A DNA stretch of 64,000 nt from the IMG/VR virus record IMGVR_UViG_3300025543_005580, positions 32,001 through 96,000 of that record; one strand, written 5' to 3'. This DNA is from a virus. Shown here piece by piece: positions 1 to 64,000 of the stretch. The position numbers and the translations under genes are program-made. Under the pieces are notes generated by a model that saw only the letters and a program-made list of their open reading frames with translations, did not search any database and was not told where the DNA came from. Numbering within the stretch: the first letter of the stretch is position 1; the number at the start of each line of letters is the position of its first letter.

Positions 1-841
1 ACGTACTTGCTATTTTACCTAAAACGGCTAATTGTACTGCTGGGTCGTTAAGGAGAGAATCTTTTAAAGTACTAAATATACCCCCAATAGCAGCACCTAT
101 AACTTTAAAGCCACTACCTGTTTTTGCAGCCGTTCGCATACTTTTAGAAATTTCATCTATTGATTCAGATTCAATTCCTATTTTACTTAAAGTACCTGCT
201 ATTCCTTTAAATAATTGCCCTGTAATTCCTAGGGTTTTTTGAATTTCTCTTTCAAGTTCTACGTGCTCCTTTGTCTCTCTAACAATTTTGTGAAGTGAGG
301 AGTATTCATCCTCTAATGCGTCATTTACTTCACTAATATATTTAGGAAGTTCTTTTAGTCTTTTTGCCTCGGAAGCATCAAGTTTTTCTGTTTTTTGCTT
401 TTTTTCTAATTTTTCTTTTTCTAATATAGCATTTTGTCCAGATACTCTTAAACGTTCTAGCTCTGCCTTAAGTTGTTTATATTGGTTTTTTAATTGTTGT
501 AAGGATAAAACATTTTCATCCTTTTTATGTTCTGAAAGTTTTTCTGAGGAGGAAATAATATTTCTATAAGACTTATTTATGTCTTTAAGGACTCCTGAGG
601 TACCTGTTAATTCTTGATATGAATCATTAAGAGACTCTGTTAAACCATCATATACATTTGCTAATTCCTGAACCTCATTGTTCATGAGTCGAACTTGAGC
701 ATTGGCTGATTTTAGATTTCCATCAAATGCTTTAGTTAATTTATCTAAATTAGCAAAACCATCCCCACCTAAACGCTTTATTTCTTCATTTAGTTGTTTT
801 ATGCGTTTTATTGCATCATCATATTGTTGATTACTAGCCAT
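1..841 (-). CDS. Tail tape measure protein, N-terminal part (runs off the window)
   Basis: Not in the ORF track. Read by hand from ATG at 841: MASNQQYDDAIKRIKQLNEEIKRLGGDG..., helical/coiled-coil and open to the window edge. Follows tube and chaperone genes and has a late motif at 861-868. Confidence 0.75.
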   Translation of the reverse strand, partial: MASNQQYDDAIKRIKQLNEEIKRLGGDGFANLDKLTKAFDGNLKSANAQVRLMNNEVQELANVYDGLTESLNDSYQELTGTSGVLKDINKSYRNIISSSEKLSEHKKDENVLSLQQLKNQYKQLKAELERLRVSGQNAILEKEKLEKKQKTEKLDASEAKRLKELPKYISEVNDALEDEYSSLHKIVRETKEHVELEREIQKTLGITGQLFKGIAGTLSKIGIESESIDEISKSMRTAAKTGSGFKVIGAAIGGIFSTLKDSLLNDPAVQLAVLGKIAST

Positions 842-870
842 AGAAGTATATTATATGTCAATAAATATGA

Positions 871-896
871 AAGGGCATCATTTTTTTGATGCCCTT
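871..896. other. Inverted repeat (AAGGGCATCA-N6-TGATGCCCTT) over the stop codon of the extension ORF
   Basis: Perfect 10-bp stem seen in the sequence; could be a terminator or processing hairpin. Confidence 0.5.
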
Positions 897-1156
897 GTAA
901 CATATGTTGGTACTTGAATTTTGTTATTTTCTTTTGCTATTTCTCTAGCAGAACCTTTAACCCAAGTGTCTTCTGGTTTTTCTTTATTATTTAATGATTC
1001 ATAATGTTCATGGATCATTTTAAATGTTAAATTCCTTAACCATATAGGCATGTTATAAATAGTATCATAATCATAACCTCCATTACCATGGAATATTATT
1101 TCATGGATTTGTCTAAACAGATTAAATCTGTAATCATGCGTCAGGCCAAAAAAAGT
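878..1156 (-). CDS. Frameshift extension of the tail assembly chaperone (gp51-like/lambda T-like segment)
   Basis: 93-codon frame that opens right after a TGA at the T7 run: TFFGLTHDYRFNLFRQIHEIIFHGNGGYDYDTIYNMPIWLRNLTFKMIHEHYE...ASKK*. No ATG before the internal MPIW. Confidence 0.7.
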   Translation of the reverse strand, partial: TFFGLTHDYRFNLFRQIHEIIFHGNGGYDYDTIYNMPIWLRNLTFKMIHEHYESLNNKEKPEDTWVKGSAREIAKENNKIQVPTYVTRASKK

Positions 1157-1874
1157 TCATATTAATCGGAATATCGAGGTCCTCCTCTATCCCCTCTAAA
1201 AATTCATATTTGATTTTTGTATCAATCCCTGGATTAATTTTGTTGTAATAGTCTCTAAAAGATTTGGAATCACGAGCTAAAAATGCTGTATCTACAAAAT
1301 TATTTATTGTTGATCTTTCACTATCCCCATTAACTGAAAGGATCATAAATTTAAGTCGTGTAGTTAATTCTTTATTTTCTTCTTTACTTATTTTTTTATA
1401 ACCTTCAATCTCTTTATCAATGTTAGTATCATCTTTTTGGGATAAAAGTTTAAAAGTAATTTTATTACCTGAATGGGGTAATGTATATTCAAACTCATTT
1501 TTACGTGGTTTAAGAATTAAAGATTCATCTAAAGGTTTTTCTTTTAAAGTAGTTAAATCTACCTCAATTTCTTCTCCAGAAAACAAAAATTTATATTCTT
1601 TACCATATCCTAAAATACGAGAAGCAATTAAAATAGCATCTTTATCCCCTATTAGAAGATCTTCGTAATTTATATCACTAATAATTAATGATTGGAGGAG
1701 TTTATCAATTACAACGCCTTTACGTATATAATTTTGATTTGTGAGGATATCTTCTTCTTTTGCGGTCATGTATTTCATTTCAATACTACCAGAAGCTAAA
1801 GTAGATCCCTCAGGGTATAATAAACCTTTAGAAGGTAAATCAACCATTTCACTTGGAAACTTAAATTCGGTCAT
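1134..1874 (-). CDS. T4 gp26-like baseplate hub/tail assembly chaperone
   Basis: LPSKG..YP, MTAKEEDILT and GDKDAILIASRILGYG motifs; lies between the tube and tape measure genes. Confidence 0.75.
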   Translation of the reverse strand: MTEFKFPSEMVDLPSKGLLYPEGSTLASGSIEMKYMTAKEEDILTNQNYIRKGVVIDKLLQSLIISDINYEDLLIGDKDAILIASRILGYGKEYKFLFSGEEIEVDLTTLKEKPLDESLILKPRKNEFEYTLPHSGNKITFKLLSQKDDTNIDKEIEGYKKISKEENKELTTRLKFMILSVNGDSERSTINNFVDTAFLARDSKSFRDYYNKINPGIDTKIKYEFLEGIEEDLDIPINMNFFWPDA

Positions 1875-1920
1875 AATTTTTATTTGTTAATAACTTTGTT
1901 TTGTTAATACATATGAACAT

Positions 1921-1950
1921 AAAAAAAGAGCTTGACATAGCCAAGCTCTC
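1921..1950 (-). terminator. Rho-independent terminator after the tail tube gene
   Basis: GAGCTTG...CAAGCTC stem followed by a T run on the minus strand. Confidence 0.8.
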
Positions 1951-1973
1951 CTTTAAAATATTTGTATTTCTTA

Positions 1974-2462
1974 TTAGAAGTTCAATACACAATAATCTGG
2001 TTGTACTTCCATAGCAATGTTAACTGCTGTACCATCATCATCCCAGTTATAATCACCCCAGTTAAGTGAAGTAATCATTGCACCTTTGATAATCCATTCA
2101 GATACGATATCACCTACAGGACCTAATACGTTAAATGTTAAGTCTTTTTTATAGAAATCACTATAACCATCTCTACCGGTTACTGATTCATGGTGTAAAC
2201 GAAGCCATTCGATAGTAGCTTGAGCACCTGAAGGGGTAATTGGGTCAAATAATGTAAACGATATAGGTCCCCAAGTGGTTTTACCTTTTACAAAACGTTG
2301 AACGTTAATATGGTTTAATGCTACACTTGATTGTGCTACATTAACACCACCTACCCCTTTAATTTCATACGAGGGGATACCATCAATATACATGATGAAG
2401 CGATTGGATTGTTTTGGTTCAAACGCTGTGAAAAATATTTCGTTGGGATCTAATACTGCCAT
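1974..2462 (-). CDS. Tail tube protein (T4 gp19-like)
   Basis: FEPKQSNRF, YKKDLTFNVLGPVGDIVSEW motifs; directly downstream of the sheath gene. Confidence 0.9.
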   Translation of the reverse strand: MAVLDPNEIFFTAFEPKQSNRFIMYIDGIPSYEIKGVGGVNVAQSSVALNHINVQRFVKGKTTWGPISFTLFDPITPSGAQATIEWLRLHHESVTGRDGYSDFYKKDLTFNVLGPVGDIVSEWIIKGAMITSLNWGDYNWDDDGTAVNIAMEVQPDYCVLNF

Positions 2463-2486
2463 TTTATTTTTTATTTATTGCTTTAT

Positions 2487-2495
2487 TATAAATAT
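2487..2495 (-). promoter_or_regulatory. Putative late promoter ATATTTATA (tube)
   Basis: One of about 19 intergenic copies, each just upstream of a minus-strand start. Confidence 0.7.
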
Positions 2496-2510
2496 TTACT
2501 TTTTAAATTT

Positions 2511-4487
2511 TTACGCTGGGAAAGTTGCTCCTGTTGGTAAAATGTTGAAATCTAGGTAAATAAATTCTGCAGTTTTAGTAGGTTGGATGTAGATTTGACC
2601 AATCATTTGGTTTCTATCAATAACATCTGGTGTGTTATTTGAATCATCCATAATTACTTTAAATGCATATAAACCTTGACGTTGTTGAACTGATTCTAAG
2701 TAAGGATTTACTTGACTTAAAAATGCATTTCTAGTAGCAATAGTATTTTGTTCAAATACTAAATTTTGTCCTACTTGTGAAATGTATGATTTAAGTTGAA
2801 TCAATAATCTACGAACATTTACTCTATCTAAAGCACTTGCTCTAGTTTGTAATGTTTTTTGTCCATATACTACTGTTCCAGTTCCTGGGAATGTTGCAAT
2901 TGGGTTAACTTTAGCAGAATATAAAGTATCTCTATTTGCTTGAGTTAATTTTTGCTCAGCTCTAACAACTTGACCTAAACCACCTCTGTTTATACCTGCT
3001 GGTGCAAACCATGGTTCTGATACTGTATCGTTGTAAGCAAATACACCTGCCATTACCGTAGATGCCGGTACCCAAACGTTTTTGCCCGTATCAGGATCAA
3101 TTATCATTACCCATGGCCAATATGAAGCAGCATACGAAGTATTACGTGATGATGCTTGAGAAGTTGCGTCAGCAACTAATTTACCATATTTAACTAAATC
3201 TAATACTAATAAATTATCTCCTCTACCTTGAGTATTATTAATTAACTGAGTGCATTGAGCTGTATAATCAGCATTATATAAACCAGGAGTCATTAATATA
3301 TTGTATTGGTATTCATCTTGGTTAGCTAATAAGCTAATCATGTTATTATAGTTACCACCTTCTAAACCTTGAGTATTAGAAGCATCAATATTATTATAAA
3401 AATTAGCACCTGCTTTTACATCACCTACAGCACCTGTAAATGAACCACCTTGTGCTAATGGGAGATAAGTTGCGAATGCTGGTTTTGCAATCCCGTTATT
3501 ATCAAAATAATTTGGAGTTGGTTGATTTACTGATGAAACTGTTACGTATCTTGATCTATTAAAATATTCACCTGTTACTGCAATTTGATTAGTTACTGAG
3601 TTGTAACTTTCAACTTGGTTACCAATTACTTTAGTGATAAAATTATCAGCCATTGGATCTAATGATAAACCTGTCCAAGTTTCTAATACAATCTGATCGT
3701 TTGTATTATCATTACCTTGTCTAATAAGTAAATCAAAAGTACCATTTGCTGTAGATGGATTTGAAATTGCAAATCTAATATTATCTGAACTACCTGAAGC
3801 TAATGAACCTGAAGCATCTAATGAGCTTGAGCTGTTCATTATAACACCTTCGGAAATTGTTTTCAGCGTAAATGAAGTATTATTTACAATATCGGCATCT
3901 ACTAATGTTTTTACTGTTTGAATACCTGTTCCTCCTATACCTGTAACGGCACCGAATGTTATCACTTCACCAACTGCAAATCCAGTACCACCAGCAGTTA
4001 CTGTAGTACTTACTACAGCATCTGAGGTTACTACTACAGTTGCTACAGCACCTACACCTGAAAGTGAGCCTGTTAAAGCGATACCAGTATAAGTACCATC
4101 AACACTAGAATATGTACCTCCAGTTCCAGCACCAAGATCTGCTAATGCTAATACTCCACTTTCGTTACTATTTTGAATTGCTGTTGAAGTTGCTGAGGTA
4201 AATGAACCTGAGACTGTACGTGCAACTAATAGTGATTCACCACCATTTAGGAAATAATTATAAGCTGCAATAGAAGTAAAGTAAGTATAAGTATCACTAC
4301 CACTTTCTAAAACCGCACCAAATCTGTTTACGTAGCTGCTATATGATGTAACAACTGTTGGAACTTCGACTGGACCTTTTACTGTAGGACCAATAATAGC
4401 AGCCCCAACTGTAACGGGACCTTGAGTGATAAATGATTGATCATTTTCCCTTGCTAATACTCCAGGAGATATTAATGTTTCTGCCAT
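2511..4487 (-). CDS. Tail sheath protein (gp18-like)
   Basis: N-terminal SPGVLARENDQS; C-terminal WFAPAGINRG, GQKTLQ, DRVNVRRL, IQPTKTAEFI. Confidence 0.95.
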   Translation of the reverse strand: MAETLISPGVLARENDQSFITQGPVTVGAAIIGPTVKGPVEVPTVVTSYSSYVNRFGAVLESGSDTYTYFTSIAAYNYFLNGGESLLVARTVSGSFTSATSTAIQNSNESGVLALADLGAGTGGTYSSVDGTYTGIALTGSLSGVGAVATVVVTSDAVVSTTVTAGGTGFAVGEVITFGAVTGIGGTGIQTVKTLVDADIVNNTSFTLKTISEGVIMNSSSSLDASGSLASGSSDNIRFAISNPSTANGTFDLLIRQGNDNTNDQIVLETWTGLSLDPMADNFITKVIGNQVESYNSVTNQIAVTGEYFNRSRYVTVSSVNQPTPNYFDNNGIAKPAFATYLPLAQGGSFTGAVGDVKAGANFYNNIDASNTQGLEGGNYNNMISLLANQDEYQYNILMTPGLYNADYTAQCTQLINNTQGRGDNLLVLDLVKYGKLVADATSQASSRNTSYAASYWPWVMIIDPDTGKNVWVPASTVMAGVFAYNDTVSEPWFAPAGINRGGLGQVVRAEQKLTQANRDTLYSAKVNPIATFPGTGTVVYGQKTLQTRASALDRVNVRRLLIQLKSYISQVGQNLVFEQNTIATRNAFLSQVNPYLESVQQRQGLYAFKVIMDDSNNTPDVIDRNQMIGQIYIQPTKTAEFIYLDFNILPTGATFPA

Positions 4488-4510
4488 TTTGTGTAGAATT
4501 TATGTTTTGT

Positions 4511-4519
4511 TATAAATAT
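4511..4519 (-). promoter_or_regulatory. Putative late promoter ATATTTATA (sheath)
   Basis: Conserved intergenic motif. Confidence 0.7.
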
Positions 4520-4537
4520 GTTAAAAGAGTTCAAAAT

Positions 4538-4786
4538 CTATTTTTTTACAAACTCACCTGTTTCAATATTGACATTACCGTCACCATATTTTTTCTGTAA
4601 CATAACTCCTAATTCTTCTGAGGATTTATTAACTTGTTGTAACTGATCTATTAATTTTTCTTTTGTTATTTCTAGAGATTGAATATCAAATTCTATAATA
4701 CCAAATTGGGAAATTAATTCATTTCTTGAATTATCTAAATTTTTAATTTGTAATAATTCTTCGGGTGTGAGAAACTGGTTGTCCAT
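4538..4786 (-). CDS. Small coiled-coil hypothetical protein
   Basis: 82-aa ORF ending KYGDGNVNIETGEF; has its own late motif at 4788-4795. Confidence 0.7.
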   Translation of the reverse strand: MDNQFLTPEELLQIKNLDNSRNELISQFGIIEFDIQSLEITKEKLIDQLQQVNKSSEELGVMLQKKYGDGNVNIETGEFVKK

Positions 4787-4806
4787 GATAAATATATTTT
4801 ATTTTT

Positions 4807-6006
4807 TTAAAGGTTAAGTATTTTATTAATTGATTCGATTACTTTTGTAGGTTTTATTGTTTTAGTACATTCAAACTGTCTTGTTGTATCTTTATGATCA
4901 GGGCACCATTCCCAATCACCTGGATTTAGCCATTCTCTATTAAAACATCCTGTACATACATTTTCATCATAGTTAAATACGCGTTCACAACTTAAAAACT
5001 CACTATATGGTAAACTAAATCCTGATATTAGAATTGTTGGAGTACCAACTGCCCATGATAACCAACTTAAACCACTTCCTAATCCTATAAACCCAGAAGC
5101 ATATTTTAAATCTACCATTCTGTCTTCAATCGGATAATCTCCAGTTTTATCAATTACTCCTGTTAATGTTCCCCCTAATTTAGAATCATGCCAATCATCT
5201 CCTAAACGTTCATGGGTAATCATTACTACTTTATATCCTTGATCTTTTAAATAGTTAATTATTGTTTGCCATCCTCCTGGATGATTCCAATACTTGGCAT
5301 GTGCCGAAGCGTGTGGGGCTATACAAACGTATTTCCCATCAATTTGTTGTCCTTTATTAGGTATTACAATACGTGGTTTTATTTCTGTATAATCTAAACC
5401 TAAAATAGAGGTTGAGGATTGTCCTAATGGGTGTTTTTTAAACTCAATAGGAATTTTATTTTCATTAACTGTCCTATCTTCATTATAATGCCAACCAATA
5501 CTATACATTGCGTATATGTTATTAACTTCAGTTCCTGGTTTTATAAATTCGATTTCAGGATATTCTGCTTCAAACCATTCATTGTGGAATGTAGAACATA
5601 CTACTTTACACTTGTGTTTTTTTCTAAATTCATCTACATAAGGAAACCAAGCTAATGTATCACCTAAGGCTGATGAATCTAAATGGATATAAACTCTTTT
5701 ATCCGTAGCATCATATAAGTATTCAAAATCAATTTCATTTGTTTCTTTATTAACAACTTCAATTTTCCACTTAACAAAATATTCAATATTAGCCTTAGTC
5801 CACATATTATTAGATACATCACAAGTATAACGAACTCTACCTGTCTTATGATCAATAAAATTAACAGTATACTTAGCTTCATTAGATCCTAAAACTTCTA
5901 AAAATGCTCCTTTTACAAAATTAAATTTAAAGGTGTTTGTACCTTTTTTAAAAGGTATATTTAATTGTTCTAAATTATTGTATTCTTGAATTAATACTTC
6001 TTTCAT
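4807..6006 (-). CDS. Aah/TibC-like (autotransporter O-heptosyltransferase family) protein glycosyltransferase
   Basis: LGDTLAWFPY..EF, YVCIA....AKYWN, FIGLGSGLSWLSWAVG.PTILISGFSLP.SEF, and a four-Cys iron-finger pattern CTGC...WCP.H...RQFEC. Confidence 0.85.
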   Translation of the reverse strand: MKEVLIQEYNNLEQLNIPFKKGTNTFKFNFVKGAFLEVLGSNEAKYTVNFIDHKTGRVRYTCDVSNNMWTKANIEYFVKWKIEVVNKETNEIDFEYLYDATDKRVYIHLDSSALGDTLAWFPYVDEFRKKHKCKVVCSTFHNEWFEAEYPEIEFIKPGTEVNNIYAMYSIGWHYNEDRTVNENKIPIEFKKHPLGQSSTSILGLDYTEIKPRIVIPNKGQQIDGKYVCIAPHASAHAKYWNHPGGWQTIINYLKDQGYKVVMITHERLGDDWHDSKLGGTLTGVIDKTGDYPIEDRMVDLKYASGFIGLGSGLSWLSWAVGTPTILISGFSLPYSEFLSCERVFNYDENVCTGCFNREWLNPGDWEWCPDHKDTTRQFECTKTIKPTKVIESINKILNL

Positions 6007-6947
6007 ATGATTTCTTTAAATAATTCTATTAATTCTCTTGAACGATTTAACCATGATAATTCATTCGCTGTATTTATAGAGCGAGTACGGTATTCTGGAT
6101 ATTCGTTTATAATTGTATCTAGGCCTCTTAGCATTTCTCCTAAATGACGTGGGGATCTCCATAATCCATGAAAATCAGTTTCCATCTCAATCCATCCTAA
6201 AATAGGTAAACCACAAGCTGCTGCTTCTACTAATGTAAGATTAGGATGTCCAGCTTCCAAATCTGAAGGATGGAGAAATATTGTATGTGATGTATATAAA
6301 TTTCTAAGTTCTTTATTTGAGGGTTCCCAAACAACATTTAATTTATCATACCCATAAGCCCAAGGGTTATCATTAAACCAATTTTCATTATTTTTAGGAC
6401 CTGCTATTGTAATTGGTAAATTACGAGACATAGCGGTTTGAATACCAAATGTAAATCCTTTTCTATCATATGCACCATAACCACCTAAACCATTATTTGC
6501 TAACATTAATAACTTATGATCTGTTGGATATGTGTTATTAGGATAAAAATCATTAGTATTCACACCATGTGAAAAATACATAACTTTATCCGTTTCAAAA
6601 TAATCAACTAAATAACGAGCAGGAACTAATGATAATACTGAGCGTTCCATTGCTTCTAGATTTTGTTTATATACATAAGAATTTTTACCATAATGATATG
6701 CATGATGGTCATGATGTTGGAAAACATAAGGTACACCCCTATCTGCTAATTCTAAGGCTAAATTAGCTACGTGTACCATTACTATATCATAATCTCCAGG
6801 TTGTACTTCACTTGACCATTTTAAATCAACTTCATGTCCTAATTCCTTAAGATTACATATAAATTCCCATACAATTTTTTCAATAGCTCCCCACGATGGT
6901 GGAGGTATTGGGATACCACAGCCTGGGTTTATTTGTGCTATTCTCAT
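6003..6947 (-). CDS. Glycosyltransferase family 4 (GT-B)
   Basis: IPPPSWGAIEK N-terminus; E-x7-E motif (EAGHPNLTLVEAAACGLP). Confidence 0.85.
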   Translation of the reverse strand: MRIAQINPGCGIPIPPPSWGAIEKIVWEFICNLKELGHEVDLKWSSEVQPGDYDIVMVHVANLALELADRGVPYVFQHHDHHAYHYGKNSYVYKQNLEAMERSVLSLVPARYLVDYFETDKVMYFSHGVNTNDFYPNNTYPTDHKLLMLANNGLGGYGAYDRKGFTFGIQTAMSRNLPITIAGPKNNENWFNDNPWAYGYDKLNVVWEPSNKELRNLYTSHTIFLHPSDLEAGHPNLTLVEAAACGLPILGWIEMETDFHGLWRSPRHLGEMLRGLDTIINEYPEYRTRSINTANELSWLNRSRELIELFKEII

Positions 6948-8905
6948 CTAATTGTTAATTGGCCGTTATTTGTTAAATCATCAGTTGATAATATTTTAGT
7001 ATCAACTAATCCTAATTTATCAATTATTGTAAATTTAATTCTACTACCTTTAATATAAGGAATAAGTTTATAATAATCTATTTTTTGATTAACTTCAATT
7101 ACATCTATATGGGTTTCTTCTCCATTGATATATGATGATATTTCAATTGTTTTACTTTCCTTAGCATTAGATATTCTAATAAAAGGAGCTATCATATTTT
7201 CTTTATTAGTAGGCAACACTGTATAATATTCTACTCTTGAAAAGTCTTCATGAATAAATGAAGTAGATATTAATTCATTGAATTTATCTTCAGATTCATA
7301 ATATATGTTTGAGAGATTTTTAAAAGCATGATACATCATATTTTCATACCCATTAGATTCACTACCCCATTCATTACGTAATAACTCATAATCATTAGTA
7401 TTCATTATTTTTGGGATATTATCTAAATAAAAACTAGAGTTAATTCCTAAAAAATAAGTATACACAGTATCTCCTTCAGCCGCTTTATATTTTCCTAAAT
7501 ACGCATTTTTATTATTTAAAATTTTAGATATTTTATCTATACCTTCTGAGTTGGTGAGGATATAATCATAATTTAGGAAATATACCTTTTTATAACCTAA
7601 ATTATTAGCTAATGCTGCTCCGTTATGATAATTAGAATAACAACTAGGACCGTGGTATATATCATTATCATTACCTCGTAAATTAATTTGAATATCTGCT
7701 TCTTGAGTTGAGGTATAATAATTACAATAATATGAATGTTTTGTTAAAATATTATTATTATCATTAATAGTATAATCTGCTAGTTTTGATAATTCCTCTG
7801 GGATAGGAATATGTGAAGTTAGTATTACTTTTCTACCTGTTGCTTTAACAGATTCAATACATTTTTTAGTTGTAGAGATTACACTATCGGAATTAGGATA
7901 AGTAGAAATTATAAATATTTCATTTTCCGGTGTTACTGTTATTTCCTCTCCTAAAGTTTGTAATATTAAATTTTTATTTTTATCTAAATCATCAAACTCT
8001 AAATAATTAACACTATCATATGAATCAAAGTAATTTTGATATACTTCTAAGTTATACAATAATTGGGGAATTTGATATGATAACGCCTCCCGAATTACTA
8101 AAGGCATAGTTTCCTTATCATTATTAGTACCGCGTGAAGTAAATAAAAATAAGTCCATTGATTGGTAAAAATTATTTACATCCGTACGTTCATTCCACCA
8201 AGTTAAGTTATCTGGTTTATTAGCCATTAATGGTTCCCAATACCATTTAAAATTATCTGCTTGATTACCTACACTATGAAATTCGATATCGGGTAACATT
8301 TTAGCATATTCAAAAAATTCTGCTTGATTTTTACGTGATGTAAATAATCCAATATGTAATACGTGTTTTTTATCTGGATTTAATCCTAATTTTTTTAATG
8401 CTTTACTCCTATCAGGACGATCAACATATTCAATAGGATATTCTACTAATATTTTAGGAATATCTATATCTTTATATTGATCAATTTGCCATTGAGATAC
8501 AAACATAAATTTGTCTGGAAAGAATTGTTTATTGTCTGTATCGAATGAAGAATCATGTGATGTTTCTACAATTTTATATGAACGATTAGTATCATATATT
8601 TTTTCCATAATATCCTTTGGAAAATGAGCTAATTCAGGAATTTCTTCTAAATGAATAATATCGGGTTTGATTCTATTAATTATATCTAAAATTTCTGTTT
8701 TATCTTCTCCTAAAGTATAAAATCTTTCTGTAGGTAATAGAGCTTTAATCTTATTACGAGTTACAACTAACACACCTCCAGTTACATCCGCCCATTCAAT
8801 TAAATGAATTTCATATTCATCTTTTAATAGTTCAATTTTTTTAGTTAAATATTGAGGTAAACCTCCAGTAGATAAATGGGGGGCAATGTATAATAACTTT
8901 TTCAT
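6944..8905 (-). CDS. Two-domain glycosyltransferase (GT4 plus a probable GT-A-like domain)
   Basis: HLSTGGLPQY, RKNQ, DLFLFTS and ETMPLVIREAL motifs; second domain with VILTSH and FLNYD. Confidence 0.8.
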   Translation of the reverse strand: MKKLLYIAPHLSTGGLPQYLTKKIELLKDEYEIHLIEWADVTGGVLVVTRNKIKALLPTERFYTLGEDKTEILDIINRIKPDIIHLEEIPELAHFPKDIMEKIYDTNRSYKIVETSHDSSFDTDNKQFFPDKFMFVSQWQIDQYKDIDIPKILVEYPIEYVDRPDRSKALKKLGLNPDKKHVLHIGLFTSRKNQAEFFEYAKMLPDIEFHSVGNQADNFKWYWEPLMANKPDNLTWWNERTDVNNFYQSMDLFLFTSRGTNNDKETMPLVIREALSYQIPQLLYNLEVYQNYFDSYDSVNYLEFDDLDKNKNLILQTLGEEITVTPENEIFIISTYPNSDSVISTTKKCIESVKATGRKVILTSHIPIPEELSKLADYTINDNNNILTKHSYYCNYYTSTQEADIQINLRGNDNDIYHGPSCYSNYHNGAALANNLGYKKVYFLNYDYILTNSEGIDKISKILNNKNAYLGKYKAAEGDTVYTYFLGINSSFYLDNIPKIMNTNDYELLRNEWGSESNGYENMMYHAFKNLSNIYYESEDKFNELISTSFIHEDFSRVEYYTVLPTNKENMIAPFIRISNAKESKTIEISSYINGEETHIDVIEVNQKIDYYKLIPYIKGSRIKFTIIDKLGLVDTKILSTDDLTNNGQLTIR

Positions 8906-8911
8906 AAATTT

Positions 8912-9505
8912 TTATTTAAAATGTGAACCACCTAACCATAATACTAAGGATCTCCGGGTTCCCCTAGTTATAGGTGAAACTCTGTGGAGGATATATGAAG
9001 GAAACAATACAGCAACTCCTTTTCCTCTAATTGTTTTTTCTGGGGAACCACCTCTTAATACTTCTAAATCACCACCTTCATAATCATTTGTGTCTGATAA
9101 TTGTATTGTGACTGATACTTTTCTAATACTTAATTCTCCAGGGCCTATATCTTGGTGCCAATCATAATGACCTCCATTATCGAAATATTCTGTAAATTGG
9201 ATAGATTCAGGCATCGAGTGTAAATCAAAATTCCATATTGAATTTGCTTCTTTAGCTAATTCTGATATTCTCCAGTAGATCCAACTAAATTCATCAGTTT
9301 GGGGGACCCATCTAACTGTTGATTTTCTAATACCTGTGATTTCATCAGCTTCACCACCACCAGCTATACTAGCATGTTGGGTAGGAATTTTACTGCAATC
9401 CGTAATAATTTTATCTATCTCTTCGGGTGAAAATGCTTCTTGAAACCAATAAAATTCTGTTGGATTAGTATCGTAATTTGGATCAAAATTATAAAATGTT
9501 TTCAT
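8912..9505 (-). CDS. 2OG-Fe(II) oxygenase (prolyl-4-hydroxylase/PKHD-like)
   Basis: H-x-D (WHQD), YEGGDL, LHRVSPITRGTRRSLVLW. Confidence 0.9.
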   Translation of the reverse strand: MKTFYNFDPNYDTNPTEFYWFQEAFSPEEIDKIITDCSKIPTQHASIAGGGEADEITGIRKSTVRWVPQTDEFSWIYWRISELAKEANSIWNFDLHSMPESIQFTEYFDNGGHYDWHQDIGPGELSIRKVSVTIQLSDTNDYEGGDLEVLRGGSPEKTIRGKGVAVLFPSYILHRVSPITRGTRRSLVLWLGGSHFK

Positions 9506-9508
9506 GTA

Positions 9509-10159
9509 TTAATATCTTGGGGGTTCTGGTTTATCACAATCAAAAAAGAACATATGAAAATATCTAGAGTTATAAATGTTATCTCCAAAATATTCACTAG
9601 CAGCATGAATTGTACGAGCATCCCATACTGCTAATCTATTATATACATTACCAATTTTATCTATTAATTCTAATTTAGTTTTATCATAATAGTTACCATT
9701 CGGGAAAGTATCATTATATATTTCGCTTCCATTTTCCCAAGGTTCAAACCTTGTTTTTCCTGTTATTCTAGAACGATAAAAATTAGTACCTGATTCTGGT
9801 GGAGCATCTGGGGTTAAAAATACTACAGCGGCATATTGTTGGGTATCACAATGGTATACTAATGAATCTTGGGCATTACAAAACTGAAATACGCCATTGT
9901 AATTATAATCCCAGTTAGTTATTTCACGTTGTAATATTTTTTCAATTTTTTCTTTTGTACCTTCAACTATTAATTTTTCATGACTACGTTGTCCTTTATG
10001 CCATTGAGATGGTTCAAAATTAAAATTATTTATAGTAAAATCCCTAATACCATCAGGGTCATTATAAAAATTATCTACAGCTAATACTGTGATTTCATGT
10101 CCATTATTAATACCTGAACGGGTTAATTCGTGAAATTGTTTAAATTGTTCTGTCATCAT
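9509..10159 (-). CDS. 2OG-Fe(II) oxygenase-like protein (DUF6445-like)
   Basis: VDNFYNDPD, HCD, SGTNFY, NVYNRL..W....IH, R..H.FFF motifs. Confidence 0.8.
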   Translation of the reverse strand: MMTEQFKQFHELTRSGINNGHEITVLAVDNFYNDPDGIRDFTINNFNFEPSQWHKGQRSHEKLIVEGTKEKIEKILQREITNWDYNYNGVFQFCNAQDSLVYHCDTQQYAAVVFLTPDAPPESGTNFYRSRITGKTRFEPWENGSEIYNDTFPNGNYYDKTKLELIDKIGNVYNRLAVWDARTIHAASEYFGDNIYNSRYFHMFFFDCDKPEPPRY

Positions 10160-11400
10160 AGTTCTCTATATCCTGGTCTACGTTTATCACTTTTAATAGC
10201 ACTTAAATAAGCTCGAGTAACAGGGATATTATTTTCATACATAAATTCATCTGGGAAGTATGTATCTAGTACATATGATTGGAAATGGATTTTATCATTA
10301 TAAATAAAACCAGCATGTAATTTTTTAGTATAATACCAAAATGAATTTTCATTCCAATAACTTACGTGTGTAGGGTCTTGAAAAGCTCCTCTACCATCTG
10401 TAGAAGGGACTTCAATAAAAGCCCATGCACCATCTGCTAATACTCTATGCATTTCAGACATAGTAAATTGTTTATCAGGTAAATGTTCAATTACATGAGA
10501 TGCATTTATTACACCAATTGAATTATCTTCAAATGGCCATTTTTGCGTTAAATCCGCAGTAATATCTCCATTCGTAATATCCACCGACTCATATCCTTCA
10601 CGCGGGTATAAACCACCACCTATGTCAATTTTACGTAAACCTTTTAGGTCAGCATCTCGTTCAGCTAAACGTTGTTGCCATTCATACATCATAGCAACTG
10701 TTCCTTCTTGAATTTCTTGATTACGCTCTAACCATGTATTTTCTCCATAAATTCTATAAAAATAAAGTGTTTTAGGAATATATTTAAATAGAGTAATCAT
10801 GTATGTTCTCATCATTAATTCCTGATCATCCAAAATAGATAATTCTGGGTTATGACCTCCTACTTCTCTATAAATAGATGCTCTCCAAGAACGAACATGA
10901 TCAGGAGCAAACCAAATAAGAGATACACAATTTGCTGATGGTTCAAATGAATCCATAGAGATATAATGTTTACCTTTCCATTCAGCTTGTCTATAAGTCC
11001 AACCATATTCTTCTCCATAAGGAACAAAATCATCCTGTAGTTTAGCATTATCACTATATACAAAACCAATTTCAGGGTCTTCAAATGCTTTTGCTACTTC
11101 TGATAGACAATCAGGGGTAATAACATCATCATGATCTACTTCTACTAGAATATCACCAGTTGCAATATGGAATGCTTTGTTTTTTAGATACCCTACGTTT
11201 GTACTTAATGGGGTTTTAATATCATGGTGGATATTAACCCTAGGGTCATTAACTATTTCAGATGATAAATCATCTTTACGTAGACCTCCATTTAGATAAA
11301 GAAGCCATTCCCAATCTTGATATGTTTGGTCTTTTAATGAATCGTACAATTCATTTAAATATGTTCCCTTGTGGGTTGGTGTAACTACACTTAATTTCAT
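10156..11400 (-). CDS. GT2 glycosyltransferase fused to a SAM-dependent methyltransferase-like domain
   Basis: SVVTPT and VEVDHDD (DxD) motifs; C-terminal DIGGG, ASHVIEHL and DPTHVSYW. Confidence 0.85.
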   Translation of the reverse strand: MKLSVVTPTHKGTYLNELYDSLKDQTYQDWEWLLYLNGGLRKDDLSSEIVNDPRVNIHHDIKTPLSTNVGYLKNKAFHIATGDILVEVDHDDVITPDCLSEVAKAFEDPEIGFVYSDNAKLQDDFVPYGEEYGWTYRQAEWKGKHYISMDSFEPSANCVSLIWFAPDHVRSWRASIYREVGGHNPELSILDDQELMMRTYMITLFKYIPKTLYFYRIYGENTWLERNQEIQEGTVAMMYEWQQRLAERDADLKGLRKIDIGGGLYPREGYESVDITNGDITADLTQKWPFEDNSIGVINASHVIEHLPDKQFTMSEMHRVLADGAWAFIEVPSTDGRGAFQDPTHVSYWNENSFWYYTKKLHAGFIYNDKIHFQSYVLDTYFPDEFMYENNIPVTRAYLSAIKSDKRRPGYREL

Positions 11401-11423
11401 AAAACTTATTTAATTTAAAACTT

Positions 11424-11452
11424 AATATAATAACAAATTATTACATATCCAA
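11424..11452 (-). promoter_or_regulatory. Sigma70-like promoter (TTGGAT-N17-TATATT) for the modification cluster
   Basis: Same architecture recurs at 52727-52755. Confidence 0.55.
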
Positions 11453-11453
11453 G

Positions 11454-14400
11454 TTAGTTTATTTTTTTAGCAATAAGGTGTGCACTTTTTATATAATGTT
11501 GGTTTGTTGCAGAAGCAAATGTATACATAGCTATTATATCACCATTATTAAGGTAAAAACAACCATATACTTTAGCAGCACATTGGTGACTAGTAGTTGA
11601 ACCTGTTACTTTAGTTCTACCTGAGGATAAATAGTTGTTTGTATTGGTTGTTTTAACTAATTTAACAATAGTAGCTCCTAAATCTTGAGATCCATTGTTT
11701 TCTTCAACATTTACAATACCTTCTATATAATACATTCCGGTAACACCAATTTGTAAACCACCATATGTTTGACCACCTACAACTACTGGGGTTACATTAC
11801 CATAAGGTAATGATATTATATTCATTGGTGCTGTTACTGCTGTAGCATCTGAGGTTCCTATAGTAACATTTAATCCTTGTCCCCATATACCATCACCACC
11901 TTCAGATAAACCACTATATCCTGAAGGACCTGTAGGACCATTTGAACCTGTATATCCTGTATATCCTTGGGCTCCTCTAGAACCTTGAGGTCCAGGATTA
12001 TTTGTACCTTGATATCCTTGAGCACCTTGAGAACCTGTTGGATTACTACCTTGATATCCTTGAACACCTTGAGAACCTTGGGGACCTCTACCTCCCTGTG
12101 CACCACTAGGTGCCCCTGGGTCTCCTGTAGGTCCTTGGGTACCTTGAGCACCTCTTGGATTTGGACCTGCTACTCCTTGATAACCTTGACTACCACGACC
12201 ACCTTGACCACCTTGAGAACCTGTACCACCTTGTGGACCGCGGTTTGCTCCTTGATAACCCTGAACACCTGGATTACCATTAGGAGTAGGACCAGATTGA
12301 CCTTGACCACCTCTACCACCTTGAGGACCTTGATAACCCTGAAATCCTCTAGTAGTATTTGCTGTACCTTGACTACCTTGATCACCTTGAGGACCTCTAT
12401 ATCCTGTTGGTTGATTACCTTGATATCCTTGAGGTCCTTGAGTTCCTTGAGAACCATTTGGCCCTCCATGTCCTTGATACCCTGTACTAACTCCTTGGGT
12501 ACCTTGAGGTCCAGTTGGTCCTATATATCCTGTTGGTTGATTACCTTGATATCCTTGAGGTCCTTGAGGACCTCTTGGTGTTGGTGATCCTTGAGTACCT
12601 TGAGGTCCTTTAACTCCACTTTGGGGTCCTTGATAACCTTGAGGTCCTATATATCCTGTTGGTTGATTACCTTGATATCCTTGAGGTCCTTGAGGACCTC
12701 TACCTGTACCAGGACCTGTGTATCCTTGAGGTCCTTGGGGACCACCTTGATAACCCTGAGGTCCTTGATAACCTCTATATCCTGTTGGTTGATTGCCTTG
12801 GTAACCCTGAGGTCCTTGAGGACCTCTACCTGTACCTGGTCCTGTATATCCTTGTGGTCCTTGAGGACCACCTTGATAACCTTGAGGTCCTTGATATCCT
12901 TGGTATCCAGTTGGTTGATTACCTTGATATCCTTGAGGTCCTTGAGGACCTCTACCTGTACCAGGACCTGTGTATCCTTGAGGTCCTTGGGGACCACCTT
13001 GATAACCCTGAGGTCCTTGATATCCTTGGGCTCCTGTAGGTTGATTACCTTGATAACCTTGAGGTCCTCTATATCCTTGATAACCTTGAGACCCACCTCC
13101 ACCTTGATCACCTTGTGGTCCTCCTTGGTAACCTTGAGAACCACCAAATCCTGTTCTACCACCTAATCCTGTTGGTGATGTACCTTGATATCCTTGAGGT
13201 CCTTGCGTTCCTCTACCACCTTGACCACCTTGTGGTCCTGTATTACCACCTTGATAACCTTGTGAACCCTGATTTCCTTGTGAACCTCTAGGTTCTGGTC
13301 CTCTAATACCTTGGTAACCTTGTGATCCCTGACCACCTCGTCCTCCTTGAGGTCCTCGATAACCATTAACACTACCTTGATAACCCTGAGGTCCTTGGTA
13401 ACCTAAATATCCTTGTAAGCCCTGGTAACCTTGGGCACCACCTCCACCTTGAGTACCAACAGTAGTATTTTGTCTACCTACACTATCAAATAACTCATTT
13501 GGATCAATCTGCCAAGTTGATGATCCTGGTTTTTGCCAGTATACTCGTAAACCATCTCCACCACCATATTCTTGCATTCTAGCTTTAAAGTTGTAAGCTA
13601 CACCTGCTGTTAACGAAATGGTACCTGTTGTAGTACCAATAGGAGGTGTACCTCTACCGCCGTAGAAGCCACATACAAACGTATTATTAATGTATAAATC
13701 ACCGGAATCATCCGATTCACATGAGAATGTATATGTACCTGTTTCTGTTGGTACAAATGTACCAAATACTACAAATGAGTAATAGTCACCTGAGTTTGGA
13801 ACAGGGACACCTGCATTTACGAGTGTGGTATAGTTTAAAAAGTCAATACCAACAGTAGCATCAATTTGACCTGAACCAACCAATGATGTGGCTGCTTGGG
13901 TTGTATTTAATAAAATATCAAATTGGGGTGAATTTAATGGGTAATTAGTAAATCCGTTATTAATATAATCTGCTGAGTTACCATTACCATAGTGGGTAGA
14001 AAATACTTCATATGATAATATACCTACATCTTTTTTAATACCTTGATATCCTTGAGGCCCTTGATAACCTTGTGAACCACCAACACCATTTATACCTATA
14101 ATTCCTTCATAACCTTGAACTCCTTGACTACCTTGAGCACCACCTGCACCTGGAGAAGGGGTTGCCCCTGTATTTCCTCCTTGTCCTGGGTTGCCACCTA
14201 AACCGGCACGTCCTAAATTTCCTGTTCTACCTCCAAAACCTTGAATTCCTTGACTACCTTGACCACCTTGAGATCCATTAGGACCTGAGTATCCAGAATG
14301 ACCAAAAAGACTATCTGTTTTTCGAAGTGTCTTAGATACAGGGTCTACTGTAAGATATGTTTCTATGCTAGGATGTGTTGTTATAGTTTGGATATCAGCA

Positions 14401-14489
14401 TATGATCCTGATAGTATAGCGTTTTCCACAATTGATTGTGTAGTAGAACCACTAACATATATCTTATTTCCAGTTATTTCTAAACCCAT
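11454..14489 (-). CDS. Gly-X-Y fibre protein, paralogue C, with a PA14-like insert and a C1q/BclA-like C-terminal domain
   Basis: MGLEITGN start; GxQ/GYQ triplets; TGTYTFSCESDDSGDLYIN...QEYGGGD insert; C-terminal TGMYYI...LNNGDII. Confidence 0.8.
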   Translation of the reverse strand: MGLEITGNKIYVSGSTTQSIVENAILSGSYADIQTITTHPSIETYLTVDPVSKTLRKTDSLFGHSGYSGPNGSQGGQGSQGIQGFGGRTGNLGRAGLGGNPGQGGNTGATPSPGAGGAQGSQGVQGYEGIIGINGVGGSQGYQGPQGYQGIKKDVGILSYEVFSTHYGNGNSADYINNGFTNYPLNSPQFDILLNTTQAATSLVGSGQIDATVGIDFLNYTTLVNAGVPVPNSGDYYSFVVFGTFVPTETGTYTFSCESDDSGDLYINNTFVCGFYGGRGTPPIGTTTGTISLTAGVAYNFKARMQEYGGGDGLRVYWQKPGSSTWQIDPNELFDSVGRQNTTVGTQGGGGAQGYQGLQGYLGYQGPQGYQGSVNGYRGPQGGRGGQGSQGYQGIRGPEPRGSQGNQGSQGYQGGNTGPQGGQGGRGTQGPQGYQGTSPTGLGGRTGFGGSQGYQGGPQGDQGGGGSQGYQGYRGPQGYQGNQPTGAQGYQGPQGYQGGPQGPQGYTGPGTGRGPQGPQGYQGNQPTGYQGYQGPQGYQGGPQGPQGYTGPGTGRGPQGPQGYQGNQPTGYRGYQGPQGYQGGPQGPQGYTGPGTGRGPQGPQGYQGNQPTGYIGPQGYQGPQSGVKGPQGTQGSPTPRGPQGPQGYQGNQPTGYIGPTGPQGTQGVSTGYQGHGGPNGSQGTQGPQGYQGNQPTGYRGPQGDQGSQGTANTTRGFQGYQGPQGGRGGQGQSGPTPNGNPGVQGYQGANRGPQGGTGSQGGQGGRGSQGYQGVAGPNPRGAQGTQGPTGDPGAPSGAQGGRGPQGSQGVQGYQGSNPTGSQGAQGYQGTNNPGPQGSRGAQGYTGYTGSNGPTGPSGYSGLSEGGDGIWGQGLNVTIGTSDATAVTAPMNIISLPYGNVTPVVVGGQTYGGLQIGVTGMYYIEGIVNVEENNGSQDLGATIVKLVKTTNTNNYLSSGRTKVTGSTTSHQCAAKVYGCFYLNNGDIIAMYTFASATNQHYIKSAHLIAKKIN
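12406..13160. repeat. 126-bp (42-aa) tandem repeat
   Basis: Anchors at 12406, 12532, 12658, 12784, 12910 and 13036. Confidence 0.9.
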
Positions 14490-14502
14490 TATATTATTTT
14501 AT

Positions 14503-14511
14503 TATAAATAT
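14503..14511 (-). promoter_or_regulatory. Putative late promoter (fibre C)
   Basis: Conserved intergenic motif. Confidence 0.7.
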
Positions 14512-14512
14512 T

Positions 14513-17026
14513 TTAAATTGAAATGATGTTTATTGTAAGATAGTTCCATATTGATTGTAATCCTGCAGATGTTGTAGTATTAACTACTGCTACTTTAGCA
14601 GATAGTAATGCCCCTGAGTTATTAAAATCATACACCCCAGCCATACTAAATGTAGTAACGTGAGCGTTGCTACTAGCTGTATATCCTCCTGTACCTGATA
14701 ATGGTCCATTACTACTATCATATAAATAACAATATAGTTTATCGTTACTAAATTGATCATATATAGTAAAAGATGTTTGAATATAATATACTCCAGGATT
14801 TAATGATATTTGATTAGCATCCCTTCCACTTACAATTCCTGTAAATCCATTAGATGAATATAGAGTAAGTGATGGACTATCAGGCATTCCAGGATCAGGT
14901 AATTCTGGGTCTTTCCATATAGGTGCACCATCTGCACAAATCACACCCCATTCACTACCTCCATTATTAGCAGTTGTATCTGCTCCTCCTGGTCCTGTTG
15001 GTCCTGCACTACCACCAGCTCCTGTAGGACCTCCATATCCTTGTACTCCTTGAGGTCCAGTTGAACTTGTGCCTTGAGGACCTATAATACCTTGTGGACC
15101 TTGAGAACCCTGACCTCCTCTAGCATATCCTGTATAACCAGTAGGACCTCCATACCCTTGTGGACCCCTTGGTGCTTGAGATCCTTGAGATCCTTGTGAA
15201 CCTACATATCCATTATATCCTTGAGATCCTTGTGAACCTGCTCTATTTACACCTTGTACACCATTATACCCTTGTGGACCTTGTGGTCCTAAAGGAGAAA
15301 CAGGTCCTTGATAACCTTGAGGACCTTTATATCCTATAGCACCTTGAGCACCTTGAGGTCCTTGAGAGCCGGCTTTATTTACACCTTGGTAACCTTGAGG
15401 ACCTCTATATCCTGTATAACCATTATATCCTTGAGGTCCTCTACTACCTGTATATCCTTGAGGTCCTGTATATCCTTGAGGTCCTGTTAAACCTTGACCA
15501 CCTGCTATACCAGTATATCCTGTTCTACCTAAAGGACCTTGGGTACCTTGAGAACCCCTAAGACCTGTAGGGCCTTTAAATCCTTGACTACCTTGGGAAC
15601 CTCTACCACCTTGAGCACCTTGACCACCTGCTATACCAGTATAACCAGTATAACCACCTGGACCTTGGGTACCTTGGTATCCTCTACCACCTTGAGATCC
15701 ATAATGTCCTTGTGGACCTGGGTTACCGGCACCACCTTCAAGTCCGGTACCACCTGCTATACCAGTGTATCCTGTATAACCTCCAGGACCTTGAGTACCT
15801 TGAGGACCTCTATATCCCGTGTGACCTACTATACCAGTATAACCAGTATAACCACCTGGTCCTGTTAAACCTTGACCACCTGCTATACCAGTGTATCCTG
15901 TATAACCTCCAGGACCTTGAGTACCTTGAGGACCTCTATATCCCGTGTGACCTACTATACCTGTATTTCCTGTTCTACCTCCTGGTCCTGTTAAACCTTG
16001 ACCACCTGCTATACCAGTATAACCAGTATAACCACCTGGACCTTGGGTACCTTGAGGACCTCTATATCCCGTGTGACCTACTATACCTGTATTTCCTGTT
16101 CTACCTCCTGGTCCTGTTAAACCTTGACCACCTGCTATACCAGTGTATCCTGTAGGTCCTCCAATTCCTGTAAGACCTTGTGGACCTTGATAACCTTGAG
16201 GTCCTACATATCCTATAGATCCTTGACCACCACGACCACCTTGACCACCACGACCACCTTGAGCTCCTGTAAATCCGGTTGCATTTATATATCCTTGAGG
16301 ACCTTGATATCCTTGAGATCCTTGGGTACCTACAAATCCAGTTCTACCTGTATAACCAGTATATCCTTGTGGACCCTGATTACCTTGAGTACCTACTCTA
16401 CCTACATATCCATTATATCCTTGGGGACCCTGGTTACCTTGGGTACCTATAGGTCCAACATATCCTGTTCTACCTCCAGGTCCACCTGTACCGTTTATTC
16501 CAATTATACCATTAGCGCCTTGAGGTCCATAAAAACCTGAAAGTCCTTGGTTACCTGGGGCTCCTATTATACCTGTATATCCTAAGTTACCTGTTCTACC
16601 ATTAACACCTTGACCACCTTGTGGTCCTTGTATACCTAATATTCCCTTAGGACCAACATATCCAGTAGGTCCTTGAGCACCTTGAGGTCCTTGATTACCT
16701 CCACCACCTTGATTACCCCTACCACCTTGAGTACCTCTACCACCTTGACCACCTTGAGGACCTCCAGTACCAGTAGGACCAGTATATCCAGTTCTACCTT
16801 GATTACCTTGTGAACCTTGACTACCACGTCCTCCTGTGTGTCCTGGTGTTTTAGCACGTCTATATAATACTCCATTAGTATCTACACCAATGTAATTACC
16901 TGTGGATGGATTTGAAGATAATACATCAACAACGGGAACATTTCCATCAAAAATCACATTTTCAATGTGAACTTCTGTATCAGTTCCTGTTGCTATTATC
17001 GTATTATTTGTTATTTGTAATCCCAT
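14513..17026 (-). CDS. Gly-X-Y fibre protein, paralogue B
   Basis: MGLQITNN start; long uninterrupted triplet region; C-terminal beta domain with PGVYYI. Confidence 0.8.
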   Translation of the reverse strand: MGLQITNNTIIATGTDTEVHIENVIFDGNVPVVDVLSSNPSTGNYIGVDTNGVLYRRAKTPGHTGGRGSQGSQGNQGRTGYTGPTGTGGPQGGQGGRGTQGGRGNQGGGGNQGPQGAQGPTGYVGPKGILGIQGPQGGQGVNGRTGNLGYTGIIGAPGNQGLSGFYGPQGANGIIGINGTGGPGGRTGYVGPIGTQGNQGPQGYNGYVGRVGTQGNQGPQGYTGYTGRTGFVGTQGSQGYQGPQGYINATGFTGAQGGRGGQGGRGGQGSIGYVGPQGYQGPQGLTGIGGPTGYTGIAGGQGLTGPGGRTGNTGIVGHTGYRGPQGTQGPGGYTGYTGIAGGQGLTGPGGRTGNTGIVGHTGYRGPQGTQGPGGYTGYTGIAGGQGLTGPGGYTGYTGIVGHTGYRGPQGTQGPGGYTGYTGIAGGTGLEGGAGNPGPQGHYGSQGGRGYQGTQGPGGYTGYTGIAGGQGAQGGRGSQGSQGFKGPTGLRGSQGTQGPLGRTGYTGIAGGQGLTGPQGYTGPQGYTGSRGPQGYNGYTGYRGPQGYQGVNKAGSQGPQGAQGAIGYKGPQGYQGPVSPLGPQGPQGYNGVQGVNRAGSQGSQGYNGYVGSQGSQGSQAPRGPQGYGGPTGYTGYARGGQGSQGPQGIIGPQGTSSTGPQGVQGYGGPTGAGGSAGPTGPGGADTTANNGGSEWGVICADGAPIWKDPELPDPGMPDSPSLTLYSSNGFTGIVSGRDANQISLNPGVYYIQTSFTIYDQFSNDKLYCYLYDSSNGPLSGTGGYTASSNAHVTTFSMAGVYDFNNSGALLSAKVAVVNTTTSAGLQSIWNYLTINIISI
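15498..16150. repeat. 126-bp (42-aa) tandem repeat
   Basis: CCACCTGCTATACCAGT at 15498, 15624, 15750, 15876, 16002 and 16128. Confidence 0.9.
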
Positions 17027-17030
17027 TATA

Positions 17031-17039
17031 TATAAATAT
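17031..17039 (-). promoter_or_regulatory. Putative late promoter (fibre B)
   Basis: Conserved motif 4 nt from the ATG. Confidence 0.7.
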
Positions 17040-19598
17040 TTAAGACAATTTTGTTATCATTAAGCAAGATGATCCTTGTTCTGGGGATTGGCTAAAATTC
17101 ATTAGACCTCCTGTTAAGTTGTAAACTCTAGGATACCTGGTTGATATAGATCCAAAAGTATAAGTCATAGCTATTGTTAATCCTGTTACTATTAAACCTG
17201 CAGTAGCATAGTTAGATACATTTTCAAAGGTTGCTAATTCAGCCCCACCATTTCCAGGAATTATTGATTGTTGATCGTTAAAATCAATCATTACAGTTTC
17301 TGATGTTGTACCTACATTAAGTCCTCCTTGTATTGGTTGGTTGCAACTAAATATAACACTATATTCTATATAATAAGTACCTGCATTGAATTGAATATTA
17401 TTTGCATTTACTGTTATACCGGCAATACTACCAATAGGAGAACCACAACTCAAAATAGACATTGTATTATTAGCTATTCCATTTTCACTTAATGGGACTA
17501 TAACTTTAGAACCACCATTTGGATCACCTAAACCAGGTGATCCTGTAGGTCCAGTACCTGAACCAGAACTACCTTGACCACCTTGAGAACCTCTTCTACC
17601 ATTAGGCCCATCTTCTCCATTAACTCCTGTAGGTCCTTGTGATCCTCTATATCCAGAATAACCTGTATTTGCTGCTGTTCCTTGGGGACCTCTACCACCT
17701 GGTCCTCCTGTATATCCTCCTGGTCCTCCAAATCCAGTATAACCAACTCCACCAGTACCACCTTGTGGACCTCTATATCCTGTATTTGCTGTTGAACCAA
17801 CTTGACCTTGTGGTCCTTGATAACCACTACTACCTCCTCTTGTAACACCGGCAAATCCAGTAAGACCTTGACCACCTTGATTTCCTCTATGTCCTTGATA
17901 ACCTGTATATGAAGTAGAACCTGTAGGTCCAGTATATCCTGCTAATCCACCACCTCCTTGTGGTCCTCTATATCCTTGAGAACCATTAATACCATTAAGA
18001 CCTTTTGGTCCATTATTACCTTGAGGACCTTGAGGTCCTGGGCCTGCTCCTTGAGGACCTCTAGGTCCAGTAGGTGGGGCATATGAACCATATCCTTGTG
18101 GTCCTTGATTACCTTGACCACCAACAATACCATTATATCCTTGTGGTCCTTGATTACCTTGAGGTCCAGGACCTGATCCTTGAGGACCTCTTCCACCAGT
18201 AGCGGCTAGGAAGGCTGTATATCCTTGAAGACCGGGTTGGCCTTGAGGTCCAGTGGCTCCTTGATTACCTTGACCACCTTGAGGACCTTGAGGTCCTGTA
18301 GTACCACTTTGAGCACCTCGAGCTCCTGGGGCTGCTGTTCGACCAGTATATCCTTGAGAACCACGTCCACCTTGGCCGCCTTGAGTACCTCTACCACCTT
18401 GACCACCTTGAGGACCTTGAGGTCCTGTTGTTGAGCTTTGAGCACCTCGAGCTCCTGGGGCTGCTGTTAGACCAGTATATCCTTGGGAACCACGTCCACC
18501 TTGGCCGCCTTGAGTACCTCTACCACCTTGACCACCTTGAGGACCTTGAGGTCCTGTAGTACCACTTTGAGCACCTCGAGCTCCTGGGGCTGCTGTTCGA
18601 CCAGTATATCCTTGAGAACCACGTCCACCTTGGCCGCCTTGAGTACCTCTACCACCTTGACCACCTTGAGGACCTTGAGGTCCTGTTGTTGAGCTTTGAG
18701 CACCTCTACCACCTTGACCACCCTGAGGGCCTCTATACCCAGATATACCCCTAGGTCCTGTACCTCCTTGATTTCCTATATATCCTTGAACACCTTGGTA
18801 TCCTTGAGGGCCTGTAGGACCTGAACCACCTTGTGGACCTCTAGGTCCATTAAATCCAGTGTATCCTCCTAATCCAGTAGGACCTTGTCCCCCTTGATTA
18901 CCTCTACCTCCAGTAGGTCCAGTATAACCTGTAGGACCATTTACTGTACTTTGGGTACCTTGAGAACCTTGAGGTCCTCCAAATCCTGTTATACCGTTAT
19001 TACCTTGAGGACCTTGACCACCTTGATTACCACGTCCACCTTGACCACCTTGAGAACCTTGTCCACCTTGTACACCTCTTAAACCTGTATTTCCTCCAGC
19101 TCCTCCTGAAGCACCCGGAGTACCTTGTTGTCCAACAGGTCCTTGTGAACCTCTACCTCCTTGTGGACCTCTATATCCTGTAAATCCTTGATTTCCTTGT
19201 GTACCTTGACTACCACGTCCTCCAGTAGGTCCAGTGTAACCACCTCTACCTCCAGGACCTGGGGTACCTTGATACCCAGGTACTCCTTGATATCCTGTAA
19301 CACCTTGATTACCTTGTGATCCTTGGTTTCCTTGAGCACCTTGACTTCCACCATTACCTGTACGGCCTGTATTTCCTGTATATCCTTGGGGTCCTTGAGG
19401 TCCTTGTGAACCCGCACTTCTTACAGTATCATATACTCTAGCTCCGGAAGTTGTGAAGGTTACAAAATCACCATCATTAGAATGAGTTTGCAGGTTTAGG
19501 ACGACAGGGTTCATTGACCCTGTCATCACTACTGTCCTCATATCTATATCATTAGAACCTGTTGGAAAGATTCTATTGCCTGTTATTTCTAAACCCAT
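17040..19598 (-). CDS. Gly-X-Y fibre protein, paralogue A
   Basis: MGLEITGN start; triplet region; C-terminal beta domain with AGTYYI. Confidence 0.8.
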   Translation of the reverse strand: MGLEITGNRIFPTGSNDIDMRTVVMTGSMNPVVLNLQTHSNDGDFVTFTTSGARVYDTVRSAGSQGPQGPQGYTGNTGRTGNGGSQGAQGNQGSQGNQGVTGYQGVPGYQGTPGPGGRGGYTGPTGGRGSQGTQGNQGFTGYRGPQGGRGSQGPVGQQGTPGASGGAGGNTGLRGVQGGQGSQGGQGGRGNQGGQGPQGNNGITGFGGPQGSQGTQSTVNGPTGYTGPTGGRGNQGGQGPTGLGGYTGFNGPRGPQGGSGPTGPQGYQGVQGYIGNQGGTGPRGISGYRGPQGGQGGRGAQSSTTGPQGPQGGQGGRGTQGGQGGRGSQGYTGRTAAPGARGAQSGTTGPQGPQGGQGGRGTQGGQGGRGSQGYTGLTAAPGARGAQSSTTGPQGPQGGQGGRGTQGGQGGRGSQGYTGRTAAPGARGAQSGTTGPQGPQGGQGNQGATGPQGQPGLQGYTAFLAATGGRGPQGSGPGPQGNQGPQGYNGIVGGQGNQGPQGYGSYAPPTGPRGPQGAGPGPQGPQGNNGPKGLNGINGSQGYRGPQGGGGLAGYTGPTGSTSYTGYQGHRGNQGGQGLTGFAGVTRGGSSGYQGPQGQVGSTANTGYRGPQGGTGGVGYTGFGGPGGYTGGPGGRGPQGTAANTGYSGYRGSQGPTGVNGEDGPNGRRGSQGGQGSSGSGTGPTGSPGLGDPNGGSKVIVPLSENGIANNTMSILSCGSPIGSIAGITVNANNIQFNAGTYYIEYSVIFSCNQPIQGGLNVGTTSETVMIDFNDQQSIIPGNGGAELATFENVSNYATAGLIVTGLTIAMTYTFGSISTRYPRVYNLTGGLMNFSQSPEQGSSCLMITKLS
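18260..18720. repeat. 129-bp (43-aa) tandem repeat
   Basis: GAGCACCTC anchors at 18311, 18440, 18569 and 18698. Confidence 0.9.
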
Positions 19599-19607
19599 AT
19601 TCGTTTA

Positions 19608-22600
19608 TTAAATATTAATGTAAGCATTAATAACATACGAGTCACCACTTCCGCTTTCGAGAGCTTTTGCAAATACTACATCTTGTAAGTTTTCGTTAAT
19701 CATTTCTTCTCTCGTTATTGCTTTAGCATGTCCTACTTTATCTGAAGTAACAAGATAATCACCTTCTTTTACTATTCCAATTACAAGTACTGGTTCAGCA
19801 CCTTGAACAATTGGAATATTTTTATCAGGTACCATGACTCCCATTCTCATGTGATCTTTTTCGTTTGTACATGGAACTAAATCTCCATCTTTCCAAACCA
19901 TTACAGTACCTAATTCGTGATTATTATTATCTTCTTTATTATTACCTGCTAAGTTCTGTTCAAATATACCACAAGTATTAAATGCGATTGCCCAAACATC
20001 TCTCCAACATAAATCTGGTCTACCAATATCCCAAACTCTATCTTGTATTGGGTTCATATTACCATCCCAATTGAAATCTGGGGCTGTATAATTGGCAACT
20101 GTTAATCTATTTGGTCTACCTGCGTTGTAACTAACAATTTCACCGTTATTAGCTGTATTGCTCCAGTTAATAGCAATATCATTAGCATTAACAGTAATAC
20201 CTGTACCTGAACCTATGTTTAATGTTCTATCAGTTGATAACGCACCTCCACCAGTTAAACCTGAACCTGCGATAATTGACACGTAAGTACCGCTTGTACC
20301 CACATTACCTGATATACCACTAGTACCATCTATACCTGAAGTTCCTGATGTTCCTGAACCACCTGATACTCCACTAGCACCACCAACACCTGAGGTACCG
20401 TTTGAACCTGTTGAACCTGATGTTCCTGATAATCTACTTAATCCGCTTGTTCCAGCTACACCACTTGTACCAATTGTACCTGAAGAACCGCTAGTTCCAC
20501 TAGTAGCGCTTAATCCTGATAAACCAGCATTACCTGTTGTACCATTTGAACCTGTTGAACCACTAGTTCCAGATACTCTACTTAATCCATTTGTACCATT
20601 ATTACCTGTTGTACCATTTGAACCTGAACTACCTGATGTTCCAGATAATTTACTCAATCCATTTGTACCAGTATTACCTGAAGTACCATTTGAACCTGTT
20701 GATCCACTTGTTCCTGATGCTCTACTTAATCCATTTGTACCAGTATTACCTGAAGTACCTGATGAACCACTAGTACCTGAAGTTCTACTAGCACCTGAGG
20801 CACCATTGACACCTGATGTACCGTTTGAACCTGAACTACCTGAAGTACCTGATAATCTAGATAATCCATTACCACCATTAACACCTGAAGTACCATTTGA
20901 ACCACTTGATCCTGAAGTACCTGATACTCTAGATAATCCTGAAGTTCCAGCTACACCGCTTGTACCTATTGTACCTGAACTTCCTGAAGTTCCTGATGTA
21001 GCACTTAATGCTGATTGTCCTGCATTTCCAATAGTACCATTTGAACCTGATGAACCTGAAGTTCCTGAAGTTCCTGAAGTTCTACTAATACCTGAAGCAC
21101 CATTAACACCTGAGGTACCATTTGAACCACTTGATCCTGAAGTACCTGATACTCTACTTAATCCTGAAGTACCATTAACACCTGAAGTACCATTTGAACC
21201 TGTTGATCCACTTGCACCTGATGTTCTGCTTAATCCGGAAGTACCTGCAACTCCACTTGTACCAATTGTGCCTGATGAACCACTTGTTCCACTAGTAGCA
21301 CTTAATCCTGATAAACCAGCATTACCTGTTGTACCATTTGAACCTGTAGAACCTGATGTTCCAGAAGTTTTACTAGCACCTGAAACACCATTATTACCTG
21401 ATGTACCTGATGAACCACTTGTTCCTGAAGTTCTAGATATTCCGGAGGCACCATTATTACCATTTGTACCTGTTGAACCTGAAGAACCACTAGTTCCACT
21501 AGTTCTTGAAGCACCTGAAGCACCATTATTACCTGATGTACCTGAACTACCTGTTGAACCACTAGTTCCGGAAACATTACTTGTTCCGTTAGCACCTGCA
21601 TTTCCTGAAGTACCATTTGAACCTGTAGAACCACTAGTTCCGGAAACATTACTTGTTCCGTTAGCACCTGCGTTTCCTGAAGTACCATTTGAACCTGTAC
21701 TACCTGAAGTACCTGATACTCTAGATAATCCTGAAGTTCCAGCTACACCGCTTGTACCTATTGTACCTGAAGATCCTGAAGTACCACTTGTAGCGCTTAA
21801 TCCTGATAAACCAGCATTACCTGTTGTACCATTTGAACCTGATGAACCTGAAGTACCACTTGAACCTGAAGTTCTACTAATACCTGAAGCACCGTTAACA
21901 CCTGAGGTACCGTTTGAACCACTAGAACCACTTGTTCCAGAGAATCTACTTAATCCATTTGTACCATTATTACCTGTTGTACCATTTGAACCTGAACTAC
22001 CTGATGTTCCTGATAATCTACTTAATCCGTTTGTTCCAGCTACCCCACTTGTACCTATTGTACCTGAAGATCCTGATGTACCTGAAGTAGCACTTAAACC
22101 ACTTTGTCCTGCGTTTCCAGTAGTACCTGTTGAACCTGATGAACCTGATGTTCCAGAAGTTCTACTAGCACCTGAAGCACCATTAGTACCATTTGAACCA
22201 CTTGATCCTGAAGTACCTGATATATTACTTGTTCCGTTATTTCCAGCTACACCACTTGTACCATTTGAACCAGTTGAACCTGAAGTACCGGATACATTAC
22301 TTGTTCCATTAGCTCCTGCGTTTCCTGAGGTACCATTTGAACCTGTTGATCCAGAAGTTCCGGACAATGCACTTAATCCGTTTGTACCCGCAACTCCACT
22401 TGTACCTACTGTACCTGAAGATCCACTAGTTCCACTTGTAGCGCTTAATCCTGATTGTCCTGCATTACCTGTAGTACCGTTTGAACCGGTTGAACCTGAA
22501 GTACCTGATGTTTTACTTAATGCACTAGCTCCAGCATTTCCTGTTGTACCTGATGAACCTGATGAACCGCTTGTTCCTGATGTAGCACTTAATGCACTAG

Positions 22601-25600
22601 CACCTGCAACACCTGCGTTTCCTGATGTACCATTTGAACCTGTTGATCCGGAAGTACCTGAAGTCTTACTTAGTCCGGAAGTACCTGCTAATCCGCTTGT
22701 ACCAATTGTACCTGATGAACCACTAGTTCCTGATGTAGCACTTAATCCTGATAAACCAGCATTACCTGTTGTACCATTTGAACCTGTAGAACCTGATGTT
22801 CCAGAAGTACCACTTGTAGCACTTAGAGCACTTGCTCCTGCATTTCCTGCAGTACCGTTTGAACCAGTTGAACCTGAAGTTCCCGATGTTCCTGAAGTAG
22901 CACTTAGTGCTGAAGCACCTGCGTTTCCAGCTGTACCATTTGAACCAGTACTACCTGATGTACCTGAAGTACCTGCTGTAGCACTTAATCCTGAAGTACC
23001 TGCTACTCCTGAAGTACCTATTGTACCTGATGAACCTGAAGTTCCACTAGTAGCACTTAATCCTGATAAACCAGCATTACCTGTTGTACCATTTGAACCT
23101 GTAGAACCTGATGTTCCAGAAGTACCACTTGTAGCACTTAGAGCACTTGCTCCTGCATTTCCTGCAGTACCGTTTGAACCAGTTGAACCTGAAGTTCCCG
23201 ATGTTCCTGAAGTAGCACTTAGTGCTGAAGCACCTGCGTTTCCAGCTGTACCATTTGAACCAGTACTACCTGATGTACCTGAAGTACCTGCTGTAGCACT
23301 TAATCCTGAAGTACCTGCTACTCCTGAAGTACCTATTGTACCTGATGAACCTGAAGTTCCACTAGTAGCACTTAATCCTGATAAACCAGCATTACCTGAA
23401 GTACCATTTGAACCTGAAGAACCAGATGAACCAGATGAACCACTTGTTCCTGATGTAGCACTTAATGCGCTATCACCTGCGTTTCCAGCTGTACCATTTG
23501 AACCTGATGAACCGCTTGTTCCTGATGTATTACTTAATGCACTTGCACCTGCATCTCCGGCGGTACCTGATGAACCTGTACTACCTGATGTTCCACTTGT
23601 TTCACTATTACCTGAAGTTCCAGCTACACCTGATGTACCTACTGTACCTGAAGAACCACTAGTACCTGATGTAGCACTTAAACCACTTTGTCCTGAGTTT
23701 CCTGATGTACCGTTTGAACCAGTTGAACCTGAACTACCAGATGTACCTGAAGTAGCACTTAAGGCTGAAGCTCCTGCGTTTCCAGCAGTACCATTTGAAC
23801 CTGAACTTCCTGAAGTACCTGAAGTAGCACTTAGTGCTGAAGCTCCTGCATCTCCTGAAGTACCACTTGAACCTGTTGAACCTGATGTTCCACTTGTTTC
23901 GCTATTTCCTGAAGTACCTGCAACTCCACTTGTACCTATTGTACCTGAGCTTCCTGAAGTACCTGAAGTTGAACTTAATGCACTTTGTCCTGCATTTCCA
24001 GCAGTACCATTTGAGCCACTTGAACCACTAGTTCCTGATGTAGCACTTAATGCGCTAGCACCTGCATTTCCTGCTGTACCTGATGAACCTGTAGAACCAC
24101 TTGTTCCACTGGTGGCACTTAGAGCACTTACTCCTGCTTCACCTGCTGTACCTGATGAACCTGTACTACCTGATGAACCTGAAGTTCCTGAAGTTCCTGC
24201 AGATGCACTAGCACCTGAAGTACCTGCAACTCCACTTGTACCTACTGTACCTGAAGAACCACTAGTACCTGATGTAGCACTTAAACCACTTTGTCCTGCG
24301 TTTCCTGATGTACCATTTGAACCTGTACTACCTGATGAACCTGAAGTACCTGCTGATCCTGATGTTGCACTAGCACCTGAAGCACCTATACTACCGTTTG
24401 AACCTGTACTACCTGATGTACCTGAAGTACCTGATGTATTACTAATACCTGATTCACCTGCGTTACCAGACGTTCCTGTTGAACCTGTAGAACCTGATGT
24501 TCCTGAAGTTGAACTATTTCCTGATGTACCAGCAACTCCACTTGTACCAATTGTACCTGAAGAACCTGAAGTACCACTTGTAGCACTTAGTGCACTTTGT
24601 CCTGCATTTCCAGCAGTACCGTTTGAACCTGAACTACCAGATGTACCTGATGTTGCACTTAAAGCACTTGCACCAGCATCTCCAGCTGTACCTGAACTAC
24701 CAGATGAACCACTTGTTCCTGAAGTAGCACTTAAAGCTGAAGCACCTGCTTCACCTGCTGTACCATTTGAACCAGTTGAACCTGATGTACCTGAAGTACC
24801 TGCTGATCCTGATGTTGTACTATTACCGCTAGTACCAGCAACTCCACTAGTACCTACTGTACCTGAACTACCAGATGTACCTGATGTTGCGCTTAATCCT
24901 GATTGACCTGCATTACCTGAAGTACCATTTGAACCCGTTGATCCACTTGTTCCACTAGTTGCACTTAATGCACTAGCACCTGCATCTCCAGCAGTACCTG
25001 ATGAACCTGACGAACCTGAAGTACCTGAAGTAGCACTTAAAGCTGAAGCACCTGCGTCTCCTGCTGTACCTGTTGATCCTGATGAACCTGAAGTTCCTGA
25101 TGAACCTGAACTTGCACTATTTCCTGACGTACCTGCAACTCCTGAAGTACCAATTGTACCTGAAGATCCTGAAGTACCACTTGTAGCACTTAGTGCACTT
25201 TGTCCTGCATTACCTGAAGTACCATTTGAGCCACTTGAACCGCTTGTTCCGGATGTAGCACTTAATGCGCTAGCACCTGCATTTCCTGCTGTACCACTAG
25301 AACCAGTTGAACCTGATGTACCCGAAGTACCTGAAGTTGAACTTAATGCACTAGCACCTGCTTCACCTGCTGTACCATTTGAACCAGTTGAACCTGAAGT
25401 ACCTGAAGTACCTGAAGATCCTGATGAAGCACTGGCACCTGAAGTTCCAGCAACTCCACTAGTACCTACTGTACCTGAAGAACCGCTAGTTCCACTTGTA
25501 GCGCTTAATCCTGATTGACCAGCATTTCCATTTGTACCGTTTGATCCAGTACTACCTGATGATCCACTTGTACCACTAGTAGCACTTAAGGCTGAAGCTC

Positions 25601-28600
25601 CTGCTTCACCTGCTGTACCATTTGAACCTGAAGAACCACTTGTTCCACTAGTTGCACTTAGAGCACTTGCTCCTGCTTCACCTGAAGTACCTGAGCTACC
25701 CGTTGAACCACTAGTTCCTGATGTTTCGCTATTTCCTGAAGTACCTGCAACTCCACTTGTACCTATTGTACCTGAAGAACCTGAAGTACCTGAAGTAGCA
25801 CTTAAACCACTTTGACCATCATTACCTGTAGTACCGTTTGAACCACTTGAACCTGATGTTCCTGAGGTTGCACTTAGGGCTGAAGCACCTGCATCTCCAG
25901 CAGTACCTGAACTACCTGTTGAACCTGAGGTTCCGCTAGTAGCACTTAAAGCACTAGCACCTGCTTCACCTGCTGTACCATTTGAACCAGTTGAACCTGA
26001 AGTACCTGAAGTTCCTGAAGAACCTGAACTTGCACTATCTCCACTTGTTCCAGCTACACCTGATGTACCTATAGTACCTGATGAACCACTAGTTCCTGAA
26101 GTAGCACTTAATCCTGATTGTCCTGCATTACCTGAAGTACCATTTGAACCTGTACTACCTGAACTACCAGATGTACCTGAAGTTGCACTTAAGGCTGAAG
26201 CTCCGGCTTCACCTGCTGTACCACTTGAACCACTAGAACCACTTGTTCCAGATGTATTACTTAGAGCCGAAGCACCTGCATCTCCAGCAGTACCTGAACT
26301 ACCTGTTGAACCTGAGGTTCCACTTGTTTCGCTATTTCCTGAAGTACCTGCAACTCCACTTGTACCAATTGTACCTGAAGAACCTGAAGTACCCGATGTT
26401 GCACTTAGTGCTGATTGACCAGCATTCCCCGCCGTACCATTTGAACCAGATGAACCACTAGTTCCTGAAGTAGCACTTAAAGCACTTGCTCCTGCATCTC
26501 CTGCAGTACCTGAACTACCTGTTGAACCGCTTGTTCCACTTGTTTCACTATTACCTGAAGTTCCAGCTACACCTGATGTACCGTTTGTACCCGTACTACC
26601 TGATGAACCTGAAGTACCTGCTGATCCTGATGTTGCACTAGCACCTGAAGTGCCTGCTACTCCTGAAGTACCAATTGTACCTGAAGATCCTGAAGTTCCA
26701 CTTGTAGCACTTAGAGCACTTTGTCCTGCGTTTCCTGCTGTACCATTTGAACCACTAGATCCAGATGTACCTGATGTAGCACTTAAAGCTGAAGCACCTG
26801 CGTCTCCTGCTGTACCACTAGAACCTGTTGAACCTGAAGTACCTGAAGTAGCACTTAAAGCTGAAGCACCTGCTTCACCTGCTGTACCACTAGAACCAGT
26901 TGAACCTGAAGTTCCTGATGAACCTGAACTTGCACTATTTCCTGAAGTTCCAGCTACACCTGAGGTACCTACTGTACCTGAACTTCCTGAAGTTCCACTT
27001 GTAGCACTTAATGCGCTTTGTCCTGCGTTTCCTGCTGTACCATTTGAACCACTTGAACCACTTGAACCACTTGTTCCACTTGTAGCACTTTCAGCGGAAG
27101 CACCTGCTTCACCTGCTGTACCTGATGAACCACTTGAACCTGAAGTACCACTTGTAGCACTTAAAGCGCTTTCTCCAGCATCACCTGCTGTACCTGTTGA
27201 ACCTGATGAACCTGAAGTTCCTGATGAACCTGAACTTGCACTATTTCCTGACGTACCTGCAACTCCTGAAGTACCAATTGTACCTGAAGAACCGCTAGTT
27301 CCACTTGTATCACTTAAGCCACTTTCACCTGCATTACCTGATGTACCTGTTGAACCACTAGAACCCGAAGTACCACTTGTTGCACTATCTCCTGACTCAC
27401 CTGTTGTACCTGATGATCCTGTAGAACCACTTGTACCTGATTCTCCACTTGTAGCTGCAATTCCATTTTCTCCTGAAGTACCTGATGAACCTGTTGTTCC
27501 ACTAGTAGCACTAATTCCTGAAGTACCTGCAATTCCGTTTTCACCACTTGTACCTGATGAGCCTGTTGTACCTGAGGTGGCACTATCACCACTTGTTCCA
27601 GCTACACCGCTTGTACCTATTGTACCTGATGAACCACTAGTTCCACTCGTAGCACTTAGTGCACTTTGACCAGCATTACCTGCTGTACCATTTGAACCTG
27701 AAGAACCACTAGTTCCACTAGTAGCACTATCGGCTGAAGCACCTGCTTCACCTGCTGTACCACTTGAACCACTAGAACCACTTGTACCACTTGTCTCACT
27801 TAAGGCAGAAGCACCAGCTTCACCTGCTGTACCTGAACTACCTGTTGAACCGCTTGTTCCACTTGAACCACTTGTTTCACTATTTCCTGATGTACCTGCA
27901 ACTCCTGAAGTACCTATTGTACCTGATGAACCTGAAGTACCTGAAGTAGCGCTTAAACCACTTTCTCCAGCATTACCATTCGTTCCTGTTGAACCTGAAG
28001 AACCACTAGTTCCACTTGTTTCACTATTTCCTGATTGACCAGCACTACCTGAAGAACCTGTAGAACCTGAAGTTCCTGATTCTCCACTAGTTGCAGCAAC
28101 TCCATCAGCACCTGAAGTACCTGATGAACCTGTTGTTCCACTAGTAGCACTTATACCACTTGTTCCAGCAATTCCATCAGCACCTGCTGAACCTGAACTA
28201 CCTGTTGTACCTGAGGTGGCACTATCTCCACTTGTTCCAGCTACACCACTTGTACCTATTGTACCTGAAGATCCTGATGTACCTGAAGTAGCACTATTTC
28301 CTGATTGACCTGCGTTTCCAGCAGTACCATTTGAACCCGTTGATCCACTTGTACCACTTGTGGCACTTAAAGCGGAAGCGCCTGCATCTCCTGCTGTACC
28401 TGATGAACCTGAACTTCCTGAGGTACCTGAAGTAGCACTTAAAGCTGAAGCACCTGCGTCTCCTGCTGTACCTGAACTACCTGATGAACCTGAAGTTCCT
28501 GATGAACCTGATGAAGCACTAGCACCTGAAGTACCTGCAACTCCACTTGTACCTATTGTACCACTTGAACCAGCAGTACCTGAAGTAGCACTTAAACCAC

Positions 28601-31600
28601 TTTGTCCTGCGTTTCCAGCAGTTCCTGTTGAACCACTTGAACCTGAAGTACCACTTGTAGCACTATTTCCTGATTCTCCTACGGTACCGTTTGATCCTGT
28701 TGAACCACTTGTTCCTGATTCTCCACTTGTACCTGAAATTCCATCAGCTCCATTTGAACCTGATGAACCTGTTGTACCTGAAGTTGCACTTGCGCCACTT
28801 GTACCTGAAATTCCATCAGCTCCATTTGAACCTGATGAACCTGTTGTACCTGAAGTTGCACTTGCGCCACTTGTACCATTAATTCCGCTAGTACCTATTG
28901 TACCTGATGAACCGCTTGTTCCGGATGTAGCACTTAAACCACTTTGTCCTGCGTTTCCAGCAGTTCCTGTTGAACCACTTGAACCGCTTGAACCGCTTGT
29001 TCCACTAGTAGCACTATCGGCTGAAGCACCTGCGTCTCCTGCTGTACCTGATGAACCTGATGAACCACTTGTTCCTGATGTTGCACTATCTGCTGAAGCA
29101 CCTGCTTCACCTACTGTACCACTTGAACCTGTTGAACCACTTGTTCCTGATGTTGCACTATCTCCACTTGTACCTGCGACTCCTGAAGTACCTATTGTAC
29201 CTGAGCTACCTGAAGTACCTGAAGTAGCACTTAAACCACTTTGTCCTGCGTTTCCAGCAGTTCCTGTTGAACCACTTGAACCTGAAGTACCTGAAGTGGC
29301 ACTATTTCCTGATTGACCTGCAATTCCATTATCTCCTGAAGTACCACTTGAACCAGTTGTACCTGAAGTACCTGATTCACCTGAAGTTCCTGCAACTCCA
29401 TCAGCACCTGATGAACCTGAGCTACCTGTTGTTCCACTTGTAGCACTTTCACCACTTGTTCCAGCAATTCCATCAGCTCCGTTTGAACCTGATGAACCTG
29501 TTGTTCCACTAGTAGTACTTTCACCTGAAGTACCTGCTACACCTGAGGTACCTATTGTACCTGATGAACCACTAGTTCCTGAAGTTGCACTTTGAGCAGA
29601 TTGACCTGCGTTACCTGATGTACCAGTTGAACCACTAGTACCACTAGTTCCACTTGAAGCACTATCTCCTGAATTACCAGCAGTACCTGAACTACCTGTT
29701 GTACCTGAAGTACCTGATTCACCGCTAGTTGCTGCTATTCCATTTTCACCTGAAGTACCTGAAGAACCTGTTGTTCCTGAAGTACTTGATTCGCCACTTG
29801 TGCCTGCAACTCCATCAGCACCTGCTGAACCTGAACTACCTGTTGTACCTGAGGTGGCACTATCTCCACTTGTACCAGCAACTCCTGAAGTACCTATTGT
29901 ACCTGAAGAACCTGATGAACCGCTTGTAGCAGAAGCACCTGATTGACCTGCATTTCCTGAAGTACCTGAAGAACCATCTTCACCACTTGTACCTGAAGTA
30001 CCTGTAGCACCTGATTGCCCAGCGGCACCTGTTGTACCTGAAGATCCGTCAATACCACTTGTACCTGATGTACCATCAACTCCTGAAGTACCAACTGTAC
30101 CTGAAGCACCTGATGTTCCACTTGTTGCTGAAACACCTGACTGACCTGCATTTCCTGAAGTACCTGTAGAACCGGTTGAACCTGAAGTTCCTGAGGTAGA
30201 ACTTAAACCGCTTTCTCCAGCAATTCCATTATCCCCTGATGTACCTGAGCTACCTGTTGTACCTGATGTACCACTAAATCCACTAATTCCATCATTACCT
30301 GCTTCACCTGTTGTACCACTAGAACCAGTTGAACCTGAAGTACCTGATTCACCTGATGTACCTGATGTACCTGAATCTCCTGAAGTACCTGAAACTCCTG
30401 AAGTACCTATTGTACCACTTTCTCCAGACGTACCTGAAGTAGCTGTTAACCCTGATTGACCTGCATTTCCTGAAGTACCTGAAGAACCATCTTCACCACT
30501 TGTACCTGAAGTACCTGTAGCACCTGATTGTCCAGCGGCACCTGTTGAACCTGATGAACCATCTATACCACTAGTACCTGAGGTACCATCAACTCCACTT
30601 GTACCTATTGTACCTGAGTCTCCTGAAGTACCTGAAGTGGCACTATTTCCTGATTGACCTGCATTTCCTGAAGTACCTGAAGAACCATCTTCACCACTTG
30701 TACCTGAAGTTCCATCGGCTCCTGATTGTCCAGCAGCACCTGTTGTACCTGAAGATCCGTCAATACCACTTGTACCTGATGTACCTGCAACTCCTGAAGT
30801 ACCTATTGTACCTGAGTCTCCTGACGTACCTGAAGTACCTGCAACTCCGCTTTGTCCATCGGCACCATTTGTTCCTGATGTACCTGATTGTCCTGTTGTA
30901 CCTGAAGAACCAGCTTGTCCTGATGTACCTGATGTAGCTGCTACATATCCTAGTGTTCCTGTAATAGGATCGTATGTTACTACATTTACTATATCTTGTA
31001 CAGGTAAAGTATCTACATTAAAACTACCTGTTACTTCTAAACTACCTGAAATTATTGCTGAACCAGTATATGGGAAAGCTCCTATACCTGATGTACCTGA
31101 GGTAGCAGCAATTTGACCTGTAGTAGTAATTACATATGAGTAATGTGAAGTACCTTCAGTATAGAAAGTTGTATTTAGATTTTGGTTTTCGTTGTTTTTA
31201 ACCCAAATCTCAACCATCATACGATATGATGGATCAATAGTACTTCCTACTAATGTAATATCAGTTTCAAGTAATACTGGGGTTGTATTATTGTTATTCC
31301 ATCCTATTAGTGTGGGTTGAGAATTACCTAGGGTTTGTAATACGTTACCTGAACCGTCTGTAATTTTTAATGTAATAAATAATTCTACATCATCGTTTAT
31401 AGCTGGTTTAGTAGCCCATAATTTAAATTGTTGAACACCACCTGGGATTACATTAAATCCAAATGGAGTTGAAATATATGTTTGTAACTTAGTATCTGTG
31501 TTTTGAATAGCAGATACAGTAACTGATTGTTCGGCAGATACTGTTACATCTTTAGATAATTGTTTATAGGGTGATACTTCAACTACTGATTCATTAAAGT

Positions 31601-32609
31601 AGTAAATAGCACCTGTTGTAAGACCATCTCTACCGGATGTACCTGATTCACCTGATGTACCTGATGTACCTGATGTACCTGATGTACCTGAAGTACCTGA
31701 AGTACCATTAGCACCTGAAGTACCTGCTGTAGCTGCTGCTCCACCAGTAATATCTACTAATACTCCGTTTGATCCCGAAGTTGTTACTACAACACCAGAT
31801 CCGGTAAAATTAATATCAGCATTATTTTTAGACACTAACGAACCGGTATAATATATATCAGTTTGTGTTAAATCATCTAGGAAATTTTGAACTTCAATTT
31901 GATAAGCAGCAAATTCTTGACCTGTATTTAAATCTGTAAATCCTGGGAAATTAGATTTAAACATTGGTGCTAAACTTTCGTTTTCTGAAAGAGCAACAAC
32001 TGCTATATTTTGATTTGCCCCTGGGAATAAGGTATCTCCTGATTCTGTTTCTGTGCCTTTTTCATCCCACGTTATATAAATTGAACCTTCAGAACCATTT
32101 ATTGCTCTATAATATACTTCTTCTATTGAATATTTATGAAATCTACCATTAATTGATTGATCAGAAAGATTAGCGGCTTGTCCTAAAATAGCATACTCTG
32201 GGGATAATGCCGAGTTATAATCTGAATCTTCACTACCTGTAATATCATTAAAATCAATTAATCCTTGAGGATCAGTAATAGAAGCCGATGGTATATAATA
32301 ATCTCCAACGGCTGGTGATATACGAGCTAATCCTTGAGTTTCATTAGTTGCTGGAAGAGAAGCTACTGTAATAGTATTTAATACTGTATCTACAGCTGTA
32401 ATTGTTACGCCAGAAGGGAATGCTGAAGATTCTACTAGCATTTGGCCTACACGGACAAAGTCTATATTTAGATATCCAGCAACGTCTGTTACATTTGTTA
32501 GGGTTGTTGATGCTGTTGTTGCATCAAATGTTACCCTAATATATGAATTACTTCCATTACCTATTGGTGAAGCGTTTGATAGCTTCCCATAAAAAAGTTG
32601 TCTTGCCAT
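19608..32609 (-). CDS. Giant (4333 aa) Gly/Ser/Thr triplet-repeat fibre protein with a C-terminal intramolecular-chaperone-like domain
   Basis: About 3500 aa of GTS/GSS triplets. C-terminus GTVMVW...PVLVIG.VKEGDYLVTS..VGHA...FAKALE resembles tail-fibre chaperone domains. Confidence 0.8.
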   Translation of the reverse strand: MARQLFYGKLSNASPIGNGSNSYIRVTFDATTASTTLTNVTDVAGYLNIDFVRVGQMLVESSAFPSGVTITAVDTVLNTITVASLPATNETQGLARISPAVGDYYIPSASITDPQGLIDFNDITGSEDSDYNSALSPEYAILGQAANLSDQSINGRFHKYSIEEVYYRAINGSEGSIYITWDEKGTETESGDTLFPGANQNIAVVALSENESLAPMFKSNFPGFTDLNTGQEFAAYQIEVQNFLDDLTQTDIYYTGSLVSKNNADINFTGSGVVVTTSGSNGVLVDITGGAAATAGTSGANGTSGTSGTSGTSGTSGTSGESGTSGRDGLTTGAIYYFNESVVEVSPYKQLSKDVTVSAEQSVTVSAIQNTDTKLQTYISTPFGFNVIPGGVQQFKLWATKPAINDDVELFITLKITDGSGNVLQTLGNSQPTLIGWNNNNTTPVLLETDITLVGSTIDPSYRMMVEIWVKNNENQNLNTTFYTEGTSHYSYVITTTGQIAATSGTSGIGAFPYTGSAIISGSLEVTGSFNVDTLPVQDIVNVVTYDPITGTLGYVAATSGTSGQAGSSGTTGQSGTSGTNGADGQSGVAGTSGTSGDSGTIGTSGVAGTSGTSGIDGSSGTTGAAGQSGADGTSGTSGEDGSSGTSGNAGQSGNSATSGTSGDSGTIGTSGVDGTSGTSGIDGSSGSTGAAGQSGATGTSGTSGEDGSSGTSGNAGQSGLTATSGTSGESGTIGTSGVSGTSGDSGTSGTSGESGTSGSTGSSGTTGEAGNDGISGFSGTSGTTGSSGTSGDNGIAGESGLSSTSGTSGSTGSTGTSGNAGQSGVSATSGTSGASGTVGTSGVDGTSGTSGIDGSSGTTGAAGQSGATGTSGTSGEDGSSGTSGNAGQSGASATSGSSGSSGTIGTSGVAGTSGDSATSGTTGSSGSAGADGVAGTSGESSTSGTTGSSGTSGENGIAATSGESGTSGTTGSSGTAGNSGDSASSGTSGTSGSTGTSGNAGQSAQSATSGTSGSSGTIGTSGVAGTSGESTTSGTTGSSGSNGADGIAGTSGESATSGTTGSSGSSGADGVAGTSGESGTSGTTGSSGTSGDNGIAGQSGNSATSGTSGSSGSTGTAGNAGQSGLSATSGTSGSSGTIGTSGVAGTSGDSATSGTSGSTGSSGTVGEAGASADSATSGTSGSSGSSGTAGDAGASADSATSGTSGSSGSSGSTGTAGNAGQSGLSATSGTSGSSGTIGTSGINGTSGASATSGTTGSSGSNGADGISGTSGASATSGTTGSSGSNGADGISGTSGESGTSGSTGSNGTVGESGNSATSGTSGSSGSTGTAGNAGQSGLSATSGTAGSSGTIGTSGVAGTSGASASSGSSGTSGSSGSSGTAGDAGASALSATSGTSGSSGSSGTAGDAGASALSATSGTSGSTGSNGTAGNAGQSGNSATSGTSGSSGTIGTSGVAGTSGDSATSGTTGSSGSAGADGIAGTSGISATSGTTGSSGTSGADGVAATSGESGTSGSTGSSGSAGQSGNSETSGTSGSSGSTGTNGNAGESGLSATSGTSGSSGTIGTSGVAGTSGNSETSGSSGTSGSTGSSGTAGEAGASALSETSGTSGSSGSSGTAGEAGASADSATSGTSGSSGSNGTAGNAGQSALSATSGTSGSSGTIGTSGVAGTSGDSATSGTTGSSGTSGENGIAGTSGISATSGTTGSSGTSGENGIAATSGESGTSGSTGSSGTTGESGDSATSGTSGSSGSTGTSGNAGESGLSDTSGTSGSSGTIGTSGVAGTSGNSASSGSSGTSGSSGSTGTAGDAGESALSATSGTSGSSGSSGTAGEAGASAESATSGTSGSSGSSGSNGTAGNAGQSALSATSGTSGSSGTVGTSGVAGTSGNSASSGSSGTSGSTGSSGTAGEAGASALSATSGTSGSTGSSGTAGDAGASALSATSGTSGSSGSNGTAGNAGQSALSATSGTSGSSGTIGTSGVAGTSGASATSGSAGTSGSSGSTGTNGTSGVAGTSGNSETSGTSGSTGSSGTAGDAGASALSATSGTSGSSGSNGTAGNAGQSALSATSGTSGSSGTIGTSGVAGTSGNSETSGTSGSTGSSGTAGDAGASALSNTSGTSGSSGSSGTAGEAGASALSATSGTSGSSGSTGSNGTSGNAGQSGLSATSGTSGSSGTIGTSGVAGTSGDSASSGSSGTSGTSGSTGSNGTAGEAGASALSATSGTSGSTGSSGTAGDAGASALSATSGTSGSSGSNGTTGNDGQSGLSATSGTSGSSGTIGTSGVAGTSGNSETSGTSGSTGSSGTSGEAGASALSATSGTSGSSGSNGTAGEAGASALSATSGTSGSSGSTGSNGTNGNAGQSGLSATSGTSGSSGTVGTSGVAGTSGASASSGSSGTSGTSGSTGSNGTAGEAGASALSSTSGTSGTSGSTGSSGTAGNAGASALSATSGTSGSSGSNGTSGNAGQSALSATSGTSGSSGTIGTSGVAGTSGNSASSGSSGTSGSSGSTGTAGDAGASALSATSGTSGSSGSSGTAGDAGASALSATSGTSGSTGSNGTSGNAGQSGLSATSGTSGSSGTVGTSGVAGTSGNSTTSGSAGTSGTSGSTGSNGTAGEAGASALSATSGTSGSSGSSGTAGDAGASALSATSGTSGSSGSNGTAGNAGQSALSATSGTSGSSGTIGTSGVAGTSGNSSTSGTSGSTGSTGTSGNAGESGISNTSGTSGTSGSTGSNGSIGASGASATSGSAGTSGSSGSTGSNGTSGNAGQSGLSATSGTSGSSGTVGTSGVAGTSGASASAGTSGTSGSSGSTGSSGTAGEAGVSALSATSGTSGSTGSSGTAGNAGASALSATSGTSGSSGSNGTAGNAGQSALSSTSGTSGSSGTIGTSGVAGTSGNSETSGTSGSTGSSGTSGDAGASALSATSGTSGSSGSNGTAGNAGASALSATSGTSGSSGSTGSNGTSGNSGQSGLSATSGTSGSSGTVGTSGVAGTSGNSETSGTSGSTGSSGTAGDAGASALSNTSGTSGSSGSNGTAGNAGDSALSATSGTSGSSGSSGSSGSNGTSGNAGLSGLSATSGTSGSSGTIGTSGVAGTSGLSATAGTSGTSGSTGSNGTAGNAGASALSATSGTSGTSGSTGSNGTAGNAGASALSATSGTSGTSGSTGSNGTTGNAGLSGLSATSGTSGSSGTIGTSGVAGTSGLSATAGTSGTSGSTGSNGTAGNAGASALSATSGTSGTSGSTGSNGTAGNAGASALSATSGTSGTSGSTGSNGTTGNAGLSGLSATSGTSGSSGTIGTSGLAGTSGLSKTSGTSGSTGSNGTSGNAGVAGASALSATSGTSGSSGSSGTTGNAGASALSKTSGTSGSTGSNGTTGNAGQSGLSATSGTSGSSGTVGTSGVAGTNGLSALSGTSGSTGSNGTSGNAGANGTSNVSGTSGSTGSNGTSGVAGNNGTSNISGTSGSSGSNGTNGASGASRTSGTSGSSGSTGTTGNAGQSGLSATSGTSGSSGTIGTSGVAGTNGLSRLSGTSGSSGSNGTTGNNGTNGLSRFSGTSGSSGSNGTSGVNGASGISRTSGSSGTSGSSGSNGTTGNAGLSGLSATSGTSGSSGTIGTSGVAGTSGLSRVSGTSGSTGSNGTSGNAGANGTSNVSGTSGSTGSNGTSGNAGANGTSNVSGTSGSTGSSGTSGNNGASGASRTSGTSGSSGSTGTNGNNGASGISRTSGTSGSSGTSGNNGVSGASKTSGTSGSTGSNGTTGNAGLSGLSATSGTSGSSGTIGTSGVAGTSGLSRTSGASGSTGSNGTSGVNGTSGLSRVSGTSGSSGSNGTSGVNGASGISRTSGTSGTSGSSGSNGTIGNAGQSALSATSGTSGSSGTIGTSGVAGTSGLSRVSGTSGSSGSNGTSGVNGGNGLSRLSGTSGSSGSNGTSGVNGASGASRTSGTSGSSGTSGNTGTNGLSRASGTSGSTGSNGTSGNTGTNGLSKLSGTSGSSGSNGTTGNNGTNGLSRVSGTSGSTGSNGTTGNAGLSGLSATSGTSGSSGTIGTSGVAGTSGLSRLSGTSGSTGSNGTSGVGGASGVSGGSGTSGTSGIDGTSGISGNVGTSGTYVSIIAGSGLTGGGALSTDRTLNIGSGTGITVNANDIAINWSNTANNGEIVSYNAGRPNRLTVANYTAPDFNWDGNMNPIQDRVWDIGRPDLCWRDVWAIAFNTCGIFEQNLAGNNKEDNNNHELGTVMVWKDGDLVPCTNEKDHMRMGVMVPDKNIPIVQGAEPVLVIGIVKEGDYLVTSDKVGHAKAITREEMINENLQDVVFAKALESGSGDSYVINAYINI
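22741..23397. repeat. Near-exact 315-bp (105-aa) tandem duplication inside the giant fibre gene
   Basis: CTTAATCCTGATAAACCAGCATTACC at 22741, 23056 and 23371. Confidence 0.85.
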
Positions 32610-32647
32610 TTTATACTAGTATGTTATGATCAATTTGAATATTCCAG

Positions 32648-32656
32648 TATAAATAT
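32648..32656 (-). promoter_or_regulatory. Putative late promoter (giant fibre)
   Basis: Conserved motif directly after a terminator. Confidence 0.7.
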
Positions 32657-32659
32657 GAT

Positions 32660-32686
32660 AAAAAAAAGCCCCAAATTGGGGCTTTT
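32660..32686 (-). terminator. Rho-independent terminator, possibly bidirectional
   Basis: AAAAGCCCCA-AAT-TGGGGCTTTT with an A/T run on both sides. Confidence 0.8.
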
Positions 32687-32709
32687 AAAAATAATTTTAT
32701 TTTTTTATT

Positions 32710-34737
32710 TTAGAAATGCATTGTATATAATAATGAACCAAATAAATCTAAACCACCGGATAAAGTATAAACATTATGATTAGCAGATGTGCTAAAAGTA
32801 ATACCACCAGCATTTATTTGAGATGAATTAGAACCACCAACATTAAAGAATTGACATTGGGCAACATTTCTAGTATCTAAACTATTATTTTTACCAGCAC
32901 CATTTTCTAAAGCATTAGAAGGTAAAGTAACTGTAATAGTACCTGTATCCGATGAATTAATAAATACTTGGAGAGATAATAATTGGCAATTTCCTGCACT
33001 TGGTGCTTCAATAGTTAATGCTGTTTCACTTACTGCTGTTACATCAAAAGCTGGTATATAAACACCTGCTGTTCCACTTGTATCTCCTGAATCTGCTACA
33101 GTACAAGTAAATGTATTAGTACCTGTTGAAGTAATAGAAACATAAACATAATCTACATTAAAGTTTCTTAATACAACATAATCTCCAGTTGTTAAACCAT
33201 GTGATGTTGAAGTTACCGTTAATGTAGTACTTGAACGAGACCAACTTAATCCACTAATAGTATTACCAGCAGACATTAATTGTGCTTTATCTGAACCACT
33301 AGTTACTTCATATCTAACTACATTAGTATATGGAGTACCACCTCCACCGGCAGCACTAGTACCTGAAGTACCGGCAGCACCACTTGTTCCAGATGAACCT
33401 GGGTTACCTTGAGCACCTGTTTCTCCACTTGTTCCTGATGAACCTGAATCTCCTGAAGTACCTGATGTACCTATTGCTCCATTAGCTCCACTTGTACCTG
33501 ATGTACCTATTGCTCCATTAGCACCTGAAGTACCTGATGTACCTGGGGCACCTGTATCTCCACTTGTTCCTGAAGTACCTGGAGCACCTGCGGCTCCATT
33601 ATCACCTGAAGTACCTGATGTACCTGGATTACCTTGAGCACCTACTTCTCCTGAAGTACCTGATGTACCTACAGCACCTGCAGCTCCACTTGTTCCTGAA
33701 GAACCAGGAGCACCTGCTGCACCTGCGTCTCCTGAAGTACCTGAAGTACCTGGAGCACCTGTGGCTCCATTATCACCTGAAGTACCTGAAGTACCTGGAT
33801 TACCTTGAGCACCTACTTCTCCTGAAGTACCTGATGTACCTGGAGCACCTGCGGCTCCATTATCACCTGAAGTACCTGATGTACCTGGAGCACCTGCGGC
33901 TCCATTATCACCTGAAGTACCTGAAGTACCTGGAGCACCTGCGTCTCCTGATGTACCTGAAGTACCTGGAGCACCTGGAGCACCTGCGTCTCCTGAAGTA
34001 CCTGATGTACCTGGGTTACCTGCAGCTCCTGTGTCTCCTGAGGTACCTGAAGTACCTGGAGCACCTGCGTCTCCTGATGTACCTGAAGAGCCAGCATTAC
34101 CTGAAATTCCTGATGTACCGGATGTACCTATGGCTCCATCTTCTCCTGAAGTACCTGATGTACCTGGAGCACCTGCGACTCCATTATTACCTGAAGTACC
34201 TGAAGTACCTGGGGCACCTGTATTTCCTGAGGTACCTGAAGTACCTGGGGCACCTGTATTTCCTGAGGTACCTGATGTACCTGGAGCACCTGCGACTCCA
34301 TTATTACCTGAAGTACCTGAAGTACCTACTGCACCTGCAGCTCCATCAGCACCCGAAGTACCTGAAGTACCTACTGCACCGGCAGCTCCACTTGTTCCTG
34401 AGGTACCTGTAGCTCCTGATTCACCAGACGTACCTGATGAACTTGCACCACCTGATATTGTTATACTAGCTACACCTGCTGCTATATCAACACTATCAAC
34501 TGCTGTACCAGCAAAGTTAAGTGTTGATGCTGTACCTACTGCTGAACCAGTATATTGTATTGGAATTAAACCACTACCACCTCCTCCGGAACCGGAGACT
34601 GCGGGATATACATTACCCTGATAGTCTTTAATATATAAACGACCTAGGTCAGTTGGTTCAGAAAAAAGTGCTACAGATCCAGATGCTGGATTTGTTATAC
34701 TTCCTGATGGGGTTGATTGTTGATTTATTTGAGCCAC
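32710..34737 (-). CDS. Gly-X-Y (GTS/GAP) fibre or decoration protein
   Basis: About 370 aa of GTSGTSGDNGAAGAP repeats; C-terminal beta domain with TVTSTSHGLTTGDYV. GTG start. Confidence 0.8.
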   Translation of the reverse strand: MAQINQQSTPSGSITNPASGSVALFSEPTDLGRLYIKDYQGNVYPAVSGSGGGGSGLIPIQYTGSAVGTASTLNFAGTAVDSVDIAAGVASITISGGASSSGTSGESGATGTSGTSGAAGAVGTSGTSGADGAAGAVGTSGTSGNNGVAGAPGTSGTSGNTGAPGTSGTSGNTGAPGTSGTSGNNGVAGAPGTSGTSGEDGAIGTSGTSGISGNAGSSGTSGDAGAPGTSGTSGDTGAAGNPGTSGTSGDAGAPGAPGTSGTSGDAGAPGTSGTSGDNGAAGAPGTSGTSGDNGAAGAPGTSGTSGEVGAQGNPGTSGTSGDNGATGAPGTSGTSGDAGAAGAPGSSGTSGAAGAVGTSGTSGEVGAQGNPGTSGTSGDNGAAGAPGTSGTSGDTGAPGTSGTSGANGAIGTSGTSGANGAIGTSGTSGDSGSSGTSGETGAQGNPGSSGTSGAAGTSGTSAAGGGGTPYTNVVRYEVTSGSDKAQLMSAGNTISGLSWSRSSTTLTVTSTSHGLTTGDYVVLRNFNVDYVYVSITSTGTNTFTCTVADSGDTSGTAGVYIPAFDVTAVSETALTIEAPSAGNCQLLSLQVFINSSDTGTITVTLPSNALENGAGKNNSLDTRNVAQCQFFNVGGSNSSQINAGGITFSTSANHNVYTLSGGLDLFGSLLYTMHF

Positions 34738-34776
34738 GTGTTAAACTATTTTAGTTATAAATATTATATACTTTTA

Positions 34777-35082
34777 TTAGAAATTACTTTCTTCTGCATT
34801 TATTAATACTCCATTGTTTTCAATAGTACCTTCGTTTGTTAATATTGTTGCTATTTGAAGGAGACCATCTGAGTAAAATGTTTGATTACCCACTATTACT
34901 GCCGATCCTGATTCTATTACTACTAAACCGAAATTAAAAAAATCAAACCCATAAAGTTGATCATTTTCCTTTACAATTAAAGTCTGGCCTGCATATAAAA
35001 AACGAGGAACCCTGCCTGAAATAGCAGCGGATTGTGCAAATGCAGTTACTGGGACTTGATCTAAGAATCTAACGTTAGCCAT
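34777..35082 (-). CDS. Hypothetical structural protein
   Basis: 101-aa ORF with a late motif at 35101-35109. Confidence 0.65.
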   Translation of the reverse strand: MANVRFLDQVPVTAFAQSAAISGRVPRFLYAGQTLIVKENDQLYGFDFFNFGLVVIESGSAVIVGNQTFYSDGLLQIATILTNEGTIENNGVLINAEESNF

Positions 35083-35126
35083 GTTATAGTGTTTATCCTA
35101 TATAAATATGATAATATTTTATTTAA

Positions 35127-35600
35127 TTAATCTCTTACACAGAGAAATTTTGAATTAGACCCTGCGGATCCAGATAACCATAATTCCCCTGGTGTGGTTG
35201 GTTCGGAGGTAGGAAGATTACTCATAATTACTCTACCTCTTATATAATTAGTACTAGTATTATTATAATTTAGATGAGTTATAGTACCATCTTCATTAAT
35301 TAATCTAAATTCACCATCAATACTAACTGCAGCCGTTGTATCTGCAGATGATTGAGTAACGGAAAGTGTTACTAATTTTTCCGCTGCACCTGATGGGATG
35401 TTATTATAACCTACAAATACATTTTCTTTAAATAAATTTATATCGGAAAAACCATTAATTGATCCTGAAAGAAATGGTAAACTGTCTGTTAGATTAATCA
35501 TGTTATTTCTAACGTCACCAGCACCAATAGCACCTGTATTATTATCTGCTAAATCAGTATTGATGTTCGATTGTAATGTTGTTTTGTTTTGTTGTGCCAT
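35127..35600 (-). CDS. Hypothetical structural protein
   Basis: 157 aa; LPTSEPTTPGELW resembles fibre/collar motifs. Confidence 0.6.
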   Translation of the reverse strand: MAQQNKTTLQSNINTDLADNNTGAIGAGDVRNNMINLTDSLPFLSGSINGFSDINLFKENVFVGYNNIPSGAAEKLVTLSVTQSSADTTAAVSIDGEFRLINEDGTITHLNYNNTSTNYIRGRVIMSNLPTSEPTTPGELWLSGSAGSNSKFLCVRD

Positions 35601-35616
35601 TATTATATATTATTAA

Positions 35617-36585
35617 TTATGAAAATCCTTTATCAAATGCGTCTGAAAATTCGTTATTTCCTGAGGGTAGAGGAGCAACATAAGAACTAATTACTTTTTT
35701 AGTTGTTTCTACTCTATCACCATTTACAACACCATCATAAAATTCAGGACCCATTTCTGTTTCTAATGAGAAAATGAGTTTTGTTTTTTCAGTGTATTTT
35801 TTTATACCATTTAAATCACGTTGTATTATTTCTGGGATTATGTATCCGTTAAGAGTTATGTCAAAGGTACTACGAACTATACGTTCATCATTTTTAACTA
35901 ATTCTGTTTGAAAAGCAAATGAATCAATCATTGCTTTAAATTGATATCTTTCAGGATTACCCCAATAAGCATCTGAAGCGTATTGTATTGCTTCTACTAA
36001 GCCATTTAATTGTTCTACATAATAAGTAAAAAGAGTACATGAATATGTTACTGTAACATAATCAGGAACAGCAGATGCATAAAATTGTTTTTGAGGTATT
36101 CTATTATTTAATACTGTAAATTGATCGTAAGCATTTCTTCTATCATATTTTTTAGTAGATACAGTAAACAAATTTGGTTGATTAGCATCTAATTTATTTG
36201 CAATACTTCTATTTTTAGTAATAGTATTACGCTTAAACATAATTAAAGGGGCCATTATTTTACCCTTTAAATCTCTATAATAACCATCCTTTTGCATTGA
36301 CTTCCATTTTTCAGGAGAACCATATATAATAGGGACTGGTAAACGTTCACCATTTTGTATGACTGTAGGTTTGATTACATTTTCAAAATAATAAAATATA
36401 GATTCGTCTATATCTTGAATACCAACAGAAAATGGTTTTACATTATCTCCAGACCATGATGTTTTAGTACCTCTATTGAAGGTATCATCAGCTGAATTAG
36501 GATTACCTGCTGCTCTATCATAAGCAACGTGTTGGTCTTCACTAATTTGTCTTTGTGTTTTTGGTACTGGTTTTCTTTCTGCCAT
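35617..36585 (-). CDS. Tail terminator/sheath stabiliser (gp15-like)
   Basis: VPIIYGSPEKW and PDYVTVTY motifs; follows the neck genes. Confidence 0.7.
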   Translation of the reverse strand: MAERKPVPKTQRQISEDQHVAYDRAAGNPNSADDTFNRGTKTSWSGDNVKPFSVGIQDIDESIFYYFENVIKPTVIQNGERLPVPIIYGSPEKWKSMQKDGYYRDLKGKIMAPLIMFKRNTITKNRSIANKLDANQPNLFTVSTKKYDRRNAYDQFTVLNNRIPQKQFYASAVPDYVTVTYSCTLFTYYVEQLNGLVEAIQYASDAYWGNPERYQFKAMIDSFAFQTELVKNDERIVRSTFDITLNGYIIPEIIQRDLNGIKKYTEKTKLIFSLETEMGPEFYDGVVNGDRVETTKKVISSYVAPLPSGNNEFSDAFDKGFS

Positions 36586-37169
36586 TATAGTCTTGCTAAT
36601 TTAATATTAACTCTATCTGCTGGTACATAATGTGCTTGACATATTACCGATATAGATGAACCAAAATTCCCTAAATTAAATTCGCCAGGGGCTGATAATG
36701 GGTTATTTCCATCATCATCATTAAATGGATAATCTGGGTTTAATCCTCTAAAGAATTGGTTTGAATTAGTATTATCTACTTCCCAATATCCATTTTGATA
36801 CATAATTATATCACCTACTTCAGGAACCAAATTAGCTCCATATATGTTTGAGAATTCAAAATCATAATTAAAATCCCAATCCATTTTATTTAATAAATCG
36901 TCTCTTAAAAATTTAAAAGTAATAGACCATGAAAAATCAACACCCATATCACTTTCGGGAAACTCTTGGTCACTACGTTCTATTAAACATGATAGTATTA
37001 CAGGATCAGCAAAATATCTACCTTCAGCGGCTTCACCATACATGTTTACTTTTGTTTCTTTAATCATATATTTGTAATATACACATTCCTCGGAAATGAT
37101 ATTACTAATCAATTCGCGGTTAATGTTTCTAAAGAAACTAATATCTCTTGCTTCGCCGTATAATGCCAT
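36585..37169 (-). CDS. Neck/head-closure protein (gp14-like)
   Basis: NMYGEA, PEVGDII.Y..GYWEV motifs; position in the neck module. Confidence 0.7.
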   Translation of the reverse strand: MALYGEARDISFFRNINRELISNIISEECVYYKYMIKETKVNMYGEAAEGRYFADPVILSCLIERSDQEFPESDMGVDFSWSITFKFLRDDLLNKMDWDFNYDFEFSNIYGANLVPEVGDIIMYQNGYWEVDNTNSNQFFRGLNPDYPFNDDDGNNPLSAPGEFNLGNFGSSISVICQAHYVPADRVNIKLARL

Positions 37170-37170
37170 A

Positions 37171-38679
37171 TTAACCTATAAAAATTGTCATTGGTACATT
37201 GTTTATTTCAGCAACACGTGCTACTGATTCTGCTTGTCTTCTTTCAAGTAATGCTTGACGTGAAGTTTCATTAAAGTATGTTCTTAATCTTTCAATTAAG
37301 GCATTTTTTTCTGCTGTAGCTGCTGATAGTAGATCACTTTGGTTTAATGTTACTTCAGCTCCTGGAATAGGGACTGTGGCATATTTACCTCTAACATATC
37401 CTAAAGTTTCTTTTACAATAGCTAATGTATACTCAAATATCCAACTTCTACCCACTGAATTTATTTGGGAATATATTGGGTTATTATATGGGGCGTTTGA
37501 TTCATTTGTTATTTTAGAAGGAGCATCAGTTAATGCTGCGTTTGTTCTAGCATCTAATTCTACATAATTAAACCATAATTTAGCAGGATTACCTATATTA
37601 CGATTAGTAATATCATCTTCTTGTAGGGTATATATTGCTGAGGTTGAATTAAGGCCTAATTTAGTAGCGGGGATTGTTAAAAAATCTCCTTTTTTATATC
37701 CACTACCAGCTGTTGTTACAGTAATACTTGTAATAGCTCCACTAGAAACTGTTACTATTAAAGTAGCATTAGTACCACCTCCATTTGTTGTTGGAATAAC
37801 AGTATAAGTTCCATCAGTTGTATTTGTAGGAGGAGTTGTTATTGATGTTAACAATGAATCTACGGTTGTTACTAAGGCTCCTGATGCTTGATTTTGGAAA
37901 GTTGGTATAGGAAATATTCTTAATTTATTATTAATTAGCTGGAAGGTATAATTGGATAATCTAACTTGATTTGACATTTCAATCGCTTGGATAGTTTGCA
38001 TATCAAAGCTTAAAGGCATCATCAAAAAGTTAATTCCAGGACCATATCCTAACCCAGCAAATCCAAATGCTGTTGCTCCACCAAATCCACCTCCTTGACC
38101 TGCCCAAGGAGAATACATTTCACTTACCGCTGGGGTATCTTGGTAAAATACTTGTTTTACTTCTATCCCACCTGTTATATTTTGATTTTCAGCCCATTGG
38201 GCTAAATCATAATCTTGGATACCTGCTTCTAAAGCTATTGAACCACTTTTCCAATCTACATTCCCACCAGTACCTGCTTCCTCGCCGTATTGTAAAGATA
38301 ATCTAACTATATTATCAAATGAGGGTGTTACTATAGAATGGTTTATATCAGGGCCTGTTGAACTATAAGGATTATCACCTCCTTCAATAGATAACATATT
38401 ATCTCTTACTTTAAAAGCATATAATTCATTACCATACACAGTAACTGCTTCTTCAAAGGATGCCCAAAATTGAATATCTTGTAATTCTACATTTTCAATA
38501 GGATAACCTAATCTTCTAGCGCAAAAATCAGTAACACGATTTGCATCACTTTTAAAATCAGAATCACTATCATAAAACCCAAAGGGAGTTGGTGAACTGC
38601 CTGTTGGTGGGGTATTATAAAAGGATGCTGATGCTACTGTAAAATCAACAGATCCACTATATATAGGAATATTAGCCAT
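37171..38679 (-). CDS. Neck/head-tail adaptor protein (gp13-like) with an inserted beta module
   Basis: RRLGYPIENVEL and WIFEYTLA..KE.LG.VRGKY..VPIPG..VTLN motifs. Confidence 0.8.
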   Translation of the reverse strand: MANIPIYSGSVDFTVASASFYNTPPTGSSPTPFGFYDSDSDFKSDANRVTDFCARRLGYPIENVELQDIQFWASFEEAVTVYGNELYAFKVRDNMLSIEGGDNPYSSTGPDINHSIVTPSFDNIVRLSLQYGEEAGTGGNVDWKSGSIALEAGIQDYDLAQWAENQNITGGIEVKQVFYQDTPAVSEMYSPWAGQGGGFGGATAFGFAGLGYGPGINFLMMPLSFDMQTIQAIEMSNQVRLSNYTFQLINNKLRIFPIPTFQNQASGALVTTVDSLLTSITTPPTNTTDGTYTVIPTTNGGGTNATLIVTVSSGAITSITVTTAGSGYKKGDFLTIPATKLGLNSTSAIYTLQEDDITNRNIGNPAKLWFNYVELDARTNAALTDAPSKITNESNAPYNNPIYSQINSVGRSWIFEYTLAIVKETLGYVRGKYATVPIPGAEVTLNQSDLLSAATAEKNALIERLRTYFNETSRQALLERRQAESVARVAEINNVPMTIFIG

Positions 38680-38689
38680 ACTTTTTGAT

Positions 38690-38698
38690 TATAAATAT
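38690..38698 (-). promoter_or_regulatory. Putative late promoter (neck operon)
   Basis: Conserved intergenic motif. Confidence 0.7.
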
Positions 38699-38719
38699 TG
38701 AAGAAAATTGAACTAATTA

Positions 38720-39454
38720 CTACTTTTTATTTCTCCCACTAGTACCGGAAGAACCAGACATAATACCTCGTTCAACAGCATCCTCATATATACCAATTAA
38801 TTCTTCAACAATTGGATCTCTGTGGTTTTGTTTTAATGTAATACTAACCATATTTTTTACTTTTCTAGCAGCTGCATATAGAAATCTAAATCCAGATTCA
38901 CGTTTTGATTTCAGATCTACTTGATGGTCATCACCACAAATTACCATTTTACTACGTAAACCAATACGTGTAGTAATCATTTCCATTTGTTCATGTGTTA
39001 CGTTTTGCGCTTCATCTACAATAACCATACTATCAACAAATGTTCTTCCTCTCATAAATGATACAGGTACAATTTCAATTTTACCTTCTTCAATAAATTT
39101 TTCAATTTTTACTTTATCATATAAAAGAAACATATTCTGATAGATAGGTTGTACCCATGGGTCCATTTTTTCTCTTAAATCACCTGGTAGGAAACCTATA
39201 TCTTCTTTCGATACTGTAGGGCGTGTTATGATAACTTTTTCATATTGTTTTCTAAATAATCCATCTAATGCCACTTGACATGCTAATAATGTTTTACCTG
39301 AACCTGCTGAACCTGCTAATACAGTTAATGTATTATTTAATATTTGTTCTTTTGCTTGTTTTTGTTCTTCATTTAATTGTAATTTAAATTTAATTGGATT
39401 TTTCAATACTTTTTTTTCTCTGAATACCTCATCGGTATGTGATTTTGAAGACAT
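38720..39454 (-). CDS. phoH: PhoH-family ATPase
   Basis: GSAGSGKT, GFLPGD, MRGRTF, DEAQN, TRIG. Start moved to MSSKSH (39454), downstream of the late motif at 39499-39507. Confidence 0.9.
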   Translation of the reverse strand: MSSKSHTDEVFREKKVLKNPIKFKLQLNEEQKQAKEQILNNTLTVLAGSAGSGKTLLACQVALDGLFRKQYEKVIITRPTVSKEDIGFLPGDLREKMDPWVQPIYQNMFLLYDKVKIEKFIEEGKIEIVPVSFMRGRTFVDSMVIVDEAQNVTHEQMEMITTRIGLRSKMVICGDDHQVDLKSKRESGFRFLYAAARKVKNMVSITLKQNHRDPIVEELIGIYEDAVERGIMSGSSGTSGRNKK

Positions 39455-39528
39455 ATACTTTGTTAATTTAGTGAAAATTATATAACTTATTATTTTATTA
39501 TACATATTAATAATATACAATATATAAC

Positions 39529-39557
39529 AAAAAAGAGCCCTGCTTTCGCAGGGCTCC
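39529..39557 (-). terminator. Rho-independent terminator after the major capsid gene
   Basis: GAGCCCTGC-GAAA-GCAGGGCTC followed by a T run on the minus strand. Confidence 0.9.
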
Positions 39558-39590
39558 TTTAATTTAGAATATTACTTCTTAAATCTAATT

Positions 39591-41249
39591 CTAGATAGTA
39601 TCTAAACCAGCTACATAGATTTTACCATAGTACTCAGGACGTAACATCTTCTTAGCGTAACGAGTCATCAAACCTTTACGTGGAGTAAACGTTTCTGGAT
39701 CGTACACAAGAGGAGTCATGATTAATGGAATGTAAGGAGCAAATACAGCACCTGTTTCCAAGAATTGAGAACCTCTATATCCCATTAACATTAAGTTGTT
39801 AGTGAAATATGGATTTTTGTAAACTTTGTAACGGTTATTGATTGTACCAATTTTTTGTACACCAAATGCGTACTCACCTTGAGCAGCATCACCGTTAGCG
39901 TTTGAAGCAAATCCTGGGATTGATTCCAAGATAGTAGCTACTGTTGGAGAAGTAACAATAAAGTTAGCACCACCTCTAAGAGTTAATTGGTGAATTTTAT
40001 TGCTCAATTTCTGCATTTTAGTACCTAAAGTTTGGAACCACTCACCTTGAGAGTTGTAGAAACCAGTTTGTGCTACAGTTGTTGGGAAATCGAAACTTGA
40101 ACCATTCCAAACACCGTTGTTTTTAGCTGTCCAGTACTCAGTACCTGCAGCAGCATCAGCGATTAACATATCTAAGATTTCCAAATCAATTTCCATTGAA
40201 ATGTACTCACTCATGATATTTGTTAATTCAGCTTCAGCATCGATGTTTTGGTATGCAGCTAAATCTTGAGCGAACTCAGGAGTCCATACTGCTTTCAATT
40301 TCTTGGTTTTAGCAGTAATAGCTTGTGATTGCATTTTAACGTTAATTTCTGGAATAACGATGTTAGTCGCAGATAAATCGTTAGGAGATGCGTAACCTGG
40401 AAGTGCTTGGTCAGCTTCAAAATCACCACGGTTAATATCTGTAGTTAACTTGTTGAAGTATACAGAAGCGGGGTTAAACGTAGGCTGTACAGATTGAGAT
40501 ACGAAGAACTCAAGATCAGTACCGTTAGTAGCAACTCTAGTTAAGTCTGAAAGGTTTTCAGCTAAAGTTACATCTGATGAAGAGATAACAAATGCAGCAA
40601 CACCATCTAAATCAGCATTAGCTGGGGCAGCAACAGTTACTTTCCAAATTTCACCTGCAACAAAAGAAGCAGAATATGCATCGTTTACATCGATATCTTT
40701 GTAATCAGCAGAAACAGCAACAGTTACAGAACCTGTAAGGATAGAAGCTGTGAACTGGTTAGTTGAATAAGCAAAACGACCAGCACCGTATAAACCACCT
40801 TCAGCTGCAGGAGTTGAGAATGGATAAGAACCAGCAGCGTTACGATCACCATAAAGTGACTCACCAACTGCGAAAGGAGTTTTAGCATTTCCGTATTGGA
40901 AATCTAAGAAGAACACTAGACCAGAAGGCATGTTCATAGGTTGAACAGAAACGAATTCTTTAGCTACGATAGTACCGAATACTTTTCTTACTAAAGGTAA
41001 AGCAATACCAGCCCAGTTTTCACCTTCAGTACCTGAAGTGAAACCAGAGTTAGTAGAGATTACGTTAGTTTCTGTTACTAATTGTTTTGCTTGGTTTTCG
41101 AGCATCAAAGACATATTGTTCTTCTCAACTTCACCAAGACCTTCAAGTAGTCCTGTTTTAGACCACTTACCTGCTAATTTAGCAGCGTCAGACTGTAGGT
41201 TCTTCCATGAACCAGCAGCAGACTCGAGTAATGAATTTACTTGTGACAT
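39591..41249 (-). CDS. Major capsid protein (gp23-like)
   Basis: LENQ, LVRKVF, SVQPMNMPSGLVF, KLKAVWTPEFAQDL, APYIPL, PRKGLMTRY motifs. Confidence 0.95.
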   Translation of the reverse strand: MSQVNSLLESAAGSWKNLQSDAAKLAGKWSKTGLLEGLGEVEKNNMSLMLENQAKQLVTETNVISTNSGFTSGTEGENWAGIALPLVRKVFGTIVAKEFVSVQPMNMPSGLVFFLDFQYGNAKTPFAVGESLYGDRNAAGSYPFSTPAAEGGLYGAGRFAYSTNQFTASILTGSVTVAVSADYKDIDVNDAYSASFVAGEIWKVTVAAPANADLDGVAAFVISSSDVTLAENLSDLTRVATNGTDLEFFVSQSVQPTFNPASVYFNKLTTDINRGDFEADQALPGYASPNDLSATNIVIPEINVKMQSQAITAKTKKLKAVWTPEFAQDLAAYQNIDAEAELTNIMSEYISMEIDLEILDMLIADAAAGTEYWTAKNNGVWNGSSFDFPTTVAQTGFYNSQGEWFQTLGTKMQKLSNKIHQLTLRGGANFIVTSPTVATILESIPGFASNANGDAAQGEYAFGVQKIGTINNRYKVYKNPYFTNNLMLMGYRGSQFLETGAVFAPYIPLIMTPLVYDPETFTPRKGLMTRYAKKMLRPEYYGKIYVAGLDTI

Positions 41250-41275
41250 TGTTTTTTAATTTTTAATTTTTAATT

Positions 41276-42385
41276 TTACTTAATTCCGGCAAGTTTTTGC
41301 CATCTTGCAACTTGAGAATCAACCTCTACAATAAGTTTTTTAGTCGGGGCATTACCCATTGCTTTTGATGCTCTACCTAAATTTTCTTTAACAACAGACT
41401 TTGCTGGGGTTAAACCTTCGTTTAATGTTTCAAACACTAGTTTAACTTCTGTTACGGTAGTTGCTTTATCAAATGCAGCTAATACTTTTGCTTTTTGGCT
41501 TTCGCTCAAATTTTTACCTCTGAAGATTTTATTAACATAAAGGAGTTTAGCATTCAACATATTAACTTCCATTAATTCTGATTTTAGTGCTTCTACTTCT
41601 TCTTTAATTTTTTCAAGATCTTCTTTCTCGTCCTTCATACCGTCTTTGTAGCCTTCTTCTTCAGCATCTGTACGAGCATCTTCTTCAAGATCTTCTTTCT
41701 CGTCCTTCATGCCGTCCTTGTAGCCTTCTTCCTCAGCGTCAGTACGAGCGTTTTCATCCACAGTTACTTCTTCTTCGTCTTCTACTTCAATATCAACATC
41801 CATATCAGATTCTTCATCTTCTTCGTCTGCATCAATTTCACCTTCTAACTCACCAGCTTTAACCATGTCTGCGATTACGTCTTCAATGAATGATTTAAGA
41901 TCGTCTTCTGACATATCTTCAAGATCAATTTCTTCATCTTCGTCTTTGTCTTCTTCGTCCTCTTTCTCGTCTTCCATTCCGTCGAGGTAACCCTCTTCTT
42001 CTGCGTCTGTACGAGCATCTTCATTTAATTCGTTGTCGAGTTCAGCTAATAATTCGTCTAAATCCATTTCGTCTACTTCTTCAGCTTCATCTACTTCTTT
42101 AGTACCAAGTTTTTTCTTGCCCATTTGGCCTTCGTACCCTTCAGCATCATCTGCTTCATCCATTTTCTTAACTTCTTTAGCTTCTTCTTTAGCTTCATCA
42201 GTTTTCATTTTGGCTTCTTCTAAATCGTCCTCTTCATCCATTTCGGCTAACTTTGCAGATAGCTTTTCTTTTAGATAAGGTGAGAATGATTCTTCAAGTG
42301 CCATTTTTGCATTTGCAATAGCTGTTTCTTTAACTGCTTTAGCATCTGCGATTGCTTCTTTTAACAAATTTCTATTTGTTGCCAT
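41276..42385 (-). CDS. Prohead scaffold/core protein (gp22-like position)
   Basis: Highly acidic coiled-coil between protease and capsid genes. Start moved to MATNRNLLKEAIADAK. Confidence 0.8.
   Translation of the reverse strand: MATNRNLLKEAIADAKAVKETAIANAKMALEESFSPYLKEKLSAKLAEMDEEDDLEEAKMKTDEAKEEAKEVKKMDEADDAEGYEGQMGKKKLGTKEVDEAEEVDEMDLDELLAELDNELNEDARTDAEEEGYLDGMEDEKEDEEDKDEDEEIDLEDMSEDDLKSFIEDVIADMVKAGELEGEIDADEEDEESDMDVDIEVEDEEEVTVDENARTDAEEEGYKDGMKDEKEDLEEDARTDAEEEGYKDGMKDEKEDLEKIKEEVEALKSELMEVNMLNAKLLYVNKIFRGKNLSESQKAKVLAAFDKATTVTEVKLVFETLNEGLTPAKSVVKENLGRASKAMGNAPTKKLIVEVDSQVARWQKLAGIK
41612..41755. repeat. 72-bp (24-aa) tandem repeat DARTDAEEEGYKDGMKDEKEDLEE
   Basis: Copies start at 41612 and 41684; a third diverged copy lies near 41955-42022. 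Confidence 0.85.
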
Positions 42386-42492
42386 TTTTGTCCTCAATTT
42401 AATTGTTGGAAATACGTTTATTGTTGGCGAGTGCCGAAACGTAATAAATAATTTATTTACTGATGCCATATAGGAAATGGCATATTATACTA

Positions 42493-42500
42493 ATACATAT
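42493..42500 (-). promoter_or_regulatory. Putative late promoter, ATATGTAT variant (scaffold/capsid)
   Basis: The same variant occurs at 1907, 39499 and 53507. Confidence 0.65.
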
Positions 42501-42597
42501 ATGGGTATATTTCGAAGTCGCAAAAGAAAAAAAGACCCGAGAGCAGATCTTACGGTATGCAACTCGGGTTCATTTAATGCCTAAGGTAGCAGGCGAG

Positions 42598-43197
42598 TTA
42601 AATTACCGGACAAGTGCCATTAGCACACAGTATTTCCGATAATATTGTATTTACTTTTAAGTATTTATCTACTTGAACTTCTTGTCCTTCTTTAATCATA
42701 TGCATGTATGATCCTGGGTTTGATGGGGTGGAAACAAAATCCCAACATAATAATTCGAAATCGTCTTGGACTTCTAATACACCATTTCTATCCTCTAATG
42801 AACCCATACCTCGTGATGACACACCAACTTGTACGTTATTTTCAATTAATGCTTTAAGAATATTTCCTGATGTTGTAGGTAGTACTTCAATTTTACCCAT
42901 TACTTGATCTCCATCCCACCACATATCTCTAATAATATGGGATACATTTTTAAGATTGATGATAGAGGATTCTGGGTGGTCTAATTCACCTGTTGCTCTA
43001 TTTTCTTTTACAAGTACTCTGTATTTATCGATTTCACGTTCCCATAGATCTTTTGAATAATAACGACCATTGCCATTTTTTACTTCAGCAGTCGCTAAGA
43101 TACCTTCAACTAATGGGTTACCTGATGGGGCTACCGATTCAGTTAAGCTAACTGGTTTAGCATTAAATGCTTGGGTTTCTATGAGGACCTGTTTCAT
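42598..43197 (-). CDS. Prohead protease (gp21-like)
   Basis: NGNGRYY, GELDHP, VSH, GVSSRGMGS, DFVSTPS motifs. Confidence 0.95.
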   Translation of the reverse strand: MKQVLIETQAFNAKPVSLTESVAPSGNPLVEGILATAEVKNGNGRYYSKDLWEREIDKYRVLVKENRATGELDHPESSIINLKNVSHIIRDMWWDGDQVMGKIEVLPTTSGNILKALIENNVQVGVSSRGMGSLEDRNGVLEVQDDFELLCWDFVSTPSNPGSYMHMIKEGQEVQVDKYLKVNTILSEILCANGTCPVI

Positions 43198-43198
43198 A

Positions 43199-43810
43199 TT
43201 AGTATCCTGATTCTTTATATTTGTCTACATCACCATATCCTGATTCTTTGTGTTTACCTTTAGGTTCAACAACTTTACCAGCTCCTGGAACATCATCTTG
43301 GTAACCATCAATTTTAAGACCAAATGCTGAATTAGTAGTATAGAATGTCATATCTTTAGCTAAATTTTTAGCTACAATATCTTTTAATTCTTTAACTGTT
43401 TTATCTTCATTTTTTGGATCTTCCATCTCAACATAATATCCTGATAAGAATGCTTGGCCATAGATATTATCTATGTTTTTTTCATCTTTGTAGTCATAGT
43501 TTTTAGTTTCTAAATCGACTACATCTTTATCAGTTTCTTTTACTTCTGCCTTTACTTCTTCTGCTAAAAAATTAGCAAATGCTGTTTCGTATGAAGTTTT
43601 TTTAGATGTATGTGTTTGATTAGATTCCAAAGAAATAACACCTCCGATACCTTCAGAAATAATATTTTTACCTTGAAGAATATTTACGGTTTGTTCAAAC
43701 GTATTATTAACAGTGAGAAATTTAGGAAATTGTCTCAATGCTTGTTTTAAAAAGAAATTTTTATCTCCTTTTCCTTCTTTAATTAAATTGTACTGTTGTT
43801 GTAGTGTCAT
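43199..43810 (-). CDS. Hypothetical head-associated protein
   Basis: Lies in the head operon; contains LIKE, IISE and FLAEE motifs. Confidence 0.6.
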   Translation of the reverse strand: MTLQQQYNLIKEGKGDKNFFLKQALRQFPKFLTVNNTFEQTVNILQGKNIISEGIGGVISLESNQTHTSKKTSYETAFANFLAEEVKAEVKETDKDVVDLETKNYDYKDEKNIDNIYGQAFLSGYYVEMEDPKNEDKTVKELKDIVAKNLAKDMTFYTTNSAFGLKIDGYQDDVPGAGKVVEPKGKHKESGYGDVDKYKESGY

Positions 43811-43821
43811 GATTATAAATA

Positions 43822-44790
43822 TTAATCTTTAAACATTTCGATTAAATCGTCTAAATAATCTACAGCTAAATCGGTGCCATAAACTACTTTAAAATCGGGG
43901 TTTTGTTTGTAATGGTCCATTGTTTTAATTTTAGCTTTAGCTAATAATGGAATGAGTTCATTTAGTTTATTTTCTACTTTATCAAATCCTAAGATACGAG
44001 AAGTAATGTGTTTTTTTAATGCTGAGCTTTCAATACCTAAATTATTAATATACTCCTCAACATTAATATCTGCTTCATTCAATGGAGTTGTTTTACTTTT
44101 AGATAAATCAACAATTGCTATTGTTTTTGAATCGTGAGGTTTAGGTGCTAATTTATATTTAAAAGTTTTAACTAATACATTATCTTTAACTCCTTCAGGT
44201 CCAGCTGATGGACCTGGGCCCATTGTTGCTCCAGGACCTTCTTCTACTGGGGCTAATTTATATCCATACTTTTTAACTAGTATATCATTATCAGTCCCAT
44301 CTGCATCTTTATTTTTGTTAAAAGCGAATGGGGTATTATATGAACCAGCACCACCAGCAGTTGATATTTCTTCAACATCTTCTTCATTAACAGACAATAT
44401 ATTTATTTCATCTAATAAGTTTTTAGCTTGTCTGTATTGGTCTGGGTAGTTTTTTCTAAGGTGGGTTCTATATTTATTAAATACACTTTTTAAATCATTA
44501 GCAATAGATTGAATACTTGCATCATCTTTTGCTTCTTTACTACTCATTAATATCTTTAAAGCTTTTACTGCTTGAGACATTTGTTTTAATGAATCACCAA
44601 AACTAGCTAATTTAATAACATCATGGGAAACAGAATTAGTTTCAGTATCAATATCTCCTGTTTTAAAATAAGTATCTAAATCATCCGAGAAAAAATCAGT
44701 ATCCTTGATAGGACCATATTGGTCCTCAAGGCGTTTGAGTAAAGCTGGATCTACATCTTTTGGTTTTAAAGATTCGTTTAGATTATTCAT
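43822..44790 (-). CDS. Hypothetical head-associated modular protein
   Basis: LNE/VNE/VEE-delimited segments; duplicated DxxLVKxxxYKLAP. Confidence 0.6.
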   Translation of the reverse strand: MNNLNESLKPKDVDPALLKRLEDQYGPIKDTDFFSDDLDTYFKTGDIDTETNSVSHDVIKLASFGDSLKQMSQAVKALKILMSSKEAKDDASIQSIANDLKSVFNKYRTHLRKNYPDQYRQAKNLLDEINILSVNEEDVEEISTAGGAGSYNTPFAFNKNKDADGTDNDILVKKYGYKLAPVEEGPGATMGPGPSAGPEGVKDNVLVKTFKYKLAPKPHDSKTIAIVDLSKSKTTPLNEADINVEEYINNLGIESSALKKHITSRILGFDKVENKLNELIPLLAKAKIKTMDHYKQNPDFKVVYGTDLAVDYLDDLIEMFKD

Positions 44791-45640
44791 TTGCTAATTT
44801 TAATTCTTCTAATAATTCACAATATTGTAAAAGATTAATTAAGTTATCATCATTAACATGAGATGTTTTACCTAATGGTTGTAATAAATTAGCTACTTCA
44901 TTAATTTTAATCTTAATTACTTGTGATTGAGTTTGAGTCGCTAAAATATTTAATTCTTCTTTTATTAAAGATATTTTATTATTATAATATTCCTTTAATT
45001 TAGGAGTATTATCTACCGAATTAATAAATTCTCTAAGAATTTCTTTTTGATCATTATTTAATGTACCGTACTTATCATTAAATTTTTCTAAAAGGACTCT
45101 ATATGTAAGAATTCTAATATCTTTATCATATGATTGAAATTCTTGAATCAAATCAGCTTCAACTTTTTTAGATTCGATAGGTGAAGCAACCATATATTCT
45201 AATAAGGTTACTTTATTATCAATAATTTGATTAGGATTTGACAATACATCACTATTATATATTTCTAGAAGAGTATATAAAGAAGCATATGTTTTATAAC
45301 TTGGTAATTTAGTTTTAAAAAATTCTTCTAAGTTATAATGTTTAGATATTTCTTTAATTAAGTTATATTTTTGTCTTTTTAAAACACTACGATTAAGTGA
45401 GCGTGAACTCTCAATAATTGTAGTTAAAATCATATCTGCTTTTGCTTCTGATATATTTTGGTGTTTTGAAATAGTCTCGTATAATTTATATTCTTTCCCT
45501 AATTCAGATTTTACAAAGAATTTTTTCATTATTCCAGACGCTTTTGAATTATTACCAGATAAAGTATCCGCCGTAATTTGTCTTACGAGTAATTCAAAAA
45601 GAAGCCCAGTATTTTTATACTTTGAATGTTTAATATTCAT
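44783..45640 (-). CDS. Conserved hypothetical head protein downstream of the portal gene
   Basis: Starts IKHSKYKNTGLLFELLVRQ; helical; late motif at 45656-45664. Confidence 0.65.
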   Translation of the reverse strand: MNIKHSKYKNTGLLFELLVRQITADTLSGNNSKASGIMKKFFVKSELGKEYKLYETISKHQNISEAKADMILTTIIESSRSLNRSVLKRQKYNLIKEISKHYNLEEFFKTKLPSYKTYASLYTLLEIYNSDVLSNPNQIIDNKVTLLEYMVASPIESKKVEADLIQEFQSYDKDIRILTYRVLLEKFNDKYGTLNNDQKEILREFINSVDNTPKLKEYYNNKISLIKEELNILATQTQSQVIKIKINEVANLLQPLGKTSHVNDDNLINLLQYCELLEELKLANE

Positions 45641-45671
45641 TCCCTAGGATTTTATTATAAATATATAAAAA

Positions 45672-47555
45672 TTATTGTTCCTTAATATTACTTTCATCTA
45701 AAAGCGACTCGCCTTCATTCATCAAGCTTAATTTTTTATTAAGAGATTCAAATAATTGTTTATTTTTTAATTTTTCTTGTAATGCTAATGGTGAACCCCC
45801 CTTATATTGTGGTTTAATTGAATCCGATTCGTTATCATCATCTTTCATTCCTTTAGCACCTAAACGATCTTTACCAAAATTATCATCTTGGGTATTACGA
45901 TCTGTTGATTTTTCCTCAGGACGTCCTAATGGTGCTTTTTCATTATACCCATCAGGAACATTTGCTGGGTCTGAATCCATTCTACCAGTTCCATATAATG
46001 AAGCTAGATCATGTGGTGTACCATATGATTTACCTGTTTCTAACGGATCATTACCCTCTGCTTCAATTTGAGTTACGCGGAACTTACGTTTTTGGTCTTG
46101 TACAATTAAATCTCTATATTCATCATATTGATCAACACTGAAATGGAATACGTTTTCATATATCCAATCTGATGGGAATAATTTTGATTCCATCATTGAA
46201 TTGGCTAAATCTACTTTTTGGGTTAATAACGCAATTTTTTCTTGATCATAAATAATAGAAGGTGTTGTTAAACTTAATTCAAAATTAGTTAACGATTCTT
46301 CAGTGTATCCTTGTGTATATAAATGCACTAACGCGATCTTATACAATTCCGATAATACAATACGTTGAATACGATCAATAGTACGAGCAAAACGTATATC
46401 TTCTGCTGCTAATGTAGCTTTACCAGTTAAATCTTTCTCATAACCCATAAATGCTTTAGGCACTTTAAGAGCAGCAAATAATTTATCTCTTAAATATTCA
46501 ACATCTTGAATACCATCATATGTTAGTCCTGGTTGTGTTTCTATTTTGGTAGATGTATCATTACCTCTAATTGGAATATAAAAATCTTCCATTAGGTTTT
46601 GCATGTTATATTTTTGATTATATTCCCCACTTTGTGGATCTATTAATGGAGTACGTTTCATTGTAGAAATAGTTTTCTGCATGAAATTTTCTACTTCATT
46701 TGGTGGAATAGAACCAACATTAATATAGAATGTACGGCGATCAGGACTACGAGATATTCTATGAATTAACATAGCATCTTCCATCAACGCATATTGTTTA
46801 TAAATTCTACGAGCTGGTTCAATATATGAGCGACCATAAGGTAAGAAATTAACATCCGTTAATAAACGGAAGTGAGCCATTTCGTAATTATCGAAATAAA
46901 TAGCATCATCGTTTTCTTGATATGTATTTGGAACACCATAATATCCTGAACCACCTGAATATATTCCTTCTGGGGAGTATTTAAATCTAATAGTACTTGG
47001 GTTTTCTTGATCGTATGCTTCTTGTCTTTCAATATGGTATGCTGTATAAGGTATTACATTATAAACACCAAATTTTTCAGCAATTTCTAATTTAAGGAAA
47101 AAATCACCATATTTGTTCATTTGGCGAATCCATGACCATAAATTAAATTCAATATTTAACACGTCATAAAATAGGTTATATAATATTTTTTGAATATTAT
47201 CATCACTACTTCTAATTTGAAGCACCTCACCCATATCATTTTTTAATGTACACTCATCAGCAATAATATCAAGTGCTGAAGCAACAATAGCGTCATTATC
47301 CATTACATCATAATCTGAGTAGATAAATGTACGCATATATTGGTAATTCATGTTTAGCTGTTGGCCAAACAATGAAGTTGAAGAAGGAGAATAAATACGA
47401 TTGTATTTATCCATCAATGAATTAGTTGCAATGTCTCCCGATTTTTGGATCGAATCAACGTCCATCACTTTAAGTTGGTTACCCCCTTGATTTCTAATGA
47501 TTACATCAGAAGAGAATAAACGTTGTAGTCGAGTAAATAATCTAGTATCTGCCAT
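45672..47555 (-). CDS. Portal protein (gp20-like)
   Basis: EDAMLIHRISRSPDRRTFYINVG, EDFYIP.RG, LFAALKVPK motifs. Confidence 0.95.
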   Translation of the reverse strand: MADTRLFTRLQRLFSSDVIIRNQGGNQLKVMDVDSIQKSGDIATNSLMDKYNRIYSPSSTSLFGQQLNMNYQYMRTFIYSDYDVMDNDAIVASALDIIADECTLKNDMGEVLQIRSSDDNIQKILYNLFYDVLNIEFNLWSWIRQMNKYGDFFLKLEIAEKFGVYNVIPYTAYHIERQEAYDQENPSTIRFKYSPEGIYSGGSGYYGVPNTYQENDDAIYFDNYEMAHFRLLTDVNFLPYGRSYIEPARRIYKQYALMEDAMLIHRISRSPDRRTFYINVGSIPPNEVENFMQKTISTMKRTPLIDPQSGEYNQKYNMQNLMEDFYIPIRGNDTSTKIETQPGLTYDGIQDVEYLRDKLFAALKVPKAFMGYEKDLTGKATLAAEDIRFARTIDRIQRIVLSELYKIALVHLYTQGYTEESLTNFELSLTTPSIIYDQEKIALLTQKVDLANSMMESKLFPSDWIYENVFHFSVDQYDEYRDLIVQDQKRKFRVTQIEAEGNDPLETGKSYGTPHDLASLYGTGRMDSDPANVPDGYNEKAPLGRPEEKSTDRNTQDDNFGKDRLGAKGMKDDDNESDSIKPQYKGGSPLALQEKLKNKQLFESLNKKLSLMNEGESLLDESNIKEQ

Positions 47556-47573
47556 GTTATATATATTATATCC

Positions 47574-47582
47574 TATAAATAT
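47574..47582 (-). promoter_or_regulatory. Putative late promoter (portal)
   Basis: Conserved intergenic motif. Confidence 0.7.
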
Positions 47583-49154
47583 TTAAAGAAGCCACTTAAT
47601 GTCCTCTTTCCCTCCATAAGGGTTATCAATTTGGTAAGGGTTACTTCCATTTTTAGTTCCGTATGCACCAACATACGTAGTTTTATTCATACCTCCTAGG
47701 GTAGCTCTAGTCATATCGTGGGAATGTTGTTGGAATTTGAGTGATGTATCTCTTAAATACATCCCTATACCAAAAGCCATTACTAAATCATCATTATAAC
47801 CTGATTGTGCTTCTGGTCTACCATTTCTCCAGATAAATACTTTCATTTCTTCTAACAAACGTTTGGAACGAATTGTTACTGATCTATCACCAACATATTC
47901 TCTAAATTTGTTTACAACTAATGGTCTTGATCTCATAGACATAGTAAATCCAGGGGTCATATCACTATTACCCTCAAATACTTTAAGATAAGCATCTGCA
48001 GTAAATTGGTCTGATTTAGGGGAATGGTATAAATTTGAATAACCACGTTCAATAATTGAATCAATTGTAGCCCAACCAATTGAAGCGTTTTCTACAGCTA
48101 ACATTGCATTATTATATTCGGATCCTAAACCAACTAAAAAATAACCAAATTCTTTAGGAGACATCTGTCCCCTATATTCACCTACTTGTGTATTAGTTGC
48201 AATATCAATTATATGTGCTGTTGAAAAATCTTTACCATCTCCACGAGCAACATCTGCGGTGATCATATATTCTCTAGAATAATCAGCTGCTTCCCAAATC
48301 CATAAGTTTTGATCTACACCTCGTCTTTCTAATGGATCTTGGATTGTTGTTTCTTTTAAAAATTCAATCCATTCATTATAGAATACAACATCTCCTGATG
48401 TACTAAAATCACAATCACATTCTTGTGCAGCCATTCTAGGATCACCTAGTAATTCATCTTGTCTATCTCTCCATGCTTGGTCCCTTTCAGGGTGAACATA
48501 CCAGGGTAGTTTAATAGGAATAAAGTCATTTTCTTTATTTTCAGCTGATACCCATGTTTTGTGGAACCAATTACCCGTACCATAAGGAGTAGATAATACA
48601 ATAGCACCACCACCAGTTGCTAGGGTTTGTTGAGCTGAGGCCCATATTTCACCAATTTGATCAATAAATGCTGCCTCATCAATTAACAACAAGGAAACGG
48701 CTTCTGATCTACCAGCATCACTACTTGCAGATGTTGCTTTTATTTGTGAGCCATTATTTAATCTAAGTGATAATTTATTATTTTCATCAGCTGGTATTTT
48801 AAGCCAAGAAGGTAAGTTATCATACATAAACTTAACCTTAGTAACCATATTACGAGCTGTTTCTTGCTTTGTCGCAATACAAAGAATATTTTTATCCTTT
48901 TGGAATAACATCATCCATAAAGAATAACCTGCTGATAATGTTGAGATACCTAACTGTCTTGATTTTAAAATAATCGAGTATGGGTTATCTCTAAATAAAT
49001 GTAATGTTTTTTCTTGGAAGGGGTATAGATTAAATAATACTCTACCACGTTGTGGGTGTTGAATATTACAATATTTTTTCATAAAATGAGCTGGGTCTTG
49101 AGCACATTTTAAGTATTCTTGTCTAATTATCGATTTTAAATCTTGATCTGCCAT
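47583..49154 (-). CDS. Terminase large subunit (gp17-like)
   Basis: KSRQLGIST, LIDEAAF, STPYG, ADVARGDGKDFS, DDLVMA motifs. Confidence 0.95.
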   Translation of the reverse strand: MADQDLKSIIRQEYLKCAQDPAHFMKKYCNIQHPQRGRVLFNLYPFQEKTLHLFRDNPYSIILKSRQLGISTLSAGYSLWMMLFQKDKNILCIATKQETARNMVTKVKFMYDNLPSWLKIPADENNKLSLRLNNGSQIKATSASSDAGRSEAVSLLLIDEAAFIDQIGEIWASAQQTLATGGGAIVLSTPYGTGNWFHKTWVSAENKENDFIPIKLPWYVHPERDQAWRDRQDELLGDPRMAAQECDCDFSTSGDVVFYNEWIEFLKETTIQDPLERRGVDQNLWIWEAADYSREYMITADVARGDGKDFSTAHIIDIATNTQVGEYRGQMSPKEFGYFLVGLGSEYNNAMLAVENASIGWATIDSIIERGYSNLYHSPKSDQFTADAYLKVFEGNSDMTPGFTMSMRSRPLVVNKFREYVGDRSVTIRSKRLLEEMKVFIWRNGRPEAQSGYNDDLVMAFGIGMYLRDTSLKFQQHSHDMTRATLGGMNKTTYVGAYGTKNGSNPYQIDNPYGGKEDIKWLL

Positions 49155-49735
49155 TATTTACCTATTTTCCAATATAAACGGCCTGTATATATTGGGGTAA
49201 ATTCATTATTTACTCCTATTCCAAAACCGTATGCTTGTCTTTTTTTATTAACAAACAAAATTTCTCCATTTAAATTTTGAATTGCTGTTGGAGAACTACC
49301 TACCGAAATACCCCCGAAAAATTCCCTTTGGTAGATGTAAGAAGTATTAGTAACTGTAATTGTTGGGATGAATATGTTGGGTTGAACATCTCTAAATAAT
49401 ATTGAGTTTTTACTTATAGTGTCATTTATGACAATACTCCCTAATGAATCTAAACTTAAGGTATCCGTGTAGGCGTATGTAGAATAATAATCATTTAAAA
49501 TAAATGCAGTATCAACATTAGCTAAAACAGTATCATGTATAGTAGTAACTTTAGTTCTCCATTTGGGGATATATTGTGTTTTTTCAACAACTACAGTGTC
49601 CCATTTAACTACGGTTTCTGTAATAATTTTAGGTTCAGGAATAGTTTTATTTCCTGAACAACTTCTCATAAGAAGAATTATAACTACTAATACTACTATA
49701 AGTAATGATTGTATATTTTTAAAGAAGTCCTTCAA
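49154..49735 (-). CDS. Membrane-anchored protein, possibly spanin-like
   Basis: N-terminal hydrophobic helix ending MRSC, a DT-rich stalk, and amphipathic C-terminal beta strands ending YWKIGK. Confidence 0.5.
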   Translation of the reverse strand: MKDFFKNIQSLLIVVLVVIILLMRSCSGNKTIPEPKIITETVVKWDTVVVEKTQYIPKWRTKVTTIHDTVLANVDTAFILNDYYSTYAYTDTLSLDSLGSIVINDTISKNSILFRDVQPNIFIPTITVTNTSYIYQREFFGGISVGSSPTAIQNLNGEILFVNKKRQAYGFGIGVNNEFTPIYTGRLYWKIGK

Positions 49736-50081
49736 GTTCTTTTTTAATTTTAGTTAGAGTCTTTAATCGTTTTAAAAGCTCTTCTTTTTCAGCACCTTCA
49801 GCTTTTTTCCATTGATTAACTACCGTTTTCATTTCTTTATCAGTAGCAGATAATTTGGTAGCTATTTTAGCAACTGAGTCACCTTTTTTGATGTCAGCAT
49901 TTGAAGGTTCCATATCATCATCGTCTATATCCTCAGCTAGTCCTGCTTCTTTAGATAATGCAATGGTTTTTTCTAATTCATCATTATATTCTTTTTGGGC
50001 ATCTACATCAGCATCAGAAACCTCAGATAGGATTTCAACTATTTCATTTTTAATGTATTCTTTAAACTCAGACTTTTTCAT
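49719..50081 (-). CDS. Acidic hypothetical protein with an MKKSEFKEYIK...ILSE leader
   Basis: Late motif at 50099-50107; leader resembles an internal segment of the 59360-60676 protein. Confidence 0.65.
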   Translation of the reverse strand: MKKSEFKEYIKNEIVEILSEVSDADVDAQKEYNDELEKTIALSKEAGLAEDIDDDDMEPSNADIKKGDSVAKIATKLSATDKEMKTVVNQWKKAEGAEKEELLKRLKTLTKIKKELEGLL

Positions 50082-50108
50082 TATTTATATATTTTCGTTA
50101 TAAATATG

Positions 50109-50639
50109 TTAAAGATTCATATAGTTTACCATTTGATATATTCTATCCTCTGTACTACCTTCTAATGTATGTAATTTTTTGATTCTATGATTATATTTAT
50201 TTGTTAATTTAACAATCATATTATCAATTATATTTCTATATTGAGCATCTGTTTCACGAACGCCATTATCTTCAATTTCTACACCTTCAGGAGATACATA
50301 AAAGATATAGTCATACTCTCTAATTAGGTGAGATGCTAATGTTTCAAAATCTTCTTTATCATAAATGTCCATTGAAGTAGAACAATTAGCAAACGCCATA
50401 ACATCAATTACAGTACGATCTGTAATAATATTTTCTACCATTAACTCACTTGATCGTTCAGCTAAAAATACACATTGACCTTTTAATGTTGAATCAGTAT
50501 TCATTGGAATGCCTTGTACCATTAATTCCTTAGAACGTTCAGTTCTAAAGTTATAACCTTTAAAATAATCTAGCTCTTTAAGAGCATTAACTAATGTAGT
50601 TTTACCTACACTCATTGTACCACATAATCCTATTTTCAT
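50109..50639 (-). CDS. P-loop nucleotide kinase-like protein (AAA_28/NadR-like)
   Basis: GTMSVGKTT, ITDRTVID, EDNGVR motifs. Confidence 0.8.
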   Translation of the reverse strand: MKIGLCGTMSVGKTTLVNALKELDYFKGYNFRTERSKELMVQGIPMNTDSTLKGQCVFLAERSSELMVENIITDRTVIDVMAFANCSTSMDIYDKEDFETLASHLIREYDYIFYVSPEGVEIEDNGVRETDAQYRNIIDNMIVKLTNKYNHRIKKLHTLEGSTEDRIYQMVNYMNL

Positions 50640-51031
50640 ACGTCTTTATTATCTAACCATTTTCTATATACTCTATAACTATCACTATCAAAGTGTTCTG
50701 TACTAACCTCAAACAATGTTCCATCAGTTAACGCTTTAACTTGATGTGGTTGTCCAGGATATTGTCTTACACTATCACCTTCAATTAAATGTTGCTCGTG
50801 AACTTCACCTGTTTCAGTATCAACCCAACGATATAAAAATTCGCCTTCTTGTACATACCAAGTTTCATCCTTAATCAAATGATAATGCATGCTAAAGTTA
50901 CAACCTTTTTTGAACACTAACAACTTACCACAGTAAAGCTCGTTATTTTCAAATATAATTTCATGTCCCCAACCTTTAGGAACATTACATTCTTTACATT
51001 CTTTAGCGTTAAATACTATTGGTTTTTCCAT
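50636..51031 (-). CDS. Cupin (sugar isomerase-like)
   Basis: KGWGHE, SMHYHLIKDETWYV, PGQPH, EVST motifs. Confidence 0.8.
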   Translation of the reverse strand: MEKPIVFNAKECKECNVPKGWGHEIIFENNELYCGKLLVFKKGCNFSMHYHLIKDETWYVQEGEFLYRWVDTETGEVHEQHLIEGDSVRQYPGQPHQVKALTDGTLFEVSTEHFDSDSYRVYRKWLDNKDV

Positions 51032-51032
51032 A

Positions 51033-51299
51033 TTATAATCTTGAAGTACCTCTCATTGATGGGTTTTTATACCAAGGTAAACCTTCTCTTTCTTTCATTA
51101 ATTCATTATAATCATCATAATTAAATGGTATACCATGAAGGTAATATGATTTTTCAAATTCAGAATCTTTATTAAATGGGACAATTGCTGGACCATCCCA
51201 TCTGTGATGTTTCCATATATTTTTATTTTCTATTCTAATTAAATAATGTTTTGCTCCCTTAAAACTGATTGTTTTGTATTCATATAATTTTTCACTCAT
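51033..51299 (-). CDS. Hypothetical protein with an HRxDGPA motif
   Basis: HRWDGPA...YYLHG. Confidence 0.65.
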   Translation of the reverse strand: MSEKLYEYKTISFKGAKHYLIRIENKNIWKHHRWDGPAIVPFNKDSEFEKSYYLHGIPFNYDDYNELMKEREGLPWYKNPSMRGTSRL

Positions 51300-51310
51300 A
51301 ATTCTTTTTA

Positions 51311-52693
51311 TTAAAATGTAATATTATCTCCTTGATGATTATCCCATTCGCAAATATACGAACCATTTTCTACTTTACAAAATCGCTCTAAAATATCTTC
51401 AGCAACATATGTTCCTTGTGCTCCTGAAACTGTAATACCACGAGCTGAGAGTGCATCACCTACAAAGTGAACATTATCAAAATCAGCCAATGCCAGATTT
51501 TTATAATCTACAAGTGGCTCAGGTGATAGATATTTTACTTCAGGAATATAAACACCCCAATCATCTCCAAGTGTTGGAAATACTTTTTTCATATCATCAA
51601 TAAAGTCATCAATGTATTTATAGTAACCTTGAAATGCTTCTCTTACTGCATCCATTTTATCAATTGAAATAGCACTTACTATATCACCTTCTGATGTTGT
51701 AGATGGTGTACGAGTTGGACTATAATATAAACCAGTACCTTCTTTATTTACTTTAGATACTAATTCTCTAGACCAAGCAAATGGTTCTTCAATTCCTGGT
51801 ATTTCCATTAGGATACCAAAATTGGTCATATTATTTCTAAACGCTTCATCTTTTTTAGCGTGTCCGTTGTAGCTGTGATCTCCATACGTTTCTTCAACGG
51901 CAACATATGCTGCATTGTTGTTTGTACAGAAAGAACGTAGTGATACTCCTTCATCAAATTTTCTATATAATTTAAAATCATAACTAATATCAATTAGTTT
52001 CTGGAAGTGTTTTTGTGGTGCCTCAAATCGCACCCCAATTTGTACTGGTTTTGGTTCAGTAGGTAGTTCATAATCGTCTGCTAATTGTTTACCAAAATCA
52101 ATACCTGATTTGCCAACAGCAAACATTAGGCGATCATAGCTAATAGGCCAATTTTTAGGATTAATAAATGTTTCTTCTTCTCCTATAAATAATTCTTGAG
52201 AATTAAAATCAATTGAAGTTACTTTAGTCTCCCAAATAAATTTAACACCTTTAGACACTAGATAATCATACCAATTTTTACCAATCTCGTGTAGATAATC
52301 TGTACCAACGTGCCATACAGGAAATAATCTTAAACCGAAATATGGTTTAATAAAATCTGGTTCCGCTACTGGGTTTGAACATTGTACTTCTTCTGGTTTA
52401 GGATGGAAACGTTTGAAATTGGTAATTACCTGATCAAACAATTCCATTGCTTTATCTTCCCCACAATACTTAGACATATGACCTCCAATTGCTGTGTGAT
52501 AAGTTAATTTACCATCACTCCAACCACCAGCACCTAAAAATCCTTCCATCACTTCAGAATATTTTCGGTTATATGGATCTTTACCCATATCGATGATAGT
52601 AATATTATCACCAGGATAACCATTATCTACCAATTTTGTAGCAGCATTAACACCTGCTACACCTGCTCCTACGATTACTAATTTTTCTACCAT
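51311..52693 (-). CDS. FAD-dependent oxidoreductase
   Basis: IVGAGVAG, GAGGWSDGKL, IGVRFE, RSFCTN, FVGD motifs. Confidence 0.85.
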   Translation of the reverse strand: MVEKLVIVGAGVAGVNAATKLVDNGYPGDNITIIDMGKDPYNRKYSEVMEGFLGAGGWSDGKLTYHTAIGGHMSKYCGEDKAMELFDQVITNFKRFHPKPEEVQCSNPVAEPDFIKPYFGLRLFPVWHVGTDYLHEIGKNWYDYLVSKGVKFIWETKVTSIDFNSQELFIGEEETFINPKNWPISYDRLMFAVGKSGIDFGKQLADDYELPTEPKPVQIGVRFEAPQKHFQKLIDISYDFKLYRKFDEGVSLRSFCTNNNAAYVAVEETYGDHSYNGHAKKDEAFRNNMTNFGILMEIPGIEEPFAWSRELVSKVNKEGTGLYYSPTRTPSTTSEGDIVSAISIDKMDAVREAFQGYYKYIDDFIDDMKKVFPTLGDDWGVYIPEVKYLSPEPLVDYKNLALADFDNVHFVGDALSARGITVSGAQGTYVAEDILERFCKVENGSYICEWDNHQGDNITF

Positions 52694-52726
52694 TATATAG
52701 TTATTGCCTTTATTTTTAACTCATTG

Positions 52727-52755
52727 AATATACAAACAAAAAGTGGCGCCTCCAA
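52727..52755 (-). promoter_or_regulatory. Sigma70-like promoter (TTGGAG-N17-TATATT) overlapping a terminator
   Basis: Matches the 11424-11452 architecture. Confidence 0.5.
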
Positions 52756-52767
52756 AGGAGACGCCAC
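52738..52767 (-). terminator. Rho-independent terminator
   Basis: GTGGCGTCTCC-TTT-GGAGGCGCCAC followed by TTTTTG. Confidence 0.8.
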
Positions 52768-52827
52768 AGATGTCATTTTTTTTTACTTTAAATCGACTGG
52801 CTATGAATCAGTCTATAATATGATTAA

Positions 52828-53475
52828 TTATACACCTAATGCGGTCATCATCGCGCCATCTTGAGTTGTAGGATCTTCATAAGTAACCAAACATCCTTTA
52901 GCATATATACCTGTTGAACCTTCAATATCTTCAATTTCAGTTCCATTTAAGTTATATGGACCTTGTTGACCTATTAAACTTGGGAGTCTTTTTGTTAAAT
53001 CTAAAAGAGTAGTAAGATTATTACCAGTTTCAGGTTGCCCAGGTAGATCTGTAACCCATTCAACAGAGAATACCATTACGTTTTTATCTTCAGAACCAAC
53101 ATAAATACACCATCTAGAATCACCTCCTAAAATTGGGGTTCCATTAATTGTAGATATTGCGGTCTGGATTAAACCATCAGAAGCGATTAGATTTGCACCT
53201 CTTCTACACTCATAACCTATATTTAGATTATCTGCGCCTGTTAATTGGCTTTCACGTATTGCAAAAGTACCTACTTCTGCGGCAGGTATTCTTCCCCCGT
53301 TAACAGATCCGTTAAAAAATCCACCTATATTGTAGATACTTCTAATATCTTGGGCGATAGGGATACGAGCAGCAATATCACCTTGTTGCGCTACAGAAAT
53401 TCCTGTTAGGAATGAGTTTGGACAAGCCACATATCTAATGTTATCTTGTGGGCTTTGTGTTAAAATAATTGGCAT
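52828..53475 (-). CDS. Hypothetical protein in a monocistronic late unit
   Basis: 215 aa, flanked by a late motif (53507-53514) and a terminator. Confidence 0.65.
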   Translation of the reverse strand: MPIILTQSPQDNIRYVACPNSFLTGISVAQQGDIAARIPIAQDIRSIYNIGGFFNGSVNGGRIPAAEVGTFAIRESQLTGADNLNIGYECRRGANLIASDGLIQTAISTINGTPILGGDSRWCIYVGSEDKNVMVFSVEWVTDLPGQPETGNNLTTLLDLTKRLPSLIGQQGPYNLNGTEIEDIEGSTGIYAKGCLVTYEDPTTQDGAMMTALGV

Positions 53476-53524
53476 TTTTATTTGGTTTTAAGTTATGTTG
53501 TTGATAATACATATATGGAAAAAT

Positions 53525-53827
53525 TTACTCTTTCCAAATTTTTATTATTAATTTTCCTTCTCCTTTTATAACACGATGCCATTCGTGTTTTGGAATAAAT
53601 ATAGGCACATTCATTGAAGTTGGTAATTGGTCTTCTAACTGTATTTGCCAATCTGTTTTACCTATAATCTCAATTGTTCTATCTTCATCATCACGATGCC
53701 ACATAAGTTCAATTGGGTCTATATTTTCACTAAATTCCCTAATTGTATATTTGTTGTTGATTTCTATATCAACATAAGGTCTACCAGAAACCTCCGAAAT
53801 TTGATTTGAGTCCGAGTAATTTTGCAT
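53525..53827 (-). CDS. Small cupin-like protein (start uncertain)
   Basis: WHRDDEDR and IPKHEWHRVIKG motifs. The nearest ATG (53827) overlaps the upstream gene. Confidence 0.6.
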   Translation of the reverse strand: MQNYSDSNQISEVSGRPYVDIEINNKYTIREFSENIDPIELMWHRDDEDRTIEIIGKTDWQIQLEDQLPTSMNVPIFIPKHEWHRVIKGEGKLIIKIWKE

Positions 53828-54608
53828 AACGTGGTAAGCGACAAGACCAATATCCTGCCTTTGTTTTATCCTTTTTAGTTGAACATTTATGACGTGCCGC
53901 AAATGCATTACGTGCTTTTTTATCGTTGATTTTAGCTCTTAAACCACCTGAACCGAAACGTACTGTTTTAATTTTCTTGGTTTTAGGATCTTTAACATAA
54001 ACCTTATATGCTTTACCTCCTGAAGAGTCACGCATTGGTTTATTTAATTTTTTATTGTCGTTTTTGGCTTCTTTAAGTACAAACTTATCCACCCAAACAT
54101 CGTGGGTTAATCTATATAATACTTTGTCTGGTATTCTATCTGTGTATATTTTTATTACACCTTCAGTACCACTATGTCTAGTATGATTGATATTCATATC
54201 TTGCAATTTATCAATCATAAGGTCATAATTTTCAGGTCTAACTTTTAATAGAGCATATTTTCTATCATCTTCTCCACCTTCTTCATATGTTCCTTCGTCT
54301 AACATAGGAAAATCTAATGGTACTTTTTTACCTTCAAACATGCCATAATGACCTAAATCTGTTTCTGTTAGAACAGCTAAATCATCTTCATGAGTAATCT
54401 CTAAAATATTACGAGAATATAAAGAACGAGCTTCAGCCCATAAGTTAAAGTAACTATCCGAACCAGCACGATATAAGTGTTCTGTTAGCGGTTTATTAGC
54501 GTCCATATGGTATTTTAAACCTTCAGACAATATAGCACGTGGAGCTAAACTTTCGTTGAGCATTAACGTTGATTTTGTATCGCAAGTATTACATCCGCAG
54601 TCGCACAT
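53781..54608 (-). CDS. Modular protein with a basic C-terminal domain
   Basis: Cys-rich start, LNE/LSE/LDE/LKE junctions, and KVYVK..KTVRFG...FAARHKC...AGYWSC domain recalled from large DNA viruses. Confidence 0.65.
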   Translation of the reverse strand: MCDCGCNTCDTKSTLMLNESLAPRAILSEGLKYHMDANKPLTEHLYRAGSDSYFNLWAEARSLYSRNILEITHEDDLAVLTETDLGHYGMFEGKKVPLDFPMLDEGTYEEGGEDDRKYALLKVRPENYDLMIDKLQDMNINHTRHSGTEGVIKIYTDRIPDKVLYRLTHDVWVDKFVLKEAKNDNKKLNKPMRDSSGGKAYKVYVKDPKTKKIKTVRFGSGGLRAKINDKKARNAFAARHKCSTKKDKTKAGYWSCRLPRYAKLLGLKSNFGGFW

Positions 54609-54624
54609 ATTATTTTGTTTTATT

Positions 54625-55812
54625 TTATTTTATACCAGAATATTGGAATTTTAACATCCCCATTTGACCTAACCTACCCACATTACTAGGTGGTCTGTCA
54701 GGTTTAATACTTTTATCACTTCTGATAGTCATTTTTAATTTTAATTCTTCACCAGTAGCACCTTCAATTATTATATAAAATCCTTGAACTGAAGAATCAT
54801 CCATAACAGCTTTAAAGGATTTAATTGATCCTAAGGTAGAGGCTAGTATGTCTGATTTTTGAGATGCACTATTTCCTACTGCTTTTACAAGTATTAAAGG
54901 TATTTCTTGTTCTTTTTGAAGGTTAAAACTATTAAACACCCACCCTTTAAATTCTTCTAAACTTAATGAATTAATAGCATCAATGACTACTTCTCTATTT
55001 ACATTAAGCATCTCTCTATAAAGATCATTTGCTTCAATTTCATCTTCTAAATAAAATTGAACATATAAATCTACTACAGCTCTTTTATATGTTTTTGTAA
55101 AATAGTTTGAGGCGTTAACACCTTCTATATTTTTTATTCCTGGTATTTTGCTATAAACTCTATCCCACATTTCTTGGTATAGGGCAGGTAAAAAATCCTC
55201 TTTACCCATAGCATTTAATTGAGTAGTAACAAAGGAATTAAGTAAAGGTTCTGATGATTTTTCAGTTCCCGCTTTTAATGACACCCCTACAATTGATCCA
55301 TCTTTAAAAAAGATAAATATGTCTCCAGCATGTCCGCTAGGTACTCCTTCTGGTTTTGCTCTATAACCCCAAACAACATAATCTATGGGATTTTTACTAT
55401 TTAAATCATAAAGCCAATTAGTTATCCCTATAGCATTTTGAAATTTTTCATCTAACATTTTGGGAGATAATACCTCTTCCATTGTATCAAAAATATTCTT
55501 TGCGGATTGTCTATCACCTGAATTAACAAAAGCTTTACTATTAAGGGAATGGTTTTTTACAAAGTCTTTAAAATCTTCTACTGAGGATGGTTTGTACCCG
55601 TCATTAAAGGCTAATGCTGGGGGTAGTTCTGTTATAGCTGCTGATAAAGTAGTATCAACTCTACCCTCATTTTCTTCTAAGCTAAATTTTTCACCTAAAA
55701 ATTCACTTAATAATGTCTCCAATAACAAAACATCCTGATCATTATTCATGTCAGGATATCCTTTAGGAAATTTATATGCAATCCTATTTAAATATTTTGT
55801 AATATTATCCAA
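54625..55812 (-). CDS. PD-(D/E)xK-like (restriction endonuclease-like) protein with an N-terminal leader module
   Basis: TE in an early helix; GDIFIFFKDGSIVGVSLK; leader YKFPKGYPD...SLEE. Confidence 0.55.
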   Translation of the reverse strand: MDNITKYLNRIAYKFPKGYPDMNNDQDVLLLETLLSEFLGEKFSLEENEGRVDTTLSAAITELPPALAFNDGYKPSSVEDFKDFVKNHSLNSKAFVNSGDRQSAKNIFDTMEEVLSPKMLDEKFQNAIGITNWLYDLNSKNPIDYVVWGYRAKPEGVPSGHAGDIFIFFKDGSIVGVSLKAGTEKSSEPLLNSFVTTQLNAMGKEDFLPALYQEMWDRVYSKIPGIKNIEGVNASNYFTKTYKRAVVDLYVQFYLEDEIEANDLYREMLNVNREVVIDAINSLSLEEFKGWVFNSFNLQKEQEIPLILVKAVGNSASQKSDILASTLGSIKSFKAVMDDSSVQGFYIIIEGATGEELKLKMTIRSDKSIKPDRPPSNVGRLGQMGMLKFQYSGIK

Positions 55813-55819
55813 TTTTATT

Positions 55820-56113
55820 TTATTTTACTATTACTTTAAATAAACCTGGGTGTTCTTTTTCGAAATATTTAGCTTGATTATAGCTACGACCAAAAACAAA
55901 TTCATCTAATTCATCTGCATCAGTATATGTCGTAACATCTACTTCACCATCTTCTATTTCATCTTCAGTACCAAATTCATATGGAGAATCTGCTAATTCA
56001 CCTGACTCAACGTCAAAAGCTATTTCTGGGGTTAGAAGTTCAATGTGGTAATCCACTTCTTCTTCAAATAAGCGGCCTTCAGCTAAATATTTTTTTAAAT
56101 TGAAATTGTTCAT
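55820..56113 (-). CDS. Putative internal head protein, KYLAEG leader family
   Basis: Starts MNNFNLKKYLAEGRLFEE. Confidence 0.7.
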   Translation of the reverse strand: MNNFNLKKYLAEGRLFEEEVDYHIELLTPEIAFDVESGELADSPYEFGTEDEIEDGEVDVTTYTDADELDEFVFGRSYNQAKYFEKEHPGLFKVIVK

Positions 56114-56141
56114 TGTTTTATTTTTTTATTTTAATTTTATT

Positions 56142-56672
56142 TTAGATGATATAATACAAATCGTCTTTTAACATTTTCCTCATTTCATCTTTACTGAATT
56201 GAGGGATTGGTTTTCCATTAGCATCCATTTTAAATGCAGGAAGGAATTCTCTTCCATCTTCATCAGATAATTGTGGTATAGCATAAATTTCAATATCACC
56301 ATTACTATGGATTTCTACATACCCCTCATCTCCAACAGCATACATACCAGGTTTAACCATTTGAGCTACCATATCAAAATCGTAGGGATAATCATTTTCT
56401 TCAGCAAATTCTTTTTCGTATACATTAGAATTAAAGCTAAAATTATTATAAAATTTATTAAATTCTTCTTCGTTCCAAGGGCCTGATTGGTTATAGCCAT
56501 ATATATCATCATTTACTCCATCATAATATCCTGCACCACCTGAACCTACTCCCCCTAAAAGACCATCATCAAATCTAAATCCTGCTTTTACGAGTACATC
56601 TTCAATGTCTCTTAGTTCTTCTTTTAATAAGCGACCTTCGGCTAAATATTTTTTTAAATCAAAGTTATCCAT
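56142..56672 (-). CDS. Putative internal head protein, KYLAEG leader family
   Basis: Starts MDNFDLKKYLAEGRLLKE. Confidence 0.7.
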   Translation of the reverse strand: MDNFDLKKYLAEGRLLKEELRDIEDVLVKAGFRFDDGLLGGVGSGGAGYYDGVNDDIYGYNQSGPWNEEEFNKFYNNFSFNSNVYEKEFAEENDYPYDFDMVAQMVKPGMYAVGDEGYVEIHSNGDIEIYAIPQLSDEDGREFLPAFKMDANGKPIPQFSKDEMRKMLKDDLYYII

Positions 56673-56704
56673 TTTATTTTTATTTTATTTCCTTTTATTT
56701 TATT

Positions 56705-57262
56705 TTATTCGCTTGCTAAATCCATAGCATATTGTTCAACTTCATCGGCATCATACCCAAAATCTTCAACATCTTCTATAAATTCTGCTTTACCATTAGT
56801 AAGTATATTAGCTAATACAGTACCTGCTTCTCCTAAAGCATACTCAAAATCTTCCATTTTACTAAGATCCATTATAGCAGATTTAAAACTTTTTTTCTGT
56901 ATGGGGGTAAGAAAAATTGGTTTTGATTCTTCTTTTTGTTTTTGAATTGGTTGAGATGGTTGAGATGGTGGAGTAAGTTTTTGTAAATTTAAATCGTTAT
57001 CCCAAGTTAATTCATAATCCATTAATTTTCCTGTATTAGTTTCCGCTGTAACATTAGCCTGAATTGCTTTATGCTGTATCTTGTTGTTTTTGGAAGATGT
57101 AACCCTAATAGATTGTATAGGATCTAATCCGTTTTGTTCATTATATGTTGATATTATTGGGAATGCCATTTTTTCAATTTCCTCCATACCAACATTCACA
57201 AAGTTTTCTTCTTCAAATAAGCGACCTTCAGCTAAATATTTTTTTAAATCAAAGTTGTTCAT
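56705..57262 (-). CDS. Putative internal head protein, KYLAEG leader family
   Basis: Starts MNNFDLKKYLAEGRLFEE. Confidence 0.7.
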   Translation of the reverse strand: MNNFDLKKYLAEGRLFEEENFVNVGMEEIEKMAFPIISTYNEQNGLDPIQSIRVTSSKNNKIQHKAIQANVTAETNTGKLMDYELTWDNDLNLQKLTPPSQPSQPIQKQKEESKPIFLTPIQKKSFKSAIMDLSKMEDFEYALGEAGTVLANILTNGKAEFIEDVEDFGYDADEVEQYAMDLASE

Positions 57263-57281
57263 TTTATTTTATTATTTTATT

Positions 57282-57803
57282 TTATACTTCTATATCTGTT
57301 GTATCGTCAACTTCTACATCTATTTCTTCAGTATCACTACCTTCTCCTGGTGATGAGGTTGTTGATGCGGTATCTGATGCTTCTAAAGCTGCTTCATCTC
57401 CCATTTCAGCATCGCTGTTACCATAAGATAACATACGAGCTATAGCTTCAATAGCTCTTTCTTCCTCATTTAAATTAAGTAAATAATATTTTTTACCTTC
57501 AATTTTAGCAATCCAACTACGAACTGCCCAAATTAAATAAAATACTTCATCATTTGCTAGTACAATTCTAAATGTAGTAGGTTTTGGAGCTACCCATTGG
57601 ATATCTTTAACGAATGTTTCAAATTGATCCGTTAGCATATCAACTAATATTCTCTTTAGTTCTGGGAATTTTAAGAGCATTGGAAATTTTTCAATTTCTA
57701 AATCTATAGTGGAATTACCCCCATCCAAATCAACGAATGATCCTGGTTTGTATACTTGGCTTACAAGTCCTTTGATTTTATCTCTTAATTCTGATTTAGT
57801 CAT
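57282..57803 (-). CDS. Hypothetical protein with an MTKSELRDKIK leader and acidic tail
   Basis: 173-aa ORF, translationally coupled to the upstream gene. Confidence 0.65.
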   Translation of the reverse strand: MTKSELRDKIKGLVSQVYKPGSFVDLDGGNSTIDLEIEKFPMLLKFPELKRILVDMLTDQFETFVKDIQWVAPKPTTFRIVLANDEVFYLIWAVRSWIAKIEGKKYYLLNLNEEERAIEAIARMLSYGNSDAEMGDEAALEASDTASTTSSPGEGSDTEEIDVEVDDTTDIEV

Positions 57804-59146
57804 TATTTAGACTTTAATTTTTCTGCTAATCTTTTAGCAATTTTTTCGGCTTTACTTAAATCGCCTTTATTCATTGCTTTTCTAGCTTGTTGGAGTTGAT
57901 AAGTTTTAGATATATCTCCTTTATGTTTATTCAATGCCTTTTGAATAGCAGAAGCTAACATATCAGCTTTACCTGGGGTTTCTTCGTTTATTTCAATATC
58001 ATCAACAACATCAACTTCCATTTCAGGGGTGATATCATCCATTCTATCTACTACAGCATCAATTGCTGGTTCTTTTAGTTCAAAATCTAAGTAATGCTTA
58101 GCACCTACAATAGCTGATTTAGCATTTGAGATTTTTGATTGCCACCAATGTGGTAAATCAACTTCTCCTTTACCTTCAAAATCATCCATCATTTGGTATA
58201 ATTCCATAGCATATTTTCCAATACGATATAGATCACCTTTTAACATATGAGGTTCGTTATCTTGATGACCAAGATCCATATCTTCTTGCATCATGTCCTC
58301 ATCTTCATCTTCTTCCTCACCGTATTCTTCAATTTCGTCTACGATTGAAGCAATTGTAGTATCGTATCTGTTTGAGCTAGAACCTAAATCGAAAGCACCA
58401 TATGCGTCTCCTTTACTAAGGTAAGATGGGAAGTTTTGTGCGATAATATCTCTGGCTTGATCTCCTAATACTTGGAGTTCATCTAAGATATTTCTTAGCT
58501 CCATAAGAGCTTCTACTTTATCTTCATTTAATGCATTTTCACTTAAAAATTTAGCTTTTGCTGCTTTAAAATCACCTTTGTATAGTTGTTTAACTATTTT
58601 ACGTCCTAAAGTTTCTAATTGATCTAAATCTAAAGAATGAGGTTTACCAAATCCTTTTAAATATGCCGCTCCAATGTCTCCATACTCTGCAGGATCAATT
58701 ACATCTTCAACACCTTCTTTTAGATCACCTAATTCCTTAGCTGCTCTAACAAGATCATTTCTTGCTTCATCTTCACCAACACCTCTGTATTTGGCTATCT
58801 TTTTAATAGCCATTTTAGCAATGCGTTTTTCTTCAGATGAAGAACTTTCATCTAGGTTTTTTTCAATTGCCGCGCCACGTTTTTCTTCGTAATCTGAAAG
58901 TTTACCATCTTTATTTAGATCGGCTGCTTTAGGATTTTTAAGAGAATCTTTAATCATCTCTCTAACTTTATCTTGATTCATATTTTCAGTTTTTTTCTTA
59001 GCCATATTAGTTGCGCGACCATACATTACTGCTTCCGCGTCCTTACCATAACGTTTAACGAAGGACCTCTTATTTGTTTTGAGGTCCATTATCGCATCTT
59101 CTCGATTTTCGAGTTCTTGTTTAGTAAGTTCGCGTTCGTTAAGCAT
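57803..59146 (-). CDS. Modular acidic putative head polyprotein
   Basis: Start moved to MLNERE because the upstream part overlaps the Hc1-like gene. DLNKDGKLSDYE and LPHWWQSKIS modules; LDE/LKE/LNE/INE junctions. Confidence 0.65.
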   Translation of the reverse strand: MLNERELTKQELENREDAIMDLKTNKRSFVKRYGKDAEAVMYGRATNMAKKKTENMNQDKVREMIKDSLKNPKAADLNKDGKLSDYEEKRGAAIEKNLDESSSSEEKRIAKMAIKKIAKYRGVGEDEARNDLVRAAKELGDLKEGVEDVIDPAEYGDIGAAYLKGFGKPHSLDLDQLETLGRKIVKQLYKGDFKAAKAKFLSENALNEDKVEALMELRNILDELQVLGDQARDIIAQNFPSYLSKGDAYGAFDLGSSSNRYDTTIASIVDEIEEYGEEEDEDEDMMQEDMDLGHQDNEPHMLKGDLYRIGKYAMELYQMMDDFEGKGEVDLPHWWQSKISNAKSAIVGAKHYLDFELKEPAIDAVVDRMDDITPEMEVDVVDDIEINEETPGKADMLASAIQKALNKHKGDISKTYQLQQARKAMNKGDLSKAEKIAKRLAEKLKSK

Positions 59147-59156
59147 GTGTTTTTTT

Positions 59157-59312
59157 TTACTTGTGTCCTCTTTTGAAGTCAGCGGATAAGTTTTTGATTT
59201 TGTTAGCGGCAGATCTACATCTTCCTTTAGCTGCAGCTGATGTTTTGTCAATTTCTGCTTCAATCAATAATACTTGTTCTTTGATTCCTTCTAATAATTC
59301 TTTAGTTTCCAT
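59157..59312 (-). CDS. Histone H1-like (Hc1-type) small DNA-binding protein
   Basis: Read by hand, below the ORF-track cutoff: METKELLEGIKEQVLLIEAEIDKTSAAAKGRCRSAANKIKNLSADFKRGHK*. Resembles the K.AAxxRxRxA...K.L...F(R/K) pattern. Confidence 0.65.
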   Translation of the reverse strand: METKELLEGIKEQVLLIEAEIDKTSAAAKGRCRSAANKIKNLSADFKRGHK

Positions 59313-59359
59313 AATTTTTATTGTTTTATAAATTTAATTGTTTGTTTATTTTTATTTTA

Positions 59360-60676
59360 TTATAATAATTTGTTTATCAAGCCATCGTTACCTCTACGAA
59401 CTGTAGATTCGTTAATTGACTCATTATTATCTACTTTAGAAACGTGTGCTCTAGTAAAGTAAGTAATTGTATTACCAATTTGATCAGTTAGTTTTTCATC
59501 TCCTAATTTTTCAGCTTCTTCTTGAGCTTTCATTAGTAAACTTTGAACTGCGATTTCATCTTCACCTTCACCTGGCATACTACCTTTTACGTCAATATCG
59601 GTTTCAACTGATTCATCATCAACTTCAACATCTTTTTCAATGTCAACATCAACTTTTTCGTTGTCTTCAACATCTACTTCTTCTGCTTCATACATATCAT
59701 CTCCTTCATCCATATCTTCTATTTCGGCTACTGGGTCATATGCATCTGTAGTATCATTGATTGTGATTTCAGCTTCAGCCATCATAGCTGCTTTAATCAT
59801 TTCTTTTAACTCTGATTTTTTCATTTTAGTTTTATTTTCGTTTAATTCAGTAGGCATTTCTTCATCTACTATTTCTTCTTTGGTATATGATTTTCCACAC
59901 ATTTTTTCGTATAGTTTTTCCATCTTGGCTTTTCGTCTTTCAAGATCTTTAACTTCACGCTGCATTTCTTTCATTTTTTTCTTATCAACTAATTGCGATA
60001 AGTTATCATCCTCAGTAACCATTGAAATTCTTTGGTTTTTAGATTCGATCATTTCATCAATAGCTGCAATTTTAGCTTCTAAAGCAACAACTTGTGATTG
60101 TTTTTCGATTTCAGCTAATTTGCTGTCTACTGTTTCTTTTTTCATTTTATTTGATTTTGTTTTTTTAATTTCTTCTTCTTTAATTTCTTCCATGTAGTCG
60201 CTCATTTCTTTTCTGCGCTCCATATAATCGGTTTCTACATCATCAGTCATACCAAGATCCGCTTTGGAATCTTCGGCTGAAATGATTTCAATTTCGCCTT
60301 CAGGGGTAATATAAGCTACTTTAGCATTTCTTGAAGCAGCATTAGTAACTAAATAACCATCACCTTCAGGACGGATTACAAATGAACCACCAGCATAATC
60401 ACCTAAATAATTAGCAATACCGAATCCTCTACTGTCTTCCCAATCATCACCTGGTGTGTTAGGTCCTGCTTCTACATCTAAATCAAAACCACCACCACGA
60501 GGATCAGCTTCAATTGAGTTAGGTGTAATTATATATTTAAGATCTAATTCATTATCTTCAGCTGTAAATTCATCAGCAACTGCTTGAGCTACTTTTTGAA
60601 CTAAATCATCAGTAAGTTCTACTTCGTTTAGTAGCTTACCTTCAGCTAAATATTTTTTATAATTAAAATTATCCAT
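59360..60676 (-). CDS. Modular putative internal head polyprotein, KYLAEG leader family
   Basis: Starts MDNFNYKKYLAEGKLLNE; internal MKKETV and MKKSELKEMIK modules. Confidence 0.7.
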   Translation of the reverse strand: MDNFNYKKYLAEGKLLNEVELTDDLVQKVAQAVADEFTAEDNELDLKYIITPNSIEADPRGGGFDLDVEAGPNTPGDDWEDSRGFGIANYLGDYAGGSFVIRPEGDGYLVTNAASRNAKVAYITPEGEIEIISAEDSKADLGMTDDVETDYMERRKEMSDYMEEIKEEEIKKTKSNKMKKETVDSKLAEIEKQSQVVALEAKIAAIDEMIESKNQRISMVTEDDNLSQLVDKKKMKEMQREVKDLERRKAKMEKLYEKMCGKSYTKEEIVDEEMPTELNENKTKMKKSELKEMIKAAMMAEAEITINDTTDAYDPVAEIEDMDEGDDMYEAEEVDVEDNEKVDVDIEKDVEVDDESVETDIDVKGSMPGEGEDEIAVQSLLMKAQEEAEKLGDEKLTDQIGNTITYFTRAHVSKVDNNESINESTVRRGNDGLINKLL

Positions 60677-60692
60677 TCCTAATATATTTATG

Positions 60693-60701
60693 TATAAATA
60701 T
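60693..60701 (-). promoter_or_regulatory. Putative late promoter (cargo array)
   Basis: Conserved intergenic motif. Confidence 0.7.
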
Positions 60702-60703
60702 GG

Positions 60704-60997
60704 TTATTTTTTAGACTGATACGTCCCTTTCTTGTATTTTGCAGATTTTGTGTTTTTAACAAATTGTTTACCTTTTTTATCACCACGGACTTTTTTAGCT
60801 ACTGTAGCTTTTCTTTCTGCCTTTGTTAAGGATTGAGCTTTTTTTCTAGGCAAACATCTAGTAGTTGCTTTACCTTTTTTCATAGTACCACAAGGGCCAG
60901 TAATGTTACCAGCCGTATCAATTCGAACCCAATCCTCTTTTTTAAACCAATCGCGAAGGGATTCTGAAATTATTTCTTGTAGTCTTTCGTTTGTCAT
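60704..60997 (-). CDS. Small basic protein after an IISE leader
   Basis: SLRDWFKKEDWV...GPCG...RCLP..KA.SL...ER; Lys/Arg-rich. Confidence 0.65.
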   Translation of the reverse strand: MTNERLQEIISESLRDWFKKEDWVRIDTAGNITGPCGTMKKGKATTRCLPRKKAQSLTKAERKATVAKKVRGDKKGKQFVKNTKSAKYKKGTYQSKK

Positions 60998-61578
60998 TAT
61001 GAAACTGCGTCTTCAACAGCACCTTTTAAAATAGTATTTACTTCAATACCTTTAATTGCTGCTTTTAAACTATATATTCCACCTTTAAGATAACTTGCTT
61101 TTTTAAGATAAGCAACAGCTTCACCTCCTGCTTGACCTGCCATTAAGAAGATTATAACAGCATATAATACATCGGATATCCATTTTTGTTTTTTGGTGTC
61201 TTTAGTAAAGATACTTACTATTCGTTTAATTGGAGCTTTAAATGCTTCTTCATTTTTATGAGTAAAATCATAAATTTTCTTGGCGGCCTCTTCACCTTTA
61301 CCAAAATTATGTTTAGCAAATTGTTTTTTAGCAAATTTAGAAAGCATATTAGCTATTGTATTAGATAATAAAATATATCCTATAATACTAACAGTAATTG
61401 CTACCTCATTGATTTCTTTATCGGACTTTTGAATTTCTTCTTTATGGTCTTCTAATTCATCTTTAATTTCATCTGCTAGATCATCTGCAAATGCATCTAA
61501 TTCAGCACCAAATTGATCTTCTTCACTTTCAAATAGCTTGCCTTCAGCTAAATATTTTCTTAAATCGAAATTATCCAT
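60997..61578 (-). CDS. Putative internal head protein with hydrophobic helices, KYLAEG leader family
   Basis: Starts MDNFDLRKYLAEGKLFES; hydrophobic segments follow INE. Confidence 0.7.
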   Translation of the reverse strand: MDNFDLRKYLAEGKLFESEEDQFGAELDAFADDLADEIKDELEDHKEEIQKSDKEINEVAITVSIIGYILLSNTIANMLSKFAKKQFAKHNFGKGEEAAKKIYDFTHKNEEAFKAPIKRIVSIFTKDTKKQKWISDVLYAVIIFLMAGQAGGEAVAYLKKASYLKGGIYSLKAAIKGIEVNTILKGAVEDAVS

Positions 61579-61608
61579 TTTATTTTTTCTTTAAGGGGTT
61601 TAGTTGAA

Positions 61609-62004
61609 TTAACTATTTTCCCAGTCTTTTTTTCTTCTATCTACTTCTTGGTAAAAAGCTTCTTCTCCTTTTTCTTTCCAACTTAAATAATCAGCATATT
61701 TTTCAGGAAAACTAACTATCCATTTATTAATAGCATCATAAGCCTTTTTAACAGATTCAGGTGAAGGATTTATTCTAGGAACAGAGACATCAAATTGGCC
61801 ATCCCACCATCCTGTCATATCATCATTCCAATCGATTCTGAATACATCTGGAAATCGCATAGTTCTAAGTTTTGCTCCTGTTTTGATTTCTAAATCTTTA
61901 GCCATTTGTTCAAAGTCATTAAACATTTCTTTTCTTGAAGGAGTAGTTTCTTGTTCAAATAATCTACCTTCAGCTATATATTTTTTTAAATCGAATGTAT
62001 CCAT
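61609..62004 (-). CDS. Putative internal head protein, KYLAEG leader family
   Basis: True start is MDTFDLKKYIAEGRLFEQ at 62004; the track's longer start overlaps the upstream gene. Confidence 0.7.
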   Translation of the reverse strand: MDTFDLKKYIAEGRLFEQETTPSRKEMFNDFEQMAKDLEIKTGAKLRTMRFPDVFRIDWNDDMTGWWDGQFDVSVPRINPSPESVKKAYDAINKWIVSFPEKYADYLSWKEKGEEAFYQEVDRRKKDWENS

Positions 62005-62005
62005 T

Positions 62006-63790
62006 TTATTTTTTCTTTTTTCTTCCAGACATTTGTCCTTTACATACTTTAACTGCACGACCTGATAAATAAGCAGATGATTTTTCTCCTGCTGCTTTAC
62101 GTCTTTTGATATATGCCTTGCCTTTAGGACATAATTCTTCTTCAATTACACCTTCACCTAATTTAATAGTTTCGGCTAATTCTTGAGCCACTGATTTTTT
62201 CTTTTCATCACTACTATGACCAAAGGTTTTATGAACTAGTTTATCTAATTCTTTGTGAAATTCATTTTCCTCGTCTTCTGTAGCTTCATTTACACCATCA
62301 AAATCTCTTTGTTTTAAAGCAGCCATAATAGCGTATACAGCATCTTGTTCGCTATAATCGTATCGTTTAGCCATTGCCTTAATAAAACGACTTACTGCTT
62401 TAGATACTTCAGGATTAAGTGATTCTTTTATTTCACCTAACATGTTTGGATCCATATTAATGAAATCATCTGATACAGCAAATACTTGGACAACTCCATT
62501 TTCTTTATCTACTATGTCGATGTCTTCTAAATCATATTCTGCTTTCAAATCTCTAGCTACATCACCAGCTAATCGCATAGCTTCAGCAGCACTTTCTCTT
62601 CGGATTTGACCAGTCATTGTTTCTTTACCTAATGCAATTGATGAACCACCTGGTCCTAAATCATATTCGATATTAACATATAGGAAGTTAGGGAATTTTT
62701 TATCTTTAACATAGCTAGGCATAGATACTCTTGCTCTAGAAGCTTCAGCTATTGATTTACCTCGTTGTTTAGCTTTTCTAACTAATGAATTCCAATTAGA
62801 TAAATCATATTCATCCCATGGTTCAACCTCCATTTTATTGAATGTTTTTTCTTGACCTTCTACTGGTTTGCTATTTAGGTAATGTGTTTCGTTTTGAGTT
62901 AATTCAAAGAATCTATCTACTTGATCTTGGGTAGGCATTTTGCTTTCACCTTCAGCTATTGCTTGATCATAGGTCATTTCTTTTCTACCTGATAGTTTAG
63001 CTATTACTTTATCAATACGATTTAATTTACTACCATATTCATCAGCAATTGGCCCACCTTCTGGTTCAGCTTCTTGCTCCATATCACGCATTAATTGTGC
63101 TCTTTCTTTTTTGAGGAATGCTATTTTTTTAGCATTATCAAAGAATTTATCGTTACCATCATCACCAGCATTAGCAGCTCTCATTTTAGCTAATTTATCT
63201 TTAGCAGCTCTCATTTTCATAAGAACTGGGTCATTGATGTCCATTTCTTCTAAATTGCCTGCTTGAAGTTCGTACCCCCAACGCTTAAGTTTAGCTTCTA
63301 ATTCAGCTTTATCTTTAGCTTCAAAATCGAATGAATCGTTTACACCATAGTAACCCATACCTCTTTTATAGATTTTAGTTTCACCAGCATCACCTTTAGG
63401 ATCATCATAGATAGCAATTTCACCATCGGTAAATGTACCTTCGTTTACTGATTCTTCATAGTAATCTTTATGACCACCGTTTACTCTAAAAATATCGCTA
63501 TATTCTCTTCTTGAATAATTTGATGAATCACCTGAAATAGTGATACCTGAATTTCCACCCCAATTCAAACCTGCTGAATCTAGTCTTTGACCAATGTCAT
63601 CAACAATTTCATCTGGGGAATCTTGGCCTGTAATAATATCAATTTCATCCCATTTTGGAACTAACATTATAGTGAATGGGTAGGTTGATTTGCTTAGTAT
63701 TTTAACTACTTTATCAAAATCTTCTTTTGTTACCTTATTTTCTTCTAAAGGTTTAGAAAAGAATTCTTGTATTTTTTTAATATCTTCCAT
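62006..63790 (-). CDS. Modular putative head polyprotein
   Basis: Unrelated-looking 50-110 aa segments separated by PLEE, SVNE, NLEE, AIAE, SIAE, IKE, GVNE and LAE; basic C-terminal module. Confidence 0.65.
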   Translation of the reverse strand: MEDIKKIQEFFSKPLEENKVTKEDFDKVVKILSKSTYPFTIMLVPKWDEIDIITGQDSPDEIVDDIGQRLDSAGLNWGGNSGITISGDSSNYSRREYSDIFRVNGGHKDYYEESVNEGTFTDGEIAIYDDPKGDAGETKIYKRGMGYYGVNDSFDFEAKDKAELEAKLKRWGYELQAGNLEEMDINDPVLMKMRAAKDKLAKMRAANAGDDGNDKFFDNAKKIAFLKKERAQLMRDMEQEAEPEGGPIADEYGSKLNRIDKVIAKLSGRKEMTYDQAIAEGESKMPTQDQVDRFFELTQNETHYLNSKPVEGQEKTFNKMEVEPWDEYDLSNWNSLVRKAKQRGKSIAEASRARVSMPSYVKDKKFPNFLYVNIEYDLGPGGSSIALGKETMTGQIRRESAAEAMRLAGDVARDLKAEYDLEDIDIVDKENGVVQVFAVSDDFINMDPNMLGEIKESLNPEVSKAVSRFIKAMAKRYDYSEQDAVYAIMAALKQRDFDGVNEATEDEENEFHKELDKLVHKTFGHSSDEKKKSVAQELAETIKLGEGVIEEELCPKGKAYIKRRKAAGEKSSAYLSGRAVKVCKGQMSGRKKKK

Positions 63791-64000
63791 TATTTAAATG
63801 CGTTTATTGCTCTTTCGTCTTTAAAATGATCTTGGACTGCTTTTAATGCTACCTCTCTATCTTCAGGGGATAAAGCATTGAATCTAGCTAATATTCTATC
63901 GTTATTGTCTTTTGCTCTTCTATACTGACCACCATCATCTATGTACTCATAGTAAGCATCGTATGATTTAAAGTATTTTAAAAAATCATCTAATGATGAT
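63790..64000 (-). CDS. Partial hypothetical protein (3' end)
   Basis: ...LDDFLKYFKSYDAYYEYIDDGGQYRRA...AINAFK*; the TAA overlaps the next ATG. Confidence 0.65.
   Translation of the reverse strand, partial: SSLDDFLKYFKSYDAYYEYIDDGGQYRRAKDNNDRILARFNALSPEDREVALKAVQDHFKDERAINAFK

Follow-up and report, generated by a model that had tools for sequence, protein, structure and literature searches.

Two substrate-matched enzyme modules adjoin collagen-like fibre genes in a T4-like phage and suggest that it modifies its own fibres

Mimivirus L230 is a lysyl hydroxylase-glucosyltransferase that acts on viral collagen, comparable to the animal PLOD/COLGALT enzymes, and its chemistry is that of lysine. 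In the TibC–TibA and Aah–AIDA-I systems of E. coli (PDB 4RAP/4RB4), a surface protein is hyperglycosylated in the cytoplasm, and the characterised enzymes of this bacterial autotransporter heptosyltransferase (BAHT) family have folded beta-helical autotransporters, not collagen, as their substrates (PMC4358343). Mycobacteriophage glycosyltransferases decorate the phages' own structural proteins (Freeman et al. 2023, Cell Host Microbe, to the extent that it is described in PMC12619734 and PMC12801897). Collagens O-glycosylated on Thr are represented by BclA of the Bacillus anthracis exosporium and by Riftia cuticle collagen, as far as these are described where PMC11923368 cites them, and a (Gly-Pro-Thr)10 peptide that is otherwise a random coil becomes triple-helical once its Thr is glycosylated (PMC11923368). 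We found no paper in the literature that links heptosyltransferases to collagen-like proteins.

The window analysed here, 64,000 nucleotides of IMG/VR record IMGVR_UViG_3300025543_005580 (positions 32,001 to 96,000), belongs to an uncultured, aquatic T4-like phage, and carries, entirely on the minus strand, a block in which five collagen-like genes are followed by six coupled enzyme genes and the tail sheath gene (Table 1). This one phage encodes two chemically distinct kinds of collagen-like fibre, each adjoining enzymes that fit its chemistry, and for this reason we consider it probable (roughly 0.6) that the phage decorates its own fibres with two substrate-matched enzyme sets, a proposal for which there is no chemical evidence. 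The initial annotation had treated the six enzymes as a single pathway for all fibres; this view has to give way to two modules, A (the TibC-like gene and two GT4 genes) and B (the P4H-type, DUF6445 and GT2-methyltransferase genes).

Table 1. Features of the fibre, enzyme and sheath block (positions in the window)
Feature	Position	Strand	Description
Tail sheath gene	2511..4487	-	downstream boundary marker
82-aa ORF	4538..4786	-	stays linked to the sheath gene among relatives
TibC-like (module A)	4807..6006	-	399 aa; TibC/Aah-family (BAHT) O-heptosyltransferase homologue
GT4a (module A)	6003..6947	-	314 aa; GT4-type glycosyltransferase
GT4b (module A)	6944..8905	-	653 aa; bifunctional transferase
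P4H-like (module B)	8912..9505	-	P4H/PKHD-type 2OG-Fe(II) oxygenase; PF13640 (2OG-FeII_Oxy_3)
DUF6445 (module B)	9509..10159	-	2OG-Fe(II) oxygenase; prolyl-hydroxylase-like fold
GT2-methyltransferase (module B)	10156..11400	-	GT2 + methyltransferase, fused domains
Fibre F1	11454..14489	-	1011 aa; G-Y-Q / G-P-Q type
Fibre F2	14513..17026	-	837 aa; G-P-Q / G-Y-Q / G-x-T type
Fibre F3	17040..19598	-	852 aa; G-P-Q / G-G-Q / G-Y-Q type; repeat period 43 aa
Giant fibre F4	19608..32609	-	4333 aa; triplets GTS, GSS, GST, GAS
Fibre F5	32710..34737	-	675 aa; GTS/GAS/GAP type

The approximately 23 kb of Gly-X-Y fibre genes first read from the sequence indeed comprise five genes of together 23.3 kb, four of which encode Pfam Collagen (PF01391) matches at E 5e-23 to 5e-53, and the well over one thousand Ser/Thr residues that they were said to offer number 2418. 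Unbroken G-X-Y runs make up 43% to 72% of the residues of each protein (72% in F2), the longest being the single 360-residue block of F5 (residues 102–461), which has 18 Pro at the Y position. An N-terminal domain of about 60 aa is common to F1, F2 and F3, and F1 additionally contains a PA14 carbohydrate-binding-type domain (residues 234–328). F4, with 1795 Ser and Thr and about 100 Collagen matches, has a repeat period of 24 aa with in-register Gly-to-Ala 'ATS' triplets, and its collagen-like span (residues 561–4109) would, if triple-helical, be about 1 micrometre long. An assembly artefact can be excluded for this giant gene, since an independent metagenome record has an orthologue of 4499 aa in an identical layout. 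In F4 the X and Y positions of the G-X-Y runs are without Pro (28 Pro in the whole protein) and a KGD or KGE triplet, the Lys-Gly-Asp/Glu clamp, was found in none of the five fibres, making it doubtful that the unmodified fibres form a stable triple helix. Lysine modification of the Mimivirus L230/PLOD type does not fit, with only 3–24 Lys per fibre and no PLOD-type lysyl hydroxylase match among the window's enzyme genes. The two systems are alike in combining a viral 2OG oxygenase and a glycosyltransferase with viral collagen-like proteins, whereas the present fibres are almost devoid of Lys, their companion oxygenases belong to the P4H/PHD type and the host is bacterial.

The six enzyme genes form the tightly coupled operon between fibres and sheath that had been described, with 4-nt overlaps at three junctions and gaps of 3–6 nt at the others. 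A promoter-like motif, ATATTTATA, lies 5' of F1, F2, F4, F5 and the sheath and tube genes and is absent 5' of all the enzyme genes, so that the enzymes appear to be co-transcribed with F1. The 82-aa ORF probably belongs to the tail backbone and not to the modification system.

The TibC-like assignment made initially was confirmed by a match to TIGR04414, an equivalog model with a cut-off of 200 bits, at 336.4 bits over model positions 3–374 of 374, and by a match to PDB 4RAP (TibC; E=5.5e-67, residues 18–396), which on sequence grounds make the protein a full-length member of the BAHT family. In TibC, D110 is the catalytic base, K230, R286, W305 and Thr226 contact ADP-heptose, and Cys339/342/358/370 form an iron finger required for the dodecamer (PMC4358343). 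The equivalents of D110, K230 and W305 (D116, K238, W315) and the four Cys (C351, C354, C368, C380) are invariant across eight diverse phage homologues, while iron binding and a dodecamer are inferred; the R286 equivalent is kept in six of the eight, including the window's protein (replaced in Mel-JY01 and LR756504), and Thr226 corresponds to Ser234. The position linked to heptose stereoselectivity, Pro300 in TibC and Ser294 in Aah (PMC4358343), is Gly here, and the donor sugar is therefore uncertain. The 112 kb searched yielded no genes of the ADP-heptose pathway, in a record that is 69% complete and with an insensitive family search; an RfaE kinase is encoded in the genomes of bacterial members of the TibC-like clade. 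Thus far the phage enzyme resembles TibC and Aah in its N-terminal barrel, GT-B core, catalytic Asp, ADP-heptose contacts and four-Cys iron finger, and its gene likewise adjoins that of a long, repetitive, Ser-rich protein. Unlike in these pairs, the partner is a collagen-like Gly-Thr/Ser-Ser protein: no autotransporter gene adjoins the window's TibC-like gene, whose neighbours are collagen-like fibres, whereas AIDA-I/ESPR neighbours are present in two reference BAHT loci (L168/L169). Furthermore, the phage gene lies in a structural operon, the enzyme falls in a separate long-branch clade, the stereoselectivity residue differs, and two or three extra transferase domains stand alongside. GT4 domains were matched in both proteins annotated as GT4 (Glycos_transf_1, 31 bits for GT4a and 41 bits for GT4b), with EX7E absent from the C-terminal half of GT4a and GT4b resembling PimA, WaaG and sucrose-phosphate synthase (VIA Z 15–16). 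That label is incomplete for GT4b, in which the GT4 GT-B domain (1–321, EX7E at 265) is followed by a GT-A-fold transferase domain (322–558) and a beta-sandwich (559–652).

In module B, the P4H-like oxygenase matches PF13640 at E=1e-13 with H-Q-D, distal His and Arg present, and the sequences of known structure that come nearest to it are of the PiuC/YbiX type, whose substrate is unclear. The DUF6445 protein (PF20043, 33.2 bits vs a cut-off of 24) had also been called a 2OG-Fe(II) oxygenase, and a conserved metal triad and a fold match agree with this: H103-x-D105...H185...R199 is invariant in 24 homologues, and the best Foldseek matches of its AF2 model (pLDDT 84.8) are OGFOD1, PHD2 and P. 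putida P4H (E 1e-5 to 2e-4, TM 0.4–0.56). As far as alignment and model can tell, it is a 2OG oxygenase whose predicted structure is nearest to protein prolyl hydroxylases. The third protein joins a GT2 domain (residues 4–133, DHD motif at 89) to a class I SAM methyltransferase (about 250–350). The oxygenases share the double-stranded beta-helix and the HxD...H...R iron/2OG site with animal C-P4H, PBCV-1 P4H, B. anthracis P4H and PiuC/YbiX PKHD-type enzymes, and, as for collagen and viral P4Hs, the P4H-like gene adjoins Pro-rich repeats, although the enzyme lacks a peptide-binding domain. It should be noted that animal collagen P4H targets Y-position Pro, whereas the Pro of F1–F3 is mainly at X (25–45 per protein, against 0–7 at Y), a point against a collagen-type P4H reading that stands beside the 18 Y-position Pro of F5 and the strong co-occurrence of the gene with Pro-containing collagen described below.

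Relatives are encoded on 321 viral contigs, and among the best 80 of the 321 loci module A is present in every one, with the order GT4b-GT4a-TibC-sheath kept in 77. Where over 2 kb of DNA upstream is available (27 loci), G-X-Y genes lie directly upstream in 23, and GTS runs also occur at most a few kb away in loci with divergent layouts (L073/74/78, Mel-JY01, LR756501, L194, L218); the distant phage homologue LR756504 has no GTS run in the DNA examined. In Microcystis phage Mel-JY01, GT4 and TibC-like domains are fused in one protein of 1226 aa. Part of this linkage within the phage clade is inherited synteny and does not represent repeated independent events.

Bacterial genomes show the same association, as G-S/T-S/T runs lie nearby in 12 of the 16 bacterial loci that are closest and in 1 of the 64 that are distant (Fisher p=4e-10). 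The partners in these closest loci are signal-peptide GTS proteins of 112–290 aa in ordinary chromosomal contexts. All phage and GTS-linked bacterial TibC-like enzymes fall in one clade (SH-aLRT 100, stem 1.21), where GTS runs accompany 21 of 31 rows compared to 1 of 68 outside it; the reference AIDA-I-type loci are outside, and bacterial locus L101 has no GTS run in the DNA examined. Conceivably, the enzymes modify virion proteins but not the collagen tracts, acting on globular fibre ends, sheath or capsid with the GTS repeats as bystanders, since known phage virion glycosylation concerns capsid and tail-tube C-termini (Freeman 2023, as far as PMC12619734 reports it) and TibC recognises folded beta-helix repeats (PMC4358343). 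However, the GTS tract is the sole feature common to phage fibres and bacterial partners, and no conservation of the fibre ends outside the collagen was found among related loci, and we regard this explanation as unlikely.

The type of enzyme also follows the chemistry of the fibre. Module A accompanies proline-free Gly-Thr/Ser-Ser fibres. Module B was seen only where the adjoining fibres are Gly-Pro-Gln/Gly-Tyr-Gln, and the P4H-like gene only in loci whose adjoining collagen has 16–114 X-position Pro, while loci without it have 0–1 Pro per up to 546 triplets and a 93%-complete relative has neither the gene nor Pro-collagen. When 67 loci of an independent sample are ordered by Pro content, those with the P4H-like gene take places 2, 3, 6 and 12 (p=1e-4); the Pro-rich collagen contig L217 shows no P4H-like gene in the 12 kb examined. 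Such co-variation is not predicted if surface glycans of the host, LPS or capsule, are what the transferases remodel, e.g. as a superinfection block, and they lie among the fibre genes merely because accessory genes gather in this hypervariable region. Glycosyltransferases in the tail-fibre region of marine myophages are usually interpreted in this way (PMC7029224), GT2 and GT4 enzymes are commonly polysaccharide builders, and the best NCBIfam matches of the GT4 and GT2 genes, far below cut-off, are glycolipid and teichuronic-acid enzymes. Nevertheless, all characterised TibC-family members glycosylate proteins (PMC4358343) and the same clade adjoins small GTS-repeat proteins in bacterial chromosomes, leaving host-glycan remodelling improbable.

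The bacterial pairs do reveal a class of host substrate, and the TibC-like enzyme might accordingly act on GTS-repeat surface proteins or adhesins of the host, altering its surface, and not on phage fibres. Yet the phage encodes thousands of GTS triplets beside the enzyme, and the co-occurrence across phages that the initial annotation had suggested looking for is borne out from the reciprocal side: a TibC-like protein is encoded by 16 of 49 viral records with GTS patterns, and by 3 of the 5 among them with a completeness of 90% or more, so GTS-collagen viral contigs are strongly enriched for the gene in this arbitrary sample of 49 records. A host-protein target is consequently very unlikely in our judgement. 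Hypermodification of phage DNA, with oxygenases hydroxylating bases and transferases adding sugars as phage glycosyltransferases and TET/JBP-type 2OG oxygenases do (known to us from works listed in PMC12619734), can practically be dismissed, as the oxygenases are of the P4H/PHD/OGFOD1 and not the TET/JBP type, TibC-family enzymes work on proteins and the genes lie in a late structural block behind a fibre promoter.

We return to modification of the phage's own fibres, where synteny, chemical matching, phylogeny, the enrichment of GTS-collagen contigs and fusion back the original suggestion that the enzymes act on the adjoining fibres, without chemical detection. Enzymes and fibres would be made from shared late transcripts. 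Module A is inferred to O-glycosylate Ser/Thr in the Gly-Thr/Ser-Ser fibres F4 and F5, the TibC-like enzyme adding a first sugar, most likely heptose from host ADP-heptose, which GT4a and the bifunctional GT4b may extend; module B would act on the Gly-Pro-Gln/Gly-Tyr-Gln fibres F1–F3, most likely by hydroxylating proline and then adding a methylated sugar. The substrates, sugars and modified residues named here are inferences, as is the structural role: the decorations probably make the helices more stable or stiffer, in chains that lack the usual stabilisers (no X/Y Pro in F4, no Lys-Gly-Asp/Glu clamps), and provide the fibres with a glycan surface. Comparative evidence supports modification of the fibres, but the glycosylated 'fibre coat' once envisaged is not established because the location of the fibres on the virion is unknown. 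The proposal shares with mycobacteriophages the action of phage-encoded transferases on the phage's own structural proteins; as far as the citing papers describe that system, it differs in its enzyme families and its capsid/tail-tube targets, and is without collagen, hydroxylase or BAHT enzyme. With BclA and Riftia it would share Thr/Ser-rich collagen tracts and O-glycans in place of hydroxyproline as helix stabiliser, although those collagens, as portrayed in the source citing them, are Gly-Pro-Thr rich and served by unrelated transferases, in contrast to proline-free tracts paired with a BAHT enzyme.

A more far-reaching version remains speculative, and we would not bet on it: that the ring-forming TibC-type clade of phages and bacteria is a dedicated glycosylase of proline-free Gly-Thr/Ser-Ser collagens, threading micrometre-long chains and putting heptose-based glycans in the place of hydroxyproline as helix stabiliser, while the second cassette truly hydroxylates proline in the Pro-type collagen fibres, perhaps at X, and then glycosylates them. 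If true, the collagens of prokaryotes and viruses would have post-translational machinery of their own, and many of the transferases in phage fibre regions that are labelled 'LPS-modifying' would be fibre-maturation enzymes.

In the direction of transcription, five collagen-like fibre genes (F5, F4, F3, F2 and F1) are followed by six enzyme genes, an 82-aa ORF and the sheath and tube genes, and like all genes of the parent IMG/VR virus record (111,989 bp, 69% complete, with the window at bases 32001-96000) they lie on the minus strand. Among cultured phages, Flavobacterium phage immuto (53% identity) and Microcystis phage Mel-JY01 have the most similar sheath proteins. The enzyme genes are joined by 4-nt overlaps or 3-6 nt gaps, and the fibres together contain 2418 Ser and Thr residues, so that the initial annotation of six coupled enzyme genes between fibre genes and sheath was correct in every particular. 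Its inference of a glycosylated fibre coat stands in part. Self-modification of the fibres is supported, at the level of sequence, by enzyme family, catalytic residues, linkage and co-variation, with substrate and sugar inferred, while a 'coat' is not established because the location of the fibres in the virion is unknown.

Fibre and enzyme genes of the locus, with example sites of the motif upstream of structural genes (window coordinates)
Feature	Position	Strand	Family
F5 collagen-like fibre	32710-34737	-	
F4 giant collagen-like fibre	19608-32609	-	
F3 collagen-like fibre	17040-19598	-	
F2 collagen-like fibre	14513-17026	-	
F1 collagen-like fibre	11454-14489	-	
GT2-methyltransferase	10156-11400	-	
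DUF6445	9509-10159	-	
P4H-like oxygenase, 197 aa	8912-9505	-	PF13640
GT4b, 653 aa	6944-8905	-	
GT4a	6003-6947	-	
TibC-like	4807-6006	-	
ATATTTATA example sites	4511-4518, 14503-14510, 17031-17038, 32648-32655, 34756-34763		

The fibres are of two kinds. F4 and F5 consist of Gly-Thr-Ser, Gly-Ser-Ser, Gly-Ala-Ser and similar triplets, and the collagen-like span of F4 (3549 residues, about 1 micrometre if triple-helical) lacks both Lys-Gly-Asp/Glu and, within its G-X-Y runs, Pro at X or Y. F4 has a period of 72 nt, or 24 aa, in which seven G-X-Y triplets are followed by an in-register Ala-Thr-Ser, giving a regular Gly-to-Ala break at every eighth triplet ('ATS' 40 times, 'ALSATS' 33 times). F1-F3, which have a common N-terminal domain of about 60 aa, are built from Gly-Pro-Gln, Gly-Tyr-Gln and Gly-x-Thr triplets with Pro nearly confined to the X position, and F1 carries a PA14 domain of the carbohydrate-binding type (residues 234-328) between two collagen blocks. 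The giant F4 gene is real, because a 4499-aa orthologue of the same layout is present in an independent metagenome record and one of about 3190 aa in a third; the independent orthologue and the divergence of the repeats (60-90% matches) rule out an assembly artefact. Neither the non-collagen fibre ends nor the four small ORFs upstream of F5 gave a Pfam or PHROG match, so the attachment site of the fibres stays unknown, and among the 80 related loci nothing resembles the non-collagen ends of F4 and F5. A known viral collagen modification, that of mimivirus, acts on lysine and was rejected here since the phage fibres are nearly without it.

The TibC-like gene encodes, as judged by its sequence, a true member of the bacterial autotransporter heptosyltransferase (BAHT) family: residues 18-396 align with the sequence of the TibC crystal structure (E=5.5e-67), and the NCBI equivalog model TIGR04414 scores 336 bits against a cut-off of 200. 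In TibC, Asp110 is the catalytic base, Arg286, Trp305, Thr226 and Lys230 contact ADP-heptose, and Cys339, 342, 358 and 370 form an iron finger required for the dodecamer (PMC4358343). Across eight diverse phage homologues, D116, K238, W315 and the four Cys of the phage protein do not vary; six of the eight retain the Arg286 equivalent, and Ser stands in place of Thr226. The residue governing preference for D,D- or L,D-heptose (Pro300 in TibC, Ser294 in Aah) is Gly, and the exact donor thus cannot be read from the sequence. The closest known systems, TibC-TibA and Aah-AIDA-I, belong to the same enzyme family but are defined by an autotransporter partner, which is absent from the phage and replaced by collagen-like proteins.

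Relatives of the TibC-like protein are encoded by 321 viral contigs, and 77 of the best 80 share the order GT4b-GT4a-TibC-(82 aa)-sheath-tube, with G-X-Y genes directly upstream in 23 of the 27 loci that have more than 2 kb of upstream DNA. Much of this synteny is inherited and not independent. In Mel-JY01 a 1226-aa fusion joins a GT4, a methyltransferase-like segment and a TibC-like domain, about 2.5 kb downstream of genes for Gly-Thr/Ser-Ser (GTS) triplets, and in the huge phage LR756501 GSS/GTS runs lie 5 kb from the homologue. No GTS runs were found in the 33 kb examined of immuto, which has no TibC-like gene, nor in the DNA examined of LR756504 and one bacterial locus. The initial annotation had put forward co-occurrence across phages as a check: of 49 arbitrary viral records in which the GTS pattern hit two or more times, 16 have a gene for a TibC-like protein (three of the five that are at least 90% complete), often with the domain fused into a protein of 675-1458 aa. 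Separately, the annotated CDSs 1-651 and 739-2298 of Mel-JY01 (PP395634.1) run opposite to an open GTS collagen frame at 1-2298; the annotated strand is probably the wrong one, because that frame shares the direction of all neighbouring genes.

The association extends to bacteria. In contigs from one genome per species, G-S/T-S/T runs lie near 12 of the 16 closest homologues (Flavobacteriales, Methylobacter, Methylomicrobium, Schekmanbacteria, Ignavibacteria, Arenicellales and Acidiferrobacterales) versus one of 64 distant ones (Lentisphaeria, Burkholderiaceae, Bradyrhizobium; Fisher p=4e-10). The proteobacterial partner is a signal-peptide protein of 112-290 aa, mostly GTS triplets, encoded among housekeeping genes. 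Such proteins adjoin the TibC-like gene in seven loci of Methylobacter, Methylomicrobium, Arenicellales and Acidiferrobacterales (L090, L091, L092, L097, L099, L100 and L103), an arrangement that looks like the cellular counterpart of the phage's enzyme-substrate pair. In a maximum-likelihood tree rooted on the AIDA-I-linked plasmid enzymes, all phage and GTS-linked bacterial enzymes fall in one clade (SH-aLRT 100, stem length 1.21), with GTS runs in 21 of 31 rows inside it versus one of 68 outside; the rows without runs inside the clade are mostly short contigs. The GTS tract is the only feature shared by all partner proteins. The nearest non-viral TibC-like genes are those of a Winogradskyella sp. 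(L088, 61% identity) and a Flavobacteriales MAG (L089, 56%), on contigs with a GC of 0.33 and GTS fibres upstream; these look like phage contigs binned with Flavobacteriales, and hint at the host group.

The remaining enzymes, the GT2-methyltransferase, DUF6445 and the P4H-like oxygenase (module B), are present in only some TibC-like loci. All those with enough upstream DNA (the window and the compared loci L015, L042 and L059) adjoin collagen of Gly-Pro-Gln type with 16-114 X-position Pro, against 0-1 Pro in up to 546 triplets in about 25 loci without the module. A 93%-complete relative has only Pro-free fibres and no P4H-like gene anywhere by a protein search whose positive control worked. 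Because module-B loci occur in at least three separate places on the TibC tree, each beside loci without it, the three Pro-type fibres and the three enzymes are gained and lost as one six-gene block. A repeat of the test used GTS-collagen viral contigs sampled arbitrarily by means of a DNA pattern; when the 67 loci were ordered by Pro per triplet, the four with P4H-like genes held ranks 2, 3, 6 and 12 (Mann-Whitney p=1e-4). The sole clear exception in the sample is the viral contig IMGVR_UViG_3300027754_000054 (L217), which has Pro in 52% of triplets (297 at X) and no P4H-like gene in the 12 kb examined.

The P4H-like protein keeps the HxD...H...R site and is nearest in the PDB to the PKHD-type hydroxylases PiuC and Sbal_3634. 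DUF6445 has no PDB sequence match; its H103-x-D105...H185...R199 is invariant in 24 homologues, and the best structural matches of its AF2 model (pLDDT 84.8) are protein prolyl hydroxylases, namely OGFOD1, PHD2 and P. putida P4H. Neither resembles the TET/JBP DNA oxygenases. The classical P4H site differs from X-position Pro. GT4b comprises a GT-B domain (1-321), a GT-A-fold transferase domain (322-558; VIA Z 13-14 to B4GALNT1, WrtF and mannosylglycerate synthase) and a beta-sandwich (559-652). Its relatives carry an extra FkbM methyltransferase domain or a weak GT25-like C-terminal domain; the latter (19.4 bits, under the Pfam cut-off of 24) was not relied on and is absent from the window's own GT4b.

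We propose that the TibC-like, GT4a and GT4b enzymes (module A) would O-glycosylate Ser/Thr residues in the Pro-free fibres, and that module B would hydroxylate the Pro-type fibres and then add a methylated sugar. In module A the TibC-like enzyme would attach the initial sugar, most likely a heptose donated by the host's ADP-heptose, and the glycan would then be lengthened by the GT4 and GT-A domains. Substrate, sugar, modified residues and role are inferred without any chemistry. Glycosylated Thr is an established hydroxyproline substitute that stabilises the triple helix in Riftia, BclA and a (GPT)10 peptide (PMC11923368), and it fits chains without Pro, Hyp or salt-bridge triplets. Searches of the 112 kb with PF13580, PF00294 and PF01370 found no ADP-heptose pathway genes, which is weak evidence given the incomplete record and a family search that failed to pick up the PF13640 gene in the window itself; another 20 ORFs scanned with Pfam gave replication and nucleotide-metabolism genes only. 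An RfaE-type kinase is found in the proteobacterial genomes of the TibC clade, and near cut-off in a Flavobacteriales MAG. A 783-aa protein (G000:C1:97626-99977; L003 1626-3977) has a weak N-terminal cytidylyltransferase-like match, and its Mel-JY01 homologue is annotated likewise; no link to sugar-nucleotide synthesis was found.

The enzymes are probably expressed together with the fibres. The coding-strand motif ATATTTATA precedes 14 structural-gene starts at a distance of 3-40 nt (window 1054-60700), among them tube, sheath, F1, F2, F4 and F5, and looks like this phage's late promoter core, in the opposite orientation to the T4 late promoter TATAAATA. Matches to TATAAATA numbered 23 in total versus 11.5 expected. 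Because ATATTTATA is absent before the six enzyme genes, these are probably read through from the F1 promoter, an inference from the motif alone.

In our full-text searches no publication connected heptosyltransferases to collagen-like proteins, or TibC to phages. The usual view is that collagens of prokaryotes and phages are not modified and that bacteria have no prolyl hydroxylase (PMC11923368), and that glycosyltransferases from the fibre regions of phages modify host LPS or DNA (PMC7029224, PMC12801897). Virion glycosylation is known in mycobacteriophages, but with other enzymes and other targets. Particular to this genome is that both modules stand side by side, each with its own fibre chemistry, so that the comparison carries its own control and the hypothesis can be tested directly. 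Should the hypothesis hold, it would explain how Pro-free, charge-poor collagen chains of 3500 residues can fold, provide enzyme/substrate pairs for glycosylated designer collagens, recast hundreds of phage 'auxiliary' transferases as enzymes of virion maturation, and extend the substrates of the TibC family beyond pathogen adhesins to collagen.

Follow-up and report, generated by a model that had tools for sequence, protein, structure and literature searches.

Length-locked rods in a TNF-headed variant of phage collagen fibre trios

Three adjacent minus-strand genes in the window (the whole stretch of DNA analysed, 64,000 nucleotides) encode collagen-like proteins, A, B and C, with rods of nearly matched length. 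The question raised by this locus is whether the three products are held to a common length as parts of one assembly, and whether their chains would share a single triple helix or form separate fibres. An earlier note on this sequence had proposed joint selection that keeps the chains in register, as in a C1q-like ABC heterotrimer or a hetero-oligomeric polyglycine-II bundle.

Gene layout and predicted domains

The source is an uncultured marine myovirus; judged by the major capsid protein, the cultured phages closest to it infect Flavobacterium. The trio sits between the head-completion and sheath genes, and in Flavobacterium phage immuto, whose genes are arranged alike, annotated tail-fibre genes occupy this position. 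Gaps of 13 and 23 nt separate the three genes, and neither gap contains a terminator-like site. In comparisons between phages, the heads are 25–31% identical and the N-modules 74–94%. From gene position and the fast-diverging heads, we infer a role as tail fibres or receptor-binding proteins, which would be attached to the virion. Downstream, the neighbouring glycosyltransferase and hydroxylase genes probably modify the fibres; upstream, the conserved C-terminal domain of a giant collagen-like protein precedes gene A in every relative (Table 1).

Table 1. Coordinates of the trio, its domains and repeat arrays, and the flanking genes.
Feature	Position in window	Strand	Basis or remark
Fibre gene A, 852 aa	17040..19598	-	ORF, Pfam and Gly-X-Y map
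A N-module, residues 1-62	19413-19598	-	
A collagen-like rod, residues 63-691	17526-19412	-	
A array, period 129 bp (43 aa)	18267..18706	-	3.4 copies, 93% matches
A predicted TNF/C1q-like head, residues 692-852	17043-17525	-	AlphaFold2 and Foldseek
Fibre gene B, 837 aa	14513..17026	-	ORF, Pfam and Gly-X-Y map
B N-module, residues 1-61			
B rod, residues 62-683	14978-16843	-	unbroken runs of 62 and 100 triplets
B array, period 126 bp (42 aa)	15617..16144	-	4.2 copies
B predicted TNF/C1q-like head, residues 684-837	14516-14977	-	AlphaFold2 and Foldseek
Fibre gene C, 1011 aa	11454..14489	-	ORF, Pfam and Gly-X-Y map
C N-module, residues 1-62			
C first rod segment, residues 63-152	14034-14303	-	
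C PA14-containing insert, residues 153-344	13458-14033	-	192 aa, non-collagen
C second rod segment, residues 345-872	11874-13457	-	~29 breaks
C array, period 126 bp (42 aa)	12394..13068	-	5.4 copies
C head, residues 873-1011	11457-11873	-	weak hhalign to A/B heads around G-x-YYIE
Modification gene block 3' of trio	6944..11400	-	synteny in L010, L038, L040 and S74-headed trio loci
GT2 + methyltransferase fusion	10156-11400	-	
DUF6445	9509-10159	-	
2OG-Fe(II) oxygenase, prolyl-hydroxylase type	8912-9505	-	
GT1	6944-8905	-	
Two more collagen-like fibre genes directly upstream of trio	19608..34737	-	
4333-aa Gly-Thr-Ser-rich giant collagen-like protein	19608-32609	-	
675-aa collagen-like fibre gene	32710-34737	-	

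The proteins start MGLEITGN (A and C) or MGLQITNN (B), and their C-terminal domains contain GTYYIE, GVYYIQ and GMYYIE, respectively, in agreement with the common MGL(E/Q)IT start and G-x-YYI domain described previously. The tandem ORFs likewise confirmed the lengths given for A and B. For C, the note had estimated about 830 aa once its insert is set aside; the insert was confirmed, and its removal leaves 819 aa. All three proteins matched Pfam Collagen (PF01391; 1.8e-33 for A, 1.8e-52 for B and 5.3e-23 for C), with 187, 202 and 191 triplets in runs of at least three, and may form a triple helix. The insert of C contains a PA14 domain (PF07691, residues 234–328; 40.7 bits for a gathering cut-off of 24, E=2.6e-10) and is also kept in three relatives (L010, L038 and L040). 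Collagen begins at residue 63, 62 and 63 in A, B and C, the rods span 629, 622 and 618 residues (C without its insert), and the N-modules are 28–33% identical among the paralogs. The three genes represent a single fibre design whose paralogous copies diverged long ago.

Besides Collagen, PA14 and GLEYA, no Pfam family, including the C1q/TNF sequence family, matched A, B or C at E<=0.01; a PDB sequence search with the trio heads returned no match, and no Peptidase_S74 was found in them. Modelling with AlphaFold2 predicts that the heads of A (pLDDT 71) and B (pLDDT 79.5) are ten-strand TNF/C1q jelly rolls, and their best Foldseek matches reached probability 1.00 with E 1e-5 to 1e-6. These matches include 4-1BBL, CD40L, FasL, APRIL, BxpB and the cyanophage A4 fibre for A, and EDA-A1, BxpB, BclA, the collagen VIII/X NC1 domain, zebrafish C1qA and LTa1b2 for B; the matches of the A/B heads take in ExsFA and, among TNF-like phage fibres, chains 9k09_A and 8ke9_A. 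The C head is tied to those of A and B by weak hhalign matches around G-x-YYIE, profile comparison among the three heads giving a weak relation overall (E 1e-5 to 4e-4).

Length changes across relatives

A check of repeat-length co-variation in relatives had been suggested, and rod lengths were indeed found to change together in L042, L010, L049 and L050. A and B rod spans were correlated across seven phages (r=0.96, permutation p=0.0024, with p spanning 0.002–0.009), and, in the four phages compared, the A rod exceeded the C rod by 11, 10, 13 and 8 residues (r=0.998). A and B were similarly close in the number of residues separating the N-terminus from the YY strand of the head (742/747, 751/754, 745/744, 790/788, 789/785 and 778/777). 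In L042, a clean insertion of 6 aa is present in A (residue 95), B (103) and C (108); these are local duplications of different sequences with well-aligned flanks, all within 13 residues of each other, a proximity expected for three random sites in 620 residues with p=0.0015. L010 gained 41 aa in A (277–314), 42 in B (271–291) and 42 in C (265–296), L049 about 41 in A and 42 in B, whereas L050 lost 43 aa in A and 42 in a partial B. In the deep relative L040, where the gene order is A-C-B, the rods measure 650, 653 and 642 residues. A net length change in B or C was always matched in A, and the reverse was violated by a single discordant locus, L043, in which A is 86 aa shorter and carries a nonsense codon in its head, with B intact. 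Gene conversion is excluded for the matched indels because the inserted sequences are unrelated. The duplications that separated the three genes are older than the divergence of these phages, so that each matched change needs one event per gene. Compensatory changes of the same size at about the same position in all three genes thus support co-selection of the rod lengths to stay in register, as the note had proposed, and suggest that A, B and C act as a physically coupled set.

Each complete relative has exactly three paralogs, and this also holds for a second trio family in syntenic loci (L011 and L138–L151), whose S74 heads were recognised by eye from a YSD-x-RLK motif and a C-terminal coiled coil. 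Those S74-headed trios resemble the present one in their three tandem paralogs, in a short N-module with an NGL-x-V/I-G motif, in mostly matched rods (509/508/497, 384/389/384 and 496/489/501) and in the same downstream glycosyltransferase and oxygenase genes. They differ in having a self-cleaving S74 chaperone head instead of a TNF/C1q head, in lacking the PA14 insert and in their looser matching, with one deviant chain in two of six phages. The rods described here are length-locked in a TNF-headed variant of phage collagen fibre trios.

It could be argued that the genes encode three independent homotrimeric fibres without physical coupling, whose similar lengths and ~42-aa period are ancestral leftovers, and that the co-variation arises from shared ancestry, indel hot spots in homologous arrays or metagenome assembly artefacts. 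The arrays are homologous in position, so that descent and unequal crossing-over might account for both the common period and the site of the ~42-aa indels; the flank tree of the relatives is star-like, so that the L010 and L049 events are not proven independent. In addition, repeat collapse does occur in such assemblies (454 aa in L143, compared with 560 aa for this phage in six contigs), and the related phage L156 lacks any trio. However, this explanation has to face the need for one event per gene at every matched change, the three unlike duplications of L042, the rule that changes in B or C are matched in A (its reverse failing only where A has a stop codon), the permutation test and the third matched length reached by L040, and we consider it highly improbable.

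Alternatively, each fibre might be matched to an external ruler and not to the other two; for example, fibres folded back and docked at a fixed site would each have to equal the length of the tail, as determined by the tape measure protein. The fibres of T4 are folded back and docked, and a 42-aa unit of ~12 nm would be close to three tail rings of ~4 nm, using T4 values. Folded-back, docked fibres are also known from cyanophage A4 (PMC12002296). Yet the rods of the window phage and of L038 are identical, whereas their tape measures (894 versus 862 aa) and sheath proteins (658 versus 568 aa) are not, and a ruler leaves compensating indels at the same height in three chains unexplained; in the +42 phage L010 the tape measure runs off the contig end. 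We hold such a ruler to be very unlikely.

Interruptions and chain composition

Tandem Repeats Finder recovered the central arrays with the periods and the differing unit sequences noted before. The A unit consists of 13 triplets with a 4-residue break (GAQ-SSTT-GPQ) and one Gly-to-Ala triplet (AAP), the B unit of 14 perfect triplets, and the C unit of 13 triplets with a +2 break (GNQ-PT-G) and a +1 break (GYQ-G-GPQ). The arrays share an axial level (residues 297–444 in A, 294–512 in B and 282–506 in C with the insert removed), and because they occupy homologous positions, the common ~42-aa period can be ancestral and needs no selection. Since the repeats are ordinary Gly-X-Y, a polyglycine-II bundle is not supported. 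The proposal of the note is partly supported: the register coupling and the C1q analogy stand, but a canonical ABC triple helix fits poorly with breaks that are chain-specific and statistically independent.

These breaks number 15 in A and 29 in C, whereas B runs uninterrupted over long stretches (Table 1); in the second rod segment of C, just 3–10 triplets separate one break from the next. The phase shifts every 43 aa in A and every ~21 aa in C. Break positions were neither aligned, staggered nor mutually avoiding between chains (z -1.2 to +1.6), the Gly phases of the three were mutually compatible over at most 48–53% of the rod at the best offset, and the phase of A relative to B passes cyclically through coincidence, a forbidden state. 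The conserved quantity is the raw residue count, i.e. the contour length, and not the number of in-phase triplets: the raw length of C tracks those of A and B, but its in-phase residues are 27–48 fewer and more variable. In-phase counts of A and B are equal in two phages (624/624 and 615/615) and 3 to 9 residues (1 to 3 triplets) apart in the other five.

We tentatively favour, with a probability of roughly 0.45, three separate homotrimeric fibres (A3, B3 and C3) held in axial register. Each gene would give rise to its own homotrimer, composed of a 62-residue N-terminal anchor, a collagen-like rod of ~180 nm and a trimerising TNF/C1q-type receptor-binding head, with C additionally carrying a putative PA14 carbohydrate-binding knob ~26 nm from the base. 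Mounted side by side via their homologous N-modules and laterally associated, the three fibres would work as one register-locked set, in which a change in one rod's length would be tolerated only if the other two gain an equal change at about the same height. Against this reading, no reason is known for three independent flexible fibres of 180 nm to match within two triplets (1.7 nm), nor for them to compensate at the same height. We infer the homotrimeric state from several observations. The break patterns of B, A and C are independent and therefore count for separate helices rather than one, together with the limited phase compatibility; a broken A persists beside an intact B in L043; and some S74-headed sets are mismatched (676/656/519 and 552/707/549). 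Moreover, in the TNF-headed phage fibres Pam3 gp24 and A4 gp24, one gene supplies all three chains of the trimer (PMC9608196, PMC12002296).

Other observations speak against homotrimers and for a possible, though less probable, arrangement in which A, B and C form one C1q-like heterotrimer, a single heavily interrupted collagen-like rope. Here a hetero-trimeric TNF/C1q head would select one chain of each kind, and the rope would be anchored N-terminally with pseudo-threefold symmetry and bear a single lateral PA14 knob; in a variant, A and B would share a helix and C would form its own. Every complete locus has three paralogs, as expected of a three-chain helix, the head types of A, B and C change in concert between phages (a1b1c1 versus a2b2c2), the in-phase counts of A and B are equal or close, and the fold predicted for the A and B heads is one that forms natural heterotrimers, such as C1q and LTa1b2. 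The equal N-modules with their common collagen start, the +6 and ~+42 indels matched across all three chains and the rod-length correlations (r 0.96–0.998) are likewise in line with an ABC rope, in which a length change in one chain would displace the N-module of that chain, which would directly explain why compensation is precise to the triplet. Conversely, such a rope would have to accommodate ~50 independently placed breaks, the coincident A/B phase and the in-phase shortfall of C despite its equal raw length. Each array has also spread its own unit and breaks, which would be harmful in a shared helix but neutral in a homotrimer. The rods are all basic, with no charge complementarity found between them, and neither the rods nor the N-modules of A, B and C contain cysteines. 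The L043 locus and the mismatched sister trios count against the rope as well, and a published review reports no heterotrimer among prokaryotic collagen-like proteins (PMC8968730). If this reading is true, a bacteriophage would encode an ABC fibre of ~180 nm that represents a natural collagen of mixed chains outside animals, one that would need to tolerate dozens of chain-specific interruptions.

Comparison with known fibres

The analogy with complement C1q is closer than the earlier note could know, given the TNF/C1q jelly rolls predicted for the heads of A and B. Both systems comprise three clustered paralogous genes whose products combine a short N-terminus with a collagen-like stalk and end in a jelly-roll head, as predicted here for A and B. 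In contrast to C1q, the trio does not match the C1q domain family in sequence, its rods are about eight times longer, it lacks cysteines for interchain bonds in the N-modules or rods, and it has dozens of chain-specific breaks where C1q has one roughly shared kink. C1q is a heterotrimer, whereas for the trio such assembly is the less probable reading.

BclA of the Bacillus exosporium (with BxpB/ExsFA heads for comparison) resembles the trio in its N-terminal anchor, its Thr-rich Gly-X-Y region and its TNF-like trimerisation head; repeat number sets fibre length, and glycosyltransferase genes adjoin the fibre genes. BclA is a single-gene homotrimer whose length varies freely between strains, whereas the three paralogs of the trio share one locked length and are probable phage virion genes rather than spore genes. 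A distal TNF-like jelly roll is also shared with Pam3 gp24, A4 gp24 and the cell-wall-binding domain of A-1(L) gp33. The tail fibres of myocyanophage Pam3 and cyanophage A4, which are trimeric, carry it distally (PMC9608196; PMC12002296). The fibres of these three phages differ from the present ones in being short products of single genes with alpha-helical or other shafts, without a collagen rod or a set of three paralogs.

Finally, the animal heterotrimeric collagens (types I, IV and VIII) have many Gly-X-Y interruptions in their non-fibrillar types. There, interruptions are mostly aligned between chains, whereas those of the trio are statistically independent. In collagens I, IV and VIII, a terminal globular domain directs chain choice (PMC8968730, PMC5353611). 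The NC1 domains of collagens VIII and X have the same fold as that predicted for the A and B heads.

Architecture and genomic setting of the fibre trio

The window was taken from an IMG/VR viral contig of 111,989 bp (bases 32001-96000; estimated 69% complete), has a GC content of about 30% and carries all its genes on the minus strand. Head and tail genes were assigned by PHROG matches, and PHROG annotation of the baseplate region and the other structural genes identified almost nothing. By capsid protein, the nearest cultured phages are the Flavobacterium phages vB_FspM_immuto (54.6% identity), in which the gene order is the same and genes annotated as tail fibres sit between those for head completion and the sheath; the corresponding slot in the window is filled by five collagen-like genes. 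Long ORFs on the plus strand within the collagen genes (e.g. 20806-24906, up to 1366 aa) were rejected as genes, being an antisense by-product of stop-free triplet repeats.

Features of the window, with positions, strand and basis or remark
Feature	Position	Strand	Remark
Large terminase	47583-49154	-	PHROG match
Portal	45672-47555	-	PHROG match
Prohead protease	42598-43197	-	PHROG match
Major head protein	39591-41249	-	PHROG match
PhoH	38720-39520	-	PHROG match
Collagen-like gene, 675 aa	32710-34737	-	
Collagen-like giant, 4333 aa	19608-32609	-	
Fibre gene A	17040-19598	-	
Fibre gene B	14513-17026	-	
Fibre gene C	11454-14489	-	
GT2-methyltransferase fusion, DUF6445, prolyl-hydroxylase-type 2OG oxygenase, GT1	6944-11400	-	After fibre trio
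Tail sheath	2511-4487	-	PHROG match; 658 aa
Tape measure	Extends past the window's low end	-	PHROG match

As the earlier note had proposed, the products of A, B and C share the start MGL(E/Q)IT(G/N)N, have rods of matched length (629, 622 and 618 residues, the last without the 192-residue insert of C that contains PA14, residues 153-344) and carry tandem arrays with periods of 129, 126 and 126 bp, which Tandem Repeats Finder recovered. The N-terminal modules span 61-62 residues with 28-33% identity among the paralogs and are invariant at M1, G2, L3, I5, N8, I10 and G27; collagen begins at residue 63 (A), 62 (B) and 63 (C). Unit sequences are unlike between the genes, and the arrays lie at equal distances from the N-terminus. 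The note's option of a polyglycine-II bundle did not survive, as the repeats consist of ordinary Gly-X-Y triplets containing Pro and Gln. For the A and B heads, Foldseek searches with AlphaFold2 models (pLDDT 71 and 79.5) matched TNF-family ligands, EDA-A1, BclA/BxpB, collagen VIII/X NC1, C1qA and cyanophage fibre domains. The C head gave weak profile matches to the A and B heads around the G-x-YYIE strand, and PDB sequence searches with all three heads returned no meaningful match. The module, rod and head results together point to a predicted design of anchor, collagen rod and C1q/TNF head, the same as that of BclA and C1q.

In the 4333-aa giant, Pro-free triplets rich in Gly-Thr/Ser account for about 3500 residues, in nested repeats of about 300 bp. 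A conserved globular domain of some 200 aa (...SYVINAYINI) closes the protein and is encoded immediately upstream of gene A in all relatives; elsewhere, partial copies exceed 3300 aa. The putative modification genes after the trio are also found in the related phages L010, L038 and L040, and GT1 measures 653 aa in the window and 1122-1127 aa in L010 and L038.

Rod lengths across related phages

Scans of viral and metagenome contigs yielded 11 further contigs with this trio, complete or truncated by the contig end, which keep the order of the genes and the giant upstream of them. A protein word search with the B module gave no match, no isolate among cultured phages was found to carry the module, and a nucleotide search of a phage collection gave no match to the window. 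Against 1.84 billion representatives, the module profile retrieved only fragments, spurious repeat proteins and one complete homolog, P0011 (306 aa), which shares the N-terminal module and whose head resembles that of the B-type gene of L040. Its rod has only about 85 residues, so rod length in the family can vary about sevenfold; its contig is absent from IMG/VR.

The earlier note had suggested looking for co-variation of length among relatives, and we found it, as matched changes of +6, about +42 and -43/-42.

Net rod changes in related phages relative to the window (for L040, rod spans)
Phage	A	B	C
L042	+6 at residue 95	+6 at 103	+6 at 108
L010	+41 at 277-314	+42 at 271-291	+42 at 265-296
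L049	+41	+42	Cut off
L050	-43	-42 (B partial)	Cut off
L038	None	None	None
L047	None	None	None (partial)
L048	None	None	Absent
L040 (span)	650	653	642

The three insertions of L042 are all local duplications, with a different sequence in each gene. The extra units of L010 and L049 are about 85% identical to their own neighbours and unlike the unit of the other phage, which suggests separate duplications, with concerted evolution as the alternative. A and B rod lengths were correlated (r=0.96, n=7, permutation p=0.0024), with repeat counts taken from short-read assemblies and a small number of independent lineages behind the co-variation; the flank phylogeny is star-like, and L038 with L047 forms its only supported clade. 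A exceeds C by 11, 10, 13 and 8 residues in four phages, and A and B differ by 1-5 residues in how far the YY strand of their heads sits from the N-terminus, over a range of 742-790. L040, a deep relative with the gene order A-C-B, has similar spans in its three chains.

A, B and C arose by duplications older than these phages, so that every matched change requires one event in each gene. Gene conversion was ruled out as the source of the matched lengths, since the paralogs share neither units nor inserted sequences. Only selection for register fits one event per gene at every matched change, and from these alignments we conclude with high confidence that the rods are kept in axial register by selection, in agreement with the co-selection proposed previously, through compensating indels in relatives.

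The sole discordant locus is L043, which combines an A shortened by 86 aa with an unaltered B. Its A gene, which lacks two 43-aa units, is interrupted by an in-frame TAA, 24 codons short of the usual end (GenBank contig JAAHTG010002734.1, 5400-5620); the window phage has Leu at this site, and the remaining head sequence stays in frame downstream. This A may be either a decaying gene or the result of poor assembly.

A coupling of rod length to tail length was not supported by the sequences, since the window phage and L038 have equal rods but unequal tape measures (894 versus 862 aa, with only 24% identity); this comparison covers one pair, the tape measure of the +42 phage L010 being cut by the contig end. 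The tail sheath has 658 aa in the window versus 575 aa in L010 and 568 aa in L038, both close relatives (loci L152 and L153).

One mixed helix or three fibres

What the register holds together could be either one C1q-like ABC heterotrimer or three separate fibres. The number of paralogs is three, as a mixed helix would need, length compensation is precise to two triplets, and head types switch together between phages; moreover, the predicted head fold heterotrimerises in C1q and LTa1b2. In-phase residue counts of A and B are equal in two phages (624/624 and 615/615) and 1 to 3 triplets (3 to 9 residues) apart in the other five. However, break patterns are quite different in the three rods: A carries a 4-residue interruption once per 43 residues, B contains uninterrupted stretches of 62 and 100 triplets, and in C breaks of +2 and +1 alternate about every 21 residues. 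A shared helix would have to tolerate about fifty chain-specific breaks. Under one-to-one axial mapping of residues, the best offset keeps the three Gly phases distinct from one another along no more than 48-53% of the rod, and the mean across all offsets is 22%. Staggering of defects within a shared helix was rejected, as breaks of different chains show neither avoidance nor alignment. Bulging out of extra residues would leave C 27-48 residues shorter than A and B, whereas its raw length is within a few residues of theirs, which makes contour length the conserved quantity. Each array has also propagated a unit and breaks peculiar to its gene, a neutral process in a homotrimer but one that would do repeated harm to a shared helix, and all three rods are basic, without complementary charge. 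We regard the mixed helix as the somewhat less likely reading, and lean slightly towards A, B and C forming separate homotrimeric fibres (a probability of roughly 45%). Homotrimers of each chain would be mounted jointly and associate laterally in a common register, although no physical rationale is known for such length precision between three fibres.

Sister trios and known fibres

Phage fibres with collagen rods or TNF heads are known, and to our knowledge all characterised ones derive from a single gene. The TNF-headed ones are trimers of one gene product (PMC9608196, PMC12002296). Here three diverged genes are kept at one rod length by compensating indels, down to two triplets, and this length lock implies a physical coupling between fibre chains of a kind so far undescribed. 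If the mixed helix is true, heterotrimeric collagen would occur naturally outside animals, a case not reported in a review (PMC8968730), and the trio would supply a means of chain selection ready for use in making defined ABC collagens in bacteria, where defined-chain production is a stated obstacle for the recombinant collagen field (PMC8968730). If the three matched fibres are true, they would point to an unknown higher-order fibre assembly and raise the question of why one virus needs three different receptor-binding fibres that share a single reach and register.

Other aquatic phages also carry trios of this kind. In a second family (L011:747-6918; L138-L151), three tandem collagen fibre genes with the start NGL-x-V/I-G and an S74-type self-cleaving chaperone end occupy the same genomic slot with the same synteny. 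The three rods agree in span in most phages of this family, at 341-509 residues (509/508/497, 384/389/384, 496/489/501 and ?/341/345), and in two phages one chain is about 150 residues off (676/656/519 and 552/707/549); one further deviating case is probably a repeat collapse. The contribution of the window locus is a TNF/C1q-headed, PA14-bearing trio with position-matched compensations of +6 and +42.

A related 150-kb phage contig (L156:2912-14072) has the same glycosyltransferase and sheath neighbourhood without the trio, its only collagen-like genes encoding 2569 and 1142 aa. The modification-gene block also follows the S74-headed trios, in rearranged order.

Follow-up and report, generated by a model that had tools for sequence, protein, structure and literature searches.

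The six tagged genes found in the window (the whole stretch of 64,000 nucleotides analysed here, from a phage genome of 112 kb) share an 18-residue leader that, judging from its sequence and setting, is probably a T4-style head-loading signal, cut by the prohead protease and carried by unrelated payloads that would be delivered with the DNA. The earlier note on this DNA had proposed such a targeting leader on interchangeable payloads, and the proposal is partly supported by several independent lines. Its core is backed by the covarying (L/I)-x-E motifs of the leader, the depletion of this motif in the bodies, and the use of half of the tag as joints, as well as by the insertion of leader-bearing genes, in relatives, between those for protease and scaffold, the leaders of the scaffold and of the head-module protein p203, and the swapping of leaders in front of the same body.

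All six genes are real, as had been claimed; they are encoded on the minus strand and begin at 56113, 56672, 57262, 60676, 61578, and 62004. Their first 18 residues fit the pattern M(D/N)(N/T)F(D/N)(L/Y)(K/R)KY(L/I)AEG(K/R)L(F/L)xE; the sharing of an N-terminal tag was therefore correctly noticed, but its conserved part takes 18 residues and not 15. The encoded proteins have 97 aa (55820..56113, leader MNNFNLKKYLAEGRLFEE, acidic body of pI 4.05), 176 aa (56142..56672, 164 homologues), 185 aa (56705..57262, with the tag pattern and forming its own cluster), 438 aa (59360..60676, a three-module chain according to module comparison with relatives), 193 aa (60997..61578, all-helical, 496 homologues), and 131 aa (61609..62004, leader MDTFDLKKYIAEGRLFEQE). 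A seventh copy of the tag is located outside the window (genome positions 9044–9607), making seven unrelated proteins per genome. The bodies diverge completely, as the earlier note had it: when checked as possible homologous paralogues, the regions downstream of the tag were without similarity (best E = 1.2 in pairwise BLASTP with the tag removed) and fell into separate clusters.

At the DNA level, the six copies are near-identical over the approximately 55 nt of the tag and ATG region, the sequences upstream of the tagged genes are uniformly A-rich, and a degenerate 29-nt back-translation of F-D-L-K-K-Y-L-A-E-G matched exactly six sites, those of the six genes, with 0.00 expected from 100 shuffles. 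Such near-identity and A-richness could reflect a nucleic-acid element, in which the conserved 55 nt and the upstream region act as a cassette for translation start or recombination and the peptide is incidental, and repeats of this kind can drive cassette exchange. However, synonymous codons vary freely over 147 tags (six codons for K/R14 and four Leu codons at position 15) while the residues are fixed, and half of the tag recurs in frame within long ORFs, where a translation start is unneeded. This explanation is extremely unlikely; recombination between the repeats may be a side effect that helps shuffling, and, as far as codon usage tells, the tag is selected at the protein level.

The tag was found in 160 distinct proteins from related viral contigs, N-terminal in 151 of its 163 occurrences, and these proteins correspond to 71 BLAST clusters and to at least 71 unrelated families. 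The aromatic residue at position 4 is invariant, and so is L-A-E at residues 10–12, the first (L/I)-x-E motif; M1, N3, K/R14, and L15 are conserved too, though they were outside the search pattern. A second (L/I)-x-E is present exactly at residues 15–17 or 16–18 in 145 of the 160 proteins, and never at both. Position 16 is L or I in 64 of the 71 tags in which position 17 is not E, and in none of the 81 in which it is E, the background rate being 0.8% per position; read from these counts, the residue covariation shows that a second putative protease motif is preserved. The earlier note had proposed scanning this and related genomes with a model of the tag, expecting variable payload sets at the locus; a scan of public metagenomes with a profile of the tag matched 1358 protein clusters (E <= 1e-3, 1.84 billion representatives searched). 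A whole-record scan of five large relatives whose protease is 75–77% identical showed this leader type to be nearly absent, with only two near-matches, so the leader is not required by that protease family, a point against the loading reading, and belongs to a subclade. A complete 171-kb relative carries other leader types in place of the tag, and a variant of the leader is present on at least four proteins of Flavobacterium phage vB_FspM_immuto. Searches of the available literature library found no paper containing any of the motif strings and no virion proteome for this clade.

The same data bear on the very unlikely case of a recognition leader, through which one phage enzyme or chaperone would modify or escort many substrates independently of the capsid. 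A highly conserved FAD/NAD-type dehydrogenase (window 51311–52693) is in fact the commonest neighbour, at 52 of 118 tagged loci, but this co-occurrence follows from synteny. Furthermore, what covariation at the variable tag positions preserves is a protease motif and not a modification site, and partial tags work as in-frame joints. No tight two-way linkage of the tag with one enzyme family was found, as the dehydrogenase, the sole candidate for a partner, has no homologue in phage immuto.

In polyproteins of related phages, the half L-A-E-G-(K/R)-L-L-K-E also joins one cargo module to the next in frame, and these jointed chains occupy the syntenic locus in the relatives. Among the best 150 of the 1358 clusters, 78 have internal joints, 70 of the 85 joints keeping only L-A-E-G-(K/R)-L-x-x-E. 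The 438-aa protein, previously taken as a single payload, is indeed tagged but consists of three modules: residues 181–280 resemble the C-terminal part of the long p203-type head proteins of relatives, and an internal leader of a second type (MKKSELKEMIK) begins at residue 286, ahead of a module that relatives encode as a gene of its own. A leader of this second type is also carried by a protein of 120 aa encoded at 49719..50081 on the minus strand (leader MKKSEFKEYIKNEIVEILSE). It had been suggested that Y-L-A-E fits the cleavage pattern, which holds; from these joints and from the domain boundary described below, the second site (L-x-E, residues 15–18) would be at least as important for cutting.

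The phage encodes T4-type head genes for a gp23 capsid protein, a gp20 portal, and a gp21/S77 protease, all on the minus strand of the window, and Pfam matches in this module were PF07068 (2.2e-76), PF07230 (1.7e-65), and PF03420 (7.4e-30). The last one, Peptidase_S77, together with the T4 gp21 structure 5JBL (6.6e-16), confirmed the gp21-like prohead protease previously assigned to 42598–43197, in which the D-H-P and V-S-S-R-G motifs are invariant across 12 homologues and the N-terminus contains its own L-I-E at residues 5–7. The scaffold protein (41276..42385, minus strand), which probably begins in reality at the Met of MATNRNLLKE, has a 10-aa leader ending in L-L-K-E, conserved in dozens of relatives in the form M-A-(T)-N-R-D/N-L-L-K-E, and is rich in (L/I)-x-E, with 14 sites. 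Directly upstream of the protease, p203 (43199..43810, minus strand) starts with the leader MTLQQQYNLIKE followed by GKG, that is, 12 residues and then E-G-K, as in the tag. The major capsid protein of the gp23 family (39591..41249) aligns to mature T4-type chains, with a predicted maturation site after E51 in M-L-E51-NQAKQ, and the gp20-family portal protein is encoded at 45672..47555. The portal gene is followed by three small genes and then by those for protease, scaffold, and capsid, an order parallel to that of the T4 head genes 20-67-68-21-22-23.

In 11 related contigs, the tagged genes are located between or beside the protease and scaffold genes, and genes with other leader types sit at the same site in relatives. 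The tag was present within 10 kb in 4 of 80 protease-anchored loci, a count that says nothing about linkage, since in the studied genome the tagged genes are 12.6–19 kb from the protease gene. Here they lie with a strong terminator-like hairpin in between (52743..52767, minus strand; 11 pairs, 8 of them G-C, and a T-run) downstream of the tagged genes, an arrangement that speaks against the loading reading. A nucleotidyltransferase/nucleotidase chain is also encoded near the tagged genes. The phage probably has a marine host from the Bacteroidota, and its nearest relative in culture is a Flavobacterium phage. No match was obtained when 20 kb were compared by megablast with 50,697 phage records, nor with the tagged 185-aa protein in tblastn.

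The hairpin, the internal joints that retain just the cleavage half of the tag, the acidity of the bodies, and the presence of enzymes among the cargo or close to it (a Zeta_toxin-like kinase and the nucleotidyltransferase/nucleotidase chain) would all suit a leader dedicated to processing only, as a site and linker that is cut in the cytoplasm, either by the head enzyme working outside proheads or by a different protease, with products acting in the cell without being packaged. We regard this as doubtful, as true N-termini strictly retain M-D-N-F-D-L-K-K-Y, a half that a mere cleavage site would not need, leader-bearing genes have been inserted repeatedly into the head morphogenesis cassette, and related leaders are carried by the scaffold and p203. 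Moreover, the T4 protease works on the core of the prohead once this has been assembled (PMC5694885).

With a median pI of 4.45, and 74% of them below pI 5, the cargo bodies are acidic, whereas those of the T4 internal proteins have pI values of 9.0–9.5, so their fate beside the packed DNA may differ. The (L/I)-x-E motif is depleted in them (88 observed vs. 123.8 +/- 10.2 in shuffled sequences, z = -3.5) and enriched in the remaining proteome (z = +4.1). Pfam and PHROGs searches of the six bodies found no family, and among 69 representative cargo proteins the single family match was Zeta_toxin. A protein atlas search with the seventh cargo gave no score >= 0.9. In addition, a Cys/His-rich cargo family of 145 aa looks redox-like, and a PDB profile search with it gave nothing below E = 0.25. 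Enzymatic or redox-like cargo need not be packaged, which also counts against the loading reading.

In the family of the 176-aa protein, the body has the same starting residue whichever of at least seven different leaders precedes it; each of these leaders ends in x-x-E, and the majority in (L/I)-x-E. Its AlphaFold model is confident for the body (pLDDT 87) and not for residues 1–20, placing the predicted start of the folded domain around residue 21, behind a leader that would be flexible. This compact globular domain is the sole body folded with high confidence; Foldseek found no match for it in PDB (best E = 0.09) or BFVD, and a wide search with VIA-align reached a best Z of 4.2. The 193-aa protein contains two hydrophobic segments (approximately residues 58–80 and 133–158) and may have a transmembrane segment, like one processed ejection protein of giant phages. 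With its 496 homologues, it is a conserved core gene, and the view of the payloads as interchangeable and variable does not hold for all of them.

That conservation, which resembles that of a structural gene, the module that the 438-aa protein shares with p203-type head proteins, and an acidity common to the bodies and the scaffold could correspond to expendable core filler, namely auxiliary scaffold or core parts that help with the assembly or sizing of the prohead and, once cut, exit or are broken down as scaffold fragments are, instead of being delivered. However, the avoidance of the cleavage motif in the cargo, compared with the 14 sites of the scaffold, suggests that the bodies survive the protease, the 160 proteins, which split into no fewer than 71 unrelated families, are far more diverse than a structural role needs, and the 176-aa body is a compact globular domain. 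A role as filler is unlikely.

Like the capsid-targeting sequences of T4 (IPI, IPII, IPIII, and Alt, removed by gp21), the tag is a short N-terminal propeptide on otherwise unrelated proteins, ending in an aromatic residue followed by (I/L)-A-E and a small residue, Y-L-A-E here and F-I-A-E in T4. Both also have an aromatic residue at position 4, including when the comparison is made with MKTFKEF...ITE, over a stretch too short for statistics and with no demonstrable homology. Both phages encode a gp21-type protease, a gp22-like scaffold, a gp23 capsid, and a gp20 portal. Within the T4 leader, targeting has been mapped to positions 4 and 7 and processing to positions 8 and 10 (PMC9026906), and related phages differ greatly in their sets of internal proteins (PMC3012670, PMC9026906). 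In contrast, the IPII/IPIII leader (MKTYQEFIAE) has 10 residues and one cleavage motif, compared with 18 residues and two motifs here, and the T4 cargo is basic instead of acidic. The present system also differs in its seven copies per genome and over 1300 metagenome clusters, in the use of half of the leader as an in-frame joint, and in its probable marine Bacteroidota host.

The giant phages phiKZ, 201phi2-1, and SPN3US, with proteases gp175/gp245 that are distant homologues of gp21, cut many head propeptides after Glu (PMC5694885) and, as with the tag, have several cleavage sites per propeptide. Their propeptides are mostly over 100 residues with the motif (S/A)-x-E, whereas the tag is short and uses (L/I)-x-E, and their identical N-termini are found on diverged paralogues (SPN3US gp53/gp54) instead of on unrelated bodies behind one short portable tag. 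In encapsulins, a short portable peptide also directs diverse cargo into an HK97-fold shell, as proposed for the tag, but these peptides mostly sit at the C-terminus, make direct contact with the shell protein, and stay on the cargo, with no protease or scaffold.

The sequences show the tag itself, its motifs and distribution, its use as a joint, and its ties to the head-gene module; from these we infer that the leader docks, that this protease cuts it, and that the bodies stay in the virion and reach the host, where they may have an effector role. The first part of the leader, M-D-N-F-D-L-K-K-Y, would dock the new protein to the scaffolding core during prohead assembly, and the second, L-A-E followed by G-K/R-L-L/x-K/E-E, would offer the gp21-type protease two (L/I)-x-E sites, one at the end of each segment. 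Inside the prohead, the protease would remove the leader and split multi-module chains into separate proteins, and the freed bodies, for the most part small, acidic, and folded, would remain in the head until they exit with the DNA at infection. On a nearly balanced judgement that leans slightly against it, an entire clade of abundant marine T4-like phages, probably infecting Bacteroidota, might use a small set of portable leaders to load and deliver a huge and fast-changing repertoire of proteins, singly or in chains.

Proteins packed in phage heads act at infection, before phage gene expression, and those of T4 include inhibitors of host restriction. To our knowledge, beyond a few model phages such proteins are findable only through virion proteomics. 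A leader recognisable from sequence, tied to the head protease and carried by hundreds of unrelated families would list candidate early-acting proteins of a large group of uncultured marine phages and would also show modular cargo exchange at protease joints. The cultured relative carrying a leader variant, Flavobacterium phage immuto, makes the idea testable. If true, the injected effectors of uncultured ocean viruses would be predictable from their genomes without further data, and a phage model in Flavobacterium would gain, in the leader, a ready-made packaging tag.

The window spans bases 32001-96000 of a single phage contig of 111,989 bp, and its listed long ORFs all lie on the minus strand. 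Six genes of that strand, starting at 56113 (97 residues), 56672 (176 residues), 57262 (185 residues), 60676 (438 residues), 61578 (193 residues) and 62004 (131 residues), had been described in an earlier note as unrelated proteins with one N-terminal tag of 15 residues. Alignment of the six proteins showed M1, F4, K8, Y9, A11, E12, G13 and L15 to be invariant, a degenerate DNA pattern for F-D-L-K-K-Y-L-A-E-G matched exactly the six tagged starts (0 expected by chance), and the best pairwise BLASTP E value among tag-stripped bodies was 1.2. The common tag on otherwise dissimilar proteins thus stood, but its conserved part measures 18 residues instead of 15, with no conserved column past about residue 18. 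Scanning the genome in six frames with a tag profile located a seventh copy at genome positions 9044-9607, and no further one.

The DNA of the six window copies is nearly identical, which could favour recombination between cassettes, and one rival explanation takes the tag for a nucleic-acid cassette. Over 147 tags, the residues were fixed and the codons variable, with TTT in 80 and TTC in 67 for phenylalanine, six different codons for the basic residue at position 14, and TTA, CTA, TTG and CTT for L15, a pattern that makes a purely nucleic-acid role appear unlikely.

Outside this genome, IMG/VR contigs contain at least 119 stretches with the DNA pattern, and 160 distinct tagged proteins are among the matches listed. 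In this set, the motif begins three residues past a Met in 151 of 163 occurrences, and M1, N3, K/R14, L15 and a Glu at 17 or 18 were conserved though unconstrained by the search pattern. At least one untagged gene was common to this genome and 112 of the 118 loci among the matches listed; the tag is therefore a feature of this phage's relatives. A 30-column tag profile searched against 1.84 billion representative proteins recovered 1358 clusters at E <= 1e-3 (63 at E <= 1e-10), whose tie to T4-type heads comes from the IMG/VR sample only; the members examined were all unnamed metagenomic proteins, some on up to eight contigs.

The window carries a T4-type head module on the minus strand, which in the direction of transcription comprises a large terminase (47583-49154), a portal of the gp20 family (45672-47555), three genes for proteins of 285, 322 and 203 residues, a prohead protease of the S77 (gp21) family (42598-43197), a scaffold-like protein (listed as 41276-42469) and a capsid protein of the gp23 family (39591-41249). 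The gp21-like protease proposed previously was confirmed by its alignment to the T4 gp21 structure 5JBL, and its D-H-P and V-S-S-R-G motifs were invariant in 12 homologues. By capsid protein, the nearest cultured phage is Flavobacterium phage vB_FspM_immuto (54.6% identity), followed by Microcystis phage Mel-JY01 and Rhodothermus phage RM378; no nucleotide-level relative was detected among 50,697 phage records. A-rich stretches precede the start codons; Bacteroidota genes typically show such stretches in place of Shine-Dalgarno sites. Elsewhere in the window, at 12000-30000, G+C climbs from about 0.30 to 0.41-0.47 over the giant fibre-like genes, one of them a 4333-aa ORF (19608-32609).

Tagged genes were found no more than 800 nt from the protease gene in 11 related contigs, in 7 of which the distance is at most 50 nt; most of them sit between the genes for protease and scaffold. 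When relatives were sampled by their protease and not by the tag, the site was empty in most; the genes present there often carried leaders of several types, namely M-K-D-F-D-L-K-K-Y-L-A-E-N-K-L-L-K-E, M-D-N-F-N-L-T-A-Y-L-A-N-N-I-L-L-K-E and two with ...R-R-M-Q-L-L-A-G-V-I-T-E. In dozens of relatives from this sample, the scaffold itself opens with M-A-(T)-N-R-D-L-L-K-E, and M-A-T-N-R-N-L-L-K-E occurs in the window at a Met internal to the listed ORF; because all relatives begin there, the start was revised, and the true gene is probably 41276-42385. The 203-residue protein directly upstream of the protease gene (p203, 43199-43810) begins M-T-L-Q-Q-Q-Y-N-L-I-K-E-G-K-G, resembling the tag in its 12 residues followed by E-G-K.

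The T4 protease cleaves after the Glu of (L/I)-x-E. Targeting by the T4 leader depends on residues 4 and 7, and processing on residues 8 and 10 (PMC9026906). Leaders read from the T4 genome are MKTYQEFIAE (IPII, IPIII) and MKTFKEF...ITE (IPI); in the tag, position 4 is always aromatic, and the first half ends in Y-L-A-E, parallel to T4 F-I-A-E. A second (L/I)-x-E falls at residues 15-17 in 81 and at residues 16-18 in 64 of the 160 proteins among the matches listed, and at both in none, against a background in bodies of 0.8% per position. Of the 71 proteins with a residue other than Glu at 17, 64 have L or I at 16, a combination never seen when 17 is Glu; thus, the variable positions covary so that one cleavage motif persists. 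Within the cargo bodies, counted on one representative per cluster, the motif occurred 88 times, whereas shuffles preserving composition gave 123.8 +/- 10.2 (z = -3.5; 0 of 500 as low), a depletion that would be expected for proteins needing to survive beside an active protease. The genome's other 94 proteins are enriched in it (z = +4.1), and the scaffold holds 14 copies. Alignment to mature T4-type chains places the capsid maturation site at M-L-E51|N-Q-A-K-Q (I-L-E|N-Q-A-K-Q in immuto), consistent with a protease that retains a P1 Glu and a hydrophobic P3 residue. The main rival explanation accepts such cleavage but not entry into the head, the tagged proteins being processed without packaging.

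The second half of the tag was also found away from N-termini. Among the best 150 of 1358 profile hits, (L/I)-(A/T/S)-E-G-(K/R)-(L/I) lies well inside the protein in 78, 70 of 85 internal sites have no M-D-N-F-D-L-K-K part, no conserved sequence precedes these sites, and the second (L/I)-x-E is kept in 63 of 67 distinct joints. The flanking modules occur elsewhere as stand-alone tagged genes, and in related viral contigs such chains occupy a locus syntenic with that of the window's tagged genes. This half thus seems to act as a joint between modules. The 438-residue protein (59360-60676) is itself a multi-module chain. Over residues 181-280 it shows 55-70% identity to the C-terminal portion of the long p203-type proteins that relatives encode directly upstream of the protease gene, and at residue 286 an internal M-K-K-S-E-L-K-E-M-I-K opens a module for which relatives have a gene of its own.

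Leaders appear exchangeable as well. The 176-residue cargo has 164 homologues whose body start is constant (E-L-R-D-V-E-D-I-L...) and preceded by leaders of at least seven kinds: the tag, M-K-E-L-Y-R-F-R-Q-F-L-T-E-G-I-I-K-E, M-K-D-F-D-L-R-K-Y-L-A-E-N-K-L-L-K-E, M-A-K-F-N-Y-V-K-W-V-T-E-N-K-Y-G-K-L-L-K-E, M-K-K-L-L-T-E-R-F-Q-E-L-A-G-L-K-P-L-Y-T-L-Q-E, M-N-K-E-L-L-R-M-Q-K-L-A-G-L-I-T-E-S-E-L-K-E-K-L-S-L-N-E and M-D-N-F-D-L-R-K-Y-L-S-N-N-P-L-L-K-E. All end in x-x-E, most in (L/I)-x-E, abutting the body; some copies follow an internal joint instead. Similarly, a Zeta_toxin-like P-loop kinase bears the full 18-residue tag in three related contigs, its close homologue in this genome, beyond the window end (100352-101149; L127:4652-5449), has the 10-residue leader M-I-L-L-T-E-L-L-K-E, and the kinase's 125-aa neighbour (genome 99978-100355; L127:4278-4655) has M-K-L-V-D-I-L-N-E. 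Next to these, a 783-aa protein (genome 97626-99977; L127:1926-4277) with a cytidylyltransferase-like N-terminal and a 5'-3' deoxyribonucleotidase C-terminal domain starts M-N-S-L-T-K-S-L-I-S-E.

Five large relatives of 130-172 kb, with proteases 75-77% identical, have next to none of the tag's leader type. A complete relative of 171,684 bp instead bears M-K-x-x-(D/E)-L-(K/R)-x-(I/L)-I-(K/R)-E...L-S-E at the start of eight proteins, M-I-x-L-x-x-I-L-K-E (10 residues) on three, ...R-(L/M)-Q-x-L-A-G-I on four and the immuto type on two; thus, the tag is one of several leader families, expanded in a single subclade. Two other types also occur in this genome, at 49719-50081 and on the kinase and its neighbour. 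The former, M-K-K-S-E-(L/F)-K-E-x-I-K...(L/I)-x-E, heads a 120-aa protein and the third module of the 438-aa protein, and was seen on several immuto proteins, about eight in the 171-kb relative and, weakly, at 57282-57803. At least four immuto proteins begin with the variant M-E-N-F-D-L-K-K-F-L-V-E-N-K-L-T-x-N-S-K-(I/L)-L-K-E, and a divergent one directly follows the immuto protease gene. Were the leader read by a partner enzyme, as another explanation holds, the commonest neighbour of tagged genes, a dehydrogenase at 51311-52693, would be the candidate; however, this sole candidate tested is missing from immuto. The enzyme, 460 aa and of FAD/NAD type, is 76-86% identical across relatives, exceeding capsid protein conservation.

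Neither Pfam nor PHROGs gave a match for any of the six bodies. Tagged bodies of the 160 proteins among the matches listed formed 71 BLASTP clusters, 45 of them singletons, with this genome's seven bodies in seven separate clusters. The 193-residue member is all-helical, with two hydrophobic segments and 496 homologues, and its strong conservation means that it may belong to the core and not to the variable payloads; in SPN3US, a processed ejection protein has a transmembrane segment (PMC5694885). AlphaFold2, run on 51 sequences, modelled the body of the 176-residue protein confidently as globular, with a mean pLDDT of 87.3 and values over 90 for most of residues 21-176; the leader came out at low confidence, with one short helix (residues 6-11). 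Structure searches with the model returned no convincing neighbour. In contrast to T4 internal proteins (pI 9.0-9.5), the bodies are acidic, with a median pI of 4.45. A further explanation regards the tagged proteins as expendable core filler.

At related loci (e.g., L021:943-1383 and L096:7093-7527, alignment A6), no tagged cargo is more conserved than a Cys/His-rich protein of 145 aa, absent from the window, with the pattern C-x-N-C ... G-Y-C-W-M-H-x-F-K-C-H ... T-C-R-T-W; it looks like a metal or iron-sulfur binding domain and had no Pfam or PDB sequence match. The untagged genes 53781-54608, 60704-60997 and 62006-63790, interleaved with the tagged ones, encode very basic Lys/Arg-rich C-terminal stretches, and have homologues in up to 48 of 118 related loci among the matches listed. 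Among the products of these three genes, the 275-aa protein has a C-x-C-G-C-x-x-C knuckle at its start, with L-x-E sites after it.

In the reading we prefer, the first half of the leader would dock on the scaffolding core, the shell would close over it, and the protease would cleave at L-A-E|, at the second (L/I)-x-E| and at chain joints. Small leader peptides would then exit, and the bodies would remain in the head to be delivered with the DNA. Judged from sequence, core binding, shell closure and cleavage, taken together, are rather probable, while delivery and an effector role are somewhat doubtful. The capsid-targeting principle is established for T4 and has been proposed as a general device of T4-like phages (PMC3012670, PMC9026906). 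No paper containing the motif strings was found among those searchable and, with respect to the literature within reach, new features are this family of leaders and its two-part form, in which the second site covaries, the reuse of the leader as a module joint and its scale, the acidic cargo, and a cultured Flavobacterium phage carrying a leader variant.
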